A stretch of 64,000 bases of DNA from Minisyncoccota bacterium (GTDB lineage Bacteria > Patescibacteriota > Minisyncoccia > Phycocordibacterales > UBA5272). This document shows positions 1 to 64,000 of the stretch, piece after piece. The position numbers were made by a program, and so were the translations under genes. The stretch is from NCBI GenBank assembly GCA_018062965.1, contig JAGORG010000005.1, positions 604 through 64,603 of the forward strand, given 5' to 3'. Each line of letters begins with the position of its first letter. Position 1 is the first letter of the stretch. The notes under the pieces are model-generated. The model searched no databases. It was given only the letters and a program-made list of their open reading frames with translations, and was not told the DNA's origin.

Positions 1-1168
1 CATTGTTAATCCCTGGAAATGGTTGCGCATGGATTTTGTCTGTAGGAGCAAGTAGTGTTGATGGGCGGATAGTTATATCAACAAGATGTGTCCTTTCGTT
101 TTTTGAAAGGTACTTTTTAGACAGTGTATATTTTTGCCCCATGCGTTTTAGTTTTTCCAGTTCAAGCTCCAGAAAATCAATAGGACAACGTTTGATGGTT
201 AAGGTCGATTTTGTTACGATTGCTGCCGAGATAAAAAACATGCTCTCAATAGGGTCTTCGCTGTTGTAGTGTTCTACTGTGCAATTGATATCTTTTTTTC
301 CATGAATAACAAGTGTTGTTGTGCCTATACCATCAATACGAACACCAAATCGTTCAAGTAAAAAGCAAACATCTTGAACTTGGTAGTTAGGTGGAGCAAA
401 CTTTATAGTTGTAGTTCCGGGTAGTTTCGCTGCTGCAAGTAGTGCGGTAATTGCCCCTGTATCAGATGATTCATACAAAGGAATGGTTGCACCTGGTTTC
501 ATCTCTATGTGTGATATATCGTACTGGTTTTCACGTGTAGTCACGTCTATACCCAAGTACTCCAAAGCATATTTATGAGAAGCGACTGTTCGCTCTCCCA
601 TTTTACATCCACCAGAGTGGGGCAAGAAAAATGAAGGTGAGTAGTGCACAAATGCCCCAGCAAATGTAAATGATCTAATCCGAGCAGCGACATCTTTGTT
701 TATCTTTTTAAGCGAAAGTTTTTTACCAGGTGTGATTTCAAGAGAGGTGTCATTATTAATCCAGCGGATTTTTACGCCAACGCTTTCAAGAAGTTCTTTG
801 TAGCGATACACCTCTTCGATATGGGGAATGCCATGAAGGACTGTTGTTCCGTTGTTGATAAGCGCCGCAACCATCATGTTAACAGCACCGTTTTTTGATG
901 TATTAGTTTCTATTGAGCCAGAGAGTTTTCTCCCGCCTTCTACTTGAAAATCAATAGTATCATTGAGAGATAGAATAGGGCGCTTTAGAACTTCGCTTAT
1001 TTTTGAAAGCTGTTCTATGGTGATGTTTTGGTTACCGCTCTCAATACGAGCTATAACGCTTTGGGTTGTTTTAAGCTCCTTTGCAAACGACTCTTGGGTT
1101 AGTCCTTCAACTTCACGAAGGTGTTTAATAAATTGACCTATCTTTTCTATCTCGGTTGATTCACTCAT
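1..1168 (-). CDS. murA: UDP-N-acetylglucosamine 1-carboxyvinyltransferase (MurA) with an N-terminal HTH-XRE domain. The ORF is continuous and runs off the window start, so the C-terminus is missing.
   Basis: Minus-strand translation from the ATG at 1166-1168 begins MSESTEIEKIGQFIKHLREVEGLTQESFAKELKTTQSVIARIESGNQNITIEQLSKISEV, which is a Cro/C1-type HTH. It continues FQVEGGRKLSGSIETNTSKNGAVNMMVAALINNGTTVLHGIPHIEEV...LPHSGGCKMGERTV, matching the MurA N-terminus and the catalytic-Cys loop (E. coli LPGGCTIGARPVD). I checked the reading frame by hand down to nt 2, and the six-frame ORF track does not list this ORF. Confidence 0.75.
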   Translation of the reverse strand, partial: MSESTEIEKIGQFIKHLREVEGLTQESFAKELKTTQSVIARIESGNQNITIEQLSKISEVLKRPILSLNDTIDFQVEGGRKLSGSIETNTSKNGAVNMMVAALINNGTTVLHGIPHIEEVYRYKELLESVGVKIRWINNDTSLEITPGKKLSLKKINKDVAARIRSFTFAGAFVHYSPSFFLPHSGGCKMGERTVASHKYALEYLGIDVTTRENQYDISHIEMKPGATIPLYESSDTGAITALLAAAKLPGTTTIKFAPPNYQVQDVCFLLERFGVRIDGIGTTTLVIHGKKDINCTVEHYNSEDPIESMFFISAAIVTKSTLTIKRCPIDFLELELEKLKRMGQKYTLSKKYLSKNERTHLVDITIRPSTLLAPTDKIHAQPFPGINN

Positions 1169-1177
1169 AAAAAATAG

Positions 1178-1195
1178 TATAGCATATGTGCTATA
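1178..1195. promoter_or_regulatory. Perfect 18-bp palindrome TATAGCAtatgTGCTATA, 10-27 nt upstream of the HTH-MurA start. It is a candidate operator for the fused HTH domain and overlaps a TGcTATACT -10-like box.
   Basis: The 7-bp inverted arms separated by 4 nt were read directly from the sequence. The position is the divergent promoter region between the murA fusion gene (-) and the membrane protein gene (+). Confidence 0.5.
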
Positions 1196-1266
1196 TAAAA
1201 ATTATGTTGATTAGTAAGAGAAATTAGCATACTTGTATACCTTCAAATGATATACTATGTGGCAGT

Positions 1267-1800
1267 ATGCAGCGCTACAAGTACACCATTTTAATGGTTA
1301 TAACGTTTATTCTTGCCTGGGCTATTGGTAGCTTTAGTGCGATTGATGAGTTTGCTTCTTCTTTTGCTACAACCAATACCATAGTCTTTACTATCATAGC
1401 AGGGGCTATGTATTCGTTTTCGTTTACGGCTGGACTCGCTGTAGTGTTATTTGCTCACGTGCCAGTCGCGGCAGAAACACATATACAACTAGCACTCATC
1501 GGAGCTTTTGGAGGGCTGCTCGCAGACTTGCTGATATTTAGATTTATCAAAGACGTGATTCTTCATGAGTTGGGTAAAAAAGCCGAGGCGTTTATCGCTC
1601 GAGAGACTCGCTCGCGCGGTCGGCGCATTATTATGCAGATTATAGGCGCGATCATTATTGCTTCTCCATTCCCAGATGAAATAGGGCTCACGTTTATGGG
1701 CTTGTCTCATATCACCTTTTGGCGACTCGTTATCCTCACTTATGTCTTGGATGCTATAGGTATTTATATTCTTATTTCTGCAGTTACAAGTTTTGTGTAG
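1267..1800 (+). CDS. Small polytopic membrane protein of unknown function
   Basis: The 177-aa ORF has several hydrophobic segments (ILMVITFILAWAIGSF, LAVVLFAHVPVAA, IIGAIIIASPF, LVILTYVLDAIGIYILI). I recognised no motif. Confidence 0.45.
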   Translation: MQRYKYTILMVITFILAWAIGSFSAIDEFASSFATTNTIVFTIIAGAMYSFSFTAGLAVVLFAHVPVAAETHIQLALIGAFGGLLADLLIFRFIKDVILHELGKKAEAFIARETRSRGRRIIMQIIGAIIIASPFPDEIGLTFMGLSHITFWRLVILTYVLDAIGIYILISAVTSFV

Positions 1801-1801
1801 C

Positions 1802-3538
1802 TTATACCTGATGAGCAATCAAAGACTGGTAGTGCGATGATGTTTTGATAAGTTCCTCATGTGTTCCTTCGCCGACAATAACGCCTTTATCCATGACAAT
1901 TATTTTGTCAGCGTCTTTTACAGTAGAAAGACGATGCGCAATGATGATGGTTGTTTTACCTTTAGAAACATTATTAATAGCCTCCATGACTTTTGATTCG
2001 TTTTCTGTATCAAGCGCTGATGTTGCTTCGTCAAAGATAAGTATCTCTGGGTCTCTAATAATTGCACGCGCAATACCGATACGCTGACGTTCGCCTCCTG
2101 AGAGTTTGATGCCTCGTTCTCCGATAACGGTTTCAAACTTTGCTTCACCGAGGCGATGATAAAACTCTGTTATGCGTGCTTGTGTAGCAACCTGTTCTAA
2201 TTCCTTCTCTGCTTTTTTCTTTTGCTTATCATCAACACCCATCAAGATATTTTCTCTGATAGTTTCATCAAAAAGATCGACGTGTTGCTCTACGTATCCT
2301 ATATGTGAACGTAAATAAGATCCTTCTATCATTCGTAGTTCGTTATCTCCTAATCTAATAGACCCTTCTTGATAGTCATAGATGCGAAGAAGTAGTTTAA
2401 CGATAGTTGATTTTCCAGATCCAGAGCTTCCAACAAACGCAACTTTTTTGCCTTGTGGAATAGTAAATGAAAGGTTAGTAAAGAGGGGTGTGGTACTTGC
2501 TGGATAGCGGAAGCTTACTTGAGAAAAAACAATATCACCCGCTACCTGAGCTCGTTTCCCTGATTCTTCAAAGTGAGGTTGTGTATCAATAATATGAAGA
2601 TACTTTTCAAGTTCAGTAAAACGAAGCGGCATTTGACGAAGCGCTCGAATGATATTAAATATCTGACTGTTTGCTTCAGTTATGTATGACCAAATAGCAT
2701 AGATTGACCCAGCGGTGAGTGTGCCGATATAGGCAAGGTAAATAATCGCACATGTGCTCATTGCTCGTGTGATATTAAAGAACGCCCAGCGTTTATTGCT
2801 ATGAGCTATCTGTTTGTTCCAGACAAATTTCTTGTAGTCTAAAAATTCTTGGCGGTTATTGAGGTACTTTTTTATATAGAAGCTTTCAGCCCCAAGTGTT
2901 CTAATAAGGCTAAGGTGTTGGAATGATTCGGTGCGGATACGCTTCTGCTTGTCCCAATTGTCAACGTCTTGTTTTATGAACGGTCTGTGGTAGCTTGCAA
3001 AGTAGTTACTCCATAGTATTCCTATGACAAGTACACCCGCTGTGAAAAGTGCTATAGGAATTGAATAAAACCCAATAGCAATAACAGCAAAGAGGGTTTG
3101 GGTTACGGTTGGAAGTATGGTGAGTACTATTGTGGAAATGATTTCCTCCGCTGCACCTTCGCCACGGTTTACAACTTGCTCTTTTACGGCAGAGTGATCT
3201 TCTGAATATTGTGAAATATTGAGTTTGAAAATTTTCTCAAACGAGTACTTTTCTAAATGTTGTTGTATAGCAAAATCAATCTTGTTTTGCCCATGAAGAT
3301 CTGTGAAGTAGGATATAACAACACGCACAAGAATGATTACAAGATTAAAAGCTGTTATCTCTACAGCAAGTCTATAATCAGCGCCAATGATTGCATCAAG
3401 TGATTTTGCTACAAGGAAAATGCTAAAGATACCCATTGCTTGCTGAACAATAATTGAAGCAACTTGAATATAGAAGTCTTTGTGGAAATCCTTAAGTAAC
3501 CTCCATAGGCGAAGGATGAGAAAAAAATATTTTTTCAT
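1802..3538 (-). CDS. ABC exporter with fused permease and ATPase (MsbA/lipid A exporter-like)
   Basis: An N-terminal 6-TM region is followed by Walker A GSSGSGKST, the ABC signature LSGGERQRIGIARAI and Walker B ILIFDEATSALD. Confidence 0.85.
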   Translation of the reverse strand: MKKYFFLILRLWRLLKDFHKDFYIQVASIIVQQAMGIFSIFLVAKSLDAIIGADYRLAVEITAFNLVIILVRVVISYFTDLHGQNKIDFAIQQHLEKYSFEKIFKLNISQYSEDHSAVKEQVVNRGEGAAEEIISTIVLTILPTVTQTLFAVIAIGFYSIPIALFTAGVLVIGILWSNYFASYHRPFIKQDVDNWDKQKRIRTESFQHLSLIRTLGAESFYIKKYLNNRQEFLDYKKFVWNKQIAHSNKRWAFFNITRAMSTCAIIYLAYIGTLTAGSIYAIWSYITEANSQIFNIIRALRQMPLRFTELEKYLHIIDTQPHFEESGKRAQVAGDIVFSQVSFRYPASTTPLFTNLSFTIPQGKKVAFVGSSGSGKSTIVKLLLRIYDYQEGSIRLGDNELRMIEGSYLRSHIGYVEQHVDLFDETIRENILMGVDDKQKKKAEKELEQVATQARITEFYHRLGEAKFETVIGERGIKLSGGERQRIGIARAIIRDPEILIFDEATSALDTENESKVMEAINNVSKGKTTIIIAHRLSTVKDADKIIVMDKGVIVGEGTHEELIKTSSHYQSLIAHQV

Positions 3539-3557
3539 GAATGTTTACGGTTAAAAC

Positions 3558-4475
3558 TTAAGCGTGTAGGTGAAGGTAGATGTCTTCAAGAGCTCGTACG
3601 GCGTCTCCCGCTGCGATGTTGTTTTGATGATAGAGTACATCTGTACAATCTCCGGCAGCCCAGATACCTTGTACGCTTGTTTCTTGTGTGCGTGGGTTAA
3701 TAATAATATTTTTTGTTGGGCTAAGATCAAGAAGGTTTTCAACGAAAGATGTTGCGGGGATTTGCCCGATTTCAACAAACACTGCAGCAACAGGAAGTTT
3801 TATTTCTTCACCAGAACCATCTGTGTAGCTGAGCGACTCCACAAACACAGACCCTTCTACTTTTGTTGGAACAGCGTTTTCGATCAGTTTAAAGTTCGGG
3901 TGTCGTTTTAGTTTTTCTACGGTGATAGCGTCAGCTTTTGGTGCGCTGCGAGAAAGAAGAGTTACACTTTTGCAGTAGGCGAGCAGTTGAGCTGCAGATT
4001 CAAACCCAGCATTACCTCCACCAACCACAACAACATCCATGCCACCAAAAAGTGGTCCATCACATGACGCACAGTAGGTGAGACCTTTATGTTCAAACGT
4101 GTCAGCTCCAGGAACTTCAAGTTTTCTTCGTGCTGAACCAGTAGAGACGAGCACTGTTTTTGTTAGGTATGTTTCAGTGGTTGTTGTAACAGTAAAGTCC
4201 CCATCTGTTCCAGATATGGCACTCACTTCACCTTCTACAATAGATAGAATGTCTCCTTTGTATTCCTCAACGTGTGCACGGAGAGATGTTGCTAGCTGTG
4301 CCCCAGAGATGTGTGGTGTACCAATCCAGTTTTGAATATCGTCAGAGACGATAGACTGGCCTCCCCATTCCTTGAGAATGAGTAGTGTTTTGAGTTGTTT
4401 TCGAGCAGCATATACAGCTGCCGCAGTTCCAGCAGGGCCTCCACCGATAATAACAAGGTCGTAGATAGTAGACAT
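3558..4475 (-). CDS. trxB: Thioredoxin-disulfide reductase
   Basis: FAD motif IIGGGPAGTAAAVYAARK, redox-active CASCDG, and NADPH motif VVGGGNAGFESAAQL. The ORF-track start at 4493 is a GTG, and the internal ATG (MSTIYDLVIIGGG) at 4475 is the likelier start. Confidence 0.9.
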   Translation of the reverse strand: MSTIYDLVIIGGGPAGTAAAVYAARKQLKTLLILKEWGGQSIVSDDIQNWIGTPHISGAQLATSLRAHVEEYKGDILSIVEGEVSAISGTDGDFTVTTTTETYLTKTVLVSTGSARRKLEVPGADTFEHKGLTYCASCDGPLFGGMDVVVVGGGNAGFESAAQLLAYCKSVTLLSRSAPKADAITVEKLKRHPNFKLIENAVPTKVEGSVFVESLSYTDGSGEEIKLPVAAVFVEIGQIPATSFVENLLDLSPTKNIIINPRTQETSVQGIWAAGDCTDVLYHQNNIAAGDAVRALEDIYLHLHA

Positions 4476-4490
4476 AGAGTAACAGTGTAA

Positions 4491-4521
4491 CACATGAGCC
4501 GCCCGTAGGGCGGCTCATGTG
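4491..4521. promoter_or_regulatory. Perfect 14-bp-stem hairpin CACATGAGCCGCCC-tac-GGGCGGCTCATGTG in the trxB leader and ftsZ downstream region
   Basis: The inverted repeat was read directly from the sequence, and there is no U-tract on either strand. Two copies of a 13-15 bp palindrome ATTTTC(A/T)GAAAAT lie at 4532-4546 and 4642-4656. Confidence 0.4.
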
Positions 4522-4654
4522 TGCGAAACAGAATTTTCAGAAAATTGTTTTATATGTGAGGCGCGGGGGATGTTTCGACGGAGACGTAGATACTGCTACG
4601 TTGACCGAGAAACATGGGGCCCGCAACAAAGCAGATGAGACGATTTTCTGAAAA

Positions 4655-5908
4655 TTATTTCTTGCGGCGCAGGAATGGTGGAAGAGCCTCCCAGTCATCG
4701 TCTTCTTCCTCGTCATCGTCAAACTTAAATACAGGTTTCTTATTTGCTTTTCGGCGGTCCGCAGATTCAACTTCTTCCGTCGTTGCTGTTACGCTGTTAT
4801 CGATACGTTTGTCATCAGATTTGACCTCTTCTTTTGATTCTTCGATAGCTTCTTTGATAGTCTCACGCTTTTCAAGTCGTGGTTCAGGAAGTACTACTTC
4901 AGCATCTCGCTTCTCGCTTATAGATGACTGTGATGAATGTGAACGTCCAAATCCAGCAGGGAATCCAGTTGCGATAACAGTTACCTTCACCTCATCTTTC
5001 TTAAGTGTTGGATCAGATGCAATACCAAAGATAATCTTAGCGTCTTTATCAACAGATTCAGTGATAATCTTTGCTGCTTCTTGAACTTCAAGCATTCCTA
5101 GGTCTTCAGATCCATAAATTGCAAACAGTACACCTTTTGCTCCATGAATTGAAACATCAAGGAGAGGTGAGTTAACTGCAGCAGTTGCTGCTTCACGTGC
5201 ACGGTTTTCACCCATACCTCGCCCTACACCCATAAGCGCTGTTCCAGAATCCTTGAGAATCCGTTTGATATCTGCAAAGTCGAGGTTGATTGTTCCTGCT
5301 GTGCGGATAATATCTGAAATACCTTCTACGGCTTGCTTAAGAACCTCGTCACACATTTCAAACGCTTGCTTTACTGATGTATTTTTGTCGATAACAGAGA
5401 GGAGTCTGTCGTTTGGGATAACAATGAGAGCATCAACTTCTTTTTCAAGCTCTTCAAGTCCTCGTTCTGCGAGCTTCATGCGAGATGCACCTTCAAAGAA
5501 GAATGGCTTTGTTACTACACCAACCGTAAGGATGCCTTCGTTCTTTGCAATCGACGCAACTACCGGTGCTGCACCAGTTCCGGTTCCTCCACCCATACCA
5601 CCTGCGATGAATACCATGTCAGCGCCTTTGATGACATCTTGCACTTCTTCACGAGTTTCTTCCGCAGAACGTTTACCAATTTCTGGGTCCATGCCAGCCC
5701 CAAGACCTTTGGTGAGATTTTTTCCAATATGAATTTTCTTTTCTGCGAGTGAGTGATGAAGGTCTTGCGTGTCAGTGTTCATCGCGATGAACTCAACTCC
5801 TTGGAGTTTGGAGTTGATCATGTGATTGAGCGCGCCTTTTCCTGATCCACCGATACCGATGACTTTAATGCGGGCAAAACTTTCGATTTCTGGGTTTACT
5901 TTTGGCAT
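4655..5908 (-). CDS. ftsZ: Cell division protein FtsZ
   Basis: Tubulin signature GGGTGTGAAPVVA, and a C-terminal conserved peptide DDWEALPPFLRRKK after a low-complexity linker. Confidence 0.95.
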   Translation of the reverse strand: MPKVNPEIESFARIKVIGIGGSGKGALNHMINSKLQGVEFIAMNTDTQDLHHSLAEKKIHIGKNLTKGLGAGMDPEIGKRSAEETREEVQDVIKGADMVFIAGGMGGGTGTGAAPVVASIAKNEGILTVGVVTKPFFFEGASRMKLAERGLEELEKEVDALIVIPNDRLLSVIDKNTSVKQAFEMCDEVLKQAVEGISDIIRTAGTINLDFADIKRILKDSGTALMGVGRGMGENRAREAATAAVNSPLLDVSIHGAKGVLFAIYGSEDLGMLEVQEAAKIITESVDKDAKIIFGIASDPTLKKDEVKVTVIATGFPAGFGRSHSSQSSISEKRDAEVVLPEPRLEKRETIKEAIEESKEEVKSDDKRIDNSVTATTEEVESADRRKANKKPVFKFDDDEEEDDDWEALPPFLRRKK

Positions 5909-6007
5909 GGTGAGTACGTTAATTTAGTATGTAGTAACTATATCACTTTTAGGTGAGTTTTTGCAAAGATATTTTTCTAGCCAGAAATTCTAAAAAACCC
6001 TTGTAAA

Positions 6008-7174
6008 CTAAGGTAAAAATTGACCAAAGAAGCCCTTGACGCGAGCAAAAAATGATGTCAGTACCAAGCGTATAACCTCTACTTGAGACTCATGTGGAGC
6101 TAGAAATGTGAGGCCGTATGCGCGTGCCCATGTTGTGTCTCGCAAGCTGTCGTTAGATATGCGAGCAAGTTCATTTGTTGTGATGGTGATAGGTAGACGT
6201 AAATCACGACGTAGAAGAACGTCAAGGTTTGGTATATGCATGCTGCCACCAGTTACGATAACGCCAGCAGGGAGAAGTTCTTTGCGGTGAATGCGATCAA
6301 GTTCTTTATTTATTTTTATACAAAGATCTTCGATACGTGCTTCGATAATTTCTTCTAACTTCCTTCGTGCGTTTGTTTGTAGTTTTCCGCATTTGATGTC
6401 TTCAGCTTCTTGAAGAGATACTTTTAGCCCAAGAGCAATATCTTTTGTAATATCATCTCCTCCAACTGGAATCGTCGAAACAAGAAGAGGGACATTGTTC
6501 TCATAGACAAGTAATGATGTCACCCCAGATCCGATAGATAAAAGAAGAACACCGGCAACCTTTTGTTTTTTTGTAAGGAGTGCAACGCTTTCAGCAATTG
6601 GTCCTGCTACTATATCGGTTACGCGAATACGTCCTTCTTTAAGTGTCTCCTTGAACAGTTCCATGTGTGTTTCCGGATATGTTACAAAGAGGGTTTTTAC
6701 TTCGAGTTTGTTGCCATGCATACCAAGCACGTCCCCAGGTACATCATTTCCATCTAGTTTGTATTTAAGTGGAATTGTATGAATGATAGCTTTGTTTCGT
6801 ATATCAGGAACTCCTTTGTGAGCGTCTTTGATGGCGTTGTCGACATCGAGTTCTGTCACTTGCGCATCTCCACGTGTAACACGAGTGTGTCCGTTTGCGT
6901 GGTGTGACGATATAGGAACCGCAGACAAAGCAACAAGTGTATGGGCAATAGGGAGTTCGGTGTCTTTTGTTATTGAATCAAGAGCATCCTCAAGCATAAG
7001 GGCAACTTCGTCCTTGTCTTTGATTGCACCACGTTCTATGCCCTCAAGATGTTTTTTGTAGCTAGCAACAACGGTAGGGAATCTCTTGCCTTCTTCTTGG
7101 ATGCATCCTAAAGCACGTATATACGTGCTTCCGATATCAATACCGACAATGAGAGATTCTTTTCGTTTAGCCAC
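6008..7174 (-). CDS. ftsA: Cell division protein FtsA (actin-like ATPase)
   Basis: LIVGIDIGSTYIRAL phosphate-1 motif, GGDDITKD, VIVTGGSMHIPN, and a position adjacent to ftsZ. The start appears to be GTG. Confidence 0.9.
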   Translation of the reverse strand: MAKRKESLIVGIDIGSTYIRALGCIQEEGKRFPTVVASYKKHLEGIERGAIKDKDEVALMLEDALDSITKDTELPIAHTLVALSAVPISSHHANGHTRVTRGDAQVTELDVDNAIKDAHKGVPDIRNKAIIHTIPLKYKLDGNDVPGDVLGMHGNKLEVKTLFVTYPETHMELFKETLKEGRIRVTDIVAGPIAESVALLTKKQKVAGVLLLSIGSGVTSLLVYENNVPLLVSTIPVGGDDITKDIALGLKVSLQEAEDIKCGKLQTNARRKLEEIIEARIEDLCIKINKELDRIHRKELLPAGVIVTGGSMHIPNLDVLLRRDLRLPITITTNELARISNDSLRDTTWARAYGLTFLAPHESQVEVIRLVLTSFFARVKGFFGQFLP

Positions 7175-7188
7175 AAGTGGTGATTGGT

Positions 7189-7584
7189 TTATTTATGAAA
7201 AAATTGCTTGAGATGCTTTTCTTCCAGTGAGTCCATTGTACTACCATGGTCGTGTCCTTTCAAATGGAGACATCCATGAATAACAAGGAGATGAAGGAAT
7301 TGATCGTATGTCATGTCAAACTTTTTTGCATCTCTTCGGGCAATAGAAAGACAGATATAGATTTCACCTGTGCGTTCATCAAGCGGAAATGAAAGAATGT
7401 TTGTTGGATAGTCTTTGTCGCGATAGGTCTTGTTTCGATCCTGAGACTCTTGCGGTGTGCAAAATATAACTGTCAGGTCATAGGACTTTCCAAGGAGCTT
7501 ATCTTTAATCTCCAAAAACGGTACGTTTGGCAACGTACCGTTTTTTCGTATAACTGTGAGATTCTTTGTTTCTAGAATCGCCAT
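7189..7584 (-). CDS. ybeY: rRNA maturation endoribonuclease YbeY
   Basis: HGCLHLKGHDH zinc-binding motif, about 130 aa. Confidence 0.85.
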   Translation of the reverse strand: MAILETKNLTVIRKNGTLPNVPFLEIKDKLLGKSYDLTVIFCTPQESQDRNKTYRDKDYPTNILSFPLDERTGEIYICLSIARRDAKKFDMTYDQFLHLLVIHGCLHLKGHDHGSTMDSLEEKHLKQFFHK

Positions 7585-7590
7585 AGGGTA

Positions 7591-7836
7591 TTATCTGCGT
7601 TTCTTTTTTTCTACAAGCTTACCCATTCGCTTTGCAAGTTCGTATTTTTCTTTTCCAGCAAGCTTCTTCATCTTTGCTTTCTTTACTTTGAGGTCAGAAA
7701 GAGCTCGATCGCTGTAGCGAAGTGAGCGAACACGTGGGAGAACCCCAGATTCCTGAACCTTCTTCTGGAAACGACGAAGGAGAGAAAGAGCGTTTTCTCC
7801 ACCGTTCTTGATTACTTGTACGTTAACGTTTGACAT
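7591..7836 (-). CDS. rpsU: 30S ribosomal protein S21
   Basis: From the internal ATG: MSNVNVQVIKNGGENALSLLRRFQKKVQESGVLPRVRSLRYSDRALSDLKVKKAKMKKLAGKEKYELAKRMGK, which resembles bS21 (VxV..NE..E.ALRRFKR...G.L.E.R.R..Y.KP). TTATAAT lies 9 nt upstream. Confidence 0.8.
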   Translation of the reverse strand: MSNVNVQVIKNGGENALSLLRRFQKKVQESGVLPRVRSLRYSDRALSDLKVKKAKMKKLAGKEKYELAKRMGKLVEKKKRR

Positions 7837-7945
7837 AGTGGGCTCTATTATAACACAGCAAAAAGCGATTAGCAATTAGCTTTTAGAGGAAAATAAAAAG
7901 CCCCCATGTTCTTGGGTTGCTTTTGAAATGTGCTTAGCGTGATGT

Positions 7946-8395
7946 TTACTTGGTCTTTTTTGCAAGTTTGCCAACGGTAAGTCCTTTGGCTAAGAGTACC
8001 TCTCTGATTTCATTCAGGGATTTGCGCCCAAGATTCGCTATTTTTAATAGATCGTCCTCAGTTAGTTTGAGTAAATCGCCAATCGTTTGGATATTTTCCA
8101 TACGCAGAAGGTTGGCTGTTCTTACGGTTAGTTCAAGCCTGTCGATTGACTCAGCGGAAAAAGTCTCCTCTGAAGTCAAAGGGGCGGTTTGTCCTTTTAT
8201 CAAGGAGTCGAGGCGGTCGCGTTCTTTGGCGAGAGGAAGGACAACCTTACCTGCGGCCTTCTCTAGATCTTCATGTTCCTGTTGTAGTAATCCAATTTGG
8301 AGCTTGATTTCACCTTGTCGAGCTTTAATCCGGATGAGTTCCTCTTCCAGTTCTCTCAGGTTGAGAATTGGCACAGAGTTTCCTGTTGCTGCCAT
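7946..8395 (-). CDS. Standalone alpha-CTD-like protein (RNA polymerase alpha C-terminal domain fold) with an N-terminal coiled coil
   Basis: The C-terminal half, [59 protein letters not shown], aligns with E. coli RpoA alpha-CTD ([58 protein letters not shown]). The N-terminal half is heptad-like ([32 protein letters not shown]). A strong Shine-Dalgarno site, GGAGG, sits 6 nt before the ATG, which is unusual for this genome. Confidence 0.6.
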
Positions 8396-8509
8396 GAGTT
8401 GCCTCCTAAGTAATAATGAACAAATGTAAAATTCACACTACATGTAAAATGTAACATTGTCAATGAAATGTTTATTCGCTGAAAAGACTGTGAGCAGGGT
8501 AGAGTGTTG

Positions 8510-9835
8510 CTACTTCAAATGCTTGATGTAATCTGAGAGTGCGTCGATTTTCACAGTGTCTTGTGAGTGTGTAGACATGTTACGTACGATAACAGTGTTA
8601 TCCATAGCTTCTTTTTGTCCGAAGATAATACAATATGGTACTTCCATTTTTTCAGCGATTGCAAGCTGGGCCGAAAGAGAGTCTTTGGCAACGGATTGGT
8701 GTACTGGGATACGTGCCTTGCGCAATACCTCCATAATGCAAAGACTTTTTAGTTTTGCTTCAAAGCCAAGCTGAATAAAGTACACCTTTGGTGGCTTCAT
8801 AATACGTGGAGCGAGTGTTCTGCATTCTGGGAACATCATGATACGTTCAAAGCCAAGCGCTGTACCAACAGCAGGGACGTCTTTCTTTGATCCCATCATG
8901 CGACCGAGATAGTCATAGCGACCACCACCTGTAACAGTGATTTCTTTTTCTTTACCGTTTTCATCCACGTCAACTTTGATAACTTCAAACACGGTACGAG
9001 AGTAGTAGTCGAGTCCTCGAACAAGTGAGTTGTTGATACGATACGGAATCGCCATTTCTTCTAGATACTGGAGCACTTCTTTGAAGTGTGAGCGAGCATC
9101 GTTTGAAAGGTATGCAAGAGATGATGGAGCGTTTTCTTTAAACGGCTGACACTGTTCTTGTTTACAATCCAAAAGGCGAAGCGGATTTGTCTTGATGCGT
9201 TCGTGGCAGTCCTTGCACAAGTTTTCTAAATGCTTTTTGTAGTAATTGGTGAGTTCTTTGATAAACGCAGGTCGGGTTTCCTTGTCTCCCATTGAGTTGA
9301 TATCGACAATCAAATCCTTGAAACCAAATTCTTCAAGAATAGTAGTGAGTGTGCGGATGACGAGTGCGTCCGCAATAGATTTTTGAGTTCCAAGAATTTC
9401 CAAGTTGAATTGTCTGAACTGACGCAAACGTCCACGCTGTGGGTTTTCATGTCGGTATACAGGTCCGTATGAATAGAGTAGTACAGGCTGAGGAAGGTTT
9501 TGCATCCCATGTTCAAGATATGCGCGCATAACAGACGCAGTGAATTCAGGGCGTACTGCAATACGCTCACTTCCTTTTGTTCGAAAGGTGTACATCTCTT
9601 TGTCGATAATATCCGTTCCTTCTCCGTGAGCTGTTGTAAAAACCTCTTCGCGTTCAAGTACTGGAGTGTCTAGTGGTTTGAATCCATAGTACACAGCAAT
9701 TTCTTGTGCTTTTTCAAAAAGCCCTTGATAGGCATAGTATGTTTCTTCAGAAAGGTCGTGCATACCCTTAAGAGAAATAGGGGCTTCCTTTTTTGCATCA
9801 GCTTTTCCTTCTTTTTTTATATCTTTTTCATTCAT
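8510..9835 (-). CDS. hisS: Histidine--tRNA ligase
   Basis: Class II aaRS motifs, including the HisRS-specific GGGRYDYLG and GFERIMM. A Cys4 insertion (CKDCHERIKTNPLRLLDCKQEQC) lies in the middle. Confidence 0.9.
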   Translation of the reverse strand: MNEKDIKKEGKADAKKEAPISLKGMHDLSEETYYAYQGLFEKAQEIAVYYGFKPLDTPVLEREEVFTTAHGEGTDIIDKEMYTFRTKGSERIAVRPEFTASVMRAYLEHGMQNLPQPVLLYSYGPVYRHENPQRGRLRQFRQFNLEILGTQKSIADALVIRTLTTILEEFGFKDLIVDINSMGDKETRPAFIKELTNYYKKHLENLCKDCHERIKTNPLRLLDCKQEQCQPFKENAPSSLAYLSNDARSHFKEVLQYLEEMAIPYRINNSLVRGLDYYSRTVFEVIKVDVDENGKEKEITVTGGGRYDYLGRMMGSKKDVPAVGTALGFERIMMFPECRTLAPRIMKPPKVYFIQLGFEAKLKSLCIMEVLRKARIPVHQSVAKDSLSAQLAIAEKMEVPYCIIFGQKEAMDNTVIVRNMSTHSQDTVKIDALSDYIKHLK

Positions 9836-9854
9836 ACAAGTTTGCTAGTGTGGA

Positions 9855-10592
9855 TTATTTTTCGTACTGATAACGACCCGGCTCAAGACCAAACATCGAA
9901 AAGGGGAGAACGCGCAGGAGTACCTGTCCGCGTATCGCATGGGCTTCAAGTGGTCCCCAATCTCGACTATCGTAACTTTGTGATCTGTTATCTCCCATCA
10001 TAAAGTAATGGTCTCCATCAAGTATCCTGTCCACGGTCTTGCTCGTGTCTTTGTAGGTAACATATGGCTCATCGAGGATAAATCCATCAGGACTCTCCGT
10101 ATTATAAATAGTAGTTACTCCGCCTTTGATAACGATACGTTCACCAGGAAGACCTATGACACGCTTGATGAGGTGTTTGCCTCCATAAGGGTTGCCAGAC
10201 TCTTCTAGTTTAAACACCATAACATCGCCACGCTTTGGTTCGCCGAGGCGATATGACAACTTGTCTACCAAAAGAAATTCTTGGTTGTGAAAGGTTGGTA
10301 GCATCGATCCACCATCAACGATGAACGGTTGAACGATAAATGTCTGAAGGATTTTGACAATAAGCATCACTGCGACAATCCATAGAAGAAGAGATGATGG
10401 ACGCTCGTCCTCTTCGAGGAATCGTGCGCGAACAAGTGTGTCTCTCCAGCTTGGGAATATCATTGCGAATCCAAGCGATATGATAAGCAGTGTGAGGATA
10501 GAAAAGATGGTGAGAGAAATTGGATTTTGACTGACTTCTAGAAGAGAATCAGCGAGTGCACCACCAATCGAGGAGAGCGTCGTATCGAACAT
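9855..10592 (-). CDS. lepB: Signal peptidase I
   Basis: Catalytic box GGSMLPTF (Ser), box E GDNRSQSYDSRDWG, and an N-terminal TM segment. The start is likely the internal ATG at 10592 (MFDTTLSS), 7 nt after a TATACT box. The longer ORF-track N-terminus overlaps pth. Confidence 0.85.
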   Translation of the reverse strand: MFDTTLSSIGGALADSLLEVSQNPISLTIFSILTLLIISLGFAMIFPSWRDTLVRARFLEEDERPSSLLLWIVAVMLIVKILQTFIVQPFIVDGGSMLPTFHNQEFLLVDKLSYRLGEPKRGDVMVFKLEESGNPYGGKHLIKRVIGLPGERIVIKGGVTTIYNTESPDGFILDEPYVTYKDTSKTVDRILDGDHYFMMGDNRSQSYDSRDWGPLEAHAIRGQVLLRVLPFSMFGLEPGRYQYEK

Positions 10593-10657
10593 GTGAGTCA
10601 GTATATAGATTTGAATCTGTGTCTGCAAATTTTGCGTTCGTTTGATACACTGTGTGC

Positions 10658-11188
10658 ATGATATACACGCTCGTACCTCTTGGTAATCCTGGAAATGACT
10701 ATGCTCGCACTCGTCACAATGCTGCACGTATTGTGCTTTCACATATAACAGATGAACTAGTATCTACTTCAAATCTTGAAATATTCGTACCCGAAACCTA
10801 CATGAATGAAAGTGGTCGTGCAGTTGCAGAATATCTTCGTTACCATGAAGGGCGTGAGCTTGTTGTTATGTATGACGACAAAGATTTACCTCTTGGTAGT
10901 TTGCGTATTTCTCATGATAGAGGTGACGGAGGGCATAATGGAGTTAAAAGTATTATTGAGGCTCTCGGTACGCGAGAGTTTACACGAATTCGTATTGGTA
11001 TTGCACCGATTGCGGTGGACGGTGAAACAGCTGTTGCTCCACATGGAGATATGGTGCAAGGGTTCGTTATGGGGAAGGCAACAGAAGATGAAATGACTGC
11101 GTATAAAGCTGTCTCTTCAAAAGTCTTACGAGCGCTTCGAGATATTTGTGAGCATGGATATCAAAAGGCAATGGAAAGGAATAACTAA
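10658..11188 (+). CDS. pth: Peptidyl-tRNA hydrolase
   Basis: LVPLGNPGNDYARTRHNAARIVL, the canonical Pth N-terminal motif, and HNG later in the sequence. The ATG is at 10658. Confidence 0.9.
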   Translation: MIYTLVPLGNPGNDYARTRHNAARIVLSHITDELVSTSNLEIFVPETYMNESGRAVAEYLRYHEGRELVVMYDDKDLPLGSLRISHDRGDGGHNGVKSIIEALGTREFTRIRIGIAPIAVDGETAVAPHGDMVQGFVMGKATEDEMTAYKAVSSKVLRALRDICEHGYQKAMERNN

Positions 11189-11239
11189 CTCAATAAAAAA
11201 GCACCATATCTCTACAGCTAGTGTTTTGATTGGTGCGTG

Positions 11240-11428
11240 TTACTTGTACGTTGCAAGGGCAAGCTCAGTTGCTTGCCTCAAGATAGATTCTTTCGGTAAA
11301 TGAAGCTGATCTTCAATAGCCTGCAGTTCGTTCACTGCATCTTGTGAAGGTTGTGTGCTTTCTGCGGTAAGCATCGCATACCGCAGAATGAGTTTTTTTC
11401 TTTCAGAATTCATGATTGTTTTGTTCAT
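11240..11428 (-). CDS. Small hypothetical protein (62 aa)
   Basis: ORF only, but a hairpin plus T-run terminator lies downstream at about 11198-11233. Confidence 0.3.
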   Translation of the reverse strand: MNKTIMNSERKKLILRYAMLTAESTQPSQDAVNELQAIEDQLHLPKESILRQATELALATYK

Positions 11429-11442
11429 AACTAACTCCTTTC

Positions 11443-11892
11443 TTATTTTATAGTAACATGTAATCTATAAAAAGTCAATAAAGCAAATGTTGCGTATCCA
11501 GCTCTACCGTTTTCAACAAGTGGTCGCATCCATTCGATGTCTTTACCTTTCTTGTTAAGCTCTCTTGACATAAGATTTATAGAATCCATAAGAGCATTAT
11601 GAAGGTGGTGCCTGCGTTCATCTGTTTGTGCCAAAAGTTCTGCGTCTTCTCGAGTGTCCTCACCTTGCTCTCTTTTTTTAGCTAGTGCAATCTGTTCAAG
11701 CATCATAGAATATACGTCGTGCGCGTACCTGTGTACATACGTTTTCATGCTTGTAAAACATGTTTCAAGAGTAGGGTCTCCCGAACAAAGCGCTTCAAGT
11801 TCGTGCGGTAGTATAGATGGTTGCAGTTCACCATACCCAGAAGTTTCTAGCTTAGACACAAGACTGTTTGTTGTTTCAAGTTCGTGATGCAT
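11443..11892 (-). CDS. Hypothetical protein (about 149 aa from the internal ATG)
   Basis: ORF between pth and rpsA. I recognised no motif. Confidence 0.4.
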   Translation of the reverse strand: MHHELETTNSLVSKLETSGYGELQPSILPHELEALCSGDPTLETCFTSMKTYVHRYAHDVYSMMLEQIALAKKREQGEDTREDAELLAQTDERRHHLHNALMDSINLMSRELNKKGKDIEWMRPLVENGRAGYATFALLTFYRLHVTIK

Positions 11893-11960
11893 ATATATAA
11901 GTGTACACAAAAAACAAAAAAACACAGAAAGTTCTGTGTTTTTTGTTTTTGCTTAGGTCC

Positions 11961-13013
11961 TTACTTCACGTATGACAATGTCATGCGTTCTTCGTTTGCA
12001 TCAAAGAGAGTGATTGTAAACTTGTAGCTCTTTCCGAGTGAAAGCGCTTCGCGAAGTTTGCCTTCATCTCCGAAATCAGAAACATGCACAAGTCCAGCAA
12101 CACCTTCTTCTACAGAAACAAGAGCTCCGTGCTTGTTGAATTTGATAACAACACCTTCAACTTCGTCACCCTTCTTGTATTTCTGAGCGGCTTCCTTCCA
12201 TGGATTTTCCTTAAGAGCCTTAAGAGAAAGTGAAATCTTTCCGTCTTTTACTTCGATAATCTTAGCGCGAACTTTGTCTCCGACACGAGCGTGAGTCTTT
12301 GTGTCTTCAACGAGTCCCCAGTCGATTTCTGACTTGTGAACGAGTCCTTCGACACCGTCATCAAGTTTAACGAAGATACCGAACTCAACAACACCAGTTA
12401 CAGTACCGTTTACTTCGTCCCCAAGGGTGTAGTTACCAGAAACAATTTCCTTTGCTTCCTTTGTTCCACCATCTTTTTCAGAAAAGATAAGCTTACCTTC
12501 CTTTGGAATTGCATTGATGATTGAAACAGAAATACGCTTTCCGATCAATTTCTTCAATTCACGAAGGATCTTGTCCTTGTCTCCGTCTTCAACGCGAGGA
12601 TAGTTTTCTTCCTTAAGCTGTGAGGCTGGAAGGAATCCAGTGATACCTTGCCACTCCATAATAAGTCCACCTTTGTTTGCGTCCTTGACCACGAGGTCCA
12701 TGATACGCTTTTCTTTGATAGCAACTTCTGCATCGCTCCACATGAGGGCCTGACGAGCTTCCTTAAGAGAGAGTTCGATGTAACCTTCTTTGTTTTCGCG
12801 AACGATTACCTTTGCAGAAATCATGTCTCCGATGTTGATACGCTTGATCACATCGCGTGCATTCATGAATTCAGCACCATAAATAATACCTGTACCAGAA
12901 AGACCGAGGTCTACATACAGCGCCGCCTTTTCAATGGCTGCAACTGTACCTTCAACGATATCGTCCATACGGATGATTGTTGTTTCTTCTGTTGTTGTTT
13001 CGTTTGTTGTCAT
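11961..13013 (-). CDS. rpsA: 30S ribosomal protein S1 (short form, about 4 S1 domains)
   Basis: Repeated S1/OB motifs (GTVTGVVEFGIFVKLDDGVEGLVHKSEI; GDKVRAKIIEVKDGKISLSLK; GDMISAKVIVRENKEGYIELSLK). A terminator hairpin plus U-tract lies downstream at 11921-11950. Confidence 0.85.
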   Translation of the reverse strand: MTTNETTTEETTIIRMDDIVEGTVAAIEKAALYVDLGLSGTGIIYGAEFMNARDVIKRINIGDMISAKVIVRENKEGYIELSLKEARQALMWSDAEVAIKEKRIMDLVVKDANKGGLIMEWQGITGFLPASQLKEENYPRVEDGDKDKILRELKKLIGKRISVSIINAIPKEGKLIFSEKDGGTKEAKEIVSGNYTLGDEVNGTVTGVVEFGIFVKLDDGVEGLVHKSEIDWGLVEDTKTHARVGDKVRAKIIEVKDGKISLSLKALKENPWKEAAQKYKKGDEVEGVVIKFNKHGALVSVEEGVAGLVHVSDFGDEGKLREALSLGKSYKFTITLFDANEERMTLSYVK

Positions 13014-13149
13014 GAAAAAAAATAAATTCCCACACGAAAGGTGGGATTCACACCTTCGGTCTGTGCTCCGTCTATCGTTTGCTACGCATATACGGGGATT
13101 ACGCCAGAACGCTATCTATTAATGTAGATGGGTACAATACTACAACATA

Positions 13150-13200
13150 TCCGCCAAAAAGACAAATAAAAAGCCGCAGAGCACGAATGCTGCTGCGGCT
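13150..13200 (-). terminator. Rho-independent terminator for the GC-rich two-gene operon
   Basis: On the minus strand the hairpin AGCCGCAG...CTGCGGCT is followed by TTTTTATTTGTCTTTTT. Confidence 0.55.
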
Positions 13201-13223
13201 GGATGTGTCACCAACCTTGCTGG

Positions 13224-13592
13224 TTAGACAACGATTGGTGACGTTAGGGTTTTCATGCGGTAGTAGACGTATACCTTGTACCCCATCAGTTCGGTGGCAT
13301 GGTCGTGCAAAACAAACTGAACCCTATAGGTTTGGCTTTCCTTGGTGAGAAGGTTTGGAATCTTTCGTTCCAGTTCGTCCTTCTTAAGGAATGTCTTGAA
13401 GCCTTGTTTTATGGAGATACCTGTACCCGTTTTGATGCGGATGCCGTTGGTTGCGTTTTCGTTTGGCTCGCGAGTGCTAGAGCAGCGCGCGAACCAGCCA
13501 GCGACTTCCTCACCGTGAGCATGGAAGACCTCAAAGAGGATTCCATCCTCAACGAATGTACGCTCGAGGTTTCTGTAGTCATTCAGGTTCAT
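13224..13592 (-). CDS. Hypothetical protein (122 aa) in GC-rich island 1. The Shine-Dalgarno site GGAG lies upstream.
   Basis: The ORF starts 17 nt after the upstream ORF stop, its codon usage is GC-rich and unlike the host, and a terminator follows. I found no recognisable motif (HAHGEE is the only notable patch). Confidence 0.5.
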   Translation of the reverse strand: MNLNDYRNLERTFVEDGILFEVFHAHGEEVAGWFARCSSTREPNENATNGIRIKTGTGISIKQGFKTFLKKDELERKIPNLLTKESQTYRVQFVLHDHATELMGYKVYVYYRMKTLTSPIVV

Positions 13593-13609
13593 GTCCTTGC
13601 TCCTTGTTG

Positions 13610-14011
13610 TTAAACCGGAACGCTAACCGTGACCCGGACCGGAACCTTAATCGAGCAGTAGACCTGCTCGGTGAGGATCCCTGTTTCCAGCTCTCCAGGG
13701 TTATGGAAGGCGCGAATCTCAAAGATGCCTTCTTCTCCGCCGGTTGCAGCGGTGATTTTCTCACTAGGAATCTCAAGGGTGAGAATCTCGACGCTGGGAT
13801 CCTTATCGGATATTCCGACAACCGAGTGAGCTGGAGGTGACTGCCAGTTCTTGGGTTTCCCATTCGCGCCGACGAAGGCAAGAATAATGGGCAGCCCAGG
13901 GACCAGTTGCATGAGGGTACCAATGCGAGTCGTCTTGGTTTTAACGTTAACCACGGAAACGGTTGCTCCGTGAAGTTTTTGAGCAATTTGAAATGTCTTT
14001 GCGGTAGCCAT
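13610..14011 (-). CDS. Hypothetical protein (133 aa) in GC-rich island 1
   Basis: A canonical Shine-Dalgarno site (ttgaaAGGAGtgcatcATG) and GC-rich codons. I found no recognisable motif. Confidence 0.5.
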   Translation of the reverse strand: MATAKTFQIAQKLHGATVSVVNVKTKTTRIGTLMQLVPGLPIILAFVGANGKPKNWQSPPAHSVVGISDKDPSVEILTLEIPSEKITAATGGEEGIFEIRAFHNPGELETGILTEQVYCSIKVPVRVTVSVPV

Positions 14012-14202
14012 GATGCACTCCTTTCAATGGTGTGCGTGAACTATATTTCTAAGTAAGTATGGCAACCCCCTTAGAAACAACCCTGAGCAGTGCCAGAAAA
14101 AAAACTTTTTCTAAGCGCCGTCAGTAGCGTATATAATATAACATATTAATAAGTAAATGTCAATGTTCTCTTATTTTTCAGTTCAAGATATTTAGGATAT
14201 TA

Positions 14203-14232
14203 AAATAAAAAGCCCGCATCTTTCGATGCGGG
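14203..14232 (-). terminator. Rho-independent terminator after the 60-aa gene
   Basis: On the minus strand: CCCGCATC-gaaa-GATGCGGG followed by CTTTTTATTTT. Confidence 0.7.
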
Positions 14233-14249
14233 AGATGTGATGGGGTTGG

Positions 14250-14432
14250 TCAGCCTTTGCGGCCGGTACCCATCTTGATGGTGCGGGCCGAGCAAACAAA
14301 ATTACTCGGAGTGTTTGTGCGGGGGATTCCCACACTCAGCGGCTTCAGTCCGGGTCTGGCAGATGCCGGGGGCGGGCTGTAGTCCCGCATTTCGACTTCG
14401 CCATTGGCTTTCTTGAAAGTGACCTTGCACAT
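14250..14432 (-). CDS. Small protein (60 aa) of unknown function, apparently set up for high expression
   Basis: MCKVTFKKANGEVEMRDYSPPPASARPGLKPLSVGIPRTNTPSNFVCSARTIKMGTGRKG. The Shine-Dalgarno site GAGGAG sits 7 nt before the ATG at 14432. A consensus promoter (TTGACA-16-TATACT) lies upstream and a clean terminator lies downstream. Confidence 0.5.
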   Translation of the reverse strand: MCKVTFKKANGEVEMRDYSPPPASARPGLKPLSVGIPRTNTPSNFVCSARTIKMGTGRKG

Positions 14433-14494
14433 GTCTTTGCTCCTCAAAGTGTGCTTTTTCTATGCAGCTGACCACCAGCTACATTTCTCTCTAC

Positions 14495-14522
14495 AGTATA
14501 CATACTTTTACATATTTGTCAA
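14495..14522 (-). promoter_or_regulatory. Consensus sigma70-type promoter (TTGACA -35, 16-nt spacer, TATACT -10) driving the 60-aa gene
   Basis: On the + strand the sequence reads AGTATA (14495-14500) ... TGTCAA (14517-14522), so on the minus strand it reads TTGACA-16-TATACT. Confidence 0.6.
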
Positions 14523-14563
14523 GTGTTCCTAAAAAAGCGAGTAGCTGATACACTTTTGTAACT

Positions 14564-15199
14564 ATGATTATTACTCACTACGGACGACAGCATTTCAAAC
14601 TTCAGGTTGGAGATACAACTTTTGCTATCAATCCAGTTTCAAAAGAGGGGCGAGGAAAAACTGCAAAATATGGTGCAGATGTGTGTTTGGTTACTACAAA
14701 TCACCCAGACTATAACGGTATCGAGCAGGTGACACATGGAGAAAAAGTACCGTTTGTGATTTCTGGTGCAGGGGAATACGAAGTTGCAGGTATTTTTATC
14801 AAAGGGTTTGCAACAGAAGTAGAACTCAAAGAAGGAAAGACAGAAAAAACCTATCAAAACACAAGTTACTGTTTTACCTTTGACGGTATCCGTGTGACGT
14901 TTTTGGGTGCTCTTGGTAAGAAGCTTGAACCACATCACAAAGAAGTTATAGATGAAACAGACGTGTTGTTTGTTCCGGTTGGAGATGATTCATTTTTGCT
15001 TAACCCATACGATGCAGAAAAGTTGTCTGTTTCTCTTGAGCCAAAACTTGTTATTCCAATGGATTATGATGAACAATCGCTTCCTATTTTCCTCAAGGAA
15101 GCAGGTGCTGAAAAAGTGGAACCAGTTGAAAAGCTCACCATCAAAAAGAAAGACATAGAAGGCAAGAACGCTGAAGTGGTACTGTTCCACGAGATGTAA
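14564..15199 (+). CDS. Metallo-beta-lactamase-fold hydrolase (UPF0173/UlaG-like)
   Basis: The N-terminus MIITHYGRQHFKLQVGDTTFAINP matches the MBL-fold 'MKITWLGHACF.I..G..IL.DP' pattern, and the protein is about 210 aa. Confidence 0.6.
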   Translation: MIITHYGRQHFKLQVGDTTFAINPVSKEGRGKTAKYGADVCLVTTNHPDYNGIEQVTHGEKVPFVISGAGEYEVAGIFIKGFATEVELKEGKTEKTYQNTSYCFTFDGIRVTFLGALGKKLEPHHKEVIDETDVLFVPVGDDSFLLNPYDAEKLSVSLEPKLVIPMDYDEQSLPIFLKEAGAEKVEPVEKLTIKKKDIEGKNAEVVLFHEM

Positions 15200-15253
15200 T
15201 CATAGAGAGTACAACCAACCAGATAAGGTTGGTTTCTTTGTTATACTTGAACT

Positions 15254-15604
15254 ATGAAACTTTCTTGGGCAGGATATGTGCGATATTTACGGAGACAGTC
15301 AGTGCATGTTCAGCATATGCATGGACTTGTCTTTGCTGGTGTCATAACAGGTGTATTGGTGAGCTTTGTACTGTATACCCAGTACGGGTTTTTTCATGAA
15401 CAGTACACACGCGAAGAAACATCTCTTGTAGCTGCTACATCCACCATGCCCCAGTCTCCAACCGGAGTGCTCGAAAGCTTTATTATGGAAGGAAGTGCGC
15501 GTTTGCGGGCTGTATTTACGAGCACGTCAGCTCCTTTTGTTGACGATACGAATATGGACTACATACGCACAGAACAGGGTCCTGCATCATCCACAAAACC
15601 ATAG
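15254..15604 (+). CDS. Small single-TM membrane protein of unknown function
   Basis: TM segment LVFAGVITGVLVSFVLY. A TATACT box lies 6 nt before the ATG. Confidence 0.4.
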   Translation: MKLSWAGYVRYLRRQSVHVQHMHGLVFAGVITGVLVSFVLYTQYGFFHEQYTREETSLVAATSTMPQSPTGVLESFIMEGSARLRAVFTSTSAPFVDDTNMDYIRTEQGPASSTKP

Positions 15605-15656
15605 TATTCTAGAGCTGTTTATGGTATACTAAGAAGACTATTTTCATCTATATTGT

Positions 15657-18143
15657 ATGGCAAAAAAGAAAGTAATTGAGAGCGGAAACGAAGGAGAAGA
15701 GGCAGTTCCAGTAGCTGTACGAACAGGTGTTCAGGCAGTAAATATTTCAGAAGAAATGCGTACTGCGTACTTGGATTACGCGATGTCGGTGATCACGGCA
15801 CGTGCTCTTCCTGATGCTCGAGATGGACTGAAACCAGTGCATCGCCGTATTTTGTACTCGATGAATAACATGGGGCTAACTCCTGGGGCAAAGTTCCGCA
15901 AGTCTGCGACAATCGTGGGAGACGTACTTGGTAACTATCACCCACATGGAGATGCTTCTGTATATGACGCGATGGTGAAATCTGCTCAAGACTTTTCGTA
16001 TCGTTATCCGCTTGTGATGGGACAAGGAAACTTTGGTTCAATTGACGGTGATGGCGCAGCTGCGTACCGTTATACCGAAGCCAAGATGTCAAAAGTCTCA
16101 ATGGAGATGATGCGTGATATTGAAAAAGATACCGTTGAAATGGTTCCTAACTATGATGGAACAAAAAAGGAACCTCGCGTGCTTCCTACTGCTGTGCCTA
16201 ATCTTCTTTTAAACGGTACGCTTGGTATTGCGGTTGGTATGGCGACAAATATCCCTCCACATAACCTAAGTGAAGTGGTGGATGCGACAACGCACCTGAT
16301 CGACAACCCTCAAGCAACAAACGAAGACCTCTGTGAATACATCAAGGGACCTGACTTTCCAGTTGGAGGTATTGCGTTTGGTCAGTCTGATATCCGCGCG
16401 GCATATGCAACAGGTCGCGGTGGTGTGGTTGTGCGAGGTGAGGCAGAAATTTTTGAAACAAAAAACGGACAATTCCAAATCATCATCACGTCACTTCCGT
16501 TTCGTGTTGTGAAAAGTAATCTCATTGAAGGTATCGCTGACCTTGTGCGTGAAAAAAAGATTGAAGGTATCAAAGGGCTTCGTGATGAATCAACAAAAGA
16601 CATACGCGTTGTTATCGATCTCAAGTCTGGTGCACAGCCACAAAAAGTTTTGAACTATTTGTATAAACATACAGAATTAGAATCTACATTTCACTACAAC
16701 CTGGTTGCGCTCATTGATGGTATTCCACAAACACTCTCACTCAAGGTTGCACTCGATGCATTTATCGGTCACCGAAGAGAAGTGGTGCGTCGTCGAACAG
16801 AGTTTGATCTTCGTCGTGCACTTGAACGTGAACATATCTTGCTTGGGCTCAAGAAAGCGCTCGACCATATTGATGAGATTATTCAGACGATCAAGAAATC
16901 AAAAGATACACCGGATGCTCACGTACAACTGGTAAAGAAATTTAAGTTCTCAGATATCCAAGCAACTGCGATTCTTGAAATGAAGCTTCAGCGTCTCGCT
17001 GGACTAGAACGTAAGAAGATTGAAGATGACTTGAAAGCAGTACAAGCGCTCATCGCAGAATTGAAAGCAATTCTCGCTTCAGAAAAGAAAATGCTTTCGA
17101 TTATCAAGCAAGAGATGCAGGATATCAAAGACAAATACGGTGACGAACGTCGTACAAAGATTGTTAAACATAAAGCAAAAGAGTTTAACCCAGAAGATTT
17201 GATTGCAGATCAAGAACAGGTACTCGTGTACACATCAGGTGGATACGTAAAGCGTACTGATCCTGCAGAATTCCGCACACAAAAGCGCGGCGGGGTAGGA
17301 GTGGTAGACATGAACACAAAAGAAGAAGACTTTGTGACGATGTCTCTCACAACATCAACACATAGTGACCTTCTGTTCTTTACAGATAAAGGAAAGGCGT
17401 ATCAGATCAAGATGTATGATCTTCCAGAAGGAAAGCGTGCGACACGTGGAAAATCAATCATGAACTTTTTGCAGTTGGTAGATGGTGAAAAGGTGACGTC
17501 GATCCTTCCTATGTCAAAAGATGTGAAAGCACTTGTCGGTCAGTCACTTATGATGATTACAAAACAAGGAACAGTAAAGAAGTCATCTGCTGAGAGTTTC
17601 AAAGATGTACGTCGCAATGGTCTCATCGCTATCCGTCTTGAAGATGGAGATGAGCTTCTCGCTGCGCTCTTTGTAACAGGTGAAGACAATGTAATGCTCA
17701 CAACTCAAAATGGACAATCAATCCGCTTCAACCATACTGATGTTCGCGAAATGGGGCGTACCGCAGCTGGTGTTATCGGTATGAAGCTCGACAAAGATGA
17801 CCACATCGTAGCAGCAGATAAGATTCCACAGGGTGTGAAGGGCGCAGAACTTCTCGTGGTTACTGCAAATGGATATGGAAAGAAAACAAAACTTTCTGAG
17901 TACAAGACACAAAAGCGTGGAGGTTCTGGTATCAAGACAGTGAAGGTAACAACAAAGACAGGACCACTCATGGTTGCTCGTGTGGTTACCGCAGAAAACG
18001 AAGAGTTGCTCGCTGTATCAAAAGATTCGCAAGTGATTCGTACAGAAGTATCATCTATTCCAACACTTGGACGCGATACTCAAGGTGTGCGAGTTATGAA
18101 ATTGCGTGAAGGGGATTCGGTTGCGACATTTAACCTCCTCTAA
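15657..18143 (+). CDS. gyrA: DNA gyrase subunit A
   Basis: [28 protein letters not shown] (active-site Tyr region), GyrA-box-like repeats in the C-terminus, 828 aa. Confidence 0.95.
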
Positions 18144-18146
18144 TAC

Positions 18147-19001
18147 ATGGATTGGGTGTTCTATTCGATTATAGCCGCTATAACAGTCGGTATCTCTGTG
18201 GCATTGTTTAAAATGCCAACATTTAAAGGTTATAGTTCTCTTCACTCAACATTCTGGGTAAACATCTTTTCGCTCACAGTTGCTCTTATCGTATTCTTTG
18301 CTTTTACGGACGAAATACCGCTCACTACTATCTCTTGGTACGGGCTGATTTGGGGTGTGTTATTCGCTTTTACAACAGCCCAGCAGAAAATCTTATTAGG
18401 AAGAATGGAAACTAATATACTACTTCCTGTTACGTCATCGTTAAGCAACGTTCTTACAGTTTTCGCAGGAATTTTTATATTTTCTGAACAGTTATCTGGT
18501 CTTCAGTACGTTGCTACACTAATTATTCTTTTGTGCACCTTTCTATATTCTAGAAAGAAAGGAGGGCTAATACTCAATAGGTATGCAGTATTGTTTGGGC
18601 TTGGGATAATTATCTCTTCTACACTTGGTAAAGTTGTTCAGAAAACCGGAGCGGTACATGAATCAATTATTCATTTTGCAGTTTATCAGTATATAGGGGC
18701 AACTATATGTGCTTTTTTGCTTGTGTATTTGTTTCAGCCTTCTTCTTTAAAGCGACTACATAAAATTGAGGATACATGGAAAATCTCACTCGTAGCTGGT
18801 TTGTTTATGGCTATTGCTGGGTATGCATTTCTTTTAGCACTTGCCTCAGGTCCTCTCGCTGGAGTGTACTTGATAGCAGGGGCGTATACATTTGTAGCGG
18901 CACTTTTTGGAGTCTGGCTATACAAAGAAAAACTCACTAGGTATAAACTTTTTCTTATGGCGCTCGCATTCATCGGTATTATTCTCATGAAAATAGGGTA
19001 A
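18147..19001 (+). CDS. EamA/DMT-family-like 10-TM membrane transporter
   Basis: 284 aa with about 10 hydrophobic helices arranged in two halves. The start overlaps the gyrA stop. Confidence 0.5.
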   Translation: MDWVFYSIIAAITVGISVALFKMPTFKGYSSLHSTFWVNIFSLTVALIVFFAFTDEIPLTTISWYGLIWGVLFAFTTAQQKILLGRMETNILLPVTSSLSNVLTVFAGIFIFSEQLSGLQYVATLIILLCTFLYSRKKGGLILNRYAVLFGLGIIISSTLGKVVQKTGAVHESIIHFAVYQYIGATICAFLLVYLFQPSSLKRLHKIEDTWKISLVAGLFMAIAGYAFLLALASGPLAGVYLIAGAYTFVAALFGVWLYKEKLTRYKLFLMALAFIGIILMKIG

Positions 19002-19069
19002 AGTTTTTTATTCGTTCTGTGTAGTACCCACTAGTAACTATCAACTATTACCTATAAACTAGGTTTATT

Positions 19070-19591
19070 ATGTTTATTACTCCAGATCATCTTGTGCGGG
19101 AAATGTATTTGAAGCCAGGGGACAAGGTTGCAGATATTGGCTGTGGGACTGGTGCGTATACGATAGCACTCGCTCGCGAAGTGGGCGATATCGGACAGGT
19201 CTATGCAGTTGATGTGCACCGAGACATCTTGCATACCCTTGCAGGTACTCTTGCGAAACAGAACCTGCTAAACGTCGATGTTGTGTGGGCAGATATCGAA
19301 AAGAGTATTCCAATAGACAAGTACAGTCTTGATGCAGTTGTTGTATCAAATGTATTGTTCCAGCTTGAGGATGTCGATAGCGCACTACGTACGATTCACG
19401 AAATATTAAAACCAGAAGGTCAGATGCTCATCGTCGAATGGAGTAAATCTCATGGAGGTATTGGTCCACATACAGATCATGTTGTAGAAGAGTCTCGCGC
19501 TGAAGAATTGGCAAAGAAACACAACTTTAGAATCCTCAAGCGTCTTCCAGCTGGGGACTATCATTATGCGTTTGTGGCACTTTCTGTGTAA
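19070..19591 (+). CDS. Class I SAM-dependent methyltransferase
   Basis: Motif I VADIGCGTGAYTIALA, acidic post-I residue (YAVDV), and motif II-like VVVSNVL. Confidence 0.8.
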   Translation: MFITPDHLVREMYLKPGDKVADIGCGTGAYTIALAREVGDIGQVYAVDVHRDILHTLAGTLAKQNLLNVDVVWADIEKSIPIDKYSLDAVVVSNVLFQLEDVDSALRTIHEILKPEGQMLIVEWSKSHGGIGPHTDHVVEESRAEELAKKHNFRILKRLPAGDYHYAFVALSV

Positions 19592-19601
19592 ACTCTAAAG
19601 T

Positions 19602-20903
19602 ATGTCAATGTTCAAAATCATAATCTTTGGTGCAGCAATTGTTGCTGCGCTCCTGGCGATACTTATTTTCTCTGGGCGTATTCCAATCGGGGATGATGGA
19701 ACGATTGCTCCTACGGGACAGATATCGATGTGGGGAACTATTCCTGCAAACAGTGTTGGTCCAATCATTGGAGACTTTAATATTGAAGCACAAACCTATT
19801 CAGTTGGTTACCGTTATATACAAGAGTCAGATTTTTCACAGACACTCATTGAAGCGCTCGCAAACGGTGCGGGCCCTGATATGATTCTAGCCCCACATCA
19901 GATACTTTTAGAACAAGCTTCAAAAATTACACCATTTCCTGTGGCTTCGTTTAGCGACAAAGCATTTAAGGATAGGTATGTTGATGGTGCGAGTATCTTG
20001 CTAACTCCGCAAGGGTCTCTTGGGCTACCTGTTGCAATTGAACCTATGGTGCTGTTTTTCAACAGAACTATTTTGGCAAAGCGTGGAGTAGCAACTCCTC
20101 CTGTGTACTGGGATGATGTCACAACACTCGCTCCGACGTTGACACTTCTTTCACCAAGTCAGACACTTACTGAAAGCGCTATCGCGCTCGGTGCATATGG
20201 AAATGTTCCTCACGCAAAAGAAATTATCATGACGTTTATTTCTCAGCTCGGACAGTTTCCTGTGTTTAAATCTACCGAGTCAAACGTATACGAAGTGCTC
20301 GCTAATCAGCCTGTTGCAAAAGATGGAGATATACTGCCGCTAACAACAGCGCTTAGGTTTTATATGCAATTCGTAGACACAACTAAATCTACGTATACAT
20401 GGAATCAGTTTATGCAAAACGCACAAGATGCATTCGTTGCAGAGAAACTCGCACTATATATCGGGTATCTCGGTGAGGGTAAAGTGATACGTGAGAGAAA
20501 TCAAAAAGCAGATATCGACATGACGTACCTACCTCAAATCAAAGGGTATGACACATTTTCGACAAGTATGAAGTTACATGCAATTGCTACACTAAAGTCA
20601 ACCAAAAACATGAACGCTTCATTTGCTGCTCAAGCAGGACTGGCAAGTAGCAAATGGACAAGCCCGCTCGCTGCCAATATGGGAGTTGTTCCTGCAGAAA
20701 GGTCGTACTTTGCACAGCAGGGTGTTTCTGAAATTGTACGCAAGAGTACGCTCGTTGCACGAGGGTGGCAAGATATACAGCCTTCAAAGTCAAACGAACT
20801 TGTGCGAAGGATGGTAGAAGAGGTGACAAGTGGTAAAACATCCGTCACAGATGCCGCTCTATTGTTTGTAACCCGTCTCCAGTCCTTGTATACTGGATTC
20901 TAA
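19602..20903 (+). CDS. Membrane-anchored extracellular solute-binding protein-like (family 1/MalE-like fold)
   Basis: An N-terminal TM anchor is followed by GAGPDMILAPHQILLEQASKITPF...LGLPVAIEPMVLFFNRTILAKRGVATPPVYWDDV, which resembles the SBP family 1 core (G.aPDv...h..l.e.a....L.pl / lYyNkdl...g...P.tWde). No ABC permease or ATPase gene is adjacent. Confidence 0.5.
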   Translation: MSMFKIIIFGAAIVAALLAILIFSGRIPIGDDGTIAPTGQISMWGTIPANSVGPIIGDFNIEAQTYSVGYRYIQESDFSQTLIEALANGAGPDMILAPHQILLEQASKITPFPVASFSDKAFKDRYVDGASILLTPQGSLGLPVAIEPMVLFFNRTILAKRGVATPPVYWDDVTTLAPTLTLLSPSQTLTESAIALGAYGNVPHAKEIIMTFISQLGQFPVFKSTESNVYEVLANQPVAKDGDILPLTTALRFYMQFVDTTKSTYTWNQFMQNAQDAFVAEKLALYIGYLGEGKVIRERNQKADIDMTYLPQIKGYDTFSTSMKLHAIATLKSTKNMNASFAAQAGLASSKWTSPLAANMGVVPAERSYFAQQGVSEIVRKSTLVARGWQDIQPSKSNELVRRMVEEVTSGKTSVTDAALLFVTRLQSLYTGF

Positions 20904-20911
20904 TAGCATGT

Positions 20912-21649
20912 ATGACTCCGCGCTTTATCATATCTAACATCTTGGTTGCTCTCGTGCTTGTATTTGGTGGCGCGCATGCCGTCTTGGCTCAAGGCACAAC
21001 AGCGCCGCTTTCTGGGGATTCTGTATGTGGTAGTAGTACATCAACAATATGTAACCTTAAAGGTGACTTAGGAAATGTTATTCGTAATGCACTTGCGTTT
21101 TTTATAAAAATTGCAGTGCTATTTATGATTGTTATGTTTATGTGGACGGGGGTTATGCTCGCGATCTCTCGAGATAAAGCGGTTGCTTTAAAAGAAGCAA
21201 AAGGAAGTCTCGCTCGAGTTATTGTTGGCATATCTCTTGTAAGCATTGTTGCAACTGTCGGAACATATCTACTGCTACTTCAGTTTGCTGGGGTTAATGC
21301 GAACATCTTGCAGTTTATTGGTTCACTGTTTGCGTTTGTTCCAGGGGCATTTGTGATGCATGCATATGCGCAAGAGACAGCTTCATTATTGCCTAATGCT
21401 CTTGGTGTGACGGACTTGTACGATTTTTTGTTACTACTCATTCGTCTATTTGTCAGGTGGTTTGTATTTCCTGCCCTTGTATTTGCATGGCTCTATACTG
21501 GGCTACAGTTTGTATTTGCCCAAGGTAATCCTGGGAAAATAAAGGAAGCTCGTACATGGCTGTTGTGGGTGTTTATTGCAACGTTTATCATCATGTTATC
21601 TGAAGCGTTTGCGTTTGCTCTACGTTCGACTATTAACCAAATATTTTAA
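20912..21649 (+). CDS. VirB2/TrbC-like pilin-family membrane protein, an internally duplicated two-hairpin form (pilin paralog 1 of 4)
   Basis: A signal peptide (ALVLVFGGAHAVLAQG) is followed by two copies of a TM-loop-TM unit (IKIAVLFMIVMFMWTGVMLAISRDKAVALKEAKGSL...IVGISLVSIVATVGTYLLLL, then FVFPALVFAWLYTGLQFVFAQGNPGKIKEARTWLLWVFIATFIIMLSEA). Confidence 0.5.
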   Translation: MTPRFIISNILVALVLVFGGAHAVLAQGTTAPLSGDSVCGSSTSTICNLKGDLGNVIRNALAFFIKIAVLFMIVMFMWTGVMLAISRDKAVALKEAKGSLARVIVGISLVSIVATVGTYLLLLQFAGVNANILQFIGSLFAFVPGAFVMHAYAQETASLLPNALGVTDLYDFLLLLIRLFVRWFVFPALVFAWLYTGLQFVFAQGNPGKIKEARTWLLWVFIATFIIMLSEAFAFALRSTINQIF

Positions 21650-21657
21650 TACCACTT

Positions 21658-22308
21658 ATGTCTCGCTTACTCACTCTTTGTTCATCGCTTATCCTTGCTT
21701 GCGGTGTCGCATACGCTCAGACGTCATTTACTGGGCTTAAAGGGTTTATCGATAGTATCACCACAAATATCGTTGCGTCTCTCGGGTATTTAGCACTTGC
21801 CTCAGCTACTGTAGTGTTTTTCTTTGGTATTGTGCAGTTTATTTGGGCAGCACGCAGTGGGGAAGCAAAAGCGATGGAAGAGGGAAAGAGCTTTATGGTG
21901 TGGGGACTCATCGCACTCTTTGTGATGTTCTCTGTATGGGGAATAGTTCGGTTTGCGCAGGAGGCTATCGGTAGTAGGTACTTCCAAGATGGAGATATTA
22001 TTGTCCCAAGGATTCGTTTTGGAGACAGTGGTGGTAGCACTAGCCAGCAACAGACTAGTCCACTTGGTACCGGAGGTCAGTCTACAACAGGAACTGCTTC
22101 TCGGGCAGATGGTACACCGTGCGCATACTATCCAGGCGATCCAGATGGTGGTGTGTATAGGAATGGTCAATGTGTTTTGAAACCAGCTGAACGACAACAT
22201 ACCACATGCTTAGCTTTCGGTGTTGGAACTGGGTGTACTGGCACAAATGCCGCAGGGACTACATTTTCTGGTAAATGTAACACGTTTAATCAATGTGTAC
22301 CTCAGTAA
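21658..22308 (+). CDS. VirB2/TrbC-like pilin-family protein with a Gly/Thr/Cys-rich C-terminal extension (paralog 2)
   Basis: A signal peptide (LILACGVAYAQT) is followed by ATVVFFFGIVQFIWAARSGEAKAMEEGKSFMVWGLIALFVMFSVWGIVRFAQEAIG, which is paralogous to the next gene. It is then followed by GSTSQQQTSPLGTGGQSTTGT and an 8-Cys tail. Confidence 0.55.
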   Translation: MSRLLTLCSSLILACGVAYAQTSFTGLKGFIDSITTNIVASLGYLALASATVVFFFGIVQFIWAARSGEAKAMEEGKSFMVWGLIALFVMFSVWGIVRFAQEAIGSRYFQDGDIIVPRIRFGDSGGSTSQQQTSPLGTGGQSTTGTASRADGTPCAYYPGDPDGGVYRNGQCVLKPAERQHTTCLAFGVGTGCTGTNAAGTTFSGKCNTFNQCVPQ

Positions 22309-22377
22309 TTAATAGTGTTCACAAGCTTCTTGCACATATTGTCTAACGAGCTATACTTATACGTATAACCAAATATT

Positions 22378-22743
22378 ATGAAAAAACTACTTATCACTTT
22401 ATCACTTGGAGCATCGACACTTGCGGTTGCATTTGCTCAGGCTGCACCTGCTCAAAACCTTAAAGCGCTTATCGCTACAGTTCAAACAATTGTAACTCAG
22501 CTCCTTCCGCTTTCTGTAGGACTTGCTGTTGTTGCATTCTTCTTTGGGCTTGTGATGTTTATCGTCAAAGGCCGTGAAGGAGCAGAACATGCAAAGTGGC
22601 TTCAGTTTATGGGTATGTCTATCCTCGCACTTTTTGTGATGGTATCTATTTGGGGACTCGTAGCATTTATTAATGGAGTGTTTGGTATTACTTCAGGTGG
22701 AACTGCTCCAGAGATTGGAATTCCATCAGGCCCTAGAAACTAA
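22378..22743 (+). CDS. VirB2/TrbC-like pilin (paralog 3): a cleavable signal peptide followed by two TM helices separated by a short charged loop
   Basis: MKKLLITLSLGASTLAVAFAQA | ...LSVGLAVVAFFFGLVMFIVKGREGAEHAKWLQFMGMSILALFVMVSIWGLVAFINGVFG. The promoter TTGCAC-16-TATACT lies at 22330-22357, and a terminator lies at 22772-22795. Confidence 0.6.
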   Translation: MKKLLITLSLGASTLAVAFAQAAPAQNLKALIATVQTIVTQLLPLSVGLAVVAFFFGLVMFIVKGREGAEHAKWLQFMGMSILALFVMVSIWGLVAFINGVFGITSGGTAPEIGIPSGPRN

Positions 22744-22771
22744 CTATAAAGTTAGTGGTGTACATACAAAC

Positions 22772-22795
22772 ATGACCCGAAAGGGTCATTTTTGT
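22772..22795 (+). terminator. Rho-independent terminator after pilin paralog 3
   Basis: ATGACCC-gaaa-GGGTCAT followed by TTTTTG. Confidence 0.6.
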
Positions 22796-22811
22796 ATGAT
22801 ATACTTTTTGC

Positions 22812-23117
22812 ATGCAAGATATCAGCATGACATCAACCATCACAGATGGAGAGGCTATTTTTGAAAACGTCGTAACGTATCTCTTGTCTCCAATCTTTCA
22901 GCTTATTGTAGGTATTGCGGTCGTTTATTTTTTTTATGGTGTTGTGATGTTCCTCCTTTCTTTTAATAAAACAGGTGGAGGGGATGGTGAATCTATGAGT
23001 AAAGAGCAAGGCAAGAAGCATTTGGTGTACGGCTTGTTTGGGTTAATTATCATTTTCTCAATCAACGGCATCCTTATCATCATCAACGAGCTAGTTGGAG
23101 GGCTTTTCCAGTATTAA
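22812..23117 (+). CDS. VirB2/TrbC-like pilin-family protein with no obvious signal peptide (paralog 4)
   Basis: LIVGIAVVYFFYGVVMFLLSFNKTGGGDGESMSKEQGKKHLVYGLFGLIIIFSINGILIIINELVGG has the same TM-charged loop-TM layout and shares the FF.G.V.F motif with paralogs 2 and 3. TGaTATACT lies 6 nt before the ATG. Confidence 0.5.
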   Translation: MQDISMTSTITDGEAIFENVVTYLLSPIFQLIVGIAVVYFFYGVVMFLLSFNKTGGGDGESMSKEQGKKHLVYGLFGLIIIFSINGILIIINELVGGLFQY

Positions 23118-23142
23118 TTGCTCTGTGGTAGAATCAAACATC

Positions 23143-24519
23143 ATGACAGAACCTAAAAAAGTACCAGATATGGAAGCAATCGTCTCGCTCTGTAAGCGCA
23201 GGGGGTTTATTTTCCCTGGTTCTGAGATTTATGGAGGTCTCGCAGGAACGTGGGACTACGGACCATACGGTGTAGCACTTCGTAACAATATTAAAACGAT
23301 GTGGTGGAAATTCTTTGTTGATGGACGTACTGATATGTATGGAGTAGACGCCGCAATTCTCATGAATCAAAATGTTTGGAAATCTTCAGGGCATGTTGGC
23401 GGCTTCAATGATCCTCTTGTGGAAGACATTAAAACCAAGAAGCGCTATCGCGCTGACCATCTTCTCGAAGACGCAGGCATTGACCCAAAAGGGATGACTG
23501 TAGCTGCGATGGATGCGCTTATCAAGGAAAAGAAACTACAGAGTCCAGATAAAAATCCTCTTGGTGATGTGCGACAGTTTAATATGATGTTTGCAACCAA
23601 AACTGGTGCAGCAGATGACGATTCGGCTACTGTATATCTTCGCCCAGAAACAGCGCAAGGAATGTTTGTGAACTTTAAAAATATTCTAGACACATTTCAT
23701 CCGCGTCTTCCATTTGGTATGGCGCAAATCGGTAAAGCGTTTCGTAATGAAATTGCGCCGGGGAATTTTATCTTTCGACTTCGTGAACTTGAGCAGATGG
23801 AGATTGAATATTTCGTAAAACCAGATGAGTGGAGAAAGTCATTTGATGAACTTCTCGCATTACAAAAAGAATTTCTTATAAACCTTGGATTGCCTGAATC
23901 AAAAATTCATCAAGTGGAAATTCCAGAAGCTGACCGTGCTCACTACTCAAAGTGGAGTGTTGACACAGAATTTGATTTTCCGATTGGACAAAAAGAACTT
24001 CTTGGAATTGCGTACCGCACTGATTTTGATCTTAACGCTCACAAAACTGGATCAGGAGTTGATCTCTCCTTTTTTGATGAGGAAACAAAAGAACGCTATG
24101 TTCCACATTGTGTAGAGCCGACGTTTGGACTCGACCGTCTTATGCTTGCAGTACTATCATCTGTCTATGATGAAGAAGAGGTTGAAGGGGAAACTCGTAC
24201 CGTGCTTCGCTTCAAACCAACAGTGGCCCCAGTTCAAGTTGCAGTGCTCCCACTTTCAAAGAAAGAAGAGCTCAGTGTTCCTGCACAAAAAATTGCCCAG
24301 GATTTGAAGAAAATAGCACGTGTCGCATACGACGAAACTCAGTCAATTGGTAAGCGCTATCGTCGACAGGACGAGATTGGTACACCATTTTGCGTGACGG
24401 TTGACTTTGACACACTCGAAGACAACGCGGTAACTGTGCGTGACCGAGACACTATGAAGCAGGAGCGTGTCCCTGTATCTGAGCTTGCTTCATATATTGC
24501 TGCTAAAATAGCTGCATAA
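23143..24519 (+). CDS. glyQS: Glycine--tRNA ligase (dimeric alpha2 type)
   Basis: The N-terminus LCKRRGFIFPGSEIYGGLAGTWDYGPYGVALRNNIK is typical of alpha2-type GlyRS, together with class II aaRS motifs and a C-terminal anticodon-binding domain. The ATG at 23143 (MTEPKK) is the likely start. Confidence 0.9.
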   Translation: MTEPKKVPDMEAIVSLCKRRGFIFPGSEIYGGLAGTWDYGPYGVALRNNIKTMWWKFFVDGRTDMYGVDAAILMNQNVWKSSGHVGGFNDPLVEDIKTKKRYRADHLLEDAGIDPKGMTVAAMDALIKEKKLQSPDKNPLGDVRQFNMMFATKTGAADDDSATVYLRPETAQGMFVNFKNILDTFHPRLPFGMAQIGKAFRNEIAPGNFIFRLRELEQMEIEYFVKPDEWRKSFDELLALQKEFLINLGLPESKIHQVEIPEADRAHYSKWSVDTEFDFPIGQKELLGIAYRTDFDLNAHKTGSGVDLSFFDEETKERYVPHCVEPTFGLDRLMLAVLSSVYDEEEVEGETRTVLRFKPTVAPVQVAVLPLSKKEELSVPAQKIAQDLKKIARVAYDETQSIGKRYRRQDEIGTPFCVTVDFDTLEDNAVTVRDRDTMKQERVPVSELASYIAAKIAA

Positions 24520-24564
24520 ATAAAAGTTGCCAAAACCCTGTAAATAGAGTATAATTCCAAAACT

Positions 24565-24726
24565 ATGTCAAAGATCCAGGACAATCTCATCATCATCAAA
24601 AACAAGGAAACTGGTGAGGTTTATCATACCCGCAAAAACAAAAGAAAGGTAACTCGTAAAATCGAGCTCAAGAAATACTCAAAGAAACTTCGAAAGCATA
24701 TAACTTTCAAGGAATCAAAGAAGTAG
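24565..24726 (+). CDS. rpmG: 50S ribosomal protein L33 (zinc-free form)
   Basis: MSKIQDNLIIIKNKETGEVYHTRKNKRKVTRKIELKKYSKKLRKHITFKESKK (53 aa) matches the bL33 pattern (IIxLxCxxxxxxxYxTxKNKRNxPxRLELKKYxPxxRKHxxHKExK). The ORF is below the ORF-track size cut-off and I found it by eye. TATAAT lies 9 nt upstream. Confidence 0.8.
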   Translation: MSKIQDNLIIIKNKETGEVYHTRKNKRKVTRKIELKKYSKKLRKHITFKESKK

Positions 24727-24794
24727 TAAAATCTACTTTCAACAAAAACCTGTGCATCGCACAGGTTTTTGTTTTGTGTTAGAATCGTACGCAC

Positions 24795-24865
24795 GGGCCT
24801 ATAGTTTAGTGGTAGAACAACGGCCTCCAAATCCGTTGGTCGAGGTTCGATTCCTCGTGGGCCCG
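24795..24865 (+). tRNA. trnW: tRNA-Trp (anticodon CCA)
   Basis: GGGCCTATAGTTTAGTGGTAGAACAACGGCCTCCAAATCCGTTGGTCGAGGTTCGATTCCTCGTGGGCCCG folds as a 7-bp acceptor stem (one G-U pair), a D arm GTTT/GAAC, an anticodon loop CUCCAAA, a T arm CGAGG-TTCGATT-CCTCG and discriminator G. No 3' CCA is encoded. There is one mismatch at positions 31-39. Confidence 0.8.
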
Positions 24866-24873
24866 CAGAAAAC

Positions 24874-24907
24874 AAAATCCCTGGATTTAATCCAGGGATT
24901 TTGTTTT
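24874..24907 (+). terminator. Rho-independent terminator after rpmG and tRNA-Trp
   Basis: AAAATCCCTGGAT-ttaa-ATCCAGGGATTTT followed by GTTTTCC. Confidence 0.75.
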
Positions 24908-24995
24908 CCAGGGTTCACAGAAAGTGAACCGCTTCACTTTTGTGAGGATAGGGGGTTTTTCCAAATAAAAATCGCAGCGACGCTGCGATAATGCT

Positions 24996-25343
24996 TCATT
25001 TTGTTTTCCTGTCGTTTGGGTTAAACGGAGGAGAGTTGATGGCGAGAAGTCTGAGCTGCTTTTTCCCCTCAACTTCCCAAAAGTACTCCTCTCCCTTTTT
25101 AATGGAGATGATATCTCCTGGTTTAACTCGGGTTTGAACGTTACCTGCTCGATGTAACCAGCCTTTCCCACTGAGTACGGCAACGACCATGTCAGATGTT
25201 AAACAGCTGTATCCTTCAGTCGGATATCTTGTTGTTACATATGCAATGGCAATGCTCATCGATGTGATATCGAGAGGGATTTCAGCTAGTGCAAAGTTTC
25301 CTGAGAAGACGTACGGCTTTTGCGTAATATGATGATTTTCCAT
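24996..25343 (-). CDS. Cupin-domain protein
   Basis: A 115-aa beta-barrel pattern (VAVLSGKGWLHRAGNVQTRVKPGDIISIKKGEEYFWEV) typical of cupin_2. Confidence 0.5.
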   Translation of the reverse strand: MENHHITQKPYVFSGNFALAEIPLDITSMSIAIAYVTTRYPTEGYSCLTSDMVVAVLSGKGWLHRAGNVQTRVKPGDIISIKKGEEYFWEVEGKKQLRLLAINSPPFNPNDRKTK

Positions 25344-25440
25344 GGAGCCTCCTTGAACAATTTGACGTTATTCTACTCTTTCTCGAAATTTTGGCAACCA
25401 TCCACAGAAAGATCAACGCAGAGCAAGGTATACTTCATGT

Positions 25441-26493
25441 ATGGATAAAAAACTTCGTGTTGGAATAAATGGTTTTGGGCGTATTGGAAGGGCTTTCTTT
25501 AAAGTTGCTTCAATGCGAGACGATATGGAGGTTGTTGCAGTGAACGATCTTGGTGATATTCACAACCTTGCATATCTTCTTCAATATGACACGGTATACA
25601 AAGTGGCTCCGTATGATGTGCACGCAGAAGTTCATGAAGATGAACAATATATCGTCACAGAAGGCGATGTTGATGCTCGGGTGCGAGTGTTTCAGGAAAA
25701 AGATCCAAGTGCTATTCCGTGGGGTACTCTTAATGTGGATGTGGTTGTAGAATCAACTGGGTTATTTACGGCGTATGATAAAGCATCAGCTCATCTTGTT
25801 GGTGGCGCAAAGCGAGTGGTTATATCTGCTCCTGCAAAGTCCGGTGAAGATGTAAGCGTGAAGGGCGAAACTATTTTGCTTGGAGTAAACGAAGAAAAAT
25901 TTGGCACATGTGATGTTACTTCAAATGCATCATGTACAACAAACGCATCATCTCCTGTGATTGCTATTTTAGATGAAGCTATCGGTATCGAAAAAGCTAT
26001 TCTTAACACGGTGCACTCATACACCGCATCGCAGTCAATTGTGGACGGTCCAAACAAAAAAGATTTTCGTGAGGGACGTGCCGCAGCGCAAAATATCGTA
26101 CCGTCTTCAACCGGAGCTGCTATTGCTGTGACAAAAGCTTTTACAGCTCTTGAAGGGCTGTTTGATGGTATTTCTATTCGTGTACCAACTCCGGCTGGAT
26201 CTATTGCTGATATTACATTTATCTCGAAGCGTCCAACAACTGTAGAAGAGGTGAATCAAATACTAAAAGATGCATCACTCACAGAAAGGTGGTCAACTAT
26301 TTTTCAAGCAACAGAAGAAGAGCTTGTATCGAGCGATATCATAGGGCTCCCATATGCTTCTATCGCAGACCTAAAAATGACACGTGTTGTTGGTGGAAAT
26401 TTGGTCAAAGTCCTCGCGTGGTATGATAATGAAATGGGGTACACGCACACATTGGTAGAACATGTAGCAAAAGTGGGTGCAACTATACGTTAA
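25441..26493 (+). CDS. gap: Glyceraldehyde-3-phosphate dehydrogenase
   Basis: VGINGFGRIGR NAD-binding N-terminus and the catalytic ASCTTNA. A TATACT box lies 6 nt before the ATG. Confidence 0.95.
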   Translation: MDKKLRVGINGFGRIGRAFFKVASMRDDMEVVAVNDLGDIHNLAYLLQYDTVYKVAPYDVHAEVHEDEQYIVTEGDVDARVRVFQEKDPSAIPWGTLNVDVVVESTGLFTAYDKASAHLVGGAKRVVISAPAKSGEDVSVKGETILLGVNEEKFGTCDVTSNASCTTNASSPVIAILDEAIGIEKAILNTVHSYTASQSIVDGPNKKDFREGRAAAQNIVPSSTGAAIAVTKAFTALEGLFDGISIRVPTPAGSIADITFISKRPTTVEEVNQILKDASLTERWSTIFQATEEELVSSDIIGLPYASIADLKMTRVVGGNLVKVLAWYDNEMGYTHTLVEHVAKVGATIR

Positions 26494-26505
26494 AACAATA
26501 CAAGT

Positions 26506-26967
26506 ATGACAATTTATCTAGCTACGGATCACGCAGGGTTTGAATTAAAAGAAAAGATTAAAATCTACCTAGAAGAGCTAGGTGGGCATGAAGTCTATGA
26601 CTGCGGAGCGCTTACCCTTGAACCAGGGGATGATTATCCAGAATATATCGCACGAGCAGCAGAAAAAGTGCAGTTTGATGCACTGCATGAACCTGCTATG
26701 GCGGTTGTGTTCGGAGGATCTGGCGTAGGTGAAGCTATTGTAGCGAATAGATTTAGACATGTGCGTGCAGTTGTGTATGCTGGCGGTCCACTTGATGTGA
26801 TTAAGCTTTCTCGAGAACATAACGATGCAAACGTACTTTCACTTGGTGCGCGATTTGTAACAGAAGCTGAAGCAAAGCAAGCGGTGGACTTATTTTTTGC
26901 TACACCGTTTTCTCATGCAGAACGTCACGCTGATCGTGTTATTCAAATTGACGATATTACACAATAG
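26506..26967 (+). CDS. rpiB: Ribose-5-phosphate isomerase B
   Basis: MTIYLATDHAGFELKEKIKIYLEELGGHEVYDCG matches the RpiB/LacAB N-terminus, about 150 aa. Confidence 0.85.
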   Translation: MTIYLATDHAGFELKEKIKIYLEELGGHEVYDCGALTLEPGDDYPEYIARAAEKVQFDALHEPAMAVVFGGSGVGEAIVANRFRHVRAVVYAGGPLDVIKLSREHNDANVLSLGARFVTEAEAKQAVDLFFATPFSHAERHADRVIQIDDITQ

Positions 26968-26975
26968 GGTTGGGT

Positions 26976-27824
26976 ATGAAAGAATTTGAGTTTACACCTC
27001 CAGAAATTCCGGAGCCAAAGGAAGAGTTGTTTATGGAAGAGCTGGTCCACTATGATGATATGCCTGATGGAGTTACAGTTAAAAGTCTGTCGCCATCAGG
27101 TGCTGATGAGTACAAAAAGTGTATGATATTTAGTGGGCACAGATATCGTGTTTCATTTGTGCGTGTTGGTGTGGGTGACGATGCAGAATTTAAAATTCGT
27201 TTCGGTTTAGCTATGACAGAGCGTGCCCCTGTAACAAACTCAGGGCTTGATGTGTTTCGAAAACTTACCCACGAAATGCATGCTGTCTATGAAGACATTG
27301 TAAATGTGGAGAGTGTTAAAGCCCTAAGGTTTTACGCCTCAAATGACGGACCTTTGGAAGAGGTAAAAACAACGGTTGCAGACACTTTGCGAAGTAGTCC
27401 GGAAAAACTAAATGGTTTTTTGTTTAATGATGAAATGTCTAGATTCGTTGTGCGTACCCAAGATGGAACAGTTAGTATTGATATTAATAACCCGTACGGA
27501 GTTGTTTCAAAAACATTTCCGGTTGACGAGCATATGCTTGATGCTATCGCTGCGGTAGTTGAGAAGATAGATAGTATTCGTTTGGTATACGATCTATTTG
27601 AGTACATTCAAGAGTCAGATGAGGAAGTAAATGTTACGCGTAAAGAGCAACGTCTTAAGCTTTACTTGTTTTACATGCGTAAGCAGTTTCCAGAGTTTGA
27701 CTACAACGTAGAAACTGTAATGGAAGGAAACAGAAAAGTTGTTAAGTTTGAAAAAGATGAAAATGGCGAACCATATGTACGAGCTATTCTTCATAAAGAG
27801 ACTACACCTCACGCACAAGGATAA
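26976..27824 (+). CDS. Hypothetical protein (about 282 aa) embedded in the pentose-phosphate gene cluster
   Basis: An ORF with an ATG at 26976 (MKEFEFTPP), and I recognised no motif. It sits between rpiB and rpe. Confidence 0.4.
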   Translation: MKEFEFTPPEIPEPKEELFMEELVHYDDMPDGVTVKSLSPSGADEYKKCMIFSGHRYRVSFVRVGVGDDAEFKIRFGLAMTERAPVTNSGLDVFRKLTHEMHAVYEDIVNVESVKALRFYASNDGPLEEVKTTVADTLRSSPEKLNGFLFNDEMSRFVVRTQDGTVSIDINNPYGVVSKTFPVDEHMLDAIAAVVEKIDSIRLVYDLFEYIQESDEEVNVTRKEQRLKLYLFYMRKQFPEFDYNVETVMEGNRKVVKFEKDENGEPYVRAILHKETTPHAQG

Positions 27825-27839
27825 GGTATACTGCATACT

Positions 27840-28493
27840 ATGAATATCGTACCAGCAATTTTGCCACATTCTTTTGAAGAGCTTACAGAAAAACTATCTC
27901 GCATAGACGGTCTTTCAAGAGATGTACAAATAGATATATGTGATGGTAAGTTTGGCCGAGAGGTGACATGGATTCCAGATGGAACCGAAACACTACCGCA
28001 AGGGTTTGTATACGAATTTGATCTTATGGTCGCAGATTGTCAGTCAGTTGTACAAGCTGCACTTACTCTTGGTGCAAAGCGCATTGTGATCCATGCGGAT
28101 TCGATGTCAGAAGAACAGATGCGAGAATGCGCTCAGATGGTGGTTGCGCAAGGTGCTTCTGTTGGGGTTGCTGTTTCAAATGATCAAACTATTGATGAGC
28201 ATGTAGCAATGCTTCGCGCTGCAAGAAACGTAGATTCTCAGGCATATGCTCAAGTGATGGGAATACGATCTATCGGAGAACAGGGGCAAATTTTTGATGA
28301 AGAAACTCCAGCAAGAATAGTTGCGCTCAAACAGCAGGTTGGGGACGTGCTTGTTCAAGTAGATGGTGCGATGAATCCAACGAATGCCCCACGAGTTCTT
28401 GAAGCTGGTGCTGAGACCCTTGTTGTTGGTTCGTATATTTTTGGTGACAACGATCCAGGAACTGCTCTTGCTACGATGAACAATCTTGCATAA
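27840..28493 (+). CDS. rpe: Ribulose-phosphate 3-epimerase
   Basis: VPAILPHSFEEL...DVQIDICDGKFG...VQVDGAMNPTN...LVVGSYIF follows the RPE (ribulose-phosphate binding barrel) pattern (IAPSILSADF...D.MDG.FVPN...VDGG....AGA...V.GSA.F). Confidence 0.75.
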   Translation: MNIVPAILPHSFEELTEKLSRIDGLSRDVQIDICDGKFGREVTWIPDGTETLPQGFVYEFDLMVADCQSVVQAALTLGAKRIVIHADSMSEEQMRECAQMVVAQGASVGVAVSNDQTIDEHVAMLRAARNVDSQAYAQVMGIRSIGEQGQIFDEETPARIVALKQQVGDVLVQVDGAMNPTNAPRVLEAGAETLVVGSYIFGDNDPGTALATMNNLA

Positions 28494-28542
28494 GTGTGTA
28501 CTAGGTGTGAAGTTGGTTGAAACTTCACGCTATACTGTGTGT

Positions 28543-29403
28543 ATGTATTCCATCACCGATGTCGAAGTAAAAGCGCTTGAACTGCGAGCCCAAGATATTC
28601 GCGAGAGTATTGTAAAAATGCTCCTAGCTTCTGGTTCAGGACATACTGCGGGACCACTTGGTATGGCAGATATTTTTACAGCGCTTTATTTTAGAGTGCT
28701 TAACCATAATCCTCGTCACGCTCTTTGGAAAGAGCGTGACAGGCTTATTTTGTCCAACGGGCATATTGTACCTGTTCAGTATGCGGCTCTTGCACACGCT
28801 GGGTACTTTCCTATTTCTGAACTTCGAACATTGCGTCAGTTTGGGTCACGTTTGCAGGGGCATCCACATAGAGAGTCGTTGCCTGGACTTGAAACAACGT
28901 CTGGTCCACTTGGGTGTGGGCTTTCTCAAGCTATTGGTATGGCGCTCATCGACAGGTTAGAAGAACATAAACCACCACGGTATTTTTATTGTGTTATGGG
29001 TGACGGAGAAATGAACGAAGGGCAAGTATGGGAGTCGTTGCTACTACTTGGAAAATATAAACTGACAAACGTTATTCCAATCATCGATAGAAACACTATT
29101 CAGATAGATGGTTTTACGGAAGATGTGTTACCGCTTGAGCCACTTGCAAACAAGTTAGAATACTTTAACCTGCATGTTGTTGAAATTAACGGACATGATT
29201 TTCGAGACATTGTTCGTGGAATAGCAACTGCAAAAAGCTCACTCGATAAGCCAACTGTTATCATCGCACACACAATCCCAGGTAAAGGGGTGACAGAGTT
29301 CGAAGGTGACTACAAGTTACACGGAATGTTTCCAAACAAAGAAGCAGGACTTGTAGCGCTCAAAGAATTGAGAACCATGAGGGGTAAAATAAAGAATGAC
29401 TAG
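28543..29403 (+). CDS. tkt: Transketolase, N-terminal (TPP-binding) subunit of the split enzyme
   Basis: GSGHTAGPLGMADIFTALYF matches transketolase GSGHPGGSLSMAD, and GDGEMNEGQVWE matches the TPP motif GDG...EG. A TATACT box lies 6 nt before the ATG at 28543. Confidence 0.9.
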   Translation: MYSITDVEVKALELRAQDIRESIVKMLLASGSGHTAGPLGMADIFTALYFRVLNHNPRHALWKERDRLILSNGHIVPVQYAALAHAGYFPISELRTLRQFGSRLQGHPHRESLPGLETTSGPLGCGLSQAIGMALIDRLEEHKPPRYFYCVMGDGEMNEGQVWESLLLLGKYKLTNVIPIIDRNTIQIDGFTEDVLPLEPLANKLEYFNLHVVEINGHDFRDIVRGIATAKSSLDKPTVIIAHTIPGKGVTEFEGDYKLHGMFPNKEAGLVALKELRTMRGKIKND

Positions 29404-30391
29404 CATGTTACGAAAAACACTATTTACGCTTAATGAAGAAGAAATGGCCACCCGAGAAGGATTCGGTACTGGTCTTGTTGAGAGCGCAAAAGAACATCCA
29501 CAGGTTGTTGCGATATGTGCAGACCTAACTGAAAGCACCAAGATGGACGCCTTCAAGAAAGTTTTTCCAGATAGATTCTTTGAAGTTGGTATAACAGAGC
29601 AGGCGATGTCTGGGGTGGCATCAGGGATGGCTGCGATGGGGTATAAACCGTTTATGGCGAGCTATGCGATGTTTTCTCCTGGAAGAAACTGGGAACAGAT
29701 ACGCACAACTATTTGTTATAACAATCAGCCTGTGACGATTGTGGGGGCTCATGCCGGTATTTCTGTTGGGCCAGATGGAGCAACACATCAGGCGCTCGAA
29801 GACATCGCTATCATGCGTACATTACCTAACATGACAGTCCTCGTTCCGCTTGATGCTGTTGAAGCGCATGCGATGACACATTTCCTTGCAACATACAAAC
29901 ATCCTGCATATATACGTCTCGGACGTGAAAAGACACCTGTCATGTTGCCAGATGGGCATACGTTTAATTTTGGAAAGGCTACAATTATTTCTCTTCCAGA
30001 AGCAAAGCACGGGAAAGAGTTTATGTACAAAGTAGGGGTTATTGGTTGTGGTCCGATTATCTATGAAGCACTCTTGGCTGCAAAAGAATTAGAAAAAGAA
30101 GGTATTGGAGTAACTGTTGTTAACAGTTCAACAGTCAAACCTCTTGATACTGGTTTCTTGTTGCGGTTTGCAAAAGACGTGAAAGCATTTGTTACAGTTG
30201 AGGAAGCTCAAATAGCTGGAGGGCTCGGGAGTGCTATTGCAGAGTACATGAGTGAACATCATCCTATGAAGGTAATTAAAGTTGGTATACAGGACAGATT
30301 TGGTCAAAGCGGTAAACCAAAAGAACTATACCAAGAATACAACTTGACTAAGGATGATATAAAGCAAGCAATCTATCGTGCGATACAGTAG
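29396..30391 (+). CDS. tkt: Transketolase, C-terminal (pyrimidine-binding and C-terminal domains) subunit
   Basis: REGFGTGLVE...FFEVGITEQAMSGVASGMA...QALEDIAIMRTLPNMTV matches the transketolase middle and C-terminal domains. It overlaps the N-terminal subunit gene by 8 nt. Confidence 0.9.
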   Translation: MTSMLRKTLFTLNEEEMATREGFGTGLVESAKEHPQVVAICADLTESTKMDAFKKVFPDRFFEVGITEQAMSGVASGMAAMGYKPFMASYAMFSPGRNWEQIRTTICYNNQPVTIVGAHAGISVGPDGATHQALEDIAIMRTLPNMTVLVPLDAVEAHAMTHFLATYKHPAYIRLGREKTPVMLPDGHTFNFGKATIISLPEAKHGKEFMYKVGVIGCGPIIYEALLAAKELEKEGIGVTVVNSSTVKPLDTGFLLRFAKDVKAFVTVEEAQIAGGLGSAIAEYMSEHHPMKVIKVGIQDRFGQSGKPKELYQEYNLTKDDIKQAIYRAIQ

Positions 30392-30393
30392 GT

Positions 30394-31380
30394 TTATATG
30401 ATTGCAAGTTTGTAATCAGAAGGAGCTTTTTTGAGGTGACTTTCAATTGCTTCGTCCGAAAGTAACCCTTCTTGTGCGCCTATGTGTTGTACAACGTTCA
30501 TGCTGTTGATAGGTGCTCTTGTGATTGCGTAGCTTGGGTCAAATCCTTTTACAAGGTATGAGACAAACGTAGAAAAGAATGCATCTCCTGCGCCTGTTCG
30601 TTCAAGAGGTGGGGCGATATCTGGATATATTGGCATAAAGAAATATGTATTTTCATGCTTCATATATGATCCATGAGGCCCGTCTGTAACGATCACTATC
30701 TTTGAACCAAGAGCTGCTAAGCCGTCAAGGAGAATTTTGAAGTCAGTTTCAGGAGTCGATAGAAGTTGCTGTGCTTCTTCTTTATTCATACATACAACAT
30801 GTGTTTGTTTGTATAGGTCAGCAAGTTGCATACCCATCTTGAGTTGGAATGTTCCAGGTTGAAATGCAAGGTGCACGTCTTTGTTTTTTTCTAGATACTC
30901 TATGATGTCACTATGAAATGTTTCTGTTCCTGCGCCCAGAGAAGAGAGGTATATCCACTTTGGTGGCGTGAGGTTTTCTGGAAGTTTTTCGTGAAAATCA
31001 GAGTGTTTGATGAGTATCGTTCTATCGTCTCCATACCACAGAACATAGTGATAGTTCGTCGGCGTTCCTTCTTCTTGTGTTATGAATTCTGTACTTACAT
31101 GCTCTTGTTGTAGTTTCGCTAAACAGGCGTTACCGTGATCATCTTTTCCTAAAAAAGAAATAAGAGCAGTTGATAGCCCTAAACGAGAAGCAGAAACTGC
31201 TGCATTTGCGCTGTTGCCTACCGCTGGAAGAAGTGTTGCGTTATCGTAGGGGATTTTGCTTCCATATGGAATACAAAGTTCTGGACCTACGGCAGATTCT
31301 TGTACACGACCTGCAGATAGTTTGATGAATACGTCCATCACTGTGTCTCCAATTGCTATTAGATCATAAGGCTTTTCCAT
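30394..31380 (-). CDS. PfkB-family carbohydrate kinase (ribokinase/fructokinase-like)
   Basis: The N-terminus LIAIGDTVMDVF and the C-terminal anion-hole motif TGAGDAFFSTFV. The internal ATG at 31380 is the likely start. Confidence 0.8.
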   Translation of the reverse strand: MEKPYDLIAIGDTVMDVFIKLSAGRVQESAVGPELCIPYGSKIPYDNATLLPAVGNSANAAVSASRLGLSTALISFLGKDDHGNACLAKLQQEHVSTEFITQEEGTPTNYHYVLWYGDDRTILIKHSDFHEKLPENLTPPKWIYLSSLGAGTETFHSDIIEYLEKNKDVHLAFQPGTFQLKMGMQLADLYKQTHVVCMNKEEAQQLLSTPETDFKILLDGLAALGSKIVIVTDGPHGSYMKHENTYFFMPIYPDIAPPLERTGAGDAFFSTFVSYLVKGFDPSYAITRAPINSMNVVQHIGAQEGLLSDEAIESHLKKAPSDYKLAII

Positions 31381-31421
31381 GTGAATATGGTACCACGTAA
31401 AATACGATATACTGTGTTGAT

Positions 31422-32312
31422 ATGAAACTACTGCCTCACCAATCTCCTCTGTATCTCGATACTGTCCTGCAAGCAAAATCTGATGGGCACGCTATTGCAC
31501 ACTTTAATATTTCAAATCTAGATCAAGCGCGCGCCATCGCTCAGGTTGCAGAAGAGCTCAAACAACCGGTGATTATCGGAGTGAGTGAAGGAGAGCGTGA
31601 CTATATCGGTGTTGCAATGGCGCGCACCCTCATCGACGAGCTTAATCAAGAATACTCTGTACCAATTTTCTTAAATGCAGATCATACGTATTCGCTTGAA
31701 AAGGTGATGGAAGTTGTAGAAGCAGGGTATGACAGTGTAATTGTTGATGGTGCAAAACTATCGTACGAAGAAAATGTTGCTCTTGTAAAAACCTGTGTTG
31801 ATTATGTACGTGCCTATGAAGCAAAAACTGGTAAGCGCATTTTGGTTGAAGCAGAGCTTGGGTATATCGGTCAATCATCTTCTCTTAACACAGAACTACC
31901 TGAGGGTGTAACTGAGGCAAACATAACAACTGTAGATCAAGCGCGAGATTTTGTATTGCGTACTGGGGTGGATATGTTTGCTCCTGCAGTTGGAAACATC
32001 CACGGAATGCTTGTGGACGCTCCAGAGCCAAAACTACATATCGATCGTTTACGAGAGATAACAGCTATAGTTGATATACCACTTGTTTTGCATGGAGCTA
32101 GCGGAAACACGGATGAAGATTTGAAATCTGCGATTGACGCAGGGATTGCTATTATTCATATTAATACCGAAATCAGAAAAGCATTTCGAGATGGAGAAAT
32201 GAACTACTTGGAAGAGCATCCACAAGAAGTTGCGCCGTATAAGTTTGGAAAAGAGGGACAGGAAGAAATGAAAAAGGTGGTTAAGTCTAAGATGTTATTG
32301 TACATGAAGTAG
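31422..32312 (+). CDS. fba: Fructose-bisphosphate aldolase, class II
   Basis: AIAHFNISNL...PVIIGVSEGERDYIG...LNADHTYS...LHGASG match the class II FBA motifs. Confidence 0.9.
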   Translation: MKLLPHQSPLYLDTVLQAKSDGHAIAHFNISNLDQARAIAQVAEELKQPVIIGVSEGERDYIGVAMARTLIDELNQEYSVPIFLNADHTYSLEKVMEVVEAGYDSVIVDGAKLSYEENVALVKTCVDYVRAYEAKTGKRILVEAELGYIGQSSSLNTELPEGVTEANITTVDQARDFVLRTGVDMFAPAVGNIHGMLVDAPEPKLHIDRLREITAIVDIPLVLHGASGNTDEDLKSAIDAGIAIIHINTEIRKAFRDGEMNYLEEHPQEVAPYKFGKEGQEEMKKVVKSKMLLYMK

Positions 32313-32314
32313 TT

Positions 32315-33205
32315 ATGATGGAAAGAATGCGAGAATCTTTAGTCGAAGAGAAATCAGTTTCTACGCAAGAGGCTGTATTAGAACTGCCAAAGCATCTGGA
32401 TGTCTCAGAAGTTATGAAGGACAAGAATGCTTTCTTTGTACACATGATTCAAGTGACTGACCAGTTTGATGTTTCTGTTACCAATAAAAGCATAAATACT
32501 AACAAACTCTCTGTTAGTCAAAAGTTAGATCTTGTATACGGACTTTCTCCAACTTTGTCGGCTAGTACTATTCGACCTCATAAGAACGATGAAACTTTCA
32601 ATGGAGGGTTTGGGGTTATTTTTTCTCATGGAGAGATTGCGCATGCCCATCAAGGCGATGCTGCGACTCGCGCCGTATCTCTTAAGGAAAGAGATGTTTT
32701 AACTGGGGTTAAAAAAGAAAAACAGGACGTTGATAATGCAATTGAAAAAGAAACCGCTTCTTACAACGAATTTGTGCTTAAAAATCCTGAAGTTGCTGGA
32801 GGTTTTATGAAGCTAGCTACGTTTAACGATCGGATTACGTATGAAGAAGAGGAGGTTGTTCATTACAATGGAGAGATTGAGGTAACAAAAATTGGTGTTA
32901 TTGATTTGTCTAATCCACTCGACAGACTTGGGCGTGCAACAGGGGCGAATTACGACAAACCTCTCTCTGTGCTTATAGAAATGCAAAAACGAGGAAAAGT
33001 ATTTGTAATGAATGAAGGTAATGAAATGTATATTGTTCGTAATATTAACGAAGCGGAGAGGAGTGTAGAATTTGTTGCCGCACCAATAGATCCTACTACT
33101 TTTGCTAAAAGTTACGGTGCCGAGCGCATGAATATGTATCATAAAAAGGAAATCGCAGATCGTTTCGAGGAAAGTTTGAAACAAAAAGGAATAGCGCTAC
33201 ACTAA
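32315..33205 (+). CDS. Hypothetical protein (296 aa) between fba and malic enzyme
   Basis: ORF only, with no recognisable motif. It is probably co-transcribed with the metabolic cluster. Confidence 0.4.
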   Translation: MMERMRESLVEEKSVSTQEAVLELPKHLDVSEVMKDKNAFFVHMIQVTDQFDVSVTNKSINTNKLSVSQKLDLVYGLSPTLSASTIRPHKNDETFNGGFGVIFSHGEIAHAHQGDAATRAVSLKERDVLTGVKKEKQDVDNAIEKETASYNEFVLKNPEVAGGFMKLATFNDRITYEEEEVVHYNGEIEVTKIGVIDLSNPLDRLGRATGANYDKPLSVLIEMQKRGKVFVMNEGNEMYIVRNINEAERSVEFVAAPIDPTTFAKSYGAERMNMYHKKEIADRFEESLKQKGIALH

Positions 33206-33211
33206 GCTTCT

Positions 33212-34354
33212 ATGTCACACGATTACAACAAAGAATCAATTGAACTACATAAGAAACACAACGGAAAGATAGAGCTTTCAGTTAAAGTACCGATGAATGA
33301 CCGGGACGATCTCTCTCGTGCATACACTCCAGGTATTGCAGAAATTTCTCGCGAGATCGCTCGTGATCCATCGCTTGCTCGTGACTATACATTGAAACGA
33401 AATACGGTTGCAATCGTGTCTGACGGCTCTGCAATTTTAGGGCTTGGAAATCTTGGAGCACTCGCTGCAATTCCGGTTATGGAAGGAAAGGCTGCGATAC
33501 TCAAATCATTTGCTAATGTGGATGCATTTCCTATTTGTTTGGATACGCAAGATACAGAAGAAATCATTCAAGCAGTTAAACACATAGCTCCAGTGTTTGG
33601 TGCCATTAACTTAGAGGACATCGCAGCTCCTAAATGTTTTGAGATTGAAGAACGTTTGCGTGCAGAGTTATCTATTCCTGTGATGCATGATGACCAGTGG
33701 GGGACAGCAACAGTTGTCCTCGGGGGGCTTATCAATGCGCTTACAGTTACTGGTCGCGGAGAAGGAAAAGAATCGGTTATCGTAATAAACGGTGTTGGTT
33801 CAGCCGGTGTTGCAACATCTCGACTTCTTCTTGCGTACGGTTTTAAGCATATTATTTTCTGTGACAGTCAGGGGATTATTCATGAAGGGCGTGCAGATCT
33901 TACAAAAGAAAAGAAAGAATTGCTCGAAGCAAGTGATCTTCATCCAGAACCAGGAACACTAACGGACGCTGTTGTTGGGGCTGATGTGTTTGTGGGTGTT
34001 TCAAAAGCTGGAGTACTCACTCCTGAAATGGTACAAGCCATGAACAAAGATTCGATTGTGTTTGCGCTTGCAAATCCAGTTCCAGAAATTATGCCAGATC
34101 TTGCTCGTGATGCAGGTATTGCGGTTATTGCAACAGGACGAAGTGACTTTCCAAACCAACTCAATAACTCGCTCATCTTCCCAGGACTCTTTAAAGGGGT
34201 TCTTGACGCTCATATTAAGCAGTTTGAAATTTCAATGTTTACGAAAGCTGCACTTGCGCTCGCAGGGCATGTTAAAAATCCAACAAGAGACGAAATACTT
34301 CCAACGATGTTTGATAAAGAGCTCGTTGATGTTATCGCTGCTACAGTAAAATAA
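33212..34354 (+). CDS. NAD(P)-dependent malic enzyme (short form)
   Basis: DLSRAYTPGIAEISREIARDP...VINGVGSAGVATSRLL (Rossmann), and ALANPVPEI, matching the malic enzyme family. Confidence 0.85.
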   Translation: MSHDYNKESIELHKKHNGKIELSVKVPMNDRDDLSRAYTPGIAEISREIARDPSLARDYTLKRNTVAIVSDGSAILGLGNLGALAAIPVMEGKAAILKSFANVDAFPICLDTQDTEEIIQAVKHIAPVFGAINLEDIAAPKCFEIEERLRAELSIPVMHDDQWGTATVVLGGLINALTVTGRGEGKESVIVINGVGSAGVATSRLLLAYGFKHIIFCDSQGIIHEGRADLTKEKKELLEASDLHPEPGTLTDAVVGADVFVGVSKAGVLTPEMVQAMNKDSIVFALANPVPEIMPDLARDAGIAVIATGRSDFPNQLNNSLIFPGLFKGVLDAHIKQFEISMFTKAALALAGHVKNPTRDEILPTMFDKELVDVIAATVK

Positions 34355-34358
34355 AAAT

Positions 34359-34383
34359 AAGGGAGTCCTTGAGGGACTCCCTT
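34359..34383. terminator. Bidirectional terminator hairpin AAGGGAGTCC-ttga-GGGACTCCCTT
   Basis: It is flanked by an A-run on the + strand and, on the minus strand, is followed by TTATTTTTATTTT. It sits after the lipoprotein gene. Confidence 0.65.
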
Positions 34384-34401
34384 AGTGGGGAAAGCCGAGT
34401 A

Positions 34402-35175
34402 TTAGCTTGTGAGCTTCATCAGCTGTTTTTGGCTCCAGCGGGCGAACTTGTCGCCGCCGTTCATGTGACGACGATGCAGGAACTGCGTCATCCAGGCGGC
34501 ATTGCTGTCGAGCCGGCCTTCACTGTATGTGACGCCGAACTTCTCTGCTTCCTTGTGGCAATCTTCCGGCGCGGTCGTGGTTTGTGAGCAGCTGAGAAGG
34601 ACTTCGAACGACTTTTCGCTGTAGGGCGTCGCGAGGATCTTGTGCAGCTTGCGCAGCTCTTGAATCAGGTCTGCTTTTGTGCGCAGGGCAGGTACCATGC
34701 TGTCGATGATCTTTTCGGCGACAGCTGGATGCTGTTGCATCCACACCAAGATACCGGAAGCGAGGCGCAGTCGCTGCTCGTTTTCATTGCTTGTGTAGTC
34801 CTGTGTGCCAGCATCTTTTTTCATGATGTTGTACCAGGTGCGGCCGGCGACTGCGCCGAGGTATTGGGCGCTGTAGATGGCTTCGGCAATTTCCTGGGCA
34901 TCAGTTGGCAGTGCTCCAGCTTTCATGTCGGAGATTTTCTGCAGCCGGGTCGTGACACCTGCTTCCATGGCTTTGTCAGCCGCGAGCTCCTTCTCTTTGG
35001 CAGTTTTTTCAGCTGCAATCCTGTCTTTCTCAGCCTTCTCGGCTGCAGTTTTGGCGTCCCGTTCGGCTTGGGTTGGCCCTTTGACGACAGGCGCTGGCGC
35101 AGGAGGAGGTTCATTCTTGTTGCAGCCGGTCAAAGCTGTCAGACAAATCAGAATCGAAATCAATGTGCTTTTCAT
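34402..35175 (-). CDS. Lipoprotein of unknown function, in GC-rich island 2
   Basis: A signal peptide with the lipobox LTALTGC, an Ala/Lys/Glu-rich linker, and about 58 % GC with CTG/GCC/CGC/GGC codon preference unlike the host. The Shine-Dalgarno site AAGGAG lies 8 nt before the ATG. Confidence 0.6.
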   Translation of the reverse strand: MKSTLISILICLTALTGCNKNEPPPAPAPVVKGPTQAERDAKTAAEKAEKDRIAAEKTAKEKELAADKAMEAGVTTRLQKISDMKAGALPTDAQEIAEAIYSAQYLGAVAGRTWYNIMKKDAGTQDYTSNENEQRLRLASGILVWMQQHPAVAEKIIDSMVPALRTKADLIQELRKLHKILATPYSEKSFEVLLSCSQTTTAPEDCHKEAEKFGVTYSEGRLDSNAAWMTQFLHRRHMNGGDKFARWSQKQLMKLTS

Positions 35176-35248
35176 GGTGTTTTCTCCTTGTAGAGTTGCT
35201 GCCCACCAAGGCAGGGGATTATATCCCTTGGGTTGAAATACAATATAT

Positions 35249-35276
35249 ATTATAACATTTTATAACTTTTAGTCAA
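35249..35276 (-). promoter_or_regulatory. Consensus promoter TTGACT-16-TATAAT for the lipoprotein gene
   Basis: On the + strand the sequence reads ATTATA (35249-35254) ... AGTCAA (35271-35276), which is TTGACT-16-TATAAT on the minus strand. Confidence 0.55.
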
Positions 35277-35282
35277 GTTTTA

Positions 35283-35316
35283 TTTTTTAATAAAATGACC
35301 TCACGAGGAGGTCATT
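35283..35316 (-). terminator. Terminator hairpin AATGACCTC-ctcgt-GAGGTCATT plus a U/A tract, overlapping the stop codon of the upstream small gene
   Basis: Inverted repeat at 35294-35316, with the minus strand followed by TTATTAAAAAAT. Confidence 0.5.
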
Positions 35317-35545
35317 GTCGAGTTTTTTGTTTTGTTTTTGGTTTACCCCTTGTTGGCCAGCGGTCTAGGGTAAACTTCGTCTGTTCTGATTCAGGGGTAA
35401 ACCCCTTACGTGGTAGGTTTCTTTTTAGTTTGTCGTGAAAGCAACGAAGTGCATCTTTACTGAATGTTTGTTTTTTTCCATCCACTACGAAACAGGCGAC
35501 GAAACCCTGTCCATGCCCTTGAAAGCCTTTGAAGATAAGTGGCAC
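35312..35545 (-). CDS. Small basic protein (77 aa) with a GTG start, in island 2. Alternatively it is the 3' part of a frameshifted gene.
   Basis: The Shine-Dalgarno site tagaAGGAGtgcacaGTG lies 6 nt upstream and is nearly identical to the island 1 site AGGAGtgcatcATG. The stop codon is embedded in the terminator hairpin. It overlaps the upstream ORF by 89 nt in another frame. Confidence 0.35.
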   Translation of the reverse strand: MPLIFKGFQGHGQGFVACFVVDGKKQTFSKDALRCFHDKLKRNLPRKGFTPESEQTKFTLDRWPTRGKPKTKQKTRQ

Positions 35546-35711
35546 TGTGCACTCCTTCTATATGAATGTAATCAAGTGGATCCTTTCTCAATATGAAGCA
35601 TGTACCACAAAAGATAAGTATGGTAAGACATGCAACAATGAGCGCCGGGCCTGCAATGCAAGCAAAGAATGCCCAACGAACGACAGTTGGCAACGAAAAG
35701 CCTTTTCTCAT
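35457..35711 (-). CDS. Small membrane protein (84 aa) in island 2
   Basis: MRKGFSLPTVVRWAFFACIAGPALIVACLTILIFCGTCFILRKD..., with the Shine-Dalgarno site GGAGG 8 nt before the ATG at 35711. Confidence 0.4.
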   Translation of the reverse strand: MRKGFSLPTVVRWAFFACIAGPALIVACLTILIFCGTCFILRKDPLDYIHIEGVHSATYLQRLSRAWTGFRRLFRSGWKKTNIQ

Positions 35712-35817
35712 AGAACTATCCTCCATAAAATGTCTTCTCGTATCCTACGTGGTTTGAACGAAAAAGTCTACATTCTTAGTATTTTAAGCTGTGCCCTTGA
35801 TATGGTAGTATCAAGTC

Positions 35818-37059
35818 ATGTCATTTTCTTTTGAAATACAGAAGCGCTCAGATGAAGCGCCTCTTGCTCGTGCAGGGGTTATCCATACACCACACGGAGA
35901 TATCAAAACACCAGCCTTTATAACGGTAGGAACAAAAGCAACCGTGAAAGCACTTACACCTGAGCAGGTTCGTGACTATGTTGGCGCGCAAGCTGTTCTT
36001 GCAAATACGTATCACCTATACCTTCAGCCAGGGGACGAGGTTGTGGTCGAGCATGGTGGGTTTCCAAAGATGATGGGGTGGCACGGCCCGTCATTTACTG
36101 ATTCTGGAGGGTTCCAGGTGTTTTCGCTTGGGCAAGCTCTTGGACACGGCGTGAGCAAGATAGCAACATCAGAAGAAATATCACAAGCAGAAGTAGAGCA
36201 AAGTAAACGCGACACAGACGAAGAATCTCGTGGCAAAGTTCATGAAAAAATGGCAACTATAGATGACGACGGGGTGACGTTTAAATCTGTTATTGACGGC
36301 AGTGAGCATCGGTTTACTCCAGAAAAGAGTATGCAGATACAACACAACCTCGGTGCAGATATATTCTTTGCATTTGATGAATGCACAAGCCCACTTGCAC
36401 CTATCCCGTACCAACGAGAGGCAATGAATAGAACTCATACCTGGGCAAAGCGATGTATCGACGAACATAAACGTCTCGGGGTATCTGCTGCAACAGGGGA
36501 AATGCAGGCACTATTCGGTGTTGTGCAAGGTGGTGCGTATGAAGAGCTGCGCCGTGAGTCGGCGCGTATATTGGGCGCTATGGACTTTGACGGATTTGGT
36601 ATCGGGGGTAGTTTTACAAAAGAAGATATGGGAACTGCAGTGAGATGGGTATGTGAAGAACTACCAGAGGGAAAACCTCGACACTTGCTTGGTATTGGGG
36701 AACCTCTTGATATCTTACTCGCTATTGAAAACGGTATAGATACGTTTGATTGTGTTGCGCCTACTCGTATAGGGAGAAATGGAGCATTGTATACACTTGA
36801 TGGTCGTATCAATATCACTAATGCAAAATACGCACATGATATGTCTCCTATTTCAGATGACGAATCATGGTACACGCATCAGTTTACAAAAAGTTATTTG
36901 TCACATTTGTTTAAAGCAGACGAAATGCTTGCCGGAACACTCGCATCAATTCATAACCTAAAGTTTTTAACCAAGCTTGTTGATGATGCACGAGAAGCAA
37001 TTTTAGATGGTACGTTTAACGAGTTTAAGGAGACTTTTATCAAAAGGTATTACAAATAA
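35818..37059 (+). CDS. tgt: Queuine tRNA-ribosyltransferase
   Basis: HTPHGDIKTPAFITVGTKATVKALTPEQ, ANTYHLYLQPG, and a Zn site CVAPTRIGRNG...H match the TGT family. It has an insertion compared with E. coli. Confidence 0.9.
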   Translation: MSFSFEIQKRSDEAPLARAGVIHTPHGDIKTPAFITVGTKATVKALTPEQVRDYVGAQAVLANTYHLYLQPGDEVVVEHGGFPKMMGWHGPSFTDSGGFQVFSLGQALGHGVSKIATSEEISQAEVEQSKRDTDEESRGKVHEKMATIDDDGVTFKSVIDGSEHRFTPEKSMQIQHNLGADIFFAFDECTSPLAPIPYQREAMNRTHTWAKRCIDEHKRLGVSAATGEMQALFGVVQGGAYEELRRESARILGAMDFDGFGIGGSFTKEDMGTAVRWVCEELPEGKPRHLLGIGEPLDILLAIENGIDTFDCVAPTRIGRNGALYTLDGRINITNAKYAHDMSPISDDESWYTHQFTKSYLSHLFKADEMLAGTLASIHNLKFLTKLVDDAREAILDGTFNEFKETFIKRYYK

Positions 37060-37060
37060 A

Positions 37061-37149
37061 AAGCGCGCCCGTACAGGACTGCGATTTCAAAAGATTGACT
37101 ACAATCTAAGAAATCGGGAGCCATACGGGCGCGCTTGCGTTTTTCTTTT
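37061..37149. terminator. About 73-nt multi-tier hairpin (12-bp outer stem AGCGCGCCCGTA/TACGGGCGCGCT, then 7-bp and 5-bp inner stems) flanked by T/A runs, acting as a bidirectional terminator
   Basis: Read directly from the sequence. On the + strand it is followed by TGCGTTTTTCTTTTTT. It lies between tgt (+) and a small minus-strand ORF. Confidence 0.55.
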
Positions 37150-37371
37150 TTAACTGAAGATGATGATCGCCAGAATGACGGCGACCATAATGACGATGTC
37201 TTGAATGCCATTAGGCTCTTTAGATTGACTCTTCTTTTTGCTGCTGTTGTTTGCGAACAACATTTCCCAGATAAAGATGAACCACACGAATGAATCCTTC
37301 AGGTTTGTCTTGTTTTTTACTTCGACCTCGTCACCGAATACGTTACGAGGTTTATACTGCTTTGTTGCCAT
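37150..37371 (-). CDS. Small hypothetical protein with a C-terminal TM helix (73 aa)
   Basis: ORF only (MATKQYKPRNVFGDEVEVKNK...IVIMVAVILAIIIFS). Confidence 0.25.
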   Translation of the reverse strand: MATKQYKPRNVFGDEVEVKNKTNLKDSFVWFIFIWEMLFANNSSKKKSQSKEPNGIQDIVIMVAVILAIIIFS

Positions 37372-37425
37372 TGTGCCCTCCAGGCTGAGTTACTTTCACG
37401 ATTATGCTATAATGTACCATTAATC

Positions 37426-39471
37426 ATGTCAAGTAAACACGAAGGAACTTTTAACATCAAAGGGTTTATCCCAGCAGGTGATCAGCCAAAAGCAATCGCC
37501 GGTCTTGTTGATGGCATCAAACAAGGTATGTCTCGGCAGACTCTTCTTGGTGCAACAGGAACTGGTAAGACGTTTACTATGGCAAACGTGATACAGCAGA
37601 TACAAAAACCGACACTTGTTATTGCCCACAATAAGACACTTGCCGCTCAGCTTGCCCAAGAGTTTCGTACATTTTTCCCAGATGCTGCGGTGCATTACTT
37701 TGTGTCGTATTACGACTATTACCAGCCAGAGGCGTACATGCCTGTGACAGATACCTATATAGAAAAAGACGCACAGATAAACGAAGAAATCGATCGTCTT
37801 CGTCACGCTTCAACTCAAGCTCTCCTAACTCGCAAGGATACAATCATTATTGCATCTGTGTCATGTATCTATGGTCTTGGTTCTCCAAAGGACTATGAAC
37901 GTGAAAACATGCGACTTACAGTTGGTGATCCTGCAACTAAAGTTGACCTCATGCAAAAGTTTGTAAATATTTATTACGAACGTACAAACGCTGACCTATC
38001 TCCTGGAACATTTCGTGCACTTGGAAATCGTATTGATATCATGCCTATTTCGGAAACAGTGATGCTTCAAATAGAAATAGCTGCTGGTAAAATAAGTCAT
38101 CTACAAATTGTAGACCCAGTATCTATGCGAGTTATGAAAGAAGTTGCTGACTACTTTATCTTTCCTGCAAAGCACTTTATTTCTGACGTTCCTACTCGAG
38201 AGCGCGCCGTGCAAACTATACAAGCAGAACTTGAAGAAAGACTAAAAGAGCTCGATAAGGATGGAAAAATTCTTGAAGCAGAGCGTCTGAAGCGCCGAAC
38301 ACGATATGATGTTGCGATGATTAAAGAAGTTGGCTTTTGTCAGGGTGTCGAAAACTATTCTCGACATCTTTCTGGAAAACAACCAGGAGAAGCACCTGAC
38401 ACATTGCTTGAATATTTTCCTCACGATAAAGATGGGAACCCAGATTTTCTTACTATTATTGATGAATCTCATGTGACACTTCCGCAGCTACACGGTATGT
38501 ATGCGGGGGATCAGTCACGAAAAAATACACTTGTTGAGTTTGGTTTTCGTTTGCCATCTGCAAAAGATAACCGACCATTACGCTATGAAGAGTTTGAAAA
38601 ACGTATTGGGCAGGTGGTGTATGTCTCTGCAACTCCTGGTGCATACGAGCGTACAGAGTCAGCGCAAATCGTTGAACAGATTATTCGCCCAACTGGACTT
38701 CTTGATCCAGTTCTTGATGTTCGCAAAGTACAAGAGTCTGGTGCGTATAAAGGGCAAGTACATGATTTTATCGCAGAAGCTGCAAAAGATATCAAATCAG
38801 GTGGACGTGTTTTGGCAACCACACTCACAAAGAAAATGGCGGAAAACCTTTCTGAATATCTCAAAGAACAAGGCATGAAAGCAGAGTATCTCCACAGTGA
38901 TATCAAAACCATGGAACGTATTCAGATTTTGACTAGATTTAGAAAAGGTGAATTTAATTGTCTTGTTGGAGTTAACTTGCTTCGTGAAGGTTTGGATTTG
39001 CCAGAAGTAACGCTCATTGGTATCTTAGATGCTGACAAAGAGGGATTCCTTCGATCTGAAACATCGCTCATCCAAACAATCGGTCGTGCCGCGCGTAACG
39101 CTCGTGGGCGCGTGATTCTCTATGCAGATGTTATGACAGGGTCACTTGAACGTGCTATAGCAGAAACAAATCGCCGCCGAACTATTCAGGAAACATACAA
39201 TACAAAGCACGGTATCACTCCGACAACTATCGAGAAAAATATCAAAGATATTACCGAGGAGTTACAAAGCACACATGCAAAAGCGGTGAATGAAGAATTA
39301 CGAATCGATCAGAAGTTATTTGCAAAAAATCCAGACAAGCTGCTACGTCTCAAAGAAAAGCAAATGAAAGAAGCGGTTAAGGTTCTCGATTTTGAAACAG
39401 CTGCTATTTTGCGTGATGAACTTGAAGTTTTGCGTAACAAAGTCGCTGACAAATCTGACACACCACTCTAA
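37426..39471 (+). CDS. uvrB: Excinuclease ABC subunit B
   Basis: Walker A GATGTGKTFTMANVI, helicase motifs, and the C-terminal UvrB/UvrC interaction domain. The extended -10 TGcTATAAT lies at 37404-37412. Confidence 0.95.
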   Translation: MSSKHEGTFNIKGFIPAGDQPKAIAGLVDGIKQGMSRQTLLGATGTGKTFTMANVIQQIQKPTLVIAHNKTLAAQLAQEFRTFFPDAAVHYFVSYYDYYQPEAYMPVTDTYIEKDAQINEEIDRLRHASTQALLTRKDTIIIASVSCIYGLGSPKDYERENMRLTVGDPATKVDLMQKFVNIYYERTNADLSPGTFRALGNRIDIMPISETVMLQIEIAAGKISHLQIVDPVSMRVMKEVADYFIFPAKHFISDVPTRERAVQTIQAELEERLKELDKDGKILEAERLKRRTRYDVAMIKEVGFCQGVENYSRHLSGKQPGEAPDTLLEYFPHDKDGNPDFLTIIDESHVTLPQLHGMYAGDQSRKNTLVEFGFRLPSAKDNRPLRYEEFEKRIGQVVYVSATPGAYERTESAQIVEQIIRPTGLLDPVLDVRKVQESGAYKGQVHDFIAEAAKDIKSGGRVLATTLTKKMAENLSEYLKEQGMKAEYLHSDIKTMERIQILTRFRKGEFNCLVGVNLLREGLDLPEVTLIGILDADKEGFLRSETSLIQTIGRAARNARGRVILYADVMTGSLERAIAETNRRRTIQETYNTKHGITPTTIEKNIKDITEELQSTHAKAVNEELRIDQKLFAKNPDKLLRLKEKQMKEAVKVLDFETAAILRDELEVLRNKVADKSDTPL

Positions 39472-39476
39472 ATAAT

Positions 39477-39501
39477 AAAACCGCGCATAGCGCGGTTTTT
39501 T
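39477..39501. terminator. Bidirectional terminator AAAACCGCGC-atag-GCGCGGTTTT
   Basis: Perfect hairpin with an A-run before it and a T-run after it. Confidence 0.75.
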
Positions 39502-40457
39502 CATAGCACTCTAACCATTTCTTCTGCATCAGCAACGAGCTTCATGTAACTCTGAGCAGTTTCTCGGGCTACTCTGTGTATTCTTCTGAGTGCACGTTTT
39601 TTGTCTTCTTCAGGAATCTCTCGTGTGCGAATGAGTATCTCAATCGAAAACTGCGCCCCGCTAAATAGACTTCTTCCTCCACAGATCATTTCGATAATTG
39701 AGACGACCCACGCTTCAACTATTTTATCTTTTTGCTCCTTGTTATTGGCGGCCATCATAAAAGCAAGCGATAGGTAGCGAAATCTTCCGTGACTTCTTGG
39801 TTCACTTTGACAGAGCTTGCTAAAGCGGTCGATAATTTCATCGAGGTTCACGTTTTCGGGGTATGCACCCTGATAAGCAAACGCAATAAGTGAAGCAACT
39901 TTCCCGTTAACATTTGAAAATGTTTCGCCGGTTTTTTCAAACCAGTATTTCAGAAATGTTTCGCTACAACGTACAGGGTTGTTCTGGTTATAGAACCAGT
40001 GCTTGAAAAAGAGCTCCAAATCAACATGATGTACATCAAGAACTGCATCAGCAAGCCCAAGTATCTCATCCTGAGAGAACCACAACATGGGAAGCAAGTC
40101 AGTTTCTTTTTTCTTTGGGAAAGCACGTTGAGGAATCGCCCACATGTCAGACAGGGTGATCAAGTTGCCACCACGTTTTTGTCCATTGAACTGTGTGAGG
40201 TACAAACTGACCAAGTCTGATTTTTCGACAAGTCGCTTCTTTAGACCTTCTGCAAGTAGGCGTGGAATAAAGTCACGATTACCAAATGCATGCATTGAGA
40301 GAATGAATCCAAAAAGCTGTTTTTTGGTAGTGACATTAAACCTCTCCATGAGTCCTGCTGCACCATCTTCAAGGTCGAAGGACTCATTGTCAAAAAGTGA
40401 GGGGTCCATGAGTGGCAACGGAATAATTGCCGGGAGGTTGGTTTTGGGTGTTGCCAT
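39501..40457 (-). CDS. Hypothetical protein (318 aa) with a Shine-Dalgarno site, between uvrB and uvrA
   Basis: The ORF has the Shine-Dalgarno site GGAG 6 nt before the ATG. The product is predicted cytoplasmic and helical. The C-terminal segment KKRALRRIHRVARE contains an R-x5-H spacing reminiscent of HEPN motifs. That is speculative. Confidence 0.45.
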   Translation of the reverse strand: MATPKTNLPAIIPLPLMDPSLFDNESFDLEDGAAGLMERFNVTTKKQLFGFILSMHAFGNRDFIPRLLAEGLKKRLVEKSDLVSLYLTQFNGQKRGGNLITLSDMWAIPQRAFPKKKETDLLPMLWFSQDEILGLADAVLDVHHVDLELFFKHWFYNQNNPVRCSETFLKYWFEKTGETFSNVNGKVASLIAFAYQGAYPENVNLDEIIDRFSKLCQSEPRSHGRFRYLSLAFMMAANNKEQKDKIVEAWVVSIIEMICGGRSLFSGAQFSIEILIRTREIPEEDKKRALRRIHRVARETAQSYMKLVADAEEMVRVL

Positions 40458-40546
40458 GATTGGCTCCTATAAGGTTCAACTTACTCAATAGTCTCTTTTT
40501 CGGCACATGTTGTCAAAGCCTTTACAGGTGCCAGACTATGTGTCTT

Positions 40547-40582
40547 TAAAGAATATAAAAACACGGCTATTACCGTGTTTGT
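40547..40582 (-). terminator. Terminator after the 160-aa gene
   Basis: On the minus strand: AACACGG-taatag-CCGTGTT followed by TTTATATTC. Confidence 0.5.
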
Positions 40583-40589
40583 GTGGGGT

Positions 40590-41072
40590 TTAATCCTCTA
40601 GAGTCAGTTTGCGTTTTTTAAGGTTTGCGGTAACTTCAATTCGTACGTCATCTGGAAGAGCTTGAACACTAAACATCCCTCCTGTTCCGCAAAAGAATGC
40701 GTACAGTTCGACGATGAGCTCAAGTCTTCGTGCTGACAATGCTTTCATTTCATTTATTTTTTCATTGAGACCCGCTGTAACTTTTTTGGGGTCTGTCGGA
40801 CCACTCCAGTCAAGTAAATCGTGAACGGTGAGTGTATGAGACAGTAGTCCGTAGTACATGACTGCGTTCTCGAGCTGAAGAATGTGACGCTCGTGTGTTG
40901 TGAGCTCGTCTGCTCGAGGAGGAACGAGGCTTGCATTGATTTGACTGTAGACACCTAAACGCTTAAAGGCTTCAGTGAGCAAGGCTATTTCTTCAGGTTT
41001 TGTTAGACTTTTTTGGAGTGCTGAGAGACCATTGACGATGTCTCGGGTAGATGCTTTTTCCAAGTCGGTCAT
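40590..41072 (-). CDS. Hypothetical protein (160 aa) with a Shine-Dalgarno site
   Basis: The ORF has AAGGA 6 nt before the ATG and carries its own terminator. I recognised no motif. Confidence 0.45.
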   Translation of the reverse strand: MTDLEKASTRDIVNGLSALQKSLTKPEEIALLTEAFKRLGVYSQINASLVPPRADELTTHERHILQLENAVMYYGLLSHTLTVHDLLDWSGPTDPKKVTAGLNEKINEMKALSARRLELIVELYAFFCGTGGMFSVQALPDDVRIEVTANLKKRKLTLED

Positions 41073-41205
41073 GGTGATTCCTTTCGTTGTGAACTATGAC
41101 TGACCTCAATACTACACCTCAATAATAATTAGTCAAAAGGTCTTTACATAGGTTATATTTCATGTTTTTGCGCGCTTGAGTGGGAAAGCATATACTGGGC
41201 TTCAT

Positions 41206-41733
41206 ATGAAAACATACATAGCAATTCTAGTGGGAGTAGTTGCTCTTTTTGGGGTGGTATTTGTTGGTTACAAACTAACGTCTGATATCAAGAAAAATCC
41301 AGAAACAAAGACACCTAACGCGCAGATTCAAACAGTTAATGGGGAGGTTAAGCGTATTTTTGAAGGAGATAATGTGCTTGCGTATCAGTTTGATGCACCA
41401 ATAGAAGCAACGGTTTCTTCTCAGATGGAGGGTGCGCTTGTGCAAGTTGCTAAAAGTAACGACCTCCGCACGTCAGTCTACTTTAGTTTTGAAGGCGGAC
41501 GAGGGTATTCTGCGTCTGACTATATCGCAAACGTTATCGCCCCTAAAGTAAGTGTTGTGAATCCTACAGGGACAACAACGCTCGGTGCTCACGATTGGCA
41601 GGGCATAGAATCGACATACTCAGAGTGGTTTATCACTCCAGTGCTCAACGGTGAATGGCTAGTTATCGTAGAGAACAAAAAACTCTTCCACGAAGATACA
41701 GTCAACCTCCTTGAGACGTTTAGTGTTAAGTAA
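41206..41733 (+). CDS. Membrane-anchored (single N-terminal TM) secreted-domain protein of unknown function
   Basis: MKTYIAILVGVVALFGVVFVGYKL is followed by a hydrophilic beta-rich domain of about 150 aa. A TATACT box lies 9 nt before the ATG at 41206. Confidence 0.4.
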   Translation: MKTYIAILVGVVALFGVVFVGYKLTSDIKKNPETKTPNAQIQTVNGEVKRIFEGDNVLAYQFDAPIEATVSSQMEGALVQVAKSNDLRTSVYFSFEGGRGYSASDYIANVIAPKVSVVNPTGTTTLGAHDWQGIESTYSEWFITPVLNGEWLVIVENKKLFHEDTVNLLETFSVK

Positions 41734-41752
41734 ATTGAGTACAAGTTATAGT

Positions 41753-41780
41753 AAAAACCAAGCCGTATGGCTTGGTTTTT
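41753..41780 (+). terminator. Rho-independent terminator AAAAACCAAGCC-gtat-GGCTTGGTTTTT
   Basis: Perfect hairpin followed by a U-tract. Confidence 0.75.
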
Positions 41781-41844
41781 ACTATAGTGCATATGCTTTG
41801 CAATTTTTGAAAAGTCTTGTCAAATATGGTATAATTCATTAGTT

Positions 41845-44466
41845 ATGGCAACAAAAAAGTCTCAAAAAATAGAAGCGGTGGATAATATTATCGTTAGAGG
41901 TGCTCGTACGCATAATCTCAAAAACATCACTGTTGAGATGCCGCGTCACAAGATGATTGTTTTTACAGGACTTTCTGGAAGCGGAAAGTCTTCTCTTGCA
42001 TTTGATACTATTTTTGCCGAAGGACAACGTCGCTATGTGGAGTCTCTGTCTGCATATGCTCGTCAGTTTTTGAATCAAATGCAAAAACCAGATGTGGACG
42101 AAATCGTTGGACTTTCTCCTGCAATCTCTATAGACCAAAAATCAGCTGGACGAAACCCTCGCTCAACTGTTGCTACGATAACTGAAATTTATGACTACCT
42201 ACGTGTGCTCTACGCTCGTGTGGGTAAACCTTACTGTGTTGACTGCGGACATAAAATTGAAAAGCTTTCAAATGAAGAAATAATGAATTTCATTTTAGAG
42301 AAAGTAAAAGCAGTTGATTATAAAAAGGTAAAGAAAGAAATGCTAGGCGTTGAGTTTTCTCATGAAGAGGTTCACGTTTTATCTCCACTTGTGCGTGGAA
42401 GAAAAGGGGAATACTATCAAATGCTCTATGACATGCTCGGCAAAGGGTACACAGAAGCGCTTGTTGACGGTAAACGCCACAGTCTTCGTGAGCAAATTGT
42501 CCTCGACAAAAATAAAAAGCACGAAATATCTATTGTTGTTGACTCTATTGCAATCGATGACTTCCGCCGAAAGGAGACACAAAAAGATGCACTCATACGA
42601 CTTTCAGAAGCAATTGAACGAGCAACCACTGAATCTGATGGGTTACTTGAAATTGACTTGCTCGACGAACGTACTGTGATGAGTAGTAAGTTCATGTGTG
42701 CTCACTGTGGTTTTTCTTTCCCAGAAATAGAGCCGCGGTTGTTCTCTTTTAACTCACCATATGGAGCGTGCCCAACATGTAATGGTCTTGGAACAAAGTA
42801 TTTTGGAGGACTCGACGAATGTGATGACTGTCACGGCAAGCGTCTTCGCCCCGAAGCACTGAATGTATTTTTGGATGATACTGAAAAGATCAACATTGTT
42901 GATATCACTGCGCTATCTATCAATGATGCAAAGAAGTATTTTGAAAAACTACCTCTTACTAAAAAAGAGCAGGAAATTGCAGCTGTTGTGATTCGTGAAG
43001 TTGAGTCTCGACTAGATTTTATGCTCAACGTCGGGCTAGACTATTTAGCGCTTAATCGAAAAGCAGATACGCTCTCGGGTGGAGAGGCTCAGCGTATTCG
43101 TCTGGCAAGTCAGCTTGGTAGTCAGCTTGTGGGGGCGCTCTACGTGCTTGACGAGCCTACTATTGGACTTCACCAACGAGACAATGACCGCCTCATCAAA
43201 ACACTTACTCACTTGCGAGACATTGGAAATACGATCATTATCGTAGAACACGATGAAGACACAATATACGCATCAGATTATATTGTTGACATTGGTCCAA
43301 AGGCGGGAGTTCATGGTGGAGAGGTTATTGTTTCAGGGTATCTAGATGAACTTCTCACTGCACCTCGCAACAAATCTGGCTCAGTAACCCTTGCGTATCT
43401 TCGAGGAGAAAAAGAAATCCCTGTACCGGTACGCAGACAAACAGACAAAGGCTCACTTCGTGTAACAGGTGGACATATTTTTAACATTAAAAATCTAAAT
43501 GCAACCGTCCCACTTGGGCGTATGACCGCCATCACGGGAGTGTCTGGTTCTGGAAAGAGTTCGTTTATGTACGAGATTCTCCACAGAAACCTCTTGGCAC
43601 GTTTAGAGCGAAAGCACCGTACGGTGCAGATATTTAACTGCGAATCATTCACCGGAACTGAGTATGTCTCACGTGTTGTATTGATAGATCAGTCAGCAAT
43701 TGGTCGTACGCCACGATCAAACCCAGCAACATACACTGGATCATGGACGCATATTCGTGATCTCTTTGCAGAAACAGAAGAAGCGCGTATTCGTGGTTGG
43801 AAGGCTTCACGTTTTTCATTTAACGTAAAAGGTGGTCGGTGTGAAGCATGTCAGGGGAATGGTGAAATAGCAGTTGAAATGCACTTTTTGCCTACGGTGT
43901 ATGTACAGTGCGATGTCTGCCAAGGAAAGCGCTTTATGAAAGAAACGCTTGAAGTTAAATGGAAAGGGAAAAACATCTACGATATTTTATGCATGACAGT
44001 AGAAGAGGCTCTTACCTTTTTCCAAGATATTCCAGCTATTCACGACAGAATCAAGACGCTTAACGATGTAGGTCTTGGGTATCTTGAACTCGGCCAGTCT
44101 GCTACGACGCTCTCAGGTGGAGAAGCTCAGCGTGTAAAGATCTCAAGCGAGCTCTATCGTCCTCACGTTGAGAAGACTATCTACTTGCTCGATGAGCCTT
44201 CAATTGGGCTTCACTATGAAGATATACTCAAGCTTATCGAAATCTTGAACAAGCTTGTCGACAAGGGAAACACTGTTGTACTGATTGAACACAATCTAGA
44301 TATTGTAAAATCTGCTGACCATGTCATCGATATCGGTCCAGAAGGTGGAATAGGTGGTGGAAATGTTGTTGCAACAGGAACCCCAGAACAAGTAGCAAGT
44401 AACGAAAAGTCATACACCGGACAATACTTGAAGAAAATGTTGAAGAAATCTAAATCAAATAAATAG
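41845..44466 (+). CDS. uvrA: Excinuclease ABC subunit A (compact, 873 aa)
   Basis: GLSGSGKSSLAFDTIFAEGQRRY, two ABC modules (a second Walker A GVSGSGKSS, and signature LSGGEAQR twice), and zinc-finger Cys clusters. The promoter TTGAAA-17-TATAAT lies at about 41799-41827. Confidence 0.95.
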   Translation: MATKKSQKIEAVDNIIVRGARTHNLKNITVEMPRHKMIVFTGLSGSGKSSLAFDTIFAEGQRRYVESLSAYARQFLNQMQKPDVDEIVGLSPAISIDQKSAGRNPRSTVATITEIYDYLRVLYARVGKPYCVDCGHKIEKLSNEEIMNFILEKVKAVDYKKVKKEMLGVEFSHEEVHVLSPLVRGRKGEYYQMLYDMLGKGYTEALVDGKRHSLREQIVLDKNKKHEISIVVDSIAIDDFRRKETQKDALIRLSEAIERATTESDGLLEIDLLDERTVMSSKFMCAHCGFSFPEIEPRLFSFNSPYGACPTCNGLGTKYFGGLDECDDCHGKRLRPEALNVFLDDTEKINIVDITALSINDAKKYFEKLPLTKKEQEIAAVVIREVESRLDFMLNVGLDYLALNRKADTLSGGEAQRIRLASQLGSQLVGALYVLDEPTIGLHQRDNDRLIKTLTHLRDIGNTIIIVEHDEDTIYASDYIVDIGPKAGVHGGEVIVSGYLDELLTAPRNKSGSVTLAYLRGEKEIPVPVRRQTDKGSLRVTGGHIFNIKNLNATVPLGRMTAITGVSGSGKSSFMYEILHRNLLARLERKHRTVQIFNCESFTGTEYVSRVVLIDQSAIGRTPRSNPATYTGSWTHIRDLFAETEEARIRGWKASRFSFNVKGGRCEACQGNGEIAVEMHFLPTVYVQCDVCQGKRFMKETLEVKWKGKNIYDILCMTVEEALTFFQDIPAIHDRIKTLNDVGLGYLELGQSATTLSGGEAQRVKISSELYRPHVEKTIYLLDEPSIGLHYEDILKLIEILNKLVDKGNTVVLIEHNLDIVKSADHVIDIGPEGGIGGGNVVATGTPEQVASNEKSYTGQYLKKMLKKSKSNK

Positions 44467-44474
44467 CAGAGATA

Positions 44475-44501
44475 GAAAGCGGCGCCTACGGCGCCGCTTT
44501 C
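44475..44501 (+). terminator. Terminator GAAAGCGGCGCC-tac-GGCGCCGCTTTC after uvrA
   Basis: Perfect 12-bp stem. Confidence 0.7.
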
Positions 44502-44508
44502 TATACAA

Positions 44509-44540
44509 TAAAAAACCGCCCACGATTGCTCGGGGCGGCG
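44509..44540 (-). terminator. Terminator for the GC-rich 138-aa gene
   Basis: On the minus strand: CCGCCCC-gagcaatcgt-GGGCGG followed by TTTTTTATTG. Confidence 0.55.
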
Positions 44541-44554
44541 GGGTGAGGTGAACT

Positions 44555-44971
44555 CTACATATGGCCAAGCTCTTGCAGGGCCAGCTGGAGAGATTTGCGC
44601 TCAACCGATAGCAGTTTTACGGCAGGTTTGCCCAGCATATTGTTGCCTGTAAGCCTCAGTGTTACCCACTGGGCTCTGCCGTTTTTTACGGCTTCAAGCA
44701 GGAGAGGTACAGAGACTTCATGCCCAATGTCCATCATCACGTTTTTGAACTTGCAAAAGCCGGGCTTATGCAGGCGGATAACTGTGACACGGAACTGAAG
44801 TTGCTCGATCTTTGCCGAGATTTCTGACCTCTGCGGTAAAGGTGCGATGGTGACGTTATGTTGTCCTGGCCTCCTCATAAGGCCAATCATTTTTTTCTGT
44901 CCCCAGGCCCTAACCATTTCGGTAGGAGATAAGGCTTGGGGCTTTTCTAATACTTCGCTTTCTTGGCTCAT
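44555..44971 (-). CDS. Hypothetical protein (138 aa), forming GC-rich island 3
   Basis: About 52-55 % GC, the Shine-Dalgarno site GAGG 6 nt before the ATG, and its own terminator. I recognised no motif (MSQESEVLEKPQALSPTEMVRAWGQKKMIGLMRRPGQHNVTIAPLPQRSEI...). Confidence 0.45.
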   Translation of the reverse strand: MSQESEVLEKPQALSPTEMVRAWGQKKMIGLMRRPGQHNVTIAPLPQRSEISAKIEQLQFRVTVIRLHKPGFCKFKNVMMDIGHEVSVPLLLEAVKNGRAQWVTLRLTGNNMLGKPAVKLLSVERKSLQLALQELGHM

Positions 44972-45105
44972 CTTGTCCTCGTAAAGTACTTCTTGTGATT
45001 GACCTTGTTACAGGTCTCGATTTGCTCATTGTAGAGCTAATTTCCCGCTTTAGTTCAAACAGGTTACTAGTTGCAAAGGCAAGAATATATTGTACAATAG
45101 AATCA

Positions 45106-46350
45106 ATGAAAAGGCAAGACCTACAAAAAGCTGAATTGCCTGAAGTTCCTGGAGTATATTTTTTCCGGGACAAAGAAGGAAATATCCTCTATATAGGAAA
45201 AGCTACTAGTCTACGCGACCGTGTGCGTAGTTATTTCAATCCGGACCTCATGAAAGCCCGTGGGCTTCGTTTAGTGAGCATGGTTACCATTGCAGATACG
45301 GTAACATTTCAAACAACAGAAAGCGTACTTGAGGCACTTCTTCTTGAAAGTAAGCTCATCAAAAAACATAATCCTCCGTATAATGCAAAAGAAAAAGATA
45401 ACAAGAGCTTTAGCTGTGTTGTGATAACCAAAGAGCAGTTCCCTCGGGTGCTTATTATGCGTATCAGAGACTATGAAAAGCGCTACACAAAGAAAGACGT
45501 TCAGGTTGTCTATGGACCATTTGCTTCACTGCAAACGCTCAGGGACGCCATGAAGATTATCCGTAAACTGTTTCCGTATCGAGATAGATGCGAACCTTGT
45601 ATAGTAGATGGTGTTTATGGGCTACGCACATCGTGCAAGCCATGCTTCAATACCCAGATAAAACTCTGCCCAGGGGTCTGTTACGGTGCAATTTCTGAGC
45701 AGGAATATAAAAGACATATATCCAATGTGCAGAAACTCCTCGAAGGTAAAAAGACAGAAATAAAAAAGAGTCTAGAGAAAGAGATGAAAGACTATGCCAA
45801 AAAAGAGGCTTTTGAAAAAGCTGCACATGTCCGTAATACCTTGTGGGCGCTTGATCATATAAAAGACACTAGCCTTATTAAGGAAGATGAAATATTGTCT
45901 TTTAAACATGCCGCATTTCGTATTGAGGCGTATGATGTTGCACACATCTCTGGCACATCTCGAGTAGGGGTCATGGTTGCTCTTGAGGGAAAGGAAAAGA
46001 TGAAAGAGGATTACCGCAAGTTTAAGCTCCCAGAAAAAACAAACGACGATTATGCTGGATTACGTGAAATCCTAACTCGCCGTTTTGCTCATACTGAGTG
46101 GCGATATCCAGACCTTATTGTGATAGATGGGGGACTGGCTCACAAGCAAACTGCAGAAAAAGTACTCGCCACACTCGGACTTAGTATCCCATGTGTTTCG
46201 GTTGTGAAAGATAAAGGACATAAAGCAAAAGACATACTTGGAACCAAGCTTCATGTGGATAACCATACAAAGGAAATACTTTTAGCTAACGCTGAGTCTC
46301 ACCGTTTTGCAATCGGCTACCACAAACTCTTACGAAATAAGGTTGCATAA
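45106..46350 (+). CDS. uvrC: Excinuclease ABC subunit C (short form lacking an obvious C-terminal (HhH)2)
   Basis: GIY-YIG domain GVYFFRDKEGNILYIGKATSLRDRVRSYF, a Cys cluster (CEPC...C..C...C..C), and an RNase H-like endonuclease region. The promoter TTGCAA-16-TACAAT lies 7 nt before the ATG at 45106. Confidence 0.85.
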   Translation: MKRQDLQKAELPEVPGVYFFRDKEGNILYIGKATSLRDRVRSYFNPDLMKARGLRLVSMVTIADTVTFQTTESVLEALLLESKLIKKHNPPYNAKEKDNKSFSCVVITKEQFPRVLIMRIRDYEKRYTKKDVQVVYGPFASLQTLRDAMKIIRKLFPYRDRCEPCIVDGVYGLRTSCKPCFNTQIKLCPGVCYGAISEQEYKRHISNVQKLLEGKKTEIKKSLEKEMKDYAKKEAFEKAAHVRNTLWALDHIKDTSLIKEDEILSFKHAAFRIEAYDVAHISGTSRVGVMVALEGKEKMKEDYRKFKLPEKTNDDYAGLREILTRRFAHTEWRYPDLIVIDGGLAHKQTAEKVLATLGLSIPCVSVVKDKGHKAKDILGTKLHVDNHTKEILLANAESHRFAIGYHKLLRNKVA

Positions 46351-46476
46351 TCGCATGCCCCAGTACGTGTCAAGGGTAACTCTTGACACCAAATTCTTGG
46401 ACAAAAAAGATGGCTTTTTCTAGGTGCTTAGGTACACTGGATTCATTACAAATCCAACTAAAAATGATACGCGTGT

Positions 46477-49434
46477 ATGTCAATGCTACAAGTTATTAAG
46501 AAGCGAAACGGGGATGTTGTTCCATTTGAATTAGATAAAATTGAGCTTGCTATCAAGAAAGCTTTTGTGAGTATTTTGCGTGATGAGAAGCCTCTCGTTG
46601 CAAAGCATATTTCTGAGCTGGTTGCTAAAGAGCTTGAACTTGAAGCTCTCACTCGAGATGGGTATGTGCCGAGTGTTGAACACACTCAGGATTTGGTGGA
46701 AAAGCACATCATGGGTGCAGGTTTCTTTGACGTAGCAAAAGCGTACATCATTTATCGTTATGAGCGTTCAAAAGAACGAGAAGAAAAGAAGTTGGAAACT
46801 CTTGAAAAAGTGGAAGAGGGTGGACTCTACATTACAAAGCGCGACGGAACACGTCAAAAGTTCGACATAGCTAAAGTTCGCGCAAGTGTTCAGTATGTTG
46901 CTCATGGATATGAAGATGTCATCAATATTGATCAAATCATCAACCAGGTGAAGCTCGAAGTCTTTGAAGGGATGACAACAAAGGAGATCAAAAAAGCAAT
47001 CATCATGACAGTTCGTGCACTTATCGAACAAGACCCAGCGTATTCATATGTGGCTTCACGCTTGGTTCTTGCTCAAATCAACGAAGATCTACTCGGGTCT
47101 TCTATTAATTACGAGCAGATTGAAACTCAGTACAAAGAAGCTTTTGTTAAAGGTATCACTCGTGGTGTGGAGCGCGGTCTTTTGGATGACCGCATGAAGC
47201 ACTTTGACCTTGCTCGCCTCGCAGAGTCTCTTGTGCGCTCTCGAGATGAGCTCTTTATGTATCTCGGTTCTCAAACATTGTATGAGAGATACTTGGTTCG
47301 AGATGTAGAAGGTGATGGACAGATCATTGAACATATCCAAGGATTCTGGATGCGTGTTGCCATGGGTATCGCTCTTGCAGAAAAGGAGCTCGATCGTACA
47401 ACAAAGGCGATTGAATTTTATGAAGCGATGTCACAGCTTCGTTTCGTACCGTCATCGCCAACTCTTTTCCACGCTGGGACAAAGCATCCTCAGCTTTCAA
47501 GTTGCTATCTCAACACAGTAGGAGACTCACTCGAGTCTATCTTTAAGGTGTACTCAGATAACGCACAGCTTTCAAAGTGGGCAGGGGGTATCGGAACTGA
47601 CTGGACACACGTACGTGCATCAGGTTCCCTTGTAAAGAAATCAGGTATCAAATCAAACGGTATTATTCCATTTCTTAAAATCGCAAACGACGTAACTGTT
47701 GCTATTAACCGTTCGGGTCGCCGCCGTGGAGCGACCTGTGTGTATCTCGAAAATTGGCACTACGACGTAGAAGAATTTCTAGAACTTCGTAAAAACACTG
47801 GAGATGATCGCCGCCGAACACATGATATGGACACAGCGCTCTGGATTTCTGACCTCTTTATGAAGCGTGTGAAAGAAGATGGAGATTGGACACTGTTCAC
47901 GCCGGATGAAGTGCCAGAACTTCCAGAAACATACGGAGCTACATTTGAATCACACTATGTTCGCTACGAAAATCTTGCAAAAGAAGGCAAGATGAAAGTG
48001 TACAAGCAGATGAAAGCTCGTGAACTGTGGCGAAAGCAAATCACGATGCTGTACGAAACAGGTCACCCATGGATTACATGGAAGGATCCATCAAATGTCC
48101 GTTCACCACAGGATCATGTTGGAGTTGTTCACAACTCAAACCTCTGTACAGAGATCACACTAAACAACTCTACAGAAGAAACAGCTGTGTGTAACTTGGG
48201 TTCACTCAACTTCCAGCGTCTTATGCGAGACGGAAAGTTTGATGTAGACCTCGTAGCTGCAACAGCGCGTACTGCTATGCGTATGCTCGATAACGTTATC
48301 GACGTAAACTACTACCCAACAATAGAAGCAAAGCGATCAAACTTCCGCCATCGTCCAGTTGGTCTTGGGCTTATGGGCTTCCATGACGCTCTCTATATGA
48401 TGGATATCAACTTTGACTCTGATGAAGCGGTAAAGTTTGCTGACGAATCAATGGAACTCATCTCATATCACGCTATCTGGGCGTCTGCTGACCTTGCTCG
48501 TGAACGAGGGTCATACGAAACATTCAAGGGATCAAAATGGGATCGAGGTATTTTCCCAATTGATACACTCGCTCTCCTTGAAAAGGAACGCGGGCTTGCT
48601 ATTGATGTACAAAAAGGTGGACGACTCGACTGGACTCCTGTTCGTCAGGCTGTTGCACAGTACGGCATGCGTAACTCCAACACTATGGCGATGGCACCAA
48701 CTGCAACCATCTCAAACATTGTTGGTTCAGTTCCAACGATTGAGCCTATCTACAAGAATATCTATGTAAAGGCAAACATGAATGGTGACTTTATCATCAT
48801 CAACCCATACCTCGTACAAGATTTGAAGGCACTCAAGCTTTGGGATTTTGAAATGATAGGACTCCTTAAATATCATGATGGTTCTGTGCGTGATATCCCA
48901 TCAATCCCAGCTCATCTGAAAGATAAGTACAAAGAAGTGTTCCAGATTGATCCGTCATGGCTTATCAAATCAGCTGCTGCTCGCGGAAAGTGGGTGGATA
49001 TGTCACAGTCGCTCAACATTTACTTTGCTGGTACATCAGGGCGTGAACTCGCTGGTATCTACGAATACGCTTGGAACCAAGGTCTCAAGACTACGTACTA
49101 CCTACGATCACTCGGTGCATCTCAAGTTGAAAAGTCTACTGTAAACGCATCAGAATTTGGTTCTACACACAAGCGTGAAGCCGGGTCTTCACAAACAACA
49201 TCAGCTGTTAGTACGGAAGCTGTTCCAAGTCCAGTAAGTATTGCTCAGGCGGTTGCAGTAGCTACACCTGCAGTAGAGGTTGTCGCAGAAGTAACTCAAG
49301 CCCCAGTTATGTCGACATATGTAAATCAGTCTCCTGTTGAAATGAAAGAACAGGTAACTGTACCTGTAACTGTTCCAAATCAAAAGTTTAAGATTACGGT
49401 AATGCCAGAAGCGATGTGTGACGGGTGCCAGTAA
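46477..49434 (+). CDS. nrdA: Ribonucleoside-diphosphate reductase alpha subunit (class I) with two N-terminal ATP-cone domains
   Basis: Two ATP-cone repeats (VIKKRNGDVVPFELDKIELAIKKA and ITKRDGTRQKFDIAKVRASVQY), RNR large-subunit core (NLCTEI, catalytic Cys/Glu region) and a C-terminal redox tail ...CDGCQ after a low-complexity Ala/Val/Thr-rich extension. Confidence 0.95.
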   Translation: MSMLQVIKKRNGDVVPFELDKIELAIKKAFVSILRDEKPLVAKHISELVAKELELEALTRDGYVPSVEHTQDLVEKHIMGAGFFDVAKAYIIYRYERSKEREEKKLETLEKVEEGGLYITKRDGTRQKFDIAKVRASVQYVAHGYEDVINIDQIINQVKLEVFEGMTTKEIKKAIIMTVRALIEQDPAYSYVASRLVLAQINEDLLGSSINYEQIETQYKEAFVKGITRGVERGLLDDRMKHFDLARLAESLVRSRDELFMYLGSQTLYERYLVRDVEGDGQIIEHIQGFWMRVAMGIALAEKELDRTTKAIEFYEAMSQLRFVPSSPTLFHAGTKHPQLSSCYLNTVGDSLESIFKVYSDNAQLSKWAGGIGTDWTHVRASGSLVKKSGIKSNGIIPFLKIANDVTVAINRSGRRRGATCVYLENWHYDVEEFLELRKNTGDDRRRTHDMDTALWISDLFMKRVKEDGDWTLFTPDEVPELPETYGATFESHYVRYENLAKEGKMKVYKQMKARELWRKQITMLYETGHPWITWKDPSNVRSPQDHVGVVHNSNLCTEITLNNSTEETAVCNLGSLNFQRLMRDGKFDVDLVAATARTAMRMLDNVIDVNYYPTIEAKRSNFRHRPVGLGLMGFHDALYMMDINFDSDEAVKFADESMELISYHAIWASADLARERGSYETFKGSKWDRGIFPIDTLALLEKERGLAIDVQKGGRLDWTPVRQAVAQYGMRNSNTMAMAPTATISNIVGSVPTIEPIYKNIYVKANMNGDFIIINPYLVQDLKALKLWDFEMIGLLKYHDGSVRDIPSIPAHLKDKYKEVFQIDPSWLIKSAAARGKWVDMSQSLNIYFAGTSGRELAGIYEYAWNQGLKTTYYLRSLGASQVEKSTVNASEFGSTHKREAGSSQTTSAVSTEAVPSPVSIAQAVAVATPAVEVVAEVTQAPVMSTYVNQSPVEMKEQVTVPVTVPNQKFKITVMPEAMCDGCQ

Positions 49435-49492
49435 TTATTACTACACAAACTACAAAACCTTATAAACCAATTACAAACTAATACGTATTCCT

Positions 49493-50605
49493 ATGCCACC
49501 ACTTAACAATCCACAACCAACAGTTTCAACATCCGCCGCAAATCCTCCGTTTGGCGATCCTGGACATCGTCCAATCATTCAACGTGGAGCCGGAAGAGTC
49601 GATGTGAATGACCGAAAAATCATCAACGGTGGTGGTGCTGATGTGGTGCAGTTGTGGCCGATCAAGCACAAGTTTGCATGGGACGCGTACAACGTAGGAA
49701 ATGCGAATCACTGGCTTCCAACAGAAATCAGTATGCAGTCAGATATCGAGCAGTGGAGATCTCAAAACGTTCTCACAGAAGACGAACGTCACGCGCTTCG
49801 TATGGTGCTCGGGTTCTTTACTACAGCAGACTCAATCGCAGCGAACAACTTGGTGCTCGCATTCTATAAGCACATAACATCTCCAGAGACACGTCTATAC
49901 CTTCTCCGTCAGGCCTATGAAGAGGCGATTCACACACAAGCGTATCAGTACATTGTGGAATCTCTTGGGCTAGATGGAACAGAGATCTTTAACATGTATC
50001 GCGAGGTTGATGCGATTTACGACAAGGAAGAGTTTATACTGTCTTTCAATGAAGGTATCTTTGACCCACATTTCAAAACAGGAACATTTGAAGCGGATCA
50101 AAAGTTCTTGGAAAACATCTGCGTATTCTCACTTATCCTTGAAGGAATATTCTTCTACTCGTCATTTGCGGTTATGTTTGGCTTCCAGCGACAAAACAAA
50201 CTGATTGGTTCTGCAGAACAGATTCAGTACATTATGCGTGATGAAAGTAATCACATGAACTTCGGTATTGATATGATTAATACAATCAAGGAGGAACAGC
50301 CAGAATTGTGGACACCACAGTTTGTGGAGCGTATTACTAATCTTGTAAAGAAAGCTGTTGTGCTCGAATACCAGTTTGCTGTGGATGTATTTCCAAAAGG
50401 AATATTTGGATTGAACGCTGAAGGTTTCAAGCAGTACATCGAACATATCGCAGATAGACGATTGTCACGTGTTGGTATCAACCCTATCTACGGTTCAGCA
50501 AATCCGTTCCCATGGATGTCAGAAGCGGTGGATTTGAGTAAGGAGAAGAATTTCTTTGAGACTCGAGTTACTGAGTATAAGACTGGTGGCACGTTGGATT
50601 GGTAG
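49493..50605 (+). CDS. nrdB: Ribonucleoside-diphosphate reductase beta subunit
   Basis: Ferritin-like di-iron ligand motif EEAIHTQAY, a second ...MRDESNHMNFG (E..H), and a tyrosyl radical region. Confidence 0.9.
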   Translation: MPPLNNPQPTVSTSAANPPFGDPGHRPIIQRGAGRVDVNDRKIINGGGADVVQLWPIKHKFAWDAYNVGNANHWLPTEISMQSDIEQWRSQNVLTEDERHALRMVLGFFTTADSIAANNLVLAFYKHITSPETRLYLLRQAYEEAIHTQAYQYIVESLGLDGTEIFNMYREVDAIYDKEEFILSFNEGIFDPHFKTGTFEADQKFLENICVFSLILEGIFFYSSFAVMFGFQRQNKLIGSAEQIQYIMRDESNHMNFGIDMINTIKEEQPELWTPQFVERITNLVKKAVVLEYQFAVDVFPKGIFGLNAEGFKQYIEHIADRRLSRVGINPIYGSANPFPWMSEAVDLSKEKNFFETRVTEYKTGGTLDW

Positions 50606-50796
50606 TCTGCTTCCACTTTTAGCGAATTTCCTCGTTGTCTTTGCTTGCTCACACCTCAATGTACTACATGTGCATCTTCAGTGTTCGCAAGCTAGACGCC
50701 TCGAACTTCATCTAAAACTCAAAGCTTGAATCTAGTCACCTTTATCTACATGGTGTAAGTATCTGCTTCTACGAGTGTGTTTGATATACTATCTAT

Positions 50797-51732
50797 ATGA
50801 AAATTCCTCAGGCTAATTTGCCAAAAGTTGCCGTACTGCGCGGGGGAAATGTTAAGCGAGAAACATCTCTTAGTGAAGGTGCTCTTTTGTTGTCATCTCT
50901 GTCGAAGATAGGGTACGAACCATATGATGTTTTGATTGAAGAGGATGGCACATGGGTGCATCGTGGTATGCCGACAGATCCACATGCTGTGTTTACTCGT
51001 GTTGATGGGTATGTTGATACAACACGAACCAACAAAGAAATCTATCACGATCTAGCGTCTCGCATGGGGATACCGGACGTCCTTCGTGGACACGAGCTTC
51101 CTCATGATGAAGACAGCGAGACAACATTTCGTATTTTGCGCCAAGCAGGTATCGCTGTTCCTGAGACAGCAGTTATACGCGCACGAGGTGCAGTTGTAGA
51201 TGAACACTTGTATGAACTGTGGCGCACTATGCATACGCCGCTTCTCGTGAGGTCGCTTTCTCCACAGAGAAGTGAATCGGCAAAGCTTGTGCGCTCTCTT
51301 AAAACATTGCGTGACACCATTAACTCATTTTTAGAAAAACAAGAAGACGTGCATATTTTGACGTATACAGATGTTCCAACGTACAGTATCGCAGTACTTC
51401 CTGCGTACAGAGGAGAACCTTACTACACACCATTTCCCGTGTTCACTAAAGGCACAAAAGGTGAGGTGCCACACGGAGCATCAAAGCTCTACGGATACAC
51501 TGACGGCTCACCTGAAGATCGTATGCGTATTGCTTCTCTCGCACAAGAGGTTGCGAAAGCTTTGTCAGTAGCAACACCCGTTACGGTGGATATTATAAAA
51601 GATAAAGATGTATACAAAGTAGTTCGTGTTGATGTTGCTCCATCATTGCGTCCGGAAGGAAGATTTCTTTCATCACTTGCAACAACCGGGGTTGATATAG
51701 GCCACTATATTCACAGTAAATTATTTATATAA
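50797..51732 (+). CDS. D-alanine--D-alanine ligase-like ATP-grasp protein (divergent, possibly non-canonical)
   Basis: The N-terminus KVAVLRGGNVKRETSLSEGALL matches Ddl [20 protein letters not shown]. Further matches are PLLVRSLSPQRSESAKLV~PVIVKPSREGSSVGMSKV, VRVDV and the APSLRPEG region ~RIDVML...EANTSPGMT. Several catalytic positions appear substituted. A TGaTATACT box lies 6 nt before the ATG. Confidence 0.6.
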   Translation: MKIPQANLPKVAVLRGGNVKRETSLSEGALLLSSLSKIGYEPYDVLIEEDGTWVHRGMPTDPHAVFTRVDGYVDTTRTNKEIYHDLASRMGIPDVLRGHELPHDEDSETTFRILRQAGIAVPETAVIRARGAVVDEHLYELWRTMHTPLLVRSLSPQRSESAKLVRSLKTLRDTINSFLEKQEDVHILTYTDVPTYSIAVLPAYRGEPYYTPFPVFTKGTKGEVPHGASKLYGYTDGSPEDRMRIASLAQEVAKALSVATPVTVDIIKDKDVYKVVRVDVAPSLRPEGRFLSSLATTGVDIGHYIHSKLFI

Positions 51733-51733
51733 T

Positions 51734-51817
51734 ATGACACAACGTGATCGAATGCTCATTGCGTACATCTTTGCACTTCCTGTGATTGGGGTCATTGTTA
51801 TTCTTTTGTTTAAGTAA
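51734..51817 (+). CDS. Possible 27-aa hydrophobic micro-protein, translationally coupled 1 nt after the ddl-like stop
   Basis: MTQRDRMLIAYIFALPVIGVIVILLFK, with an ATG 1 nt after the upstream TAA. A strong bidirectional terminator lies at 51855-51889. Confidence 0.25.
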   Translation: MTQRDRMLIAYIFALPVIGVIVILLFK

Positions 51818-51854
51818 ATCTATAGATAGGTTGCATTAGATTGTTTCCCAAACA

Positions 51855-51889
51855 AAAAAGCGCTCCTCTGGTAAGTTAGCGCTTTTTTG
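51855..51889. terminator. Bidirectional terminator AAAAAAGCGCT-cctctggtaagtt-AGCGCTTTTTT
   Basis: Hairpin flanked by an A-run and a T-run. Confidence 0.7.
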
Positions 51890-52156
51890 TTTCTGCGAGT
51901 TGCCTCGAGACGTCTTTGTTTGATGCGTTTATTCGTGAGCATGTCTTTCGATTGCTTCCCAGTTGTTTTTGAAGCCGCATCTACTTTTTTATCGGCTTCG
52001 ATAGTTAATCGGCACAACACTCGGTATCTGTATAGATTCAAAGTAATTGTCGTCTTTATACTATTAAAAGCTGATAACCAAACAACTGCCTAACACCCAG
52101 TGTAGCAAGCCCGCGTGGTATACTCAAGTCATTACAAGAGAGTTATTCACACTTTT

Positions 52157-52555
52157 ATGTCATACATCGGAAGCATAGAACAATTAGGGGTGAAGAACGA
52201 CAACTTTCGCGAAGTTGTCTTTACGGGTACAAAGTCACAACTTGTTGTGATGTCAATTCCAGTTAACACTGATGTAGGAGAAGAGACTCACGAGTTTGTT
52301 GAACAGACACTCTATATTATTTCTGGAGTTTGCAAGGTTATGTTAAATGATGAAGAGCACATCGTAAGTGGGGGAGATGTGGTTGTTGTTACACCTGGAA
52401 CAAAACATAATTTTATAAACGTAGGTGAAGACGTTGTAAAAATTATCACAACGTATTCGCCACCAAACCATATCGATGGTCGTGTTCATGTAACAAAAGA
52501 AGATGCAGACAATGATACAGAAGATGAAGCATTTGGACACCAGTACACAAGCTAA
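52157..52555 (+). CDS. Cupin-domain protein
   Basis: From the ATG at 52157: MSYIGSIEQLGVKNDNFREVVFTGTKSQLVVMSIPVNTDVGEETHEFVEQTLYIISGVCKVMLNDEEHIVSGGDVVVVTPGTKHNFINVG, which is a cupin_2 pattern (G(X)5HXH...G...P.G..H). The GTG start at 52115 in the ORF track overlaps the TATACT box and is unlikely. Confidence 0.55.
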   Translation: MSYIGSIEQLGVKNDNFREVVFTGTKSQLVVMSIPVNTDVGEETHEFVEQTLYIISGVCKVMLNDEEHIVSGGDVVVVTPGTKHNFINVGEDVVKIITTYSPPNHIDGRVHVTKEDADNDTEDEAFGHQYTS

Positions 52556-53330
52556 CGATAGGGCTTTTATACAAGCTGTTACGTCGCATTATAAAAAATC
52601 TGGCAGGCACGATCTTCCTTGGCGTAGAGGTTTTTTGGCGTATGAAATACTAGTGAGCGAACTCATGCTTCAACAAACACAAGTGTCTCGTGTTATTTCA
52701 AAATATGAAATGTGGATGAAAACATACCCAACACTGGCCAAGCTTAAAAAAGCGAGCTTGCAAGATATTTTGGTTATGTGGCAAGGTCTCGGATATCAGC
52801 GTCGCGCAAAAGCGCTGTATGAAATTGCACAAAAATGTTCGAGCATTCCAAAAACATACAATGAGCTCATCGAGCTTCCTGGAATTGGTCCATACACTGC
52901 TTCCGCTATCATGGCATTTGCGTATAACACCCTCGGACATCCATTGGTTGAAACAAATATACGCACAGCGCTCATTGAGTATTTTCATGTTGGTAAAGAA
53001 AGTGTGACAGATACTATGCTTATGGAAGATTTGAAACGACTTGAGTTATATGTGTCTGTGAAGCGACAAGGTGCACGCCAGTGGTATCTTGCATGTATGG
53101 ACTACGGATCGTATCTGAAGACGCACAAAATATCACACAATCAAAAAGTAAAAGGCTACACCAAACAATCACCATACAAAGGATCTTTACGAGAACTTCG
53201 TGCACAGGCTTTATTTGCTATTACACACAAGAAACCTCTCCCGCAAGACAAACGACTGACCACTGTTCTCGCGCAGCTTCTGCAAGAGGGTTTTATTGTC
53301 GCCCAAGGAAAAACATATAAGATTGCTTAA
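52503..53330 (+). CDS. mutY: HhH-GPD DNA glycosylase, MutY-like (adenine glycosylase family), apparently lacking the 4Fe-4S Cys cluster
   Basis: LPWRRGFLAYEILVSELMLQQTQVSRVISKYEMWMKTYPTLAKLKKASLQDILVMWQGLGYQRRAKALYEIAQKC...ELPGIGPYTASAIMAFAYN aligns with the E. coli MutY N-domain (LPWQ...[32 protein letters not shown]...LGYYARARNLH...ALPGVGRSTAGAILS). The true start is probably an internal ATG (MKHLD, about 52524). The 5' end overlaps the cupin gene. Confidence 0.7.
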   Translation: MQTMIQKMKHLDTSTQANDRAFIQAVTSHYKKSGRHDLPWRRGFLAYEILVSELMLQQTQVSRVISKYEMWMKTYPTLAKLKKASLQDILVMWQGLGYQRRAKALYEIAQKCSSIPKTYNELIELPGIGPYTASAIMAFAYNTLGHPLVETNIRTALIEYFHVGKESVTDTMLMEDLKRLELYVSVKRQGARQWYLACMDYGSYLKTHKISHNQKVKGYTKQSPYKGSLRELRAQALFAITHKKPLPQDKRLTTVLAQLLQEGFIVAQGKTYKIA

Positions 53331-54016
53331 TCAAGACCAAGTTCTTTAAGTAGTGTGGTTACTTGTCGAGGTGAAAGCACGTGTGATTTACCAGATGTTA
53401 GTCCGTGTATCAAGAAAGACATAATACGAATTCTTTTGAGACTGACAATGGTTAAGTTAAGTGCGTTCATCATACGACGTATCTCATGTTTCTTGCCTTC
53501 AGTTAGGATGATACGTAGACGATGACCATCTTCATAAATTTTTATATCTTTTACAGGAGCATACTGTGCTTCCTGAGTTCGTATTCCTTTTTTGAGCAGT
53601 GTTTCAACACGTGGTGTTGCTTTCTCTCGTATAACCACTTCGTATTCTTTTTCTCGGGCGTGTAGCGGGTTAAGTAATGCATCGATAACACGATAGTCGT
53701 TAGTATATAAAAGTAAACCCTCACTTTCTTTATCGAGTCTTCCAACTGGTTCACACCCAGGGAGGTCTGAGACTTTACCGGTTACTTGTCCACGAGGTTT
53801 GTAGTACAGAGCGTACACAGGGCTGTGACCAGGCAGTTGCATGGTTACGACGTCTTTGTTTTTTACCTTGTCACCAAGTACCGCTACACGGTCATTTATC
53901 ATAACCAAACCCAAAGAGATAAGCGAATCAGCTTTTCTTCTCGAGACAACACCACTATCACTCAGATATTTATTAAGTCGAATAAGTTCTTTGCTCTCTA
54001 CGGTAAATGTTTTCAT
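53327..54016 (-). CDS. rsuA: Pseudouridine synthase, RsuA/RluB family, with an N-terminal S4 domain
   Basis: S4 domain IRLNKYLSDSGVVSRRKADSLISLGLVMINDRVA, and catalytic Asp motif GRLDKESEGLLLYTNDY. Confidence 0.85.
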   Translation of the reverse strand: MKTFTVESKELIRLNKYLSDSGVVSRRKADSLISLGLVMINDRVAVLGDKVKNKDVVTMQLPGHSPVYALYYKPRGQVTGKVSDLPGCEPVGRLDKESEGLLLYTNDYRVIDALLNPLHAREKEYEVVIREKATPRVETLLKKGIRTQEAQYAPVKDIKIYEDGHRLRIILTEGKKHEIRRMMNALNLTIVSLKRIRIMSFLIHGLTSGKSHVLSPRQVTTLLKELGLD

Positions 54017-54026
54017 GGGTTAGTTT

Positions 54027-55196
54027 TTATCGGGTGTCTTTAATAGGAATAATATATGTGATGCCGTAGAGTATCATGAGTGCGAGTAAGAGAAACATCA
54101 ACCCAGGGTAGGAAACAAGAATTGGGCTTACCAAGACCCCCAATGCGGCAATTGATATGGTTGCGAGGCTACGAATATTTCCAAATAAAGCAGTGAGTGA
54201 AACATCTTCGGCGTCTACTTTCTTAAAGAAGTATGTAAATATCATTGTCTCTGTACATGCTGCCCCAATACGAGAGAAGAGGAGTATACCAACCCACACT
54301 AGCACATTACTGCTCTGTGTAACAATAATCGCAAGTAAAGAAAGAACCATAATGAGTAATCCTACAATCAGAATTTCTTTTTCTCCATATCGTCTGTCTG
54401 CTATGCGTCCAAGCTCATATGGCAAGAGAATAAGTGGGATAAGAGCAATAGGCATAATAACCGACAGGTAAACAGCAAGAGGTATTCCAAGAGATGTGAT
54501 ATATATTGGAGAGTAGATAACCATAACCGCATAGAAGCTTTCAAGTAAAAACATAGCAACAAGGGCACCTCGTAGATTTTTATTTCTCCAGGCACGTTTA
54601 GCTGCTTCTAGCATGTCTATTGTATGGTATGCAGGGTCGCGTACATGCTTCATGTATCCATGCAAAAAATAAAGGAATGGGATAAGCGCAAGAGAAGCAA
54701 CAATATAAAGCGCCTCAAAACCTTCTCGTGAGAGGAATGTTCCACCAATAAGAGGTGCTATCAAAATACCAAGGTTAAGTAGTGTCAAAAATATTCCACG
54801 AACTGCACCGGTTTCTGCATGTTTGGTAAATGTTTCGATAAAAATATTTAGGATGATATAAATCATCGCCTGAATACAAAAATGAAGCACGAAAAATAAA
54901 CCAATGAGAAGCGGGTTTTTTGAAAGCGCAAAAAGTAAGGTTACAGCTATTTCTGCAAGCACAAGTCCAACCGTAAAATGATACGTATGATATCGTCTGA
55001 TGTATCGAGTTACACGAAGTGAAACAAGAAGCGTCAAAATACTCCCAGCAACATATAAAGCACTAACAGTTGTGGAGCTAAAATATGTAGCAAGAAATGA
55101 TGAGGTTGCATACAGAGGTATGCCGTAGTGAAGGGCATACAAGAGCGTCATAATAAATGTCGCAAGGAGAAGTTTGTTTCGCGTAATCGCGTGCAT
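54027..55196 (-). CDS. MFS-type transporter (about 12 TM)
   Basis: 389 aa with two 6-TM halves. A TATACT box lies 6 nt before the ATG at 55196. Confidence 0.65.
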   Translation of the reverse strand: MHAITRNKLLLATFIMTLLYALHYGIPLYATSSFLATYFSSTTVSALYVAGSILTLLVSLRVTRYIRRYHTYHFTVGLVLAEIAVTLLFALSKNPLLIGLFFVLHFCIQAMIYIILNIFIETFTKHAETGAVRGIFLTLLNLGILIAPLIGGTFLSREGFEALYIVASLALIPFLYFLHGYMKHVRDPAYHTIDMLEAAKRAWRNKNLRGALVAMFLLESFYAVMVIYSPIYITSLGIPLAVYLSVIMPIALIPLILLPYELGRIADRRYGEKEILIVGLLIMVLSLLAIIVTQSSNVLVWVGILLFSRIGAACTETMIFTYFFKKVDAEDVSLTALFGNIRSLATISIAALGVLVSPILVSYPGLMFLLLALMILYGITYIIPIKDTR

Positions 55197-55243
55197 ATAA
55201 GGATAGTATATAGCAGGAGGCTATTAGTTAGTAGTGGGTAGCA

Positions 55244-55274
55244 ATAAGCCCAAGCCAAAGGCTTGGGCTTATTG
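55244..55274. terminator. Hairpin AATAAGCCCAAGCC-aaa-GGCTTGGGCTTATT downstream of the RNase J gene
   Basis: Perfect 14-bp stem. A U-tract is weak or absent. Confidence 0.5.
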
Positions 55275-55298
55275 TATGTGTATGTAGGTTACTAATGC

Positions 55299-57164
55299 TT
55301 ATACACTAATAATCACCGGGATAATAACTGGACGTTTAGCAGTTTTTTGAAGCAAGAACTTCGTTGTTGATTCTGCAACATCTTGTTTTAGTTGGTCGAG
55401 GTTGTTGTATCCTCCTCGAGCTAGTCCATCCTCGATAATTTTCTTTGTAAGAAGACGTGTCTGGTACAAAAGGTCTTGAGACTCTTTGAGGTATACAAAT
55501 CCTCGTGAAATAAGGTCAGGAGATTTTTTAAGAGCGTGTGTTTGGCTATCAATAACACCGATAACAACAAACATACCATCCTCTGCAAGCATTTGACGAT
55601 CACGCATGACAACATCTTGGATTTTACCAACAGATGTTCCGTCAACCACAATCATGTCTCCAGGAGCTTTTTCTTTGAGTTGTACTATCTTGTTTCCACC
55701 GTCTTGAATTTCAATCACCATACCGTTATCAGGGATGATGATATTTTCTTCTGGCATACCGAGCTTGCGTTCGATATCAGCATGCACACGAAGCATGTAG
55801 TGATAACCGTGTACTGGAATAAAGAATTTTGGATGAATCTTTCGGTGTATCCAAACAATTTCATCATGGTTAGCATGGCCCGATGAGTGTACGTCAGATG
55901 TTTTGTAGTGAATGAGGTGAGCGCCTTGGCGAGAAAGTTTGTCTTTCAAGTTCTGCACTGCTCGTTCATTTCCTGGTACAACAGATGAAGACATGAGAAT
56001 CGTGTCACGAGGGGTGAGACGAATAAACTTATGTGTTTTATTTGCTATGCGTCCAAGAGCAGCAAATTCTTCACCCTGAGCTCCTGTTGCTAAGATGACT
56101 AACTTGTTGTCAGGATAGCGAGTCATATCTTCCAAAGGGATAAGTGTCTCAGGTTTAACCTTGAGCATATTTGCTAGTTTTGCAACTTCTACGTTTGTCT
56201 TCATGCTTCGCCCTTCGACAACTACTTTCTTGCCGTATCGTTCAGCTGTTTCGAGCATGTAGAGCATGCGTTCTACTTGAGATGCAAATGTTGAAACAAT
56301 GAGTCGTCCGGTGGTGTCTGCAATAACATTTTCAATATTTTTGTATACAACACGATCAGAAATAGAAAACCCTGGGTTTTCACAGTTTGTCGAGTCGGTC
56401 ATGAGTAGAAGCGTTGTGCGGTTCTCAAAAAATTTGTAACGCTCAACCTCTTCATCTGTTGGTACACCGTCGTCATGATCAAGGCGCAGGTCTCCTGTGT
56501 GGACGATGTCTCCGTAAGGAGTTTCAATAATAACACCCATAGAATCTGGAATAGCATGAGTTACACCAAAGAATCGAACTTTCAAATCACCAAGAGTTAC
56601 AGCATCTCCTTTTTCAATTACATTAATTGTTAGAGGTGAAAGATGAGGAAATTCTTCCTGACGCTTTTTTATCATAAGAGACGTAAAGAATCGTGCATAT
56701 AGTGGTGGGTTATCTATGCGAGGCATGATATAAGGAATAGCTCCGATGTGGTCGAGGTGTCCGTGTGTGATAAACACACCTTTTATCTTGTGCTTGTGCT
56801 CTTCAAGATAGCGTGTGTTTGGAAGAATGAAATCAATACCAGGGGTTGTTGTTTCTGTGAACTGAACACCACAGTCTACGATAACAATTGTATCTTTGTA
56901 TTCAACCATACTCATGTTACGTCCGATTTCTTCAACGCCACCAAGGTGTATGACACGAATGTCGCCATCTTTGAGTGGTGGAATATGGTCAGTTTCTCGT
57001 TTACCTGTTACGGTCGTGTCAAAACGTGGTCCGTGTGTTGGACGTGCTGGGCGGTTTGAGCGTGACGCTCCTGACCTGCGCGGGCGATCAAATCGTGGCT
57101 TGCGATCTCCTTGCGGTTGAGACGCTGGTACTTGCTGGTTTGTAGGTTGTGATGTTGGGTTCAT
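55299..57164 (-). CDS. rnj: Ribonuclease J
   Basis: Metallo-beta-lactamase motif ITHGHLDHIGA, a beta-CASP region, and the RNase J C-terminal domain. About 70 aa of Arg/Pro/Gln-rich N-terminal extension. Confidence 0.9.
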   Translation of the reverse strand: MNPTSQPTNQQVPASQPQGDRKPRFDRPRRSGASRSNRPARPTHGPRFDTTVTGKRETDHIPPLKDGDIRVIHLGGVEEIGRNMSMVEYKDTIVIVDCGVQFTETTTPGIDFILPNTRYLEEHKHKIKGVFITHGHLDHIGAIPYIMPRIDNPPLYARFFTSLMIKKRQEEFPHLSPLTINVIEKGDAVTLGDLKVRFFGVTHAIPDSMGVIIETPYGDIVHTGDLRLDHDDGVPTDEEVERYKFFENRTTLLLMTDSTNCENPGFSISDRVVYKNIENVIADTTGRLIVSTFASQVERMLYMLETAERYGKKVVVEGRSMKTNVEVAKLANMLKVKPETLIPLEDMTRYPDNKLVILATGAQGEEFAALGRIANKTHKFIRLTPRDTILMSSSVVPGNERAVQNLKDKLSRQGAHLIHYKTSDVHSSGHANHDEIVWIHRKIHPKFFIPVHGYHYMLRVHADIERKLGMPEENIIIPDNGMVIEIQDGGNKIVQLKEKAPGDMIVVDGTSVGKIQDVVMRDRQMLAEDGMFVVIGVIDSQTHALKKSPDLISRGFVYLKESQDLLYQTRLLTKKIIEDGLARGGYNNLDQLKQDVAESTTKFLLQKTAKRPVIIPVIISV

Positions 57165-57194
57165 AGTTGGTTTGTTAGTTGTTGTTTGTAATTC

Positions 57195-58904
57195 CTAGTG
57201 AATACTATTTTGTAATATGGTTAGTAGTGGTTTGTAATACGTGTTCTTCCAAACTCGCTCAGTGTAGCGATACCATTCTGTGCTACGAGTAAATCTTGAA
57301 GATGTATCAAGACTCGTGGCGGGGAGTGGTGTCGTTATCTTGTCGCGAGTTATGTAAATAAGTGAAGGCGCAAATAAAAATATTCCCGGAGTCTCTTCAT
57401 AAAATTCATCCTTCACTGACGTGTAAGCCTCTGCTCGAGCCACAGGATCGATTTCGTTTCGAAGTGTTGTAAGGTCGGTATCTAATGAGTTACTTACGTA
57501 GTTTGAGATATTGAGTCCTGGATAGTTGCGTTGGCTTGAGTGCCAAAATGCATACAAGTCAGTAGGGGAAGATGAGATGGTTCCAAACAAAAGTGCTTGG
57601 TAGTTTCTGTCTCTAATAACAGACTGGTTAAGGTCAGCGTATTCGTATACGGCTAGCTCTGTGGTAACCCCAATTTTTGCCCAGTCAGCTTGTATCATTT
57701 CGGCAACTCGACGCATATCATCACTATTCCCAGTTGCTAGTGTTATAGAAAGCGTGCTTGATGCTTTAGGTGCGTACTTAGTTGTAGCAAGGAGTTTCTC
57801 GGCTTCTTCTGGGTTATAGGCCGGCGCTGGCTGGTCTGTGTCGAAAGGGTAAGGTGTTTCAACCACTTTTCCGTAACCAAGCAGTACTGTATCTACAATG
57901 GCTTGCTTGTCGATTGCCATATTAAGAGCTCGTCTAACTGTTTTATCAGAAAGAAAATCTGCTTTGTTTGGATTGAAGAATACGGTAAACGTTCTTGGTA
58001 GGAGAGATGTTTGAATGCTTGAAGTTGAAACATCAAGAGACATAACTTTTTCTGGTGTAATGCTATGAATACGGTCTATGTCTCCGTCTTTGAAAGCTTG
58101 CAGTGCATAGCGTTCATTTTGGTATGTTGTAATAGATATTTTGTCTATATACGGTCGTCCAAGTGTGTAGCGTTTATATGAAGATAACTCAAACATAACA
58201 GGGATCCCTGCATCAGTTATTACCTTGTCGATCTTAAATGGTCCACTACCTATAGCGTTAATGTTGTAACTACTTAGACTAAATTGTTCATCTGTTAGAT
58301 TTTTCCATACGTGTTTTGGAAGGATGCCTAGGGTGAAGATATTCATCGCAAGCGGGTACGGCTTTCTAAAAGAAATACTAAACTCAGTGTCTGACTTCTT
58401 TTCCAGAGTAACTCCTTCCCACTCAACACGGTGTGGGCTTTTAATATTTGGATTTTGTACAAGTCCGATAGTGTATATAATATCGTCCGCTGTCACTCGT
58501 GTACCGTCATGAAAAGCTGCATCTGGTTTGAGTGTCACATCAAATCGCAACCCATCTTCACTTGAAATAATCGAAGACGCTAGATCAAGAACAATTTCCT
58601 CTCCGTCATTTCGTTTTGTTAGCCCTGCGTATACAAGTGTTGTTAAGTTATTGTCTTGCTCTGTTGTTGCAAGGACAGGGTTAATAAAACGAGGTGTGCC
58701 TATGATACCTTCACGTACTGTTCCACCAAATGTCGGTACGACATCTGTATAACGCATAAGCATAAGGATACAAGCGCTAATAAGTGTGATAGCAGATAAA
58801 GCAAGTAATGTCCAAACCACCAAAACTCGCTCAGGAGAAAGCGTTCTGTAAATAGACTGTAAAGATGTGATATGCGCACGTAGTTTTATGCGAAAAGATT
58901 CCAT
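57195..58904 (-). CDS. Membrane-anchored extracellular solute-binding protein, family 5 (OppA/DppA-like)
   Basis: An N-terminal TM anchor is followed by GGTVREGIIGTPRFINPVLATTEQDNNLTTLVYAGLTKRNDGEEIVLDLASS...AFHDGTRVTADDIIYT, which is SBP_bac_5-like. No permease or ATPase gene is adjacent. Confidence 0.8.
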   Translation of the reverse strand: MESFRIKLRAHITSLQSIYRTLSPERVLVVWTLLALSAITLISACILMLMRYTDVVPTFGGTVREGIIGTPRFINPVLATTEQDNNLTTLVYAGLTKRNDGEEIVLDLASSIISSEDGLRFDVTLKPDAAFHDGTRVTADDIIYTIGLVQNPNIKSPHRVEWEGVTLEKKSDTEFSISFRKPYPLAMNIFTLGILPKHVWKNLTDEQFSLSSYNINAIGSGPFKIDKVITDAGIPVMFELSSYKRYTLGRPYIDKISITTYQNERYALQAFKDGDIDRIHSITPEKVMSLDVSTSSIQTSLLPRTFTVFFNPNKADFLSDKTVRRALNMAIDKQAIVDTVLLGYGKVVETPYPFDTDQPAPAYNPEEAEKLLATTKYAPKASSTLSITLATGNSDDMRRVAEMIQADWAKIGVTTELAVYEYADLNQSVIRDRNYQALLFGTISSSPTDLYAFWHSSQRNYPGLNISNYVSNSLDTDLTTLRNEIDPVARAEAYTSVKDEFYEETPGIFLFAPSLIYITRDKITTPLPATSLDTSSRFTRSTEWYRYTERVWKNTYYKPLLTILQNSIH

Positions 58905-58968
58905 ACAAGATATGGGTCGTATCTATGCATCGTTCGTGATATAACGCGTAACCTAGAGTGTATCAGGG

Positions 58969-59193
58969 TTAGCCGATAAATATGTGGGCAGCAAGAGATG
59001 CAACAAAAGCAATACTTACAAGAATAGTAAGTCTATGAAGGAGTTTTTCACCTCCGCGCTTTTCGAGAACTGCTCCACTTCCTCCGTCAGCACCAAGAGC
59101 TCCTGAAGCGTCTGTGTTTGCGCGCTGGAGAAGAACGAGGGCTATAAGGAGAACGGCTAGCGTTAATTGCACAAAAGATAGCAGATGAACCAT
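58969..59193 (-). CDS. secG: Preprotein translocase subunit SecG
   Basis: 74 aa with two TM helices flanking a Gly-rich loop (LQRANTDASGALGADGGSGAVLEKRGGEKLLHRLT), which is the SecG pattern. TGcTATACT lies 5 nt before the ATG. Confidence 0.75.
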   Translation of the reverse strand: MVHLLSFVQLTLAVLLIALVLLQRANTDASGALGADGGSGAVLEKRGGEKLLHRLTILVSIAFVASLAAHIFIG

Positions 59194-59387
59194 ATACTTA
59201 GTATAGCATAAGCCTTTTGCTAAGGCAAAGTGGTTTTATTGGTTGGAGGTTTGGGTTGGTTTTTGGGCTTGTGTAACTTGCACCTTTTTCAAAAACAAGG
59301 TACACAGATATGTATGGGGGCATTACACAAAAACCCGTGTGCAATGTCTGAATTATTAATCTAAAAACAATAAATAATCCGTACTAT

Positions 59388-59924
59388 ATGAATCTAGAAA
59401 TTAAACGTGTTCCAGATGTTGTGTTCAAAACTCGTGTTCGTGACGAGTCTGTAGAGGGTCCTAATCCATATCGTTGGCAAGACAAGACAACGGCCGATAT
59501 CTTCGGAGGTAAAAACATCGTACTGTTTGCTTTGCCTGGAGCTTTTACTCCTACATGTTCTAGTACGCACGCGCCAGGTTATGAACAGCACTACGAAGAC
59601 TTTAAAGCTCTTGGTGTTGATGAAGTGATTTGTCTTTCTGTAAATGATGCTTTTGTCATGTTCAAGTGGGCAAAAGATCTAGGTGTTGAAAAGGTGTTTA
59701 TGCTTCCTGATGGAAACGCAGAGTTTACTGAAAAGATGGGGATGCTTGTCGACAAATCAAATCTCGGTTTTGGTAAACGTTCATGGAGATACTCTATGCA
59801 CGTTGTCGATGGTGAAATCAAGAAGATATTTTCTGAAGAAGGTTTTTCAGATAACTGCCCAACAGATCCGTTTGAAGTTTCTGATGCAGATACAATGCTC
59901 TCATACTTGAAGGACAACAAGTAA
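59388..59924 (+). CDS. Peroxiredoxin, Prx5-like subfamily
   Basis: FALPGAFTPTCSSTHAPGY contains the peroxidatic Cys motif of Prx5-type peroxiredoxins (PGAFTPTCS). Confidence 0.85.
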   Translation: MNLEIKRVPDVVFKTRVRDESVEGPNPYRWQDKTTADIFGGKNIVLFALPGAFTPTCSSTHAPGYEQHYEDFKALGVDEVICLSVNDAFVMFKWAKDLGVEKVFMLPDGNAEFTEKMGMLVDKSNLGFGKRSWRYSMHVVDGEIKKIFSEEGFSDNCPTDPFEVSDADTMLSYLKDNK

Positions 59925-59957
59925 GCTGTATTAGCTAGTCAGTGAATTATAGAGCTA

Positions 59958-59998
59958 AAGACAGAAAGCGCGCACCGTAGGTGCGCGCTTTCTGTCTG
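59958..59998. terminator. Strong bidirectional terminator (19-bp stem GACAGAAAGCGCGCACC / GGTGCGCGCTTTCTGTC) between prx and dnaE
   Basis: Perfect inverted repeat read directly from the sequence. Confidence 0.8.
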
Positions 59999-60016
59999 AG
60001 TAGATCGGTTACTGAG

Positions 60017-63000
60017 TTATCGTGTTAAAAGTTTAACTTCGTCTATTACGATTGTTTTCTCACCGTTACGAGTTGAAACTTTTCCACGAACAACGATAGG
60101 TATATCCATAACAAGTTTATCTTTGTAACGTTTATATGTTTCAGGAAAAACTGCTACCTCTATAGAGCCGCGGTAGTCACGAAGTGTGACAAGCCCCATC
60201 TTGTCTCCTTTTTTAGTTGTAGTTACTTTAATGTGTTCTATGATGACAGCAAGAGAGACTTCTTTTCCGTCAGGCACTGTATGATGCACTTCGTCTATAT
60301 CAATTCCTCGAGCTAGAATTTTTTCTTTCCATGGGTCAAGGGGGAATCCAGAAACAAAGAGACCAAGAAGTTCTTTCTCCCAACCAAGACGCTCTTCTTG
60401 AGTTGCCGGTGGAGCAGGTTTAAGAGTAAACGGCATTGTAGAACTCATATCAAAAAGACTTCCTTGATTTGCATTGTCCTTCACTGTTTTTTTATGAAAC
60501 TCAAGGATTGCATCCATGTTTGCAAGAATTTGTCCTCGTTCTGCAAACTCATCAAGTGCTCCACAACGAGTGAGGGACTCAATAGATTTTTTATTTAGAT
60601 TTTTGTGATGTATTCGCTGAATAAAGTTTTCAAATGAAGTGTATGGTCCATGAGCTTTTCTTTCAGCAATGATTGCATCTGCAATGTCTTTTCCTAAGTT
60701 TTTTATTGTGTATAGCCCAAAGCGTATCTCTTCTTTTTCTCCACTTGCATCCTTAACGATAGAAAAACCTCCTTCACTTTTGTTCACATCTGGTGGAAGT
60801 ACTGGGATTTGTAAACGCTTACACTCAGAAACAATTTCAGCAATTTTTTCCACATCACCGGACTCGTTACTCATAATAGCTGTCATGTATGCAACAGGGT
60901 AGTTTGCTTTCATGTACGCTGTTTGGTATGCCACTCGCCCATAACTTGCCGCGTGAGCTTTGTTGAATCCATATGCCGCAAACGGTTCGATAAGGCTCCA
61001 AAGTTGGTCGGCCTTTTTTTGTGATAATCCGTGTTCGATGAAACCTTTCAGAAGTTTTTCTTTCTGTGCTTGCATTTCAGCTGGAATTTTTTTACCCATC
61101 GCTTTACGTAACTTGTCAGCTTCAAGCCATGAATATCCAGCAAGGTGAATCGCAATAAGCATCACATCGTCTTGGTATGTGATAACACCAAAAGATTGAT
61201 CAAGAATTGTTTCTAGTCGAGAGTCCAAATAACTAACAAGTGAAGGGTTATGTTTTCGCGCAATGTATTCTGGAATCATTTCAAGTGGTCCTGGACGATA
61301 CAAGGCAACCATCGCGTTGATGTCAAAAATAGTTGAAGGTTTTAGCTCTTTCAAAAACCGTGTCATACCAGAACCGTTTAATTGAAAAAGTCCCATCGTC
61401 TCTCCGCGTGCTAGCATTTCAAATGTCTTTTTATCTTCCAAGGGTACGTTTTCAATATCTACGTCAACGCCGTATCTATCGTGCACAAGAGTGATAGCAT
61501 CTCCGAGTATTGTTAGGTTTCTAATCCCAAGGAAGTCAAATTTAAGAAGACCAGCGTCTTCAATGGTATACATATCGTATTGAGTGATAACCTTGCCTCC
61601 TTTAGGGTCTTTTTGTATTGGTGTAAAGTCCCATAGCGGAGAAGGTGAAATAACTGTACCTGCGGCGTGCACAGAAATATGTCGGGCACACCCTTCAACT
61701 TGTTGAGCCATGTCGAGTATTGTTTGAACTTCACGATCGGTATCGTAGAGTTCTTTTAGTTCAGGCACTTCTGCAAGTGCTCCAGCAATGGTTACAGGGA
61801 ATCCTTGTCGTGGAGGTGGAATCATTTTACTGATACGATCTCCAACAACGTACGGATACTTCATAGCTCGAGCGACGTCTTTAACAGCACCTCGTGCCAT
61901 CATAGTTCCAAATGTTCCTATCTGTGCTACATTGTCTATCCCATATTTTCTACGAGCATAGTCTATTACTTCATCGCGCCGGGTATCAGCATAGTCCATG
62001 TCGATATCTGGAGCTGATGGTCGTTCAGGGTTAAGGAAGCGTTCAAAGGGAAGCTTGTAAACAAAGGGGTCTACGTTGGTAATACGTAATAGGTAGGTGA
62101 CAAGTGACCCCGCAACAGAACCTCGAATATTTGTAAGGATTTTGTTTTCTCGAGCAAAACGCAGCAGGTCATACACAACCAAAAAGTAGGGAGAATACCC
62201 TTTGTCCGCAATCACTTTTAGTTCGTATTCAAGGCGAGTTACAACAGCATCAGTTTTTTCCATTCCACGAACTATTAGTCCGGCGTATGCAAGTTCGCGC
62301 AGGTCTTCGTTGTAGTTTTTCTTGAACTCAATATTTGGAAATACCCAAGCACCAAGGTTGATCGTGAGGTTTACGCGATCTACAAGTTTAGTTGTGTTTT
62401 CTACTGCCTCTGGAATATCCGCAAAGATTTTTTCTGTGGTAGGTATATCTGCGAAATAGAACTCTCCTTTTTGAAATTTATGGTTGTACAAGTCGTTAGA
62501 TCCTTGATCTCCATGCACCATGAAAAGTGTCTTGTGGGCAGACTTGTCTTGAGGTAAAAGATAGTGGCTATTCCAAGTTGCAACAAGAGGTATAGAATAT
62601 TTTTTAGCAAGAGCTATTGTCTTTTCGCGCATCTCTTGCCCTCGCTCCATAAAGGTGTGTGGGCTTACTTCAAGGTAGTAGCGGTCACCAAAAATTGCTA
62701 GGTACTCTTTGAGTCTATCTTCAGCTTTCTGTTCATCGATTGTGAGTAAATTACTTACGTCTCCCCAAGGTCCACCAGAGAGTACGATTAAACCTTCTTG
62801 ATACGTGACTAGTGTTTCAAACCTAAGAATAGGGTGTTCTGGGTCTTCCATGTTAACTATCGAAGTTATTCTCATGAGATTTTTGTACCCAGCTTCATCA
62901 AGAGCGATGAGAACAATCGCAAACTCTCGTTCCTGATATGCCACAGAAAACTCAACACCAATAATTGGTTTTATTTCTGCCTTTTGGCATGCTTGATAAA

Positions 63001-63145
63001 ACTCAATTGTTCCGTACATGTTTGCGTAATCAGTTAAAGCAAGAGCAGGCATCCCAAGTTCTTTTGCTCGTTTTACTAGGGCGGGTACTTTGGGGACAGC
63101 ATTCAAGAGGGAGTAGTGGCTATGCGTACGGAGATGAATAAACAT
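60017..63145 (-). CDS. dnaE: DNA polymerase III alpha subunit (DnaE-type)
   Basis: An N-terminal PHP domain (FIHLRTHSHYSLLNAV), a polymerase core with a PDxD motif region, and a C-terminal OB fold. 1042 aa. TGaTACACT lies 6 nt before the ATG. Confidence 0.95.
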   Translation of the reverse strand: MFIHLRTHSHYSLLNAVPKVPALVKRAKELGMPALALTDYANMYGTIEFYQACQKAEIKPIIGVEFSVAYQEREFAIVLIALDEAGYKNLMRITSIVNMEDPEHPILRFETLVTYQEGLIVLSGGPWGDVSNLLTIDEQKAEDRLKEYLAIFGDRYYLEVSPHTFMERGQEMREKTIALAKKYSIPLVATWNSHYLLPQDKSAHKTLFMVHGDQGSNDLYNHKFQKGEFYFADIPTTEKIFADIPEAVENTTKLVDRVNLTINLGAWVFPNIEFKKNYNEDLRELAYAGLIVRGMEKTDAVVTRLEYELKVIADKGYSPYFLVVYDLLRFARENKILTNIRGSVAGSLVTYLLRITNVDPFVYKLPFERFLNPERPSAPDIDMDYADTRRDEVIDYARRKYGIDNVAQIGTFGTMMARGAVKDVARAMKYPYVVGDRISKMIPPPRQGFPVTIAGALAEVPELKELYDTDREVQTILDMAQQVEGCARHISVHAAGTVISPSPLWDFTPIQKDPKGGKVITQYDMYTIEDAGLLKFDFLGIRNLTILGDAITLVHDRYGVDVDIENVPLEDKKTFEMLARGETMGLFQLNGSGMTRFLKELKPSTIFDINAMVALYRPGPLEMIPEYIARKHNPSLVSYLDSRLETILDQSFGVITYQDDVMLIAIHLAGYSWLEADKLRKAMGKKIPAEMQAQKEKLLKGFIEHGLSQKKADQLWSLIEPFAAYGFNKAHAASYGRVAYQTAYMKANYPVAYMTAIMSNESGDVEKIAEIVSECKRLQIPVLPPDVNKSEGGFSIVKDASGEKEEIRFGLYTIKNLGKDIADAIIAERKAHGPYTSFENFIQRIHHKNLNKKSIESLTRCGALDEFAERGQILANMDAILEFHKKTVKDNANQGSLFDMSSTMPFTLKPAPPATQEERLGWEKELLGLFVSGFPLDPWKEKILARGIDIDEVHHTVPDGKEVSLAVIIEHIKVTTTKKGDKMGLVTLRDYRGSIEVAVFPETYKRYKDKLVMDIPIVVRGKVSTRNGEKTIVIDEVKLLTR

Positions 63146-63183
63146 GGCTGTAGTGTATCAAAGATAGAGGGTATACTCATCTG

Positions 63184-63825
63184 ATGAAAAGTCTCGAAGT
63201 AATTGGTATAGATGAAGTCGGTAGAGGTCCTATTGCTGGCCCTGTAACGGTCTGTGCTTTTTACACAAATAACGAAAAGCTTCTAAAAAAGATTATTTTT
63301 AATAATACTATTAGAGATTCTAAAAAACTTACTAAACAATTAAGAAATAACATTTATTTAACTATTCGTAATTTACGAAAGAATAAAACAAAAGATTTAG
63401 AGATAGAATACAGCATTATTTCCCGCTCTGCAGAATATATTGATCGCCATGGAATAAATAAAGCAATACAGAGTTGTATCGCTACAGCTCTACGTAACCT
63501 ACAAGTAAAGTATAGTCATATTGAAAGGGTTATCTATAAGCTCGATGGAGGTTTAAAGCTTCCTATTCAATATATAAATCAGTCAACATACATACGAGGT
63601 GACGAAAATCATGCATCAATAGCCTTAGCATCCATTATGGCTAAAGTAACCAGGGACAGATATATGGAAAAAATGTCTAAAGAAAACACAGGGTATGATT
63701 GGCAAAACAATGTTGGATATGGTACCAAAAAACATTATGTAGGTATTAGTACATATGGATTATCAAAACTACACAGAGCAAGCTTTATAAGAGTATCAAA
63801 TACTTCGAATAAACAGAAAAATTAA
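63184..63825 (+). CDS. rnhB: Ribonuclease HII
   Basis: IGIDEVGRGPIAGPVTVCA matches RNase HII GIDEAGRGPLAGPVV. An AT-rich, Lys/Asn-rich insertion lies in the middle. A TATACT box lies 6 nt before the ATG. Confidence 0.8.
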   Translation: MKSLEVIGIDEVGRGPIAGPVTVCAFYTNNEKLLKKIIFNNTIRDSKKLTKQLRNNIYLTIRNLRKNKTKDLEIEYSIISRSAEYIDRHGINKAIQSCIATALRNLQVKYSHIERVIYKLDGGLKLPIQYINQSTYIRGDENHASIALASIMAKVTRDRYMEKMSKENTGYDWQNNVGYGTKKHYVGISTYGLSKLHRASFIRVSNTSNKQKN

Positions 63826-64000
63826 AAAACAACTTTATAATCACCAAGTTTAGATACTATAAGGGCATTTTCGTAGCGAGTTTTAATTGAAATATCAGCT
63901 TATTTTATAAGGTTTGTGTACAAAAATTATTGGTTCGTATTGTGAGTGGTCTGTCTATTTAGGGTGACATTTTTCAAACAAAACAGTTTTCTTTTTAAGC

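Follow-up and report, generated by a model that had tools for sequence, protein, structure and literature searches.

Start-proximal -10 boxes and avoided Shine-Dalgarno pairing suggest leaderless mRNAs for most native transcription units in a Paceibacteria-type genome

In the window (the whole stretch of 64,000 nucleotides of DNA that was analysed), a TATACT-type box 6-10 bases before the ATG, combined with the lack of a ribosome-binding site, indicates that mRNAs of native genes most probably begin with the start codon. Leaderless mRNA is the best reading for most native transcription units, and we regard it as probable. In this Paceibacteria/CPR organism the hexamer would serve the housekeeping, sigma-70-type promoter as its -10 element, with the local consensus TGnTA(T/C)ACT (an extended -10) and a -35 that is weak or missing. 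RNA polymerase would start, in most native transcription units, at the A of the ATG or 1-3 nt before it, the mRNA would thus have neither a 5' UTR nor a Shine-Dalgarno (SD) site, and translation would proceed by direct binding of the ribosome (70S/leaderless mode) and the initiator tRNA to the AUG at the 5' end. Later genes of tight units (gaps of 2-30 nt, no SD, no box) would be served by re-initiation or coupling or, where this is impossible, by a new promoter inside the preceding gene or shortly behind it. Twelve genes form a minority class with the classical arrangement of a -35/-10 promoter, a leader of 20-120 nt and an SD of the AGGAG type. The architecture has been described in Actinobacteria and Deinococcus, but no report of it was found in the literature for this lineage (a small candidate-phyla-radiation, Paceibacteria-type genome), which would join the known leaderless-rich kind, the 'group C' of GeneMarkS-2.

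Starts were assigned by a motif-blind rule (longest ORF, first in-frame ATG; n=60 genes). With these starts, TAYACT ended 6-10 nt before the ATG in 20/60 genes (ATG at 1168, 1267, 4475, 10592, 10658, 11892, 14564, 15254, 22812, 25441, 27840, 28543, 31422, 33212, 41206, 50797, 55196, 59193, 63145 and 63184). The spacer was 6, 7, 8, 9 and 10 nt in 9, 4, 4, 2 and 1 genes, respectively, and the hexamer was found at 0-5 nt or 11-16 nt in 0/60 genes and at 6-10 nt before 0/437 internal in-frame ATGs. The preliminary description had tied its leaderless reading to an enrichment of this spacing above background; TAYACT-N6-ATG was observed 9 times vs 1.1 expected from shuffles, and 0/100 shuffles reached 9. 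An unbiased analysis of the 25 nt upstream of 65 starts gave TATACT as the most enriched 6-mer (15 observed vs 0.35 expected, p=2e-20) and TACACT as rank 4, and TAYACT density was 5.6 per kb in intergenic DNA (8%) vs 0.68 per kb in coding DNA. A 50-kb E. coli control run through the same pipeline gave no -10 peak and a strong SD (86% at or below -3.45 kcal/mol), the opposite pattern to the window. These results confirmed that the TATACT-type box before the ATG is real and far above chance. The ATGs behind the box are the true starts, since in many products of boxed genes Pfam domains start at residues 1-7. The boxes, each followed by its spacer and the ATG, are:

1166..1181, minus: HTH-MurA-like fusion gene; TGcTATACT -10 box, 7-nt spacer
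1251..1269, plus: unnamed 177-aa gene, divergent from the 1168 gene; TGaTATACT, 10-nt spacer
4473..4489, minus: trxB; TGtTACACT, 8-nt spacer
7834..7875, minus: rpsU (S21), ATG at 7836; TTGCTA-17-TGtTATAAT, 10-nt spacer
10590..10605, minus: lepB; TATACT, 7-nt spacer
10646..10660, plus: pth, divergent from lepB with 65 bp between; TGaTACACT, 6-nt spacer
11890..11905, minus: unnamed 149-aa gene; TGTGTACACT, 7-nt spacer
14549..14566, plus: metallo-beta-lactamase-fold gene; TGaTACACT, 9-nt spacer
15242..15256, plus: unnamed 116-aa gene; TGtTATACT, 6-nt spacer
19055..19072, plus: methyltransferase gene; TAAACT, 9-nt spacer
19589..19604, plus: 433-aa gene; TGTGTAAACT, 7-nt spacer
22364..22380, plus: pilin-like gene; TATAAC (weaker box), 8-nt spacer
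22800..22814, plus: pilin-like gene; TGaTATACT, 6-nt spacer
23129..23145, plus: glycyl-tRNA synthetase (glyQS, 23143); TGgTAGAAT, 8-nt spacer
24527..24567, plus: rpmG (L33; gene 24565-24726 by Pfam L33); TTGCCA-17-TATAAT, 9-nt spacer
25429..25443, plus: gap; TATACT, 6-nt spacer
27827..27842, plus: rpe; TATACT, 7-nt spacer
28531..28545, plus: transketolase N-terminal subunit (tkt); TATACT, 6-nt spacer
31378..31392, minus: pfkB-family kinase; TGgTACCAT, 6-nt spacer
31408..31424, plus: fba; TATACT, 8-nt spacer
33198..33214, plus: malic enzyme; TACACT, 8-nt spacer
35806..35820, plus: tgt; TGgTAGTAT, 6-nt spacer
37408..37428, plus: uvrB; TGcTATAAT, 12-nt spacer
41191..41208, plus: unnamed 175-aa gene; TATACT, 9-nt spacer
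41807..41847, plus: uvrA; TTGAAA-17-TGgTATAAT, 9-nt spacer
45093..45108, plus: uvrC; TACAAT, 7-nt spacer
50785..50799, plus: 311-aa gene, earlier called 'ddl-like'; TGaTATACT, 6-nt spacer
55194..55210, minus: MFS transporter; TATACT, 8-nt spacer
59191..59205, minus: secG; TGcTATACT, 6-nt spacer
63143..63186, both strands: 38-bp divergent spacer with two back-to-back boxes, dnaE (minus, TGaTACACT-N6-ATG) and rnhB (plus, TATACT-N6-ATG)

Re-reading of the sequence reproduced all coordinates of the preliminary description, and TATACT or TACACT at most of the 22 genes that it had listed; tgt (35818), uvrC (45106), glyQS and rpsU carry variant -10 boxes and rpmG has TATAAT. Its gene names agreed with Pfam, except for 'ddl-like' (50797), for which a Pfam search gave no match. 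Some boxes have neighbouring features: the trxB box lies directly behind a terminator-like hairpin, a terminator hairpin (11944-11917) precedes the box of the 149-aa gene (11892), and a hairpin at 22772-22789 is directly followed by the box of the pilin-like gene 22812. Upstream of the other pilin-like gene (22364..22380), TATACT is present 20 nt before the ATG.

Box anatomy was taken from 30 aligned boxes, in which T1 and A2 were invariant (30/30 each) and T6 was present in 29/30. Upstream of the box, G occurred at -2 in 22/30 and T at -3 in 17/30, together with a weak T-T-G at 17-bp spacing, so that the element looks like a sigma-70 extended -10. With the commonest spacer of 6 nt, the A of the ATG is the 7th base after the box, and transcription starts mapped in 49 bacteria centre 7 nt downstream of the -10 box (PMC12641261); the modal spacer thus puts this A at the usual transcription start position. 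A pyrimidine directly preceded the ATG in 28/30 boxed cases, forming a Y-R-Y start element; it weighs little as evidence, because 68% of the motif-negative starts in relatives have it too. The start codon after the box was ATG in 17 cases and GTG in none; mycobacteria also use GTG on leaderless mRNAs, and only ATG was found here.

Anti-SD pairing averaged -0.85 kcal/mol upstream of 53 native genes and -2.56 kcal/mol at internal ATGs, and was thus weaker at the native genes; -3.45 or less was reached by 13% and 30%, respectively (p=3e-6). The SD is therefore avoided at native genes and not merely absent. SD enrichment upstream of genes was not found in relatives either, and only 2.9% of genes in related loci carried an SD; the 16S 3' end was not found in the window or in the related loci fetched. 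Every testable sequence-level prediction of the leaderless reading held, in keeping with such mRNAs. About 28 of 37 native unit-first genes (~76%), and about half of all native genes, have a start-proximal box without SD; the wording 'mostly leaderless' thus suits unit-first genes and covers only about half of the whole native set. The mechanism is not universal, because nine native unit-first genes have no start-proximal box. Among genes of this kind, a good -10 box lies 17-38 nt before the start in ftsZ, gyrA, nrdA and the cupin gene at 52157, and ~120 nt before it in rpsA; all five look leadered without SD.

It could also be that the box is a -10 element and the mRNAs have very short leaders (3-10 nt), with SD-independent 30S initiation of the Bacteroidota kind, via S1 or an A/U-rich region; we consider this unlikely. 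About one third of boxed cases do have spacers of 8-12 nt, the window encodes an S1 protein with four domains (11961-13013), and some native genes (ftsZ, gyrA, nrdA) appear to have SD-free leaders of 11-32 nt; an SD-independent leadered pathway must therefore exist anyway. However, the sharp 6-nt mode with no spacer below 6 is what a start at the A predicts, and start choice tolerates 6-10 nt given a pyrimidine-purine step, which the ATG supplies in 28/30 cases. With spacers of 8-10 nt the leader could be 1-3 nt long, and with spacers of up to 12 nt it could reach 6 nt (probably 5-6 nt for uvrB); in the systems studied, mRNAs with leaders of up to 5 nt act like leaderless ones, which also counts against this alternative.

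Box rates depended on the position in the transcription unit. In relatives, 35% of unit-first genes had a box vs 15% of tightly packed internal genes (Fisher p=5e-12; unit-first/divergent 28-44%; internal defined as at most 20 nt behind a co-directional neighbour), and in the window 19/40 unit-first or divergent genes vs 3/16 tightly packed internal ones. The ~15% of internal genes with a box run contrary to a pure 'first gene only' model, and these boxes are read as internal promoters. In the window, the box of the 433-aa gene falls in the 3'-terminal part of the preceding gene, with only 10 nt between the stop of that gene and the ATG, rpe starts 15 nt behind its upstream gene, and the malic enzyme box overlaps the upstream stop codon. 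Across 1,240 genes of 80 related loci, TANANT had spacers of 6, 7, 8 and 9 nt in 172, 69, 59 and 48 genes vs a background of 15-20. In orthologues of gap, tkt, fba and rpe the box is kept at 6-9 nt before the aligned ATG, the sequence upstream of the box being unalignable. The fba box and spacer are nearly unchanged (1-2 spacer substitutions) in loci L002-L005 and L067, and identical in L085/L086.

That TAYACT is instead a ribosome-recognised, non-SD translation signal in the mRNA ('group B'-like), with promoters further upstream, is very improbable. Its distance overlaps that of ribosome-binding sites and it precedes some internal genes (rpe, malic enzyme, 19602), but a group B motif is expected equally before first and internal genes (PMC6028130), and the rates above are unequal. 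The invariant T-A...T with upstream TG is a sigma-70 recognition pattern, and the canonical 16S 3' tail is not complementary to TAYACT. Separate upstream promoters are excluded at dnaE/rnhB and at pfkB/fba, whose promoters lie back to back, because the spacers of 38 and 41 bp leave no room for them. Moreover, ~56 nt before the SD-led 14432 ORF, a TATACT paired with a -35 TTGACA forms an ordinary promoter.

Group C genomes (Mycobacterium tuberculosis, Streptomyces, Deinococcus deserti) have a Pribnow-type -10 box 6-8 nt before first-gene starts, a weak -35 and transcription starting on the start codon in 25-50% or more of units, a signature that dRNA-seq has borne out for M. tuberculosis and D. 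deserti (PMC6028130). The window shares the box just before the start codon of first genes and the weak -35, and the start on the ATG is here inferred. It differs in that the remaining genes of group C use SD, whereas native non-leaderless genes here have none and avoid anti-SD pairing; in its CPR/Paceibacteria lineage and local consensus TGnTAYACT; and in a higher unit-first share (~76%). As in Bacteroidota (group B), SD use is nearly absent genome-wide and upstream regions are G-poor. Bacteroidota mRNAs are leadered, and their promoters have a different -7/-33 consensus. Their motif precedes internal and first genes alike, unlike the sigma-70 -10 box found here, which is biased to first genes. 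With archaeal group D (Haloferax, Sulfolobus) the window shares a promoter element at a fixed distance from the start codon, a presumed loss of the 5' UTR and a different handling of internal operon genes; the archaeal element differs from the -10 box, being a TATA/BRE box ~26 nt upstream used by the archaeal polymerase (PMC6028130).

The SD-bearing exceptions of the preliminary description were all recovered, and four were added (11428, 25343, 35545 and 37371). The resulting 12 SD-led genes, all on the minus strand, are lineage-restricted and have classical -35/-10 promoters with leaders and high GC3:

7946..8410, minus: stand-alone RNAP alpha-CTD protein; TAGGAGG 7 nt before ATG, dG -9.9
11240..11445, minus: 62-aa ORF; SD AAAGGAG
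13224..14522, minus: cluster of 60-aa (14432), 133-aa (14011) and 122-aa (13592) genes; GC3 0.56-0.68; promoters TTGACA-16-TATACT (14522-14495) and TTGACA-17-TGnTATATT (14163-14135), long leaders and terminators
24996..25397, minus: cupin gene; SD AAGGAGG, dG -10; promoter TTGCCA-16-TAGAAT, leader ~20 nt
34402..35276, minus: lipoprotein gene; SD AAGGAG; GC 0.55, GC3 0.64; promoter TTGACT-16-TGnTATAAT, leader ~67 nt
35312..35560, minus: 77-aa ORF; SD GAAGGAG, GTG start
37150..37432, minus: 73-aa ORF; SD TGGAGGG; GC3 0.60; promoter TTGACA-17-TAGCAT
39501..40475, minus: 318-aa gene without known family, uvrB-uvrA interval; SD TAGGAG
40590..41136, minus: 160-aa gene (41072) without known family; weak SD AAAGGAA; promoter TTGACT-16-TAGTAT
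44555..44990, minus: 138-aa gene without known family, uvrA-uvrC interval; SD CGAGGA; GC3 0.55

The preliminary description had taken the SD as a yardstick for native versus acquired genes. That these genes are recently acquired foreign islands is possible, though we doubt it. Their mean GC3 is 0.50 vs 0.34 in natives (p=5e-6), and the SD is rare in related loci, as given above. Only two of the 12 (cupin, alpha-CTD protein) match a Pfam family, and the ten unnamed ones gave no PHROG or NCBIfam family, bar a marginal PHROG match of the lipoprotein (E=0.0013). Two SD-led proteins searched had only 3-4 homologues each among 5.8 billion proteins, and the 160-aa gene (41072) is missing or replaced in near relatives. 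Against a recent arrival, no integrase or transposase was found adjoining the SD-led genes, and the GC3 offset shows no amelioration, pointing to a maintained class. In relatives with core proteins 65-90% identical (genome GC 0.51), the slots between uvrC/uvrA/uvrB/tgt/malic again hold SD-led genes with elevated GC3 (0.72-0.86 vs ~0.55 in natives): orthologues of the 318-aa protein and of the lipoprotein at matching positions, and non-homologous ORFs in the other slots. Since several recur at the same positions, the SD-led genes appear to be a resident, fast-evolving class. The yardstick thus holds only in part: the SD-led genes are odd in composition and restricted to the lineage, but they mark a gene class and not recent arrival. 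Promoter and leader of the lipoprotein gene are conserved in L085/L086, and promoter, leader and SD are kept in relatives although the protein is only 48% identical.

The preliminary description had placed a -10 hexamer of the TAYACT type (TGnTAYACT when extended) just before the ATG of native genes, in contrast to genes led by Shine-Dalgarno (SD) sites. To call starts without regard to the motif, the longest ORFs that did not overlap were taken, each from its first in-frame ATG, and among the 60 genes so obtained TA(T/C)ACT was separated from the ATG by a spacer of 6, 7, 8, 9 or 10 nt in 9, 4, 4, 2 and 1 genes, respectively. None of these 60 genes had the hexamer ending 0-5 or 11-16 nt before the ATG, and none of 437 internal in-frame ATGs had it in the 6-10 nt range. 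TAYACT-N6-ATG was observed 9 times versus 1.1 expected, a number attained in 0 of 100 shuffles. An unbiased count of k-mers in the 25 nt before 65 starts returned TATACT as the top one (15 observed, 0.35 expected, p=2e-20), with AGGAG/AAGGAG as the sole independent second motif. Both strands together contained 69 copies of TAYACT, about 23 of them preceding a long ORF; coding DNA had 0.68 copies per kb and intergenic DNA 5.6. Using a broader -10 definition, a start-proximal box was found at 28 of 37 native genes that open a transcription unit versus 3 of 16 tightly packed internal genes. The identical pipeline run on a 50-kb E. coli K-12 control gave no such peak and strong SD pairing. The proposed position of the box was therefore borne out, its spacing being enriched over both shuffles and internal ATGs.

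Nearly all gene names proposed earlier for this DNA, which is about 42% GC and 92% coding and has one tRNA as its sole Rfam match, were confirmed by Pfam. Supported in this way were the HTH-MurA-like fusion, trxB, lepB, pth, S21, L33, GlyRS, rpe, a split transketolase, fba, malic enzyme, tgt, uvrA, uvrC, the MFS transporter, secG and rnhB; uvrB was identified by annotation on three syntenic loci of relatives (L081, L082, and L085), and dnaE was accepted as the probable identity from its N-terminal sequence and size only. The fusion (2-1168) is a MurA/EPSP-synthase-family enzyme with an N-terminal HTH_3 domain, and the transketolase is encoded in overlapping N-terminal and C-terminal genes (28543-30391). 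Orthologues of the gap protein with 60-90% identity occur in genomes assembled from metagenomes under labels such as Paceibacterota, Parcubacteria, Nomurabacteria and Kaiserbacteria, and these labels assign the window to the CPR/Patescibacteria, class Paceibacteria; the present NCBI name of the phylum is Minisyncoccota. The Pfam domains of pth, rnhB, rpe, trxB and secG, among others, start at residues 1-7, indicating that the ATGs are real starts. At long ORFs the codon following the box was ATG in 17 cases and GTG in none, with TTG at background level.

Alignment of 30 boxes revealed T1 and A2 in all of them and T6 in 29, in agreement with T -12, A -11 and T -7 of sigma-70 promoters. The fifth position was C in 22 of the 30, a mark of the nearest relatives; G stood at -2 from the hexamer in 22 and T at -3 in 17. 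The box is thus an extended -10 element, TGnTAYACT, of sigma-70 type. In the -35 region only a faint T, T, G was present (16, 16 and 11 of 30, at 17-bp spacing), of which the T signal possibly derives from terminator T-runs, and strong -35 boxes were found mainly at SD-led genes. A generic -35/-10 scan detected promoter-like sites no more often than in shuffles (32 vs 37.6, 38 vs 38.3, and 31 vs 39.3), so only the start-anchored analysis was informative. With the modal spacer of 6 nt, the A of the ATG is the seventh base after the hexamer, the position on which mapped transcription starts in 49 bacteria are centred (PMC12641261). A Y-R-Y "start" element at transcription starts is described in the same work, and Y-A-T fits it, the base before the ATG being a pyrimidine in 28 of 30 boxed genes. 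Since this pyrimidine is also frequent at motif-negative starts, it was dropped as a marker of the transcription start and counted as consistent evidence only.

A motif so close to the start could also be a signal read by the ribosome, as in the GeneMarkS-2 genome class with a Bacteroidota-like non-SD motif (group B), where it lies inside the transcript and is equally frequent before internal and first genes. Among 1,120 genes of relatives, the box preceded 28-44% of divergent or spaced genes versus 15% of those that follow a co-directional gene at a distance of at most 20 nt; first genes were boxed in 35% of cases and internal genes in 15% (Fisher p=5e-12), a 2.3-fold first-gene bias. The window followed the same trend (19/40 first vs 3/16 internal genes, p=0.07). 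The motif therefore stands before first rather than internal genes, as in the leaderless-rich class (group C), and not at the equal frequency that characterizes group B. Two divergent gene pairs are separated by spacers containing two back-to-back -10 boxes each:

63146-63183, 38-bp spacer between dnaE and rnhB
31381-31421, 41-bp spacer between pfkB and fba

Filled by two boxes, these spacers lack room for further upstream promoters, and they represent extreme promoter compaction. Another TATACT has a consensus TTGACA at a spacing of 16 bp and is located about 56 nt before an SD-led ORF (14522-14495); judged by this arrangement, it is an ordinary predicted promoter. Finally, the box in many cases directly adjoins the hairpin that terminates the gene before it (4475, 11892, 15254, and 22812), giving terminator-promoter-ATG modules of 60 bp or less. 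These four lines of evidence (unit-first bias, divergent spacers, TTGACA-paired hexamer, and terminator abutment) favour a promoter over a ribosome signal.

Terminator hairpins of upstream genes were seen to continue into TGnTAYACT at 4489-4520, 11905-11944, 15213-15247 and 22772-22805, and the terminator T-run may also serve as promoter upstream region. ACTAGTAAC-like direct repeats occur just before several -10 boxes, mainly in three contigs of relatives (L004, L005, and L067, upstream of gap, rpe, and tkt) and at two window sites (19025-19050 and 55215-55240). As a motif upstream of boxes this sequence was discarded, since its 60 occurrences in the window did not amount to enrichment over the 52 expected.

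Conservation was analyzed in 80 gap loci of relatives (1.28 Mb, 1,240 starts called without regard to the motif). TANANT spacers of 6, 7, 8 and 9 nt were found at 172, 69, 59 and 48 genes, respectively, versus a background of 15-20, indicating that the architecture is clade-wide; a -10 motif about 6-8 nt before starts, as in group C, is thus common to the window and its relatives. In orthologues of gap, tkt, fba and rpe the box lies 6-9 nt from the aligned ATG, and the sequence farther upstream cannot be aligned. SD 4-5-mers were not enriched before 1,199 genes of the relatives. In the window, anti-SD pairing upstream of native genes (mean -0.85 kcal/mol) was weaker than at control ATGs (-2.56 kcal/mol; p=3e-6), and native genes without a box lacked an SD too, the only SD-bearing genes being the separate 12-gene class. 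The absence of SD sites from native genes claimed in the preliminary description was thus corroborated, pairing falling even below that of control ATGs. A search for the conserved 3' region of 16S in the window and 86 related loci, allowing up to 2 mismatches, gave no match.

Several native genes depart from the common arrangement. A -10 box without an SD was found 28 nt before the ATG in ftsZ (TGaTATAGT) and gyrA (TATACT), 38 nt before it in nrdA (TACACT) and 32 nt before it in the cupin gene at 52157 (TGgTATACT), and these four genes appear to be leadered without SD. For rpsA, whose product has four S1 domains, the upstream region (13013-13145, minus strand) contains a TAGTAT box near 13140, and the leader appears to be about 115 nt long. 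Its 3' end carries a terminator-like hairpin (13046-13028) and a U-run abutting the AUG; this hairpin may be an attenuator or autoregulation site, acting on the sole protein needed for leadered mRNAs. Both box and SD are missing from a further 12 internal native genes, which follow their neighbour at 2-30 nt, and for these we infer translational coupling or re-initiation.

The SD-led genes form a class of their own, with the following starts:

8395, minus strand, AGGAG-type site
11428, minus strand, AGGAG-type site
13592, minus strand, AGGAG-type site
14011, minus strand, AGGAG-type site
14432, minus strand, AGGAG-type site
25343, minus strand, AGGAG-type site
35175, minus strand, AGGAG-type site
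35545, minus strand, AGGAG-type site
37371, minus strand, AGGAG-type site
40457, minus strand, AGGAG-type site
41072, minus strand, AGGAG-type site (weak)
44971, minus strand, AGGAG-type site

Their mean pairing dG was -7.1 and their mean GC3 0.50 versus 0.34 in natives (p=5e-6). All 12 are on the minus strand, versus 35 plus- and 18 minus-strand natives, and GC skew suggests that this is the lagging strand. Of the eight full -35/-10 matches that rank best in the window, five belong to this class, and the leaders measure 20-120 nt. The strongest SD of the window (TAGGAGG) belongs to the gene at 7946-8395 (minus strand), which encodes a stand-alone protein of 149 aa that combines a coiled-coil N-terminus with the C-terminal domain of RNA polymerase alpha (alpha-CTD). 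Except for a cupin and the alpha-CTD protein, no SD-led product matched a Pfam or NCBIfam family. Comparison of the ten SD-led proteins of unknown function with PHROG gave only a marginal match of the lipoprotein to a transglycosylase (E=0.0013), and a phage or defence origin was discarded, since PHROG and NCBIfam offered nothing beyond it.

The SD had been put forward as a yardstick for distinguishing native from acquired genes. This stands as far as the odd composition and narrow distribution of the SD-led genes are concerned: searches with two of the proteins against 5.8 billion sequences recovered only 3 homologues of a 318-aa protein and 4 of the lipoprotein. The expected absence from syntenic positions in relatives and the flanking mobility genes were not found. 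SD-led, opposite-strand genes occupy the same slots among uvrC, uvrA, uvrB, tgt and malic enzyme on relatives' contigs, the matching slots being filled by SD-led ORFs in L081-L086 (relatives with the uvr region), and Pfam scans detected no integrase or transposase nearby. The SD-led genes are thus probably not recent islands. In the more distant L085 and L086 (genome GC 0.51), core proteins are 65-90% identical to those of the window, and the SD-led proteins are 47-48% identical or undetectable, the 318-aa protein and the lipoprotein being the only detectable orthologues. The slot genes of these two genomes retain AGGAG-type sites and have a GC3 of 0.72-0.86 versus about 0.55 in natives; the excess of GC3 over natives is 0.15-0.3 both in the window and in these GC-richer relatives. 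That the SD motif has been kept in this way suggests that the anti-SD of these organisms is probably in working order. Only the 41072 gene was variable among the SD-led slots: this 160-aa gene (40590-41072, minus strand), beside the 318-aa gene, is absent from L081 and replaced by a different 160-aa protein in L082-L084, which suggests that the uvrB-uvrA interval is a variable hot spot. The region upstream of the lipoprotein gene is near-identical across genomes:

35176-35276, minus strand, window
9900-10000, L085
2070-2167, L086

Its -35, extended -10 (TTGACT-16-TGnTATAAT), leader hairpin (CCCCTGCC-TTGG-TGGGCAG, in a leader of about 67 nt) and SD are all conserved at 48% protein identity, and the leader may be a conserved cis-regulatory element.

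In group C genomes a Pribnow box lies 6-8 nt before the starts of first genes, and 25-50% of units are leaderless; the signature is common in Actinobacteria (90%) and Deinococcus-Thermus (97%), and dRNA-seq has confirmed it (PMC6028130). In the window this signature is found close to first-gene starts, but its other native genes, internal or leadered, lack the SD sites that the dual model of group C assigns to them; in lacking SD use at native genes it resembles Bacteroidota (group B). The genome is thus a hybrid of both SD-poor regimes already known, with a small set of classical genes besides. A full-text search on leaderless or Shine-Dalgarno initiation in Patescibacteria, CPR, Parcubacteria and Saccharibacteria returned nothing on point, and literature searches yielded no mapped transcription starts for Paceibacteria; an earlier computational assignment to group C is possible. 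Taken at the level of sequence and comparison, the evidence makes it quite probable that the boxed genes are leaderless, as first proposed. In Paceibacteria the ribosomes are reduced and ribosome biogenesis factors are few. Default leaderless initiation at core genes, without SD, would connect this reduction with a simpler way of initiating translation, which is often considered ancestral. Gene prediction and start calling that presuppose an SD will put starts in the wrong place in these genomes, and the -10-to-ATG rule offers precise, testable start and promoter annotation in a lineage for which experimental data are very scarce. Terminator-promoter-ATG modules no longer than 60 bp and the packing of two promoters into 38 bp also help to explain the coding density of about 92%.

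The most novel lead lies in the SD-led class with its peculiarities, such as the persistent GC3 offset and the strand bias; the class also offers a way in to accessory, fast-evolving genes and speaks indirectly for an anti-SD that still functions. A bolder and rather doubtful extension is that Paceibacteria as a clade run two expression regimes, SD-free core genes with an extended -10 leading onto the AUG and a classical, lineage-specific set. That accessory set (lipoprotein, alpha-CTD, and proteins without family) may be small and fast-evolving, with consensus -35/-10, a conserved structured leader, a strong SD, persistently higher GC3 and location on one strand only. If this were true, Paceibacteria would become the third large lineage of bacteria, and the first within the CPR, with leaderless initiation as default; if the anti-SD were normally sequestered or conditionally used, the cell would have a switch acting globally on the translation of accessory genes, possibly genes of host interaction.

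Leaderless tRNAs were discarded as a general claim, as 32 tRNA genes of the window and relatives showed no consistent -10 spacing. At tRNA-Trp (24778-24866, plus strand), TGtTAGAAT ends 8 nt before the 5' end of the mature tRNA, which would leave a 5' leader of 0-2 nt.

Follow-up and report, generated by a model that had tools for sequence, protein, structure and literature searches.

The left end of the window, that is, of the whole 64 kb stretch of DNA that was analysed, carries a gene on the minus strand (2..1168) which we refer to as HTH-murA. It starts with an ATG at 1168-1166 (the reverse complement of 1166-1168), and its reading frame continues for 389 codons to the left window edge without a stop. 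The coding sequence is complete at its 5' end and cut by the window edge at its 3' end, leaving 389 of about 506 codons. In this single frame, Pfam detects HTH_3 (aa 14-65, E = 3.7e-11) and EPSP_synthase (PF00275; aa 76-379, E = 1.6e-29). The initial annotation had reported that MurA is encoded in frame behind an HTH domain of the XRE type and that its MurA part leaves the window, and both statements agree with our analysis. About 117 C-terminal residues lie outside the window, as relatives have 504-506 residues; a full-length homologue (P0001, 506 aa) is 96% identical to the window protein.

The initial annotation had also proposed that related genomes be searched for the fusion and that the Pfam architecture HTH_3 plus EPSP_synthase be checked. 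Besides confirming this architecture in one frame, our analysis retrieved the fusion from over 150 genomes and contigs of metagenomes that are independent of each other. The architecture is identical in the best 120 database matches and is found in 79 of 80 species genomes as well as in 80 metagenome loci. The linker between the two domains is short (5-10 residues) and conserved among relatives. Orthologues devoid of the HTH domain exist in the same clade (P0121, with 63% identity, and L075).

The N-terminal domain (974..1129, minus strand) is a helix-turn-helix (HTH) domain of the XRE/Cro-C1 type. It scores 43.3 bits with PF01381 (cut-off 23), and PF12844 and PF13560 (HTH_19 and HTH_31) are also above their cut-offs. 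The AF2 model, which was computed for the monomer (pLDDT 85.7), has only four helices in this domain (aa 6-20, 25-31, 36-43, and 51-61), followed by a short linker of low confidence. The segment around the recognition helix, T35-Q36-S-V-I-A-R-I-E43, is encoded at 1040..1066 (minus strand), with aa 36-43 being helical in the model. T35, located just before the recognition helix, is the residue which covaries with the operator (see below).

The second domain (2..943, minus strand; aa 76-389 in the window) was assigned to MurA, an enolpyruvyl transferase, by Pfam, NCBIfam, structure alignment, and Foldseek. MurA catalyses the first committed step of peptidoglycan synthesis. The MurA models of NCBIfam score 188 and 178 bits with the window fragment (aroA: 49 bits), and 297.6 and 282.4 bits with the full-length homologue P0001 (aroA: 68 bits). 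P0001 is barely above the cut-off of the MurA subfamily model NF006873 (297.6 vs. 297 bits) and below the MurA equivalog cut-off of TIGR01072 (282.4 vs. 392.7 bits). The two-domain inside-out alpha/beta barrel of MurA is present in the AF2 model, which is supported by Foldseek: each of the best 43 matches is a MurA chain or a model that contains MurA (E around 1e-34, TM 0.83-0.92), the values for MurA structures being 0.86-0.92.

Residues were mapped with E. coli numbering, which was verified against the 1UAE sequence. The residues K22, N23, R91, C115, R120, H125, D305, R331, R371, and R397 are kept in HTH-MurA. These are invariant in 55 aligned family members. Eight of them are catalytic and substrate-binding residues (K22, N23, R91, C115, R120, D305, R371, and R397), equivalent to K92, N93, R165, C188, R193, D390, R458, and R484 in HTH-MurA. 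The codon for the catalytic Cys188 is at 605-607 (minus strand). The fold, the key residues, and the catalytic loop GGC(x)(x)G(x)R are shared with the canonical MurA proteins from E. coli and E. cloacae (1UAE, 3SWD), whereas sequence identity to these is only about 25-30%. The clade further departs from canonical MurA at D123, which is replaced by A, and at D369, which is replaced by A or P, with Pro-Pro inserted before the L-R motif. It also differs by the 70-residue N-terminal HTH, which is found in no solved MurA structure. Judged by its sequence, the protein is a divergent MurA lineage, and we infer that its C-terminal domain is a MurA of the Paceibacteria type, a predicted UDP-GlcNAc enolpyruvyl transferase.

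Upstream of HTH-murA, an inverted-repeat search detected a predicted operator at 1178..1195 (TATAGCACATATGCTATA), which reads TATAGCA-CATA-TGCTATA on the coding strand. The two arms (1178-1184 and 1189-1195), of 7 nt each, show 100% complementarity and flank a 4-nt spacer; the distance between the centres of the half-sites is 11 bp. The initial annotation had described a perfect 18-bp palindrome. This proved to be an overstatement, because the central CATA is not self-complementary and symmetry thus extends to only 8 of 9 base pairs in this 7+4+7 arrangement. The annotated position holds, with the repeat being located 10-27 nt upstream of the ATG and overlapping TGcTATACT. The latter is a predicted extended -10 element (1176..1184, minus strand; TGCTATACT), the hexamer of which (TATACT) is at 1181-1176 and which overlaps the promoter-proximal operator arm. 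A sigma-70 consensus scan of the region 1050-1350 returned no -35 element and no -35/-10 pair. The layout TAtACT-N7-10-ATG is seen at many other genes of the window, where a Shine-Dalgarno-like motif is present in just 8 of 46 genes. The promoter of HTH-murA was called on the basis of its extended -10 together with this window-wide layout. The extended -10 stops 7 nt before the ATG and a Shine-Dalgarno sequence is absent, so that the mRNA is probably leaderless.

Taken by itself, the palindrome in the window could be due to chance. Perfect inverted repeats with 7-nt arms and a spacer of 0-8 nt occur 110 times in the 64 kb, and when the 98-nt intergenic region is shuffled, 12.7% of the sequences contain such a repeat and 3.6% attain the 8/9 symmetry. 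The palindrome derives its significance from its conservation in relatives. With up to two mismatches allowed, the exact motif is unique in the window except for two 2-mismatch matches (1741-1758 and 37578-37595), both within coding sequences and close to chance expectation. A regulon of further operator copies is not visible in the 64 kb. An Rfam scan of the intergenic region returned only a CRISPR-repeat match at noise level (E = 0.82).

The divergently oriented neighbour (1267..1800, plus strand) codes for a predicted membrane protein of 177 aa which is not assigned to any family in Pfam. A separate TGATATACT element at 1248-1256 belongs to this gene, which is probably not under control of the palindrome. 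The same neighbour is found in L001-3, L013, L034, and L037. In 38 relatives, it is murB which diverges from the same palindrome, with no other murA nearby, and the palindrome then also overlaps the predicted -10 of murB. The upstream neighbour is mreB in 9 loci, and in 27 loci the upstream gene is co-directional, with the left half-site still being conserved. The 64 kb window contains neither murB nor a second murA.

The region within 170 nt upstream of HTH-murA was searched in the relatives. The pattern TATA[T/G]CA-N4-TG[A/C]TATA occurs close upstream in 146 of 156 HTH-murA loci, and 93 of these 146 sites begin at -26 to -29. Elsewhere, there are 42 other matches in 1.28 Mb. The four central positions, which were left free in the search pattern, carry 1.2-1.9 bits, compared to 0.1-0.5 bits for the flanks, and the DNA around the operator is otherwise unalignable among relatives. 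Asymmetric variants which break the pairing, such as TATATCA...TGAGATA, are common.

The operator type correlates with the protein sequence. Proteins with TTQ are associated with TATAGCA/TGCTATA, and proteins with TSQ or SAQ are associated with TATATCA/TGATATA (the T:A version of the operator being TATATCATATATGATATA). A G:C pair at operator base 5/14 is found for 24 of 24 proteins with TTQ (T35), as opposed to 3 of 122 other proteins, while S or A at residue 35 goes with T:A. The association between T35 and the operator is strong (Fisher p = 1.5e-24, with phylogeny ignored), and parsimony on a tree of the MurA domain indicates about nine independent residue-35/operator switches. The operator is absent from the HTH-less L075 and from four loci with diverged recognition helices (L049, L074, L076, and L078). 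The initial annotation had recognized the layout of an autoregulated XRE repressor; this is supported by the 146 sites, by the covariation with residue 35, and by loss of the operator where the HTH is missing or its recognition helix has diverged.

Two further candidates were dismissed. A second covariation, seen in the first 80 loci, linked G[E/D]QN after the recognition helix to C at operator position 4 (TATCTC/GAGATA); it was dropped because many metagenome proteins with GEQN have TATATC. In 11 relatives, a second "site" is repeated about 1.5 kb upstream. It is located within a conserved TfoX_N gene, where it encodes EYIMYDIF, and is considered a coding coincidence rather than a regulon member.

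HTH-MurA-like paralogs without catalytic residues also exist. They are rare, are located inside mur clusters, and are divergent from an unfused murA. These pseudoenzymes have lost exactly those catalytic residues which are kept in the clade of the window protein, and they share the operator type with HTH-murA. At their loci, the palindrome lies between a TTGAC(A/T) -35 element and the -10 element, and it overlaps the predicted promoter of the adjoining murA-murB operon.

Several known systems resemble HTH-MurA in part. BirA, the biotin protein ligase and bio repressor of E. coli, is also an essential enzyme with an N-terminal helix-turn-helix. Its dimer recognizes a palindromic operator that overlaps promoters, among them those of the divergent pair bioA/bioBFCD, and the 38 loci with divergent murB resemble this bioO layout. 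In an arrangement of the BirA type, enzyme and repressor are one polypeptide, and the state of the pathway therefore feeds back on transcription. The two systems differ in that HTH-MurA combines an XRE HTH with the EPSP-synthase fold, whereas BirA combines a winged HTH with a biotin ligase and acts in another pathway. The corepressor of BirA is biotinoyl-AMP, the counterpart of which in HTH-MurA is hypothetical. PutA differs from HTH-MurA by its ribbon-helix-helix domain and is switched by redox state and membrane binding, and NadR, unlike HTH-MurA, regulates genes other than those for its own catalytic steps; neither of the two belongs to cell-wall synthesis or to the XRE family.

With XRE/Cro-C1 repressors (434, lambda, SinR, HipB), HTH-MurA shares HTH_3, the Q which opens the recognition helix, and a short palindromic operator (a predicted one in HTH-MurA) that overlaps the -10 and has half-sites one helical turn apart. 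As for lambda cI transcribed from PRM, the transcript is probably leaderless and autoregulated. In contrast to these repressors, the partner of the HTH is a complete predicted enzyme of 430 residues rather than a small dimerisation or peptidase domain, and the usual fifth HTH helix is not seen in the AF2 model. ROK repressors (NagC, Mlc) consist of an HTH and a sugar-kinase-like, enzyme-derived sensor which answers to an amino-sugar metabolite. They are a good analogue of the catalytically degenerate paralogs, albeit with a different sensor fold. The window protein keeps its catalytic residues and thus is not simply a pseudoenzyme, in contrast to sensors of the ROK type.

To our knowledge, the described control of MurA is post-translational, namely by degradation that depends on ClpCP/ReoM (Firmicutes) and by tightly bound UDP-MurNAc, and transcriptional self-repression by MurA has not been described. 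In line with the initial annotation, which knew of no description of such a fusion, a full-text literature search did not retrieve one, and the fusion is not described in PMC8066302.

We consider it likely that HTH-MurA, which occurs in a large group of very small, uncultured CPR bacteria (Paceibacteria), is a bifunctional protein, both enzyme and autorepressor (a "trigger enzyme"), as are BirA and PutA. As is characteristic for trigger enzymes, a catalytic and a DNA-binding domain are found in one polypeptide, and the operator is located in its own predicted promoter or in those of pathway genes. HTH-MurA probably binds to the conserved palindrome on its own promoter and so controls its own production. 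In the proposed mechanism, the XRE HTH would recognize the 18-bp palindrome TATA[G/T]CA-N4-TG[C/A]TATA, with two HTH domains occupying the two half-sites one helical turn (11 bp) apart. The promoter-proximal half-site would coincide with the extended -10 of the gene's own, probably leaderless, promoter; with the operator occupied, RNA polymerase would therefore be kept out, and MurA would act as the repressor of its own gene. At loci with a divergent murB or murA-murB operon, the other half-site would be the -10 of that gene, so that a single bound dimer would shut off both committed steps. Speculatively, and by analogy to BirA and PutA, DNA binding may be tied to the catalytic or ligand state, for example to the closed UDP-MurNAc/PEP-adduct form, which would couple transcription to precursor flux.

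One alternative is that the protein is a regulator only, its MurA-like domain serving an XRE repressor as ligand sensor (e.g., for UDP-GlcNAc or UDP-MurNAc), with the real MurA being encoded elsewhere in the genome. Clear pseudoenzyme versions of the architecture do occur beside unfused murA, enzyme-derived sensors behind an HTH are common (as in the ROK repressor NagC), the clade of the window protein lacks the canonical D123 and D369, and the equivalog cut-off of TIGR01072 is missed. We nevertheless regard this as unlikely: the eight catalytic and substrate-binding residues are invariant in the 55 family members and are just those which true pseudoenzymes have lost, orthologues from the same clade do without the HTH, and a second murA is found neither in the window nor near HTH-murA in the 38 loci with divergent murB. 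Fusion of originally separate genes by error, that is, of an XRE regulator and murA by a frameshift or misassembly, could be invoked for the window as long as it is viewed as a single sequence, but a single ORF of 504-506 aa with a short, conserved linker is found in hundreds of independent assemblies from different projects. The recurrence of the fusion in over 150 independent genomes and contigs excludes an artefact of assembly or frameshift. We consider that reading effectively refuted and the fusion, at the sequence level, confirmed as genuine.

The other alternatives concern the role of the palindrome. An XRE-type HTH in the cell-wall machinery can also serve for protein contacts, as seen in RodZ, the Cro/C1-type HTH of which binds MreB. 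Following this precedent, the HTH of HTH-MurA would be a protein-interaction module, and the palindrome would be a pair of back-to-back extended -10 elements or the site of another factor. Each half-site does resemble a TGnTATAAT -10, the half-sites face divergent genes in the 38 murB loci, and mreB is the upstream gene in nine loci. However, the covarying base corresponds to the "n" of TGnTATAAT, which can be any base, and yet it follows residue 35 through about nine switches. Also, the left half-site is kept in the 27 loci with a co-directional upstream gene, so that a divergent promoter is not needed for its conservation. The site vanishes together with the HTH or an intact recognition helix, and Pfam assigns HTH_3, HTH_19, and HTH_31 rather than a RodZ-type family, which makes this reading very improbable. 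It is even harder to believe that the repeat is not a protein operator but functions through a hairpin in the nucleic acid, be it an attenuator or stability element in the RNA or a cruciform in the DNA. The 51-nt region folds at -9.1 kcal/mol (z-score -2.4 vs. shuffles), and the changes from G:C to T:A are compensatory within a stem, so that the two readings can be told apart only by the covariation with the protein residue. That covariation would be left unexplained by a hairpin. The stem is short and AT-rich, asymmetric variants that break its pairing are frequent, and there is no match to an Rfam family. In addition, because of its position upstream of the predicted -10 and inside it, most of the repeat would not be transcribed.

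The bifunctional reading, with HTH-MurA as enzyme and autorepressor, can be extended, though the balance is then somewhat against it. Across the Paceibacteria/Parcubacteria, a major class of CPR bacteria, the essential enzyme MurA itself might be the transcription factor for the committed peptidoglycan steps. The state of the enzyme (open apo form vs. closed UDP-MurNAc/PEP-adduct) would be read at an 18-bp operator which doubles as a bidirectional leaderless murA/murB promoter, and duplication would have given rise to the pseudoenzyme regulators of mur clusters. The dead paralogs beside unfused murA may trace the path from a bifunctional enzyme to a pure regulator. In databases, many entries named "UDP-N-acetylglucosamine 1-carboxyvinyltransferase" conceal an HTH-MurA, and some of these are probably not enzymes.

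Hardly any work has addressed gene regulation in CPR/Patescibacteria, since most of them have not been cultured and very few of their regulators can be recognised as such. For HTH-MurA, a complete predicted circuit is supplied, consisting of regulator, operator, promoter, and target genes, and the covariation yields a prediction of specificity (T35 with G:C, S35 with T:A). If borne out, the first committed step of cell-wall synthesis would join those pathways which have a self-repressing enzyme (BirA, PutA, NadR), with a control of MurA that is unlike the proteolytic and allosteric modes of model bacteria. If the extended reading is true, no transcriptional circuit for the synthesis of cell-wall precursors would have been described earlier in the CPR, and HTH-MurA would represent a new class of trigger enzymes.

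The minus-strand frame of HTH-murA (2-1168) begins at an ATG that is the reverse complement of 1166-1168 and runs without a stop through 389 codons as far as the left window edge. Pfam assigns residues 14-65 of the encoded protein to HTH_3, an XRE-type domain (E 3.7e-11), and residues 76-379 to EPSP_synthase (E 1.6e-29); among the NCBIfam models, those for MurA far outscore AroA. The linker between the two domains comprises about 5-10 residues and the junction is free of stops, as stated in the initial annotation. Its further remark that the MurA portion leaves the window is equally correct: about 117 residues are absent at the edge, which are given by P0001, a homologue of 506 aa with 96% identity.

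A homology search in databases gave over 5,000 homologues; the best 120 of these (73-96% identity, 504-535 aa) all consist of HTH + EPSP_synthase, like the window protein, and the named ones among them are called only "UDP-N-acetylglucosamine 1-carboxyvinyltransferase" (Candidatus Paceibacterota). When one genome per species was scanned, 79 of 80 loci (from MAGs of Nomurabacteria, Paceibacterota, Parcubacteria, and Kaiserbacteria) proved to encode the fused form, and a metagenome scan added a further 80 loci. In a library with 50% identity clustering, fused forms are still found at about 29-49% identity. The fusion is thus widespread across database, species genomes, and metagenomes, which excludes an assembly artefact as its source and leaves an artefactual fusion with practically no probability. 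Members of the same clade that lack the HTH are natural controls for the fusion; these are L075:3991-5337 (Nomurabacteria ELA599), P0121 (63% identity), P0123, P0124, P0128, P0138, and P0144. One MAG, CAYWEW01, carries two different fused HTH-murA genes (L017 and L022) with a palindrome at each, which may reflect either genuine paralogs or a bin of mixed origin.

In the window, the inverted repeat TATAGCA / TGCTATA (1178-1184 / 1189-1195) is located 10 nt upstream of the ATG. It had been described as a perfect 18-bp palindrome; this applies to the 7-nt arms (100% complementary), but not to the 4-nt spacer, as the central CATA is not self-complementary and only 8 of 9 symmetric pairs are formed. 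The reported overlap with the -10 box was confirmed, since the promoter-proximal arm is contained in the extended -10 element TGCTATACT (1184-1176, minus strand), the hexamer of which ends 7 nt before the ATG. A consensus scan revealed no -35 element for HTH-murA. Taken alone, the repeat could be due to chance: across the whole window, 110 short-spaced inverted repeats have perfect 7-nt arms, and upon shuffling of the 98-nt intergenic region 12.7% of the sequences hold such a repeat and 3.6% reach 8/9 symmetry. The specific motif occurs once in the window. A Shine-Dalgarno-like motif precedes only 8 of the 46 long ORFs in the window, and at many first genes (e.g., those starting at 10657, 14563, 25440, 27839, 28542, 31421, 41205, 41844, 50796, and 63183) a TAtACT or TGnTAnACT -10-like box ends 7-10 nt before the ATG. 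This suggests that mRNAs with no leader, or almost none, are the norm in this CPR genome, a pattern which the predicted murA promoter fits. The predicted operator spans the -10 box and the spacer, which is the place expected of a repressor.

For a survey of the site, up to 170 nt preceding HTH-murA were searched for the pattern TATA[T/G]CA-NNNN-TG[A/C]TATA, with at most 2 mismatches, at the 156 related loci for which 60 nt or more of upstream sequence were available. The pattern is present at 146 loci, in 93 of these with a site start at -26 to -29, and matches elsewhere number just 42 in 1.28 Mb. Such counts carry some circularity at the 14 positions that define the pattern, but none for the positional clustering or for the central four positions, which are unconstrained and yet show 1.2-1.9 bits ([T/C]AT[A/G]), compared to 0.1-0.5 bits in the flanks. 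Many relatives have a perfect palindrome of 18-22 bp, e.g., TATATCATATATGATATA. Judged by sequence comparison, the palindrome is a phylogenetic footprint. It is absent at the HTH-free locus L075, where a TGATATAAT box is found upstream and the left half-site is missing. The standard palindrome is also missing at L049, L074, L076, and L078, which encode fused proteins with diverged recognition helices (e.g., DKTQVIAIEEGKE and SISEVTKIENGES) and presumably use another operator. A second palindrome-like match at L023:2411-2428 lies inside a conserved gene for a 112-aa TfoX_N-domain protein (codons EYIMYDIF), and an equivalent match is found about 1.4-1.6 kb upstream of murA at L007, L011, L012, L014, L015, L018, L019, L027, L028, and L041; these matches are probably a coincidence of the coding sequence, not operators.

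In the structure model, the recognition helix begins at Q36; the residue in front of it is T35 in the case of the window protein. In the operators of T-T-Q proteins, positions 5 and 14 are G and C (TATAGCA / TGCTATA), whereas in those of T-S-Q or S-A-Q proteins they are T and A (TATATCA / TGATATA). The G/C operator is associated with 24 of 24 TTQ proteins versus 3 of 122 others (Fisher p = 1.5e-24, phylogeny ignored). About nine independent switches are counted by parsimony on a neighbour-joining tree built from just the MurA domain, a number that hinges on this tree; the G:C operator is found in each of its TTQ clades. Recognition by sigma factor does not explain the covariation, because it concerns the base left open as "n" in TGnTATAAT. 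Such protein-DNA covariation contradicts the reading that the HTH is a RodZ-like protein-interaction domain and the palindrome purely a promoter, which we consider very improbable. Even less credit is due to the palindrome as a hairpin element: the repeat is upstream of the likely transcription start, asymmetric variants are common, and Rfam gives no match. A second covariation, of G[E/D]QN with TATCTC, was lost in the larger data set.

A further alternative is that the fused protein is solely a sensor and regulator, with the real MurA encoded elsewhere; neither a second murA nor a murB was found within the 64-kb window. We regard this as unlikely, given that catalytic residues are invariant: in comparison to E. 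coli MurA (sequence verified against PDB 1UAE), the family retains K22, N23, R91, C115, R120, H125, D305, R331, R371, and R397 in all 55 aligned members. An enolpyruvyl transferase-type activity of the MurA half is likely. The AlphaFold model of P0001 (pLDDT 85.7) has four helices at the N-terminus (aa 6-61), followed after a linker of low confidence by a MurA fold that matches solved MurA structures with TM 0.86-0.92; structure comparison and alignment to MurA structures revealed no HTH on any of them. Because the full-length protein barely exceeds the NCBIfam MurA subfamily cut-off (297.6 vs. 297) but stays below that for equivalogs (282 vs. 392.7), and because two conserved positions of canonical MurA have changed throughout the clade (D123 to A; D369, adjoined by an inserted Pro-Pro, to A or P), we assign HTH-MurA to a divergent MurA lineage.

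The divergent upstream gene in 38 relatives (L050-L068, L079, L080, and a subset of L097-L160; region -60 to 0 before HTH-murA) is murB (Pfam MurB_C + FAD_binding_4). Its ATG is 8 nt from the far palindrome edge (CAT-attgcaat-TATATCATATATGATATA, also written CAT-ATTGCAAT-palindrome), and the half-sites resemble back-to-back extended -10 elements of two predicted leaderless genes. The position of the palindrome beside murB is kept even at loci with 90-170 nt to the murA ATG. Elsewhere, the upstream neighbour is mreB (9 loci) or an NRAMP-like gene that is read in the same direction as HTH-murA (27 loci). In the window, a predicted multi-pass membrane protein of 177 aa is encoded at 1267-1800 (plus strand), for which a Pfam search returned no family; this divergent neighbour of HTH-murA is conserved in L001-L003, L013, L034, and L037.

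Distant fused proteins (P0129, P0131, P0135, and P0271, the latter from L081) have kept the helix TSQSA[V/I]AR[I/M]EKGEQN and have lost C115, R120, R91, and R371. All four loci with such degenerate genes that were examined (L081:1603-3138, L161:4001-5530, L162:4001-5503, and L164:3498-5003) lie in clusters of mur genes, where the degenerate gene is transcribed divergently from an operon that holds an unfused murA with intact GGC..G.R loop plus murB or a Mur ligase gene; this operon is directly adjacent in three loci, with two genes intervening in L164. Ddl or Mur ligase genes follow downstream. The short intergenic region carries a palindrome of the type described above, flanked by a TTGAC(A/T) -35 element and the -10 box. 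These paralogs, relatives of which carry a MurA annotation in databases, are probably regulators only; they lend independent support to a role of the HTH-MurA architecture in regulating mur transcription and suggest an evolutionary path from enzyme-repressor to pure regulator. P0168 (1204 aa) has a MurA-like domain (aa 755-1198) without the K22/N23 and Cys-loop motifs behind an N-terminal region of about 750 residues that looks NTPase- or STAND-like, and may be another sensor use of the MurA fold.

To our knowledge, no MurA with a DNA-binding domain or repressing its own transcription has been described. A full-text literature search found neither an HTH-MurA fusion nor MurA self-repression, in agreement with the initial annotation; the architecture is abundant in databases yet undescribed. 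It is akin in function to the enzyme-repressors ("trigger enzymes") BirA, PutA, and NadR, with which it shares no homology, and resembles classical XRE repressors in operator layout. The proposed layout of an autoregulated XRE repressor is upheld by a site that is kept at most loci, covaries with residue 35, and is gone where the HTH is absent or diverged; binding and repression are what we infer from it. Autorepression via the HTH on its own operator is the best-supported reading. Two HTH domains would occupy the two half-sites, the centres of which are 11 bp apart, and the bound pair would block the -10 box. By analogy to BirA, it is plausible that DNA binding is under ligand control, a candidate signal being the closed UDP-MurNAc/PEP-adduct state, which is seen in several MurA crystal structures matched in the structure search. 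Repression of murA, and of murB where it is divergent, would make a negative feedback loop that acts at the committed steps of peptidoglycan synthesis.

Follow-up and report, generated by a model that had tools for sequence, protein, structure and literature searches.

The C-terminal domain of the RNA polymerase alpha subunit (alpha-CTD) is the textbook tethered module through which bacterial RNA polymerase contacts DNA and activators. The N-terminal domain of the same subunit (alpha-NTD; PF01000/PF01193) dimerises and assembles beta and beta'. The nucleoid-associated proteins H-NS, MvaT, Lsr2 and Rok are small and combine an N-terminal self-associating coiled coil and a flexible linker with a C-terminal reader of A/T-rich minor grooves. 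To our knowledge, regulators are few in Patescibacteria and almost none has been tested. The domain is textbook material and some short proteins labelled as alpha-CTD are already present in databases. Full-text literature searches turned up no work on the function of any free alpha-CTD protein. In a 2026 review of alpha-like subunits, a term search finds no occurrence of either 'standalone' or 'stand-alone' (PMC13374769). Here we describe a gene of a Minisyncoccota bacterium that encodes a 149-aa protein consisting of a long N-terminal helix, predicted to form a coiled coil, and an alpha-CTD. The genome comprises 646 kb in 10 contigs with a completeness score of 100%; the whole stretch of DNA analysed, 64,000 nucleotides long, is referred to as the window.

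A 149-aa protein with a true alpha-CTD

The coding sequence occupies positions 7946..8395 on the minus strand (ORF list; ATG start, stop codon included). The first-pass annotation had given the span as 7946..8509; the 149-aa ORF is real, and the remainder of that span is a 114-nt spacer to hisS. According to the ORF list, the minus-strand gene row runs lepB-like gene, hisS (8510..9835), the 149-aa ORF, rpsU (7591..7836), ybeY, ftsA and ftsZ. Pfam backs hisS, ybeY and, through a weak match, rpsU; the lepB-like, ftsA and ftsZ labels were assigned by eye from the ORF sequences and are presumptive. PF26169 is a precomputed database domain entry for the 149-aa protein and for some of its relatives.

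Residues 81-143 (7967..8155, minus strand) are a true RNA polymerase alpha-CTD, as had been proposed from the first reading of the C-terminus, and Pfam, PDB alignments and Foldseek all agree on this point. The Pfam family RNA_pol_A_CTD (PF03118) matches residues 77-134 with an E-value of 4.4e-20 and 71.6 bits, compared with a gathering cut-off of 23.8, and the PDB sequence matches, at E about 1e-15, are to alpha subunits and isolated alpha-CTD chains. The alignments are ungapped. Residues 83-143 correspond to residues 11-71 of the E. coli alpha-CTD 1lb2_B, with 34 of 61 positions identical when the midline is counted by eye, and residues 81-143 correspond to residues 254-316 of the full E. coli alpha chain 10ma_G. 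At the resulting offset of 173, R92, N95, G123, K125, S126 and E88 are the equivalents of R265, N268, G296, K298, S299 and E261 of E. coli alpha. We take the first five to be the E. coli DNA-binding '265 determinant', and E261 to be listed among the DNA-binding or sigma-contact determinants. These alpha-CTD-specific positions of the '265 determinant' are retained and the similarity is therefore not that of a generic helix-hairpin-helix, an alternative raised at the outset. In the family alignment, R92, N95 and G123 are invariant; K125 and S126 are variable (A and G in P0021, R and G in P0036).

The fold agrees with the sequence. The AlphaFold2 model, built from an 11-row alignment, has a mean pLDDT of 83.8, rising above 90 in the alpha-CTD region, and the top Foldseek match is the E. 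coli alpha-CTD 3k4g_B, with an rmsd of 0.6 Å over 65 columns and 52% identity. Foldseek found 56 PDB matches at E <= 0.001, and the 50 listed are alpha subunits or alpha-CTDs. Judging by their titles, structures of the same fold include the alpha-CTD with AT-rich DNA, with UP/-35 DNA plus sigma region 4, and in a complex of CAP with DNA (9zum, 3n97, 1lb2). The linker preceding the domain (residues 67-80; 8156..8197, minus strand) contains a short helix at 75-81 and is modelled with lower confidence (block pLDDT ~70 for residues 61-80).

The canonical rpoA of this genome is a separate and intact gene of 317 aa, with both domains, located on contig C2 in a ribosomal-protein operon (L002 1474-2427); its neighbours are presumably an rpsD-like gene upstream and rplQ, rplM and rpsI downstream. 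The 149-aa gene sits between hisS and rpsU, outside the rpsD-rpoA-rplQ cluster. The alpha-NTD family PF01000 has a single match in the genome, inside the 317-aa rpoA on contig C2, which bears out the earlier statement that the small protein has no alpha-NTD; it thus cannot serve as a polymerase assembly subunit. Models of rpoA equivalogs (TIGR02027 and NF0035xx) align with it solely through their C-terminal 60-80 positions and far under their cut-offs (78.1 versus 302 bits and 64.5 versus 227.8 bits). Since there is no alpha-NTD remnant upstream, hisS lies 114 nt away and rpoA is intact on contig C2, the gene is not the 3' fragment of a disrupted rpoA, as could have been suspected.

Nor does the domain closely resemble that of the host polymerase. 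It shares 36-42% identity with the rpoA alpha-CTD of its own genome, and within this genome the Pfam score of the rpoA alpha-CTD is 54.7 bits versus 74.6 bits for the orphan. At the positions corresponding to E. coli 294-299, the rpoA alpha-CTDs of the order (L002, L006-L022) read GLG[EASQ]KG, versus the widespread NLGRKS of the orphan. A protein scan of genome contigs retained 80 loci, mostly named as Alphaproteobacteria or Acidobacteriota, in which only the alpha-CTD part was matched and which we assumed to be rpoA; their use was confined to that of an outgroup sample. In a phylogeny of 59 alpha-CTD segments, built from as few as 60 columns and with a root that is not fixed, the order's 11 rpoA alpha-CTDs group in one clade (100/99), and all 21 orphans fall on the other side, together with 26 rpoA domains from other phyla. 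The outgroup was picked by similarity to the query, which biases the sample. What the tree shows is that the orphan alpha-CTD is no recent copy of the host rpoA tail, and the conclusion stops there because of the similarity-chosen outgroup and the unfixed root.

Expression signals, relatives and the hisS-rpsU slot

The gene is equipped with its own signals, all on the minus strand. A Shine-Dalgarno sequence, AGGAGG (8402..8407), lies 6 nt 5' of the ATG, and a promoter-like element spans 8435..8463, with TTGACA at 8463-8458, a spacer of 17 nt and TAGTGT at 8440-8435; the transcript would be predicted to start near 8428. Both were found by direct reading, confirming the strong Shine-Dalgarno site and the TTGACA -35-like element described previously; the promoter-like element was not flagged by the consensus scan at its threshold. 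Between the gene and the rpsU promoter, RNA folding places a weak terminator-like hairpin followed by a U-run (7890..7924; -10.8 kcal/mol, z -1.8, with 10 of 200 shuffles equally good), also unflagged by the scan. Shine-Dalgarno cores are rare in the window: of the 48 ORFs that are 150 aa or longer, 6 are preceded by a 4-mer and 2 by a 5-mer or longer, a crude count in which the first ATG was taken as the start. Upstream of the G011 ortholog, the TTGACA and TAGTGT hexamers and their 17-nt spacing are identical and are accompanied by AAGGAG, and in the three syntenic orthologs the downstream hairpin and T-run are, by eye, clearer than here. From the Shine-Dalgarno sequence, the promoter-like site, the hairpin and the rarity of such ribosome-binding cores in the window, the gene would seem to be transcribed as a separate unit and to have translation signals of unusual strength.

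The adjacent rpsU has a promoter near consensus, which the scan did flag (TTGCTA-17-TATAAT with an upstream TG; 7875..7847, minus strand). With its -10 element ending ~10 nt from the ATG at 7836 and no Shine-Dalgarno sequence, the rpsU mRNA may be leaderless or almost so. Both flanks of the G011 ortholog (L004) bear a near-identical unit of ~45 nt, at about 1390-1490 and 1890-1990, in which TTGACA comes after a terminator hairpin (GGCGACACattgTGTCGCC plus T-run). The arrangement resembles a promoter/terminator cassette that was duplicated around that gene.

Relatives of the entire protein are few. A HMMER scan of 1.84 billion representatives recovered 9,508 alpha-CTD-matching proteins at E <= 0.001, three of which, P0021 (145 aa), P0026 (148 aa) and P0036 (166 aa), are related over the full length. 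Searching 5.8 billion proteins with a profile yielded six full-length clusters at 209-247 bits (the protein's own, P0021, P0167, P0026, P0166 and P0036), after which the scores fall to 101 bits, the level of alpha-CTD-only matches. The five relatives are single-member metagenome clusters and are 43-52% identical to the 149-aa protein (alignment A3). In a class sample of 401 genomes, a full-length match occurs in this genome alone (235 bits; the runner-up has 58 bits). A scan of metagenome contigs with alignment A2 returned zero family loci, and the same scan with P0021 returned one locus, L147, which matches in the alpha-CTD part only, at 39%. The family is very rare, so its role, whatever that is, is dispensable.

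The genomic position is itself variable. In the genus, rpsU could be located in 52 of the 53 genomes, and the slot was surveyed in 31 hisS-rpsU loci (L028 and L037-L066; 30 returned by the search, plus that of G019). An alpha-CTD gene, in each case over the Pfam cut-off, stands directly upstream of rpsU in four of them (G000, G011, G015 and G019). The hisS-rpsU gap is shorter than 180 nt in nine loci, and other slots contain an NT5C-type nucleotidase (Pfam-tested once, L042) or ORFs without a Pfam family (12/13 slot ORFs tested). Identity of the orthologs to the 149-aa protein is 36% for G011, 32% for G015 and 23% for G019 (A3), compared with ~82% for the adjoining hisS, and the alpha-CTDs of these three syntenic congeners are far more diverged (35.7-60.1 bits). 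Even contigs of 95-99% similar strains from other samples break at the slot edges, 7849 and 8510. In the RNA runs X15 and X16, contigs that match ftsA/ybeY/rpsU and hisS at 95-99% similarity end at these two positions in unrelated loose ends and leave 7852-8509 uncovered; they derive from relatives without the insert and are thus uninformative on expression of the 149-aa gene. The hisS-rpsU slot (window 7837-8509) is a gene-turnover hot spot within the genus.

A phage derivation, which the first-pass annotation had entertained, gained no support from database searches. The protein matches 0 PHROGs families at E <= 0.01. Among 50,697 phage records, tblastn found five matches, all confined to residues 84-142: three are annotated as rpoA, one lies in an unannotated 2-kb record and one in a Salmonella chromosome record filed as phage. 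None of the 349 pattern matches that the family alignment produced in IMG/VR is a relative. Searches for defence systems with PADLOC produced only weak partial matches, to PglW (17.9 bits) and to the coiled-coil part of LmuB (13.5 bits). The BREX PglW model scores 17.8 bits, compared with a cut-off of 990, over a stretch of just 60 residues, so that the protein is not a PglW.

Gene turnover among congeners, extending to strains of 95-99% similarity, would fit a decoy or conflict gene. In that case the free alpha-CTD would titrate factors that target alpha-CTDs, such as phage proteins or modifying enzymes, or would be mobile-element cargo that redirects host transcription. The fast divergence of the orthologs (32-36% for G011 and G015, against hisS at ~82%), the placement of the domain outside the rpoA clade of the host order and the many differing N-termini attached to orphan alpha-CTDs are in line with such a role. 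However, at 36-42% identity the domain is a poor mimic of the host alpha-CTD, which makes a decoy unlikely; together with the position outside the clade, this weakens the decoy idea put forward earlier. The gene, with a GC content of 0.451 versus 0.423 for the window, is not foreign-looking, and no integrase or other mobile-element gene was seen in the ORF list between 4000 and 13000, four of whose ORFs were Pfam-scanned. The PHROGs, IMG/VR, phage-record and PADLOC results point in the same direction, and we regard a decoy or conflict function as distinctly improbable.

It could be argued that the frame is what is left of a duplicated rpoA, or a chance ORF that is not expressed, and the promoter-like and terminator-like elements that both escaped the consensus scans would fit this. 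Against it, the frame is intact and preceded by a strong Shine-Dalgarno sequence, the whole length including the helix is conserved in five other metagenomic proteins, no trace of an alpha-NTD lies in the 114 nt to hisS (PF01000 being confined to contig C2), the structural model is confident, and a DNA run of a separate, independent study contains the gene in identical form. A decaying or chance ORF is thus scarcely credible. Given the five full-length relatives, the syntenic orthologs in three congeners, the gene's own Shine-Dalgarno sequence, promoter-like site and hairpin, and the identical copy elsewhere, the best explanation is that this is a genuine, separately transcribed accessory gene and no piece of rpoA.

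The N-terminal helix and a predicted dimer

Residues 13-66 (8198..8359, minus strand) form a long helix in the AlphaFold2 model (block pLDDT 82-95), which is predicted to pair as an antiparallel homodimeric coiled coil and which includes the motif ERDRLDxL (58-65). In the four-sequence family alignment, L16, L20, I23, I30, L37 and L44 are invariant and stand at heptad a/d spacing, within the predicted dimer interface, in agreement with the heptad coiled coil first noticed by inspection. E58, R59, D60, R61, L62 and L65 are likewise invariant. A search of the ESM Atlas with residues 1-80 gave zero feature matches, and the structural neighbours were generic long helices.

Prediction of a two-copy complex gave a score of 0.43 (runs of 0.43, 0.43 and 0.45), versus 0.00 for the best of three controls. 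This is barely above the mark of 0.42; among proteins of solved structure, 20 of 30 one-chain pairs and one of 23 single chains attain that mark. The input was a self-made alignment of 11 rows. At least 88% of contacts are shared between the runs, and the partner pLDDT is at least 75. The predicted interface covers residues 11-58, and the top contact pairs are 23 with 44-48, 16 with 51, 34 with 34 and 37 with 37. These pairs imply, at the level of the model from which both dimerisation and geometry are taken, an antiparallel pairing centred near residue 35, which would place one alpha-CTD at either end of the rod.

On this basis we tentatively favour a mechanism that we consider close to, if short of, an even bet. 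The long N-terminal helix would pair into an antiparallel coiled-coil dimer that carries one canonical alpha-CTD per rod end on a flexible linker. Like the polymerase alpha-CTD, the heads would each bind A/T-rich, UP-element-like DNA in the minor groove, and the dimer would act as a small bivalent DNA-binding factor at promoter-upstream DNA. There it might compete with the polymerase's own alpha-CTDs, or touch sigma region 4 or activators that contact alpha-CTDs, and the net effect would be to adjust transcription in the small number of strains with the gene. Both the DNA binding and any transcriptional effect of the protein are what we infer from its domain and predicted form. Variation at the K298 and S299 equivalents, the divergence of the syntenic domains, the rarity of the family, the marginal dimer score and the unexplained ERDRLDxL motif count against a bivalent binder.

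The last of these is also the chief support for the main rival. A plain coiled coil does not account for the conservation of ERDRLDxL, and the motif may be a partner-binding site. If so, the protein could be a polymerase-docked accessory, an extra alpha-CTD whose N-terminal helix, ERDRLDxL included, binds core or sigma and adds a domain of the general bacterial type, thereby widening or changing the recognition of upstream DNA or activators. Invariance of the motif in four sequences beyond the needs of a coiled coil is consistent with docking, as is the contrast between the GLG[EASQ]KG of the host order's rpoA alpha-CTDs, with their lower Pfam score, and the NLGRKS of the orphan. However, the exact family occurs in one of 401 class genomes and an alpha-CTD gene in four of 31 genus slots, and the protein is therefore no part of the core machinery; moreover, the homodimer model passes by itself. 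We regard docking as doubtful.

A further possibility, unlikely in our estimation, is that a polymerase part has here been made into a nucleoid or silencing protein of the H-NS type, the heads of which would bind or bridge A/T-rich minor grooves and exclude polymerase alpha-CTDs at UP-like DNA. The heads would then be about 70 Å apart, as estimated from a modelled helix of 46 residues. Under the H-NS-like reading, the protein would be one of an undescribed patescibacterial pool of orphan alpha-CTD regulators, which would comprise coiled-coil, sigma-region-4-fused, Cys-rich and Arg-rich types and, in metagenome proteins, up to 12 alpha-CTD stretches.

Other extra alpha-CTDs and comparison with known systems

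Extra alpha-CTD matches are recurrent in the order. At least two PF03118 matches, which are not to be equated with copy numbers, occur in 14 of 53 genomes of the genus (E <= 0.01) and in 22 of 151 genomes of the order (E <= 1e-5). The N-termini of the extra copies differ. They are helical or coiled coil in G053, G176, G084 and G475, and Arg-rich in G003, G016 and G047. The 200-aa protein of G060 (L024:3979-4581) combines Sigma70_r4 (27.7 bits versus a cut-off of 24.1), a coiled coil and an alpha-CTD, and a Cys-rich N-terminal segment is also recorded for G060. G210 (L154:1165-1920) contains a fusion of the Sigma70_r4 type that scores 21.3 bits, under the cut-off of 24.1, and P0003 and P0009 likewise join a sigma-70 region 4 HTH to a coiled coil and an alpha-CTD. 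The extra copy of G044 has a LuxR/sigma-4-like HTH, under the cut-offs. By analogy, the architecture of the G060 protein points the same way as the reading of the 149-aa protein as a binder of promoter DNA.

Many of the 9,508 alpha-CTD matches have non-RpoA architectures, multi-repeat proteins among them. P0017 (1031 aa) has 12 alpha-CTD-matching stretches, multiple stretches are also found in P0018, P0024, P0044 and others, and P0040, P0081 and P0019 are small proteins of two or three alpha-CTD repeats. In a fusion of sigma region 4 with an alpha-CTD, the -35-binding and the UP-binding modules of the polymerase are brought together in one small polypeptide.

If the dimeric reading is true, a free alpha-CTD dimerised by another device would be a new route to UP elements and class I activation surfaces, and one of few means of approaching the control of transcription in Patescibacteria. 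In view of the 22 of 151 order genomes and the thousands of matching proteins, one characterised member would annotate many genes. At 149 aa the protein is small and well modelled, so that expression and testing should be easy.

Four known systems invite comparison. Among them are database entries named 'RNA polymerase alpha C-terminal domain-containing protein' (P0203, 107 aa) and the family NF005841 (PRK07758; a 95-aa hypothetical protein), which are also short and have an alpha-CTD-like domain only. The 149-aa protein is not a member of NF005841 (22.9 bits, or 23.1 in the genome search, versus a cut-off of 115) and differs from proteins of this kind in its conserved coiled-coil N-terminus, which is specific to the six-cluster family. 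The fusions of Sigma70_r4, coiled coil and alpha-CTD share with it the general type of alpha-CTD, a helical spacer in front of the domain and a sporadic occurrence. They differ in the additional sigma region 4 HTH, and their alignment to the 149-aa protein is confined to residues 80-141. The resemblance to H-NS-type proteins is one of architecture, a small protein with a coiled coil, a linker and a DNA-binding head, which on the side of the 149-aa protein is taken from models. The two have no sequence kinship: no H-NS Pfam family matches at E <= 1, the head is an alpha-CTD, and the modelled assembly is a dimer only. With RpoA, finally, the protein has in common the alpha-CTD (PF03118) itself, its fold and the key DNA-contact positions, at the 34/61 identity to E. 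coli given above. It differs from RpoA in having no alpha-NTD, in its predicted dimerisation through an unrelated antiparallel helix and in the position of its domain outside the clade of the host order.
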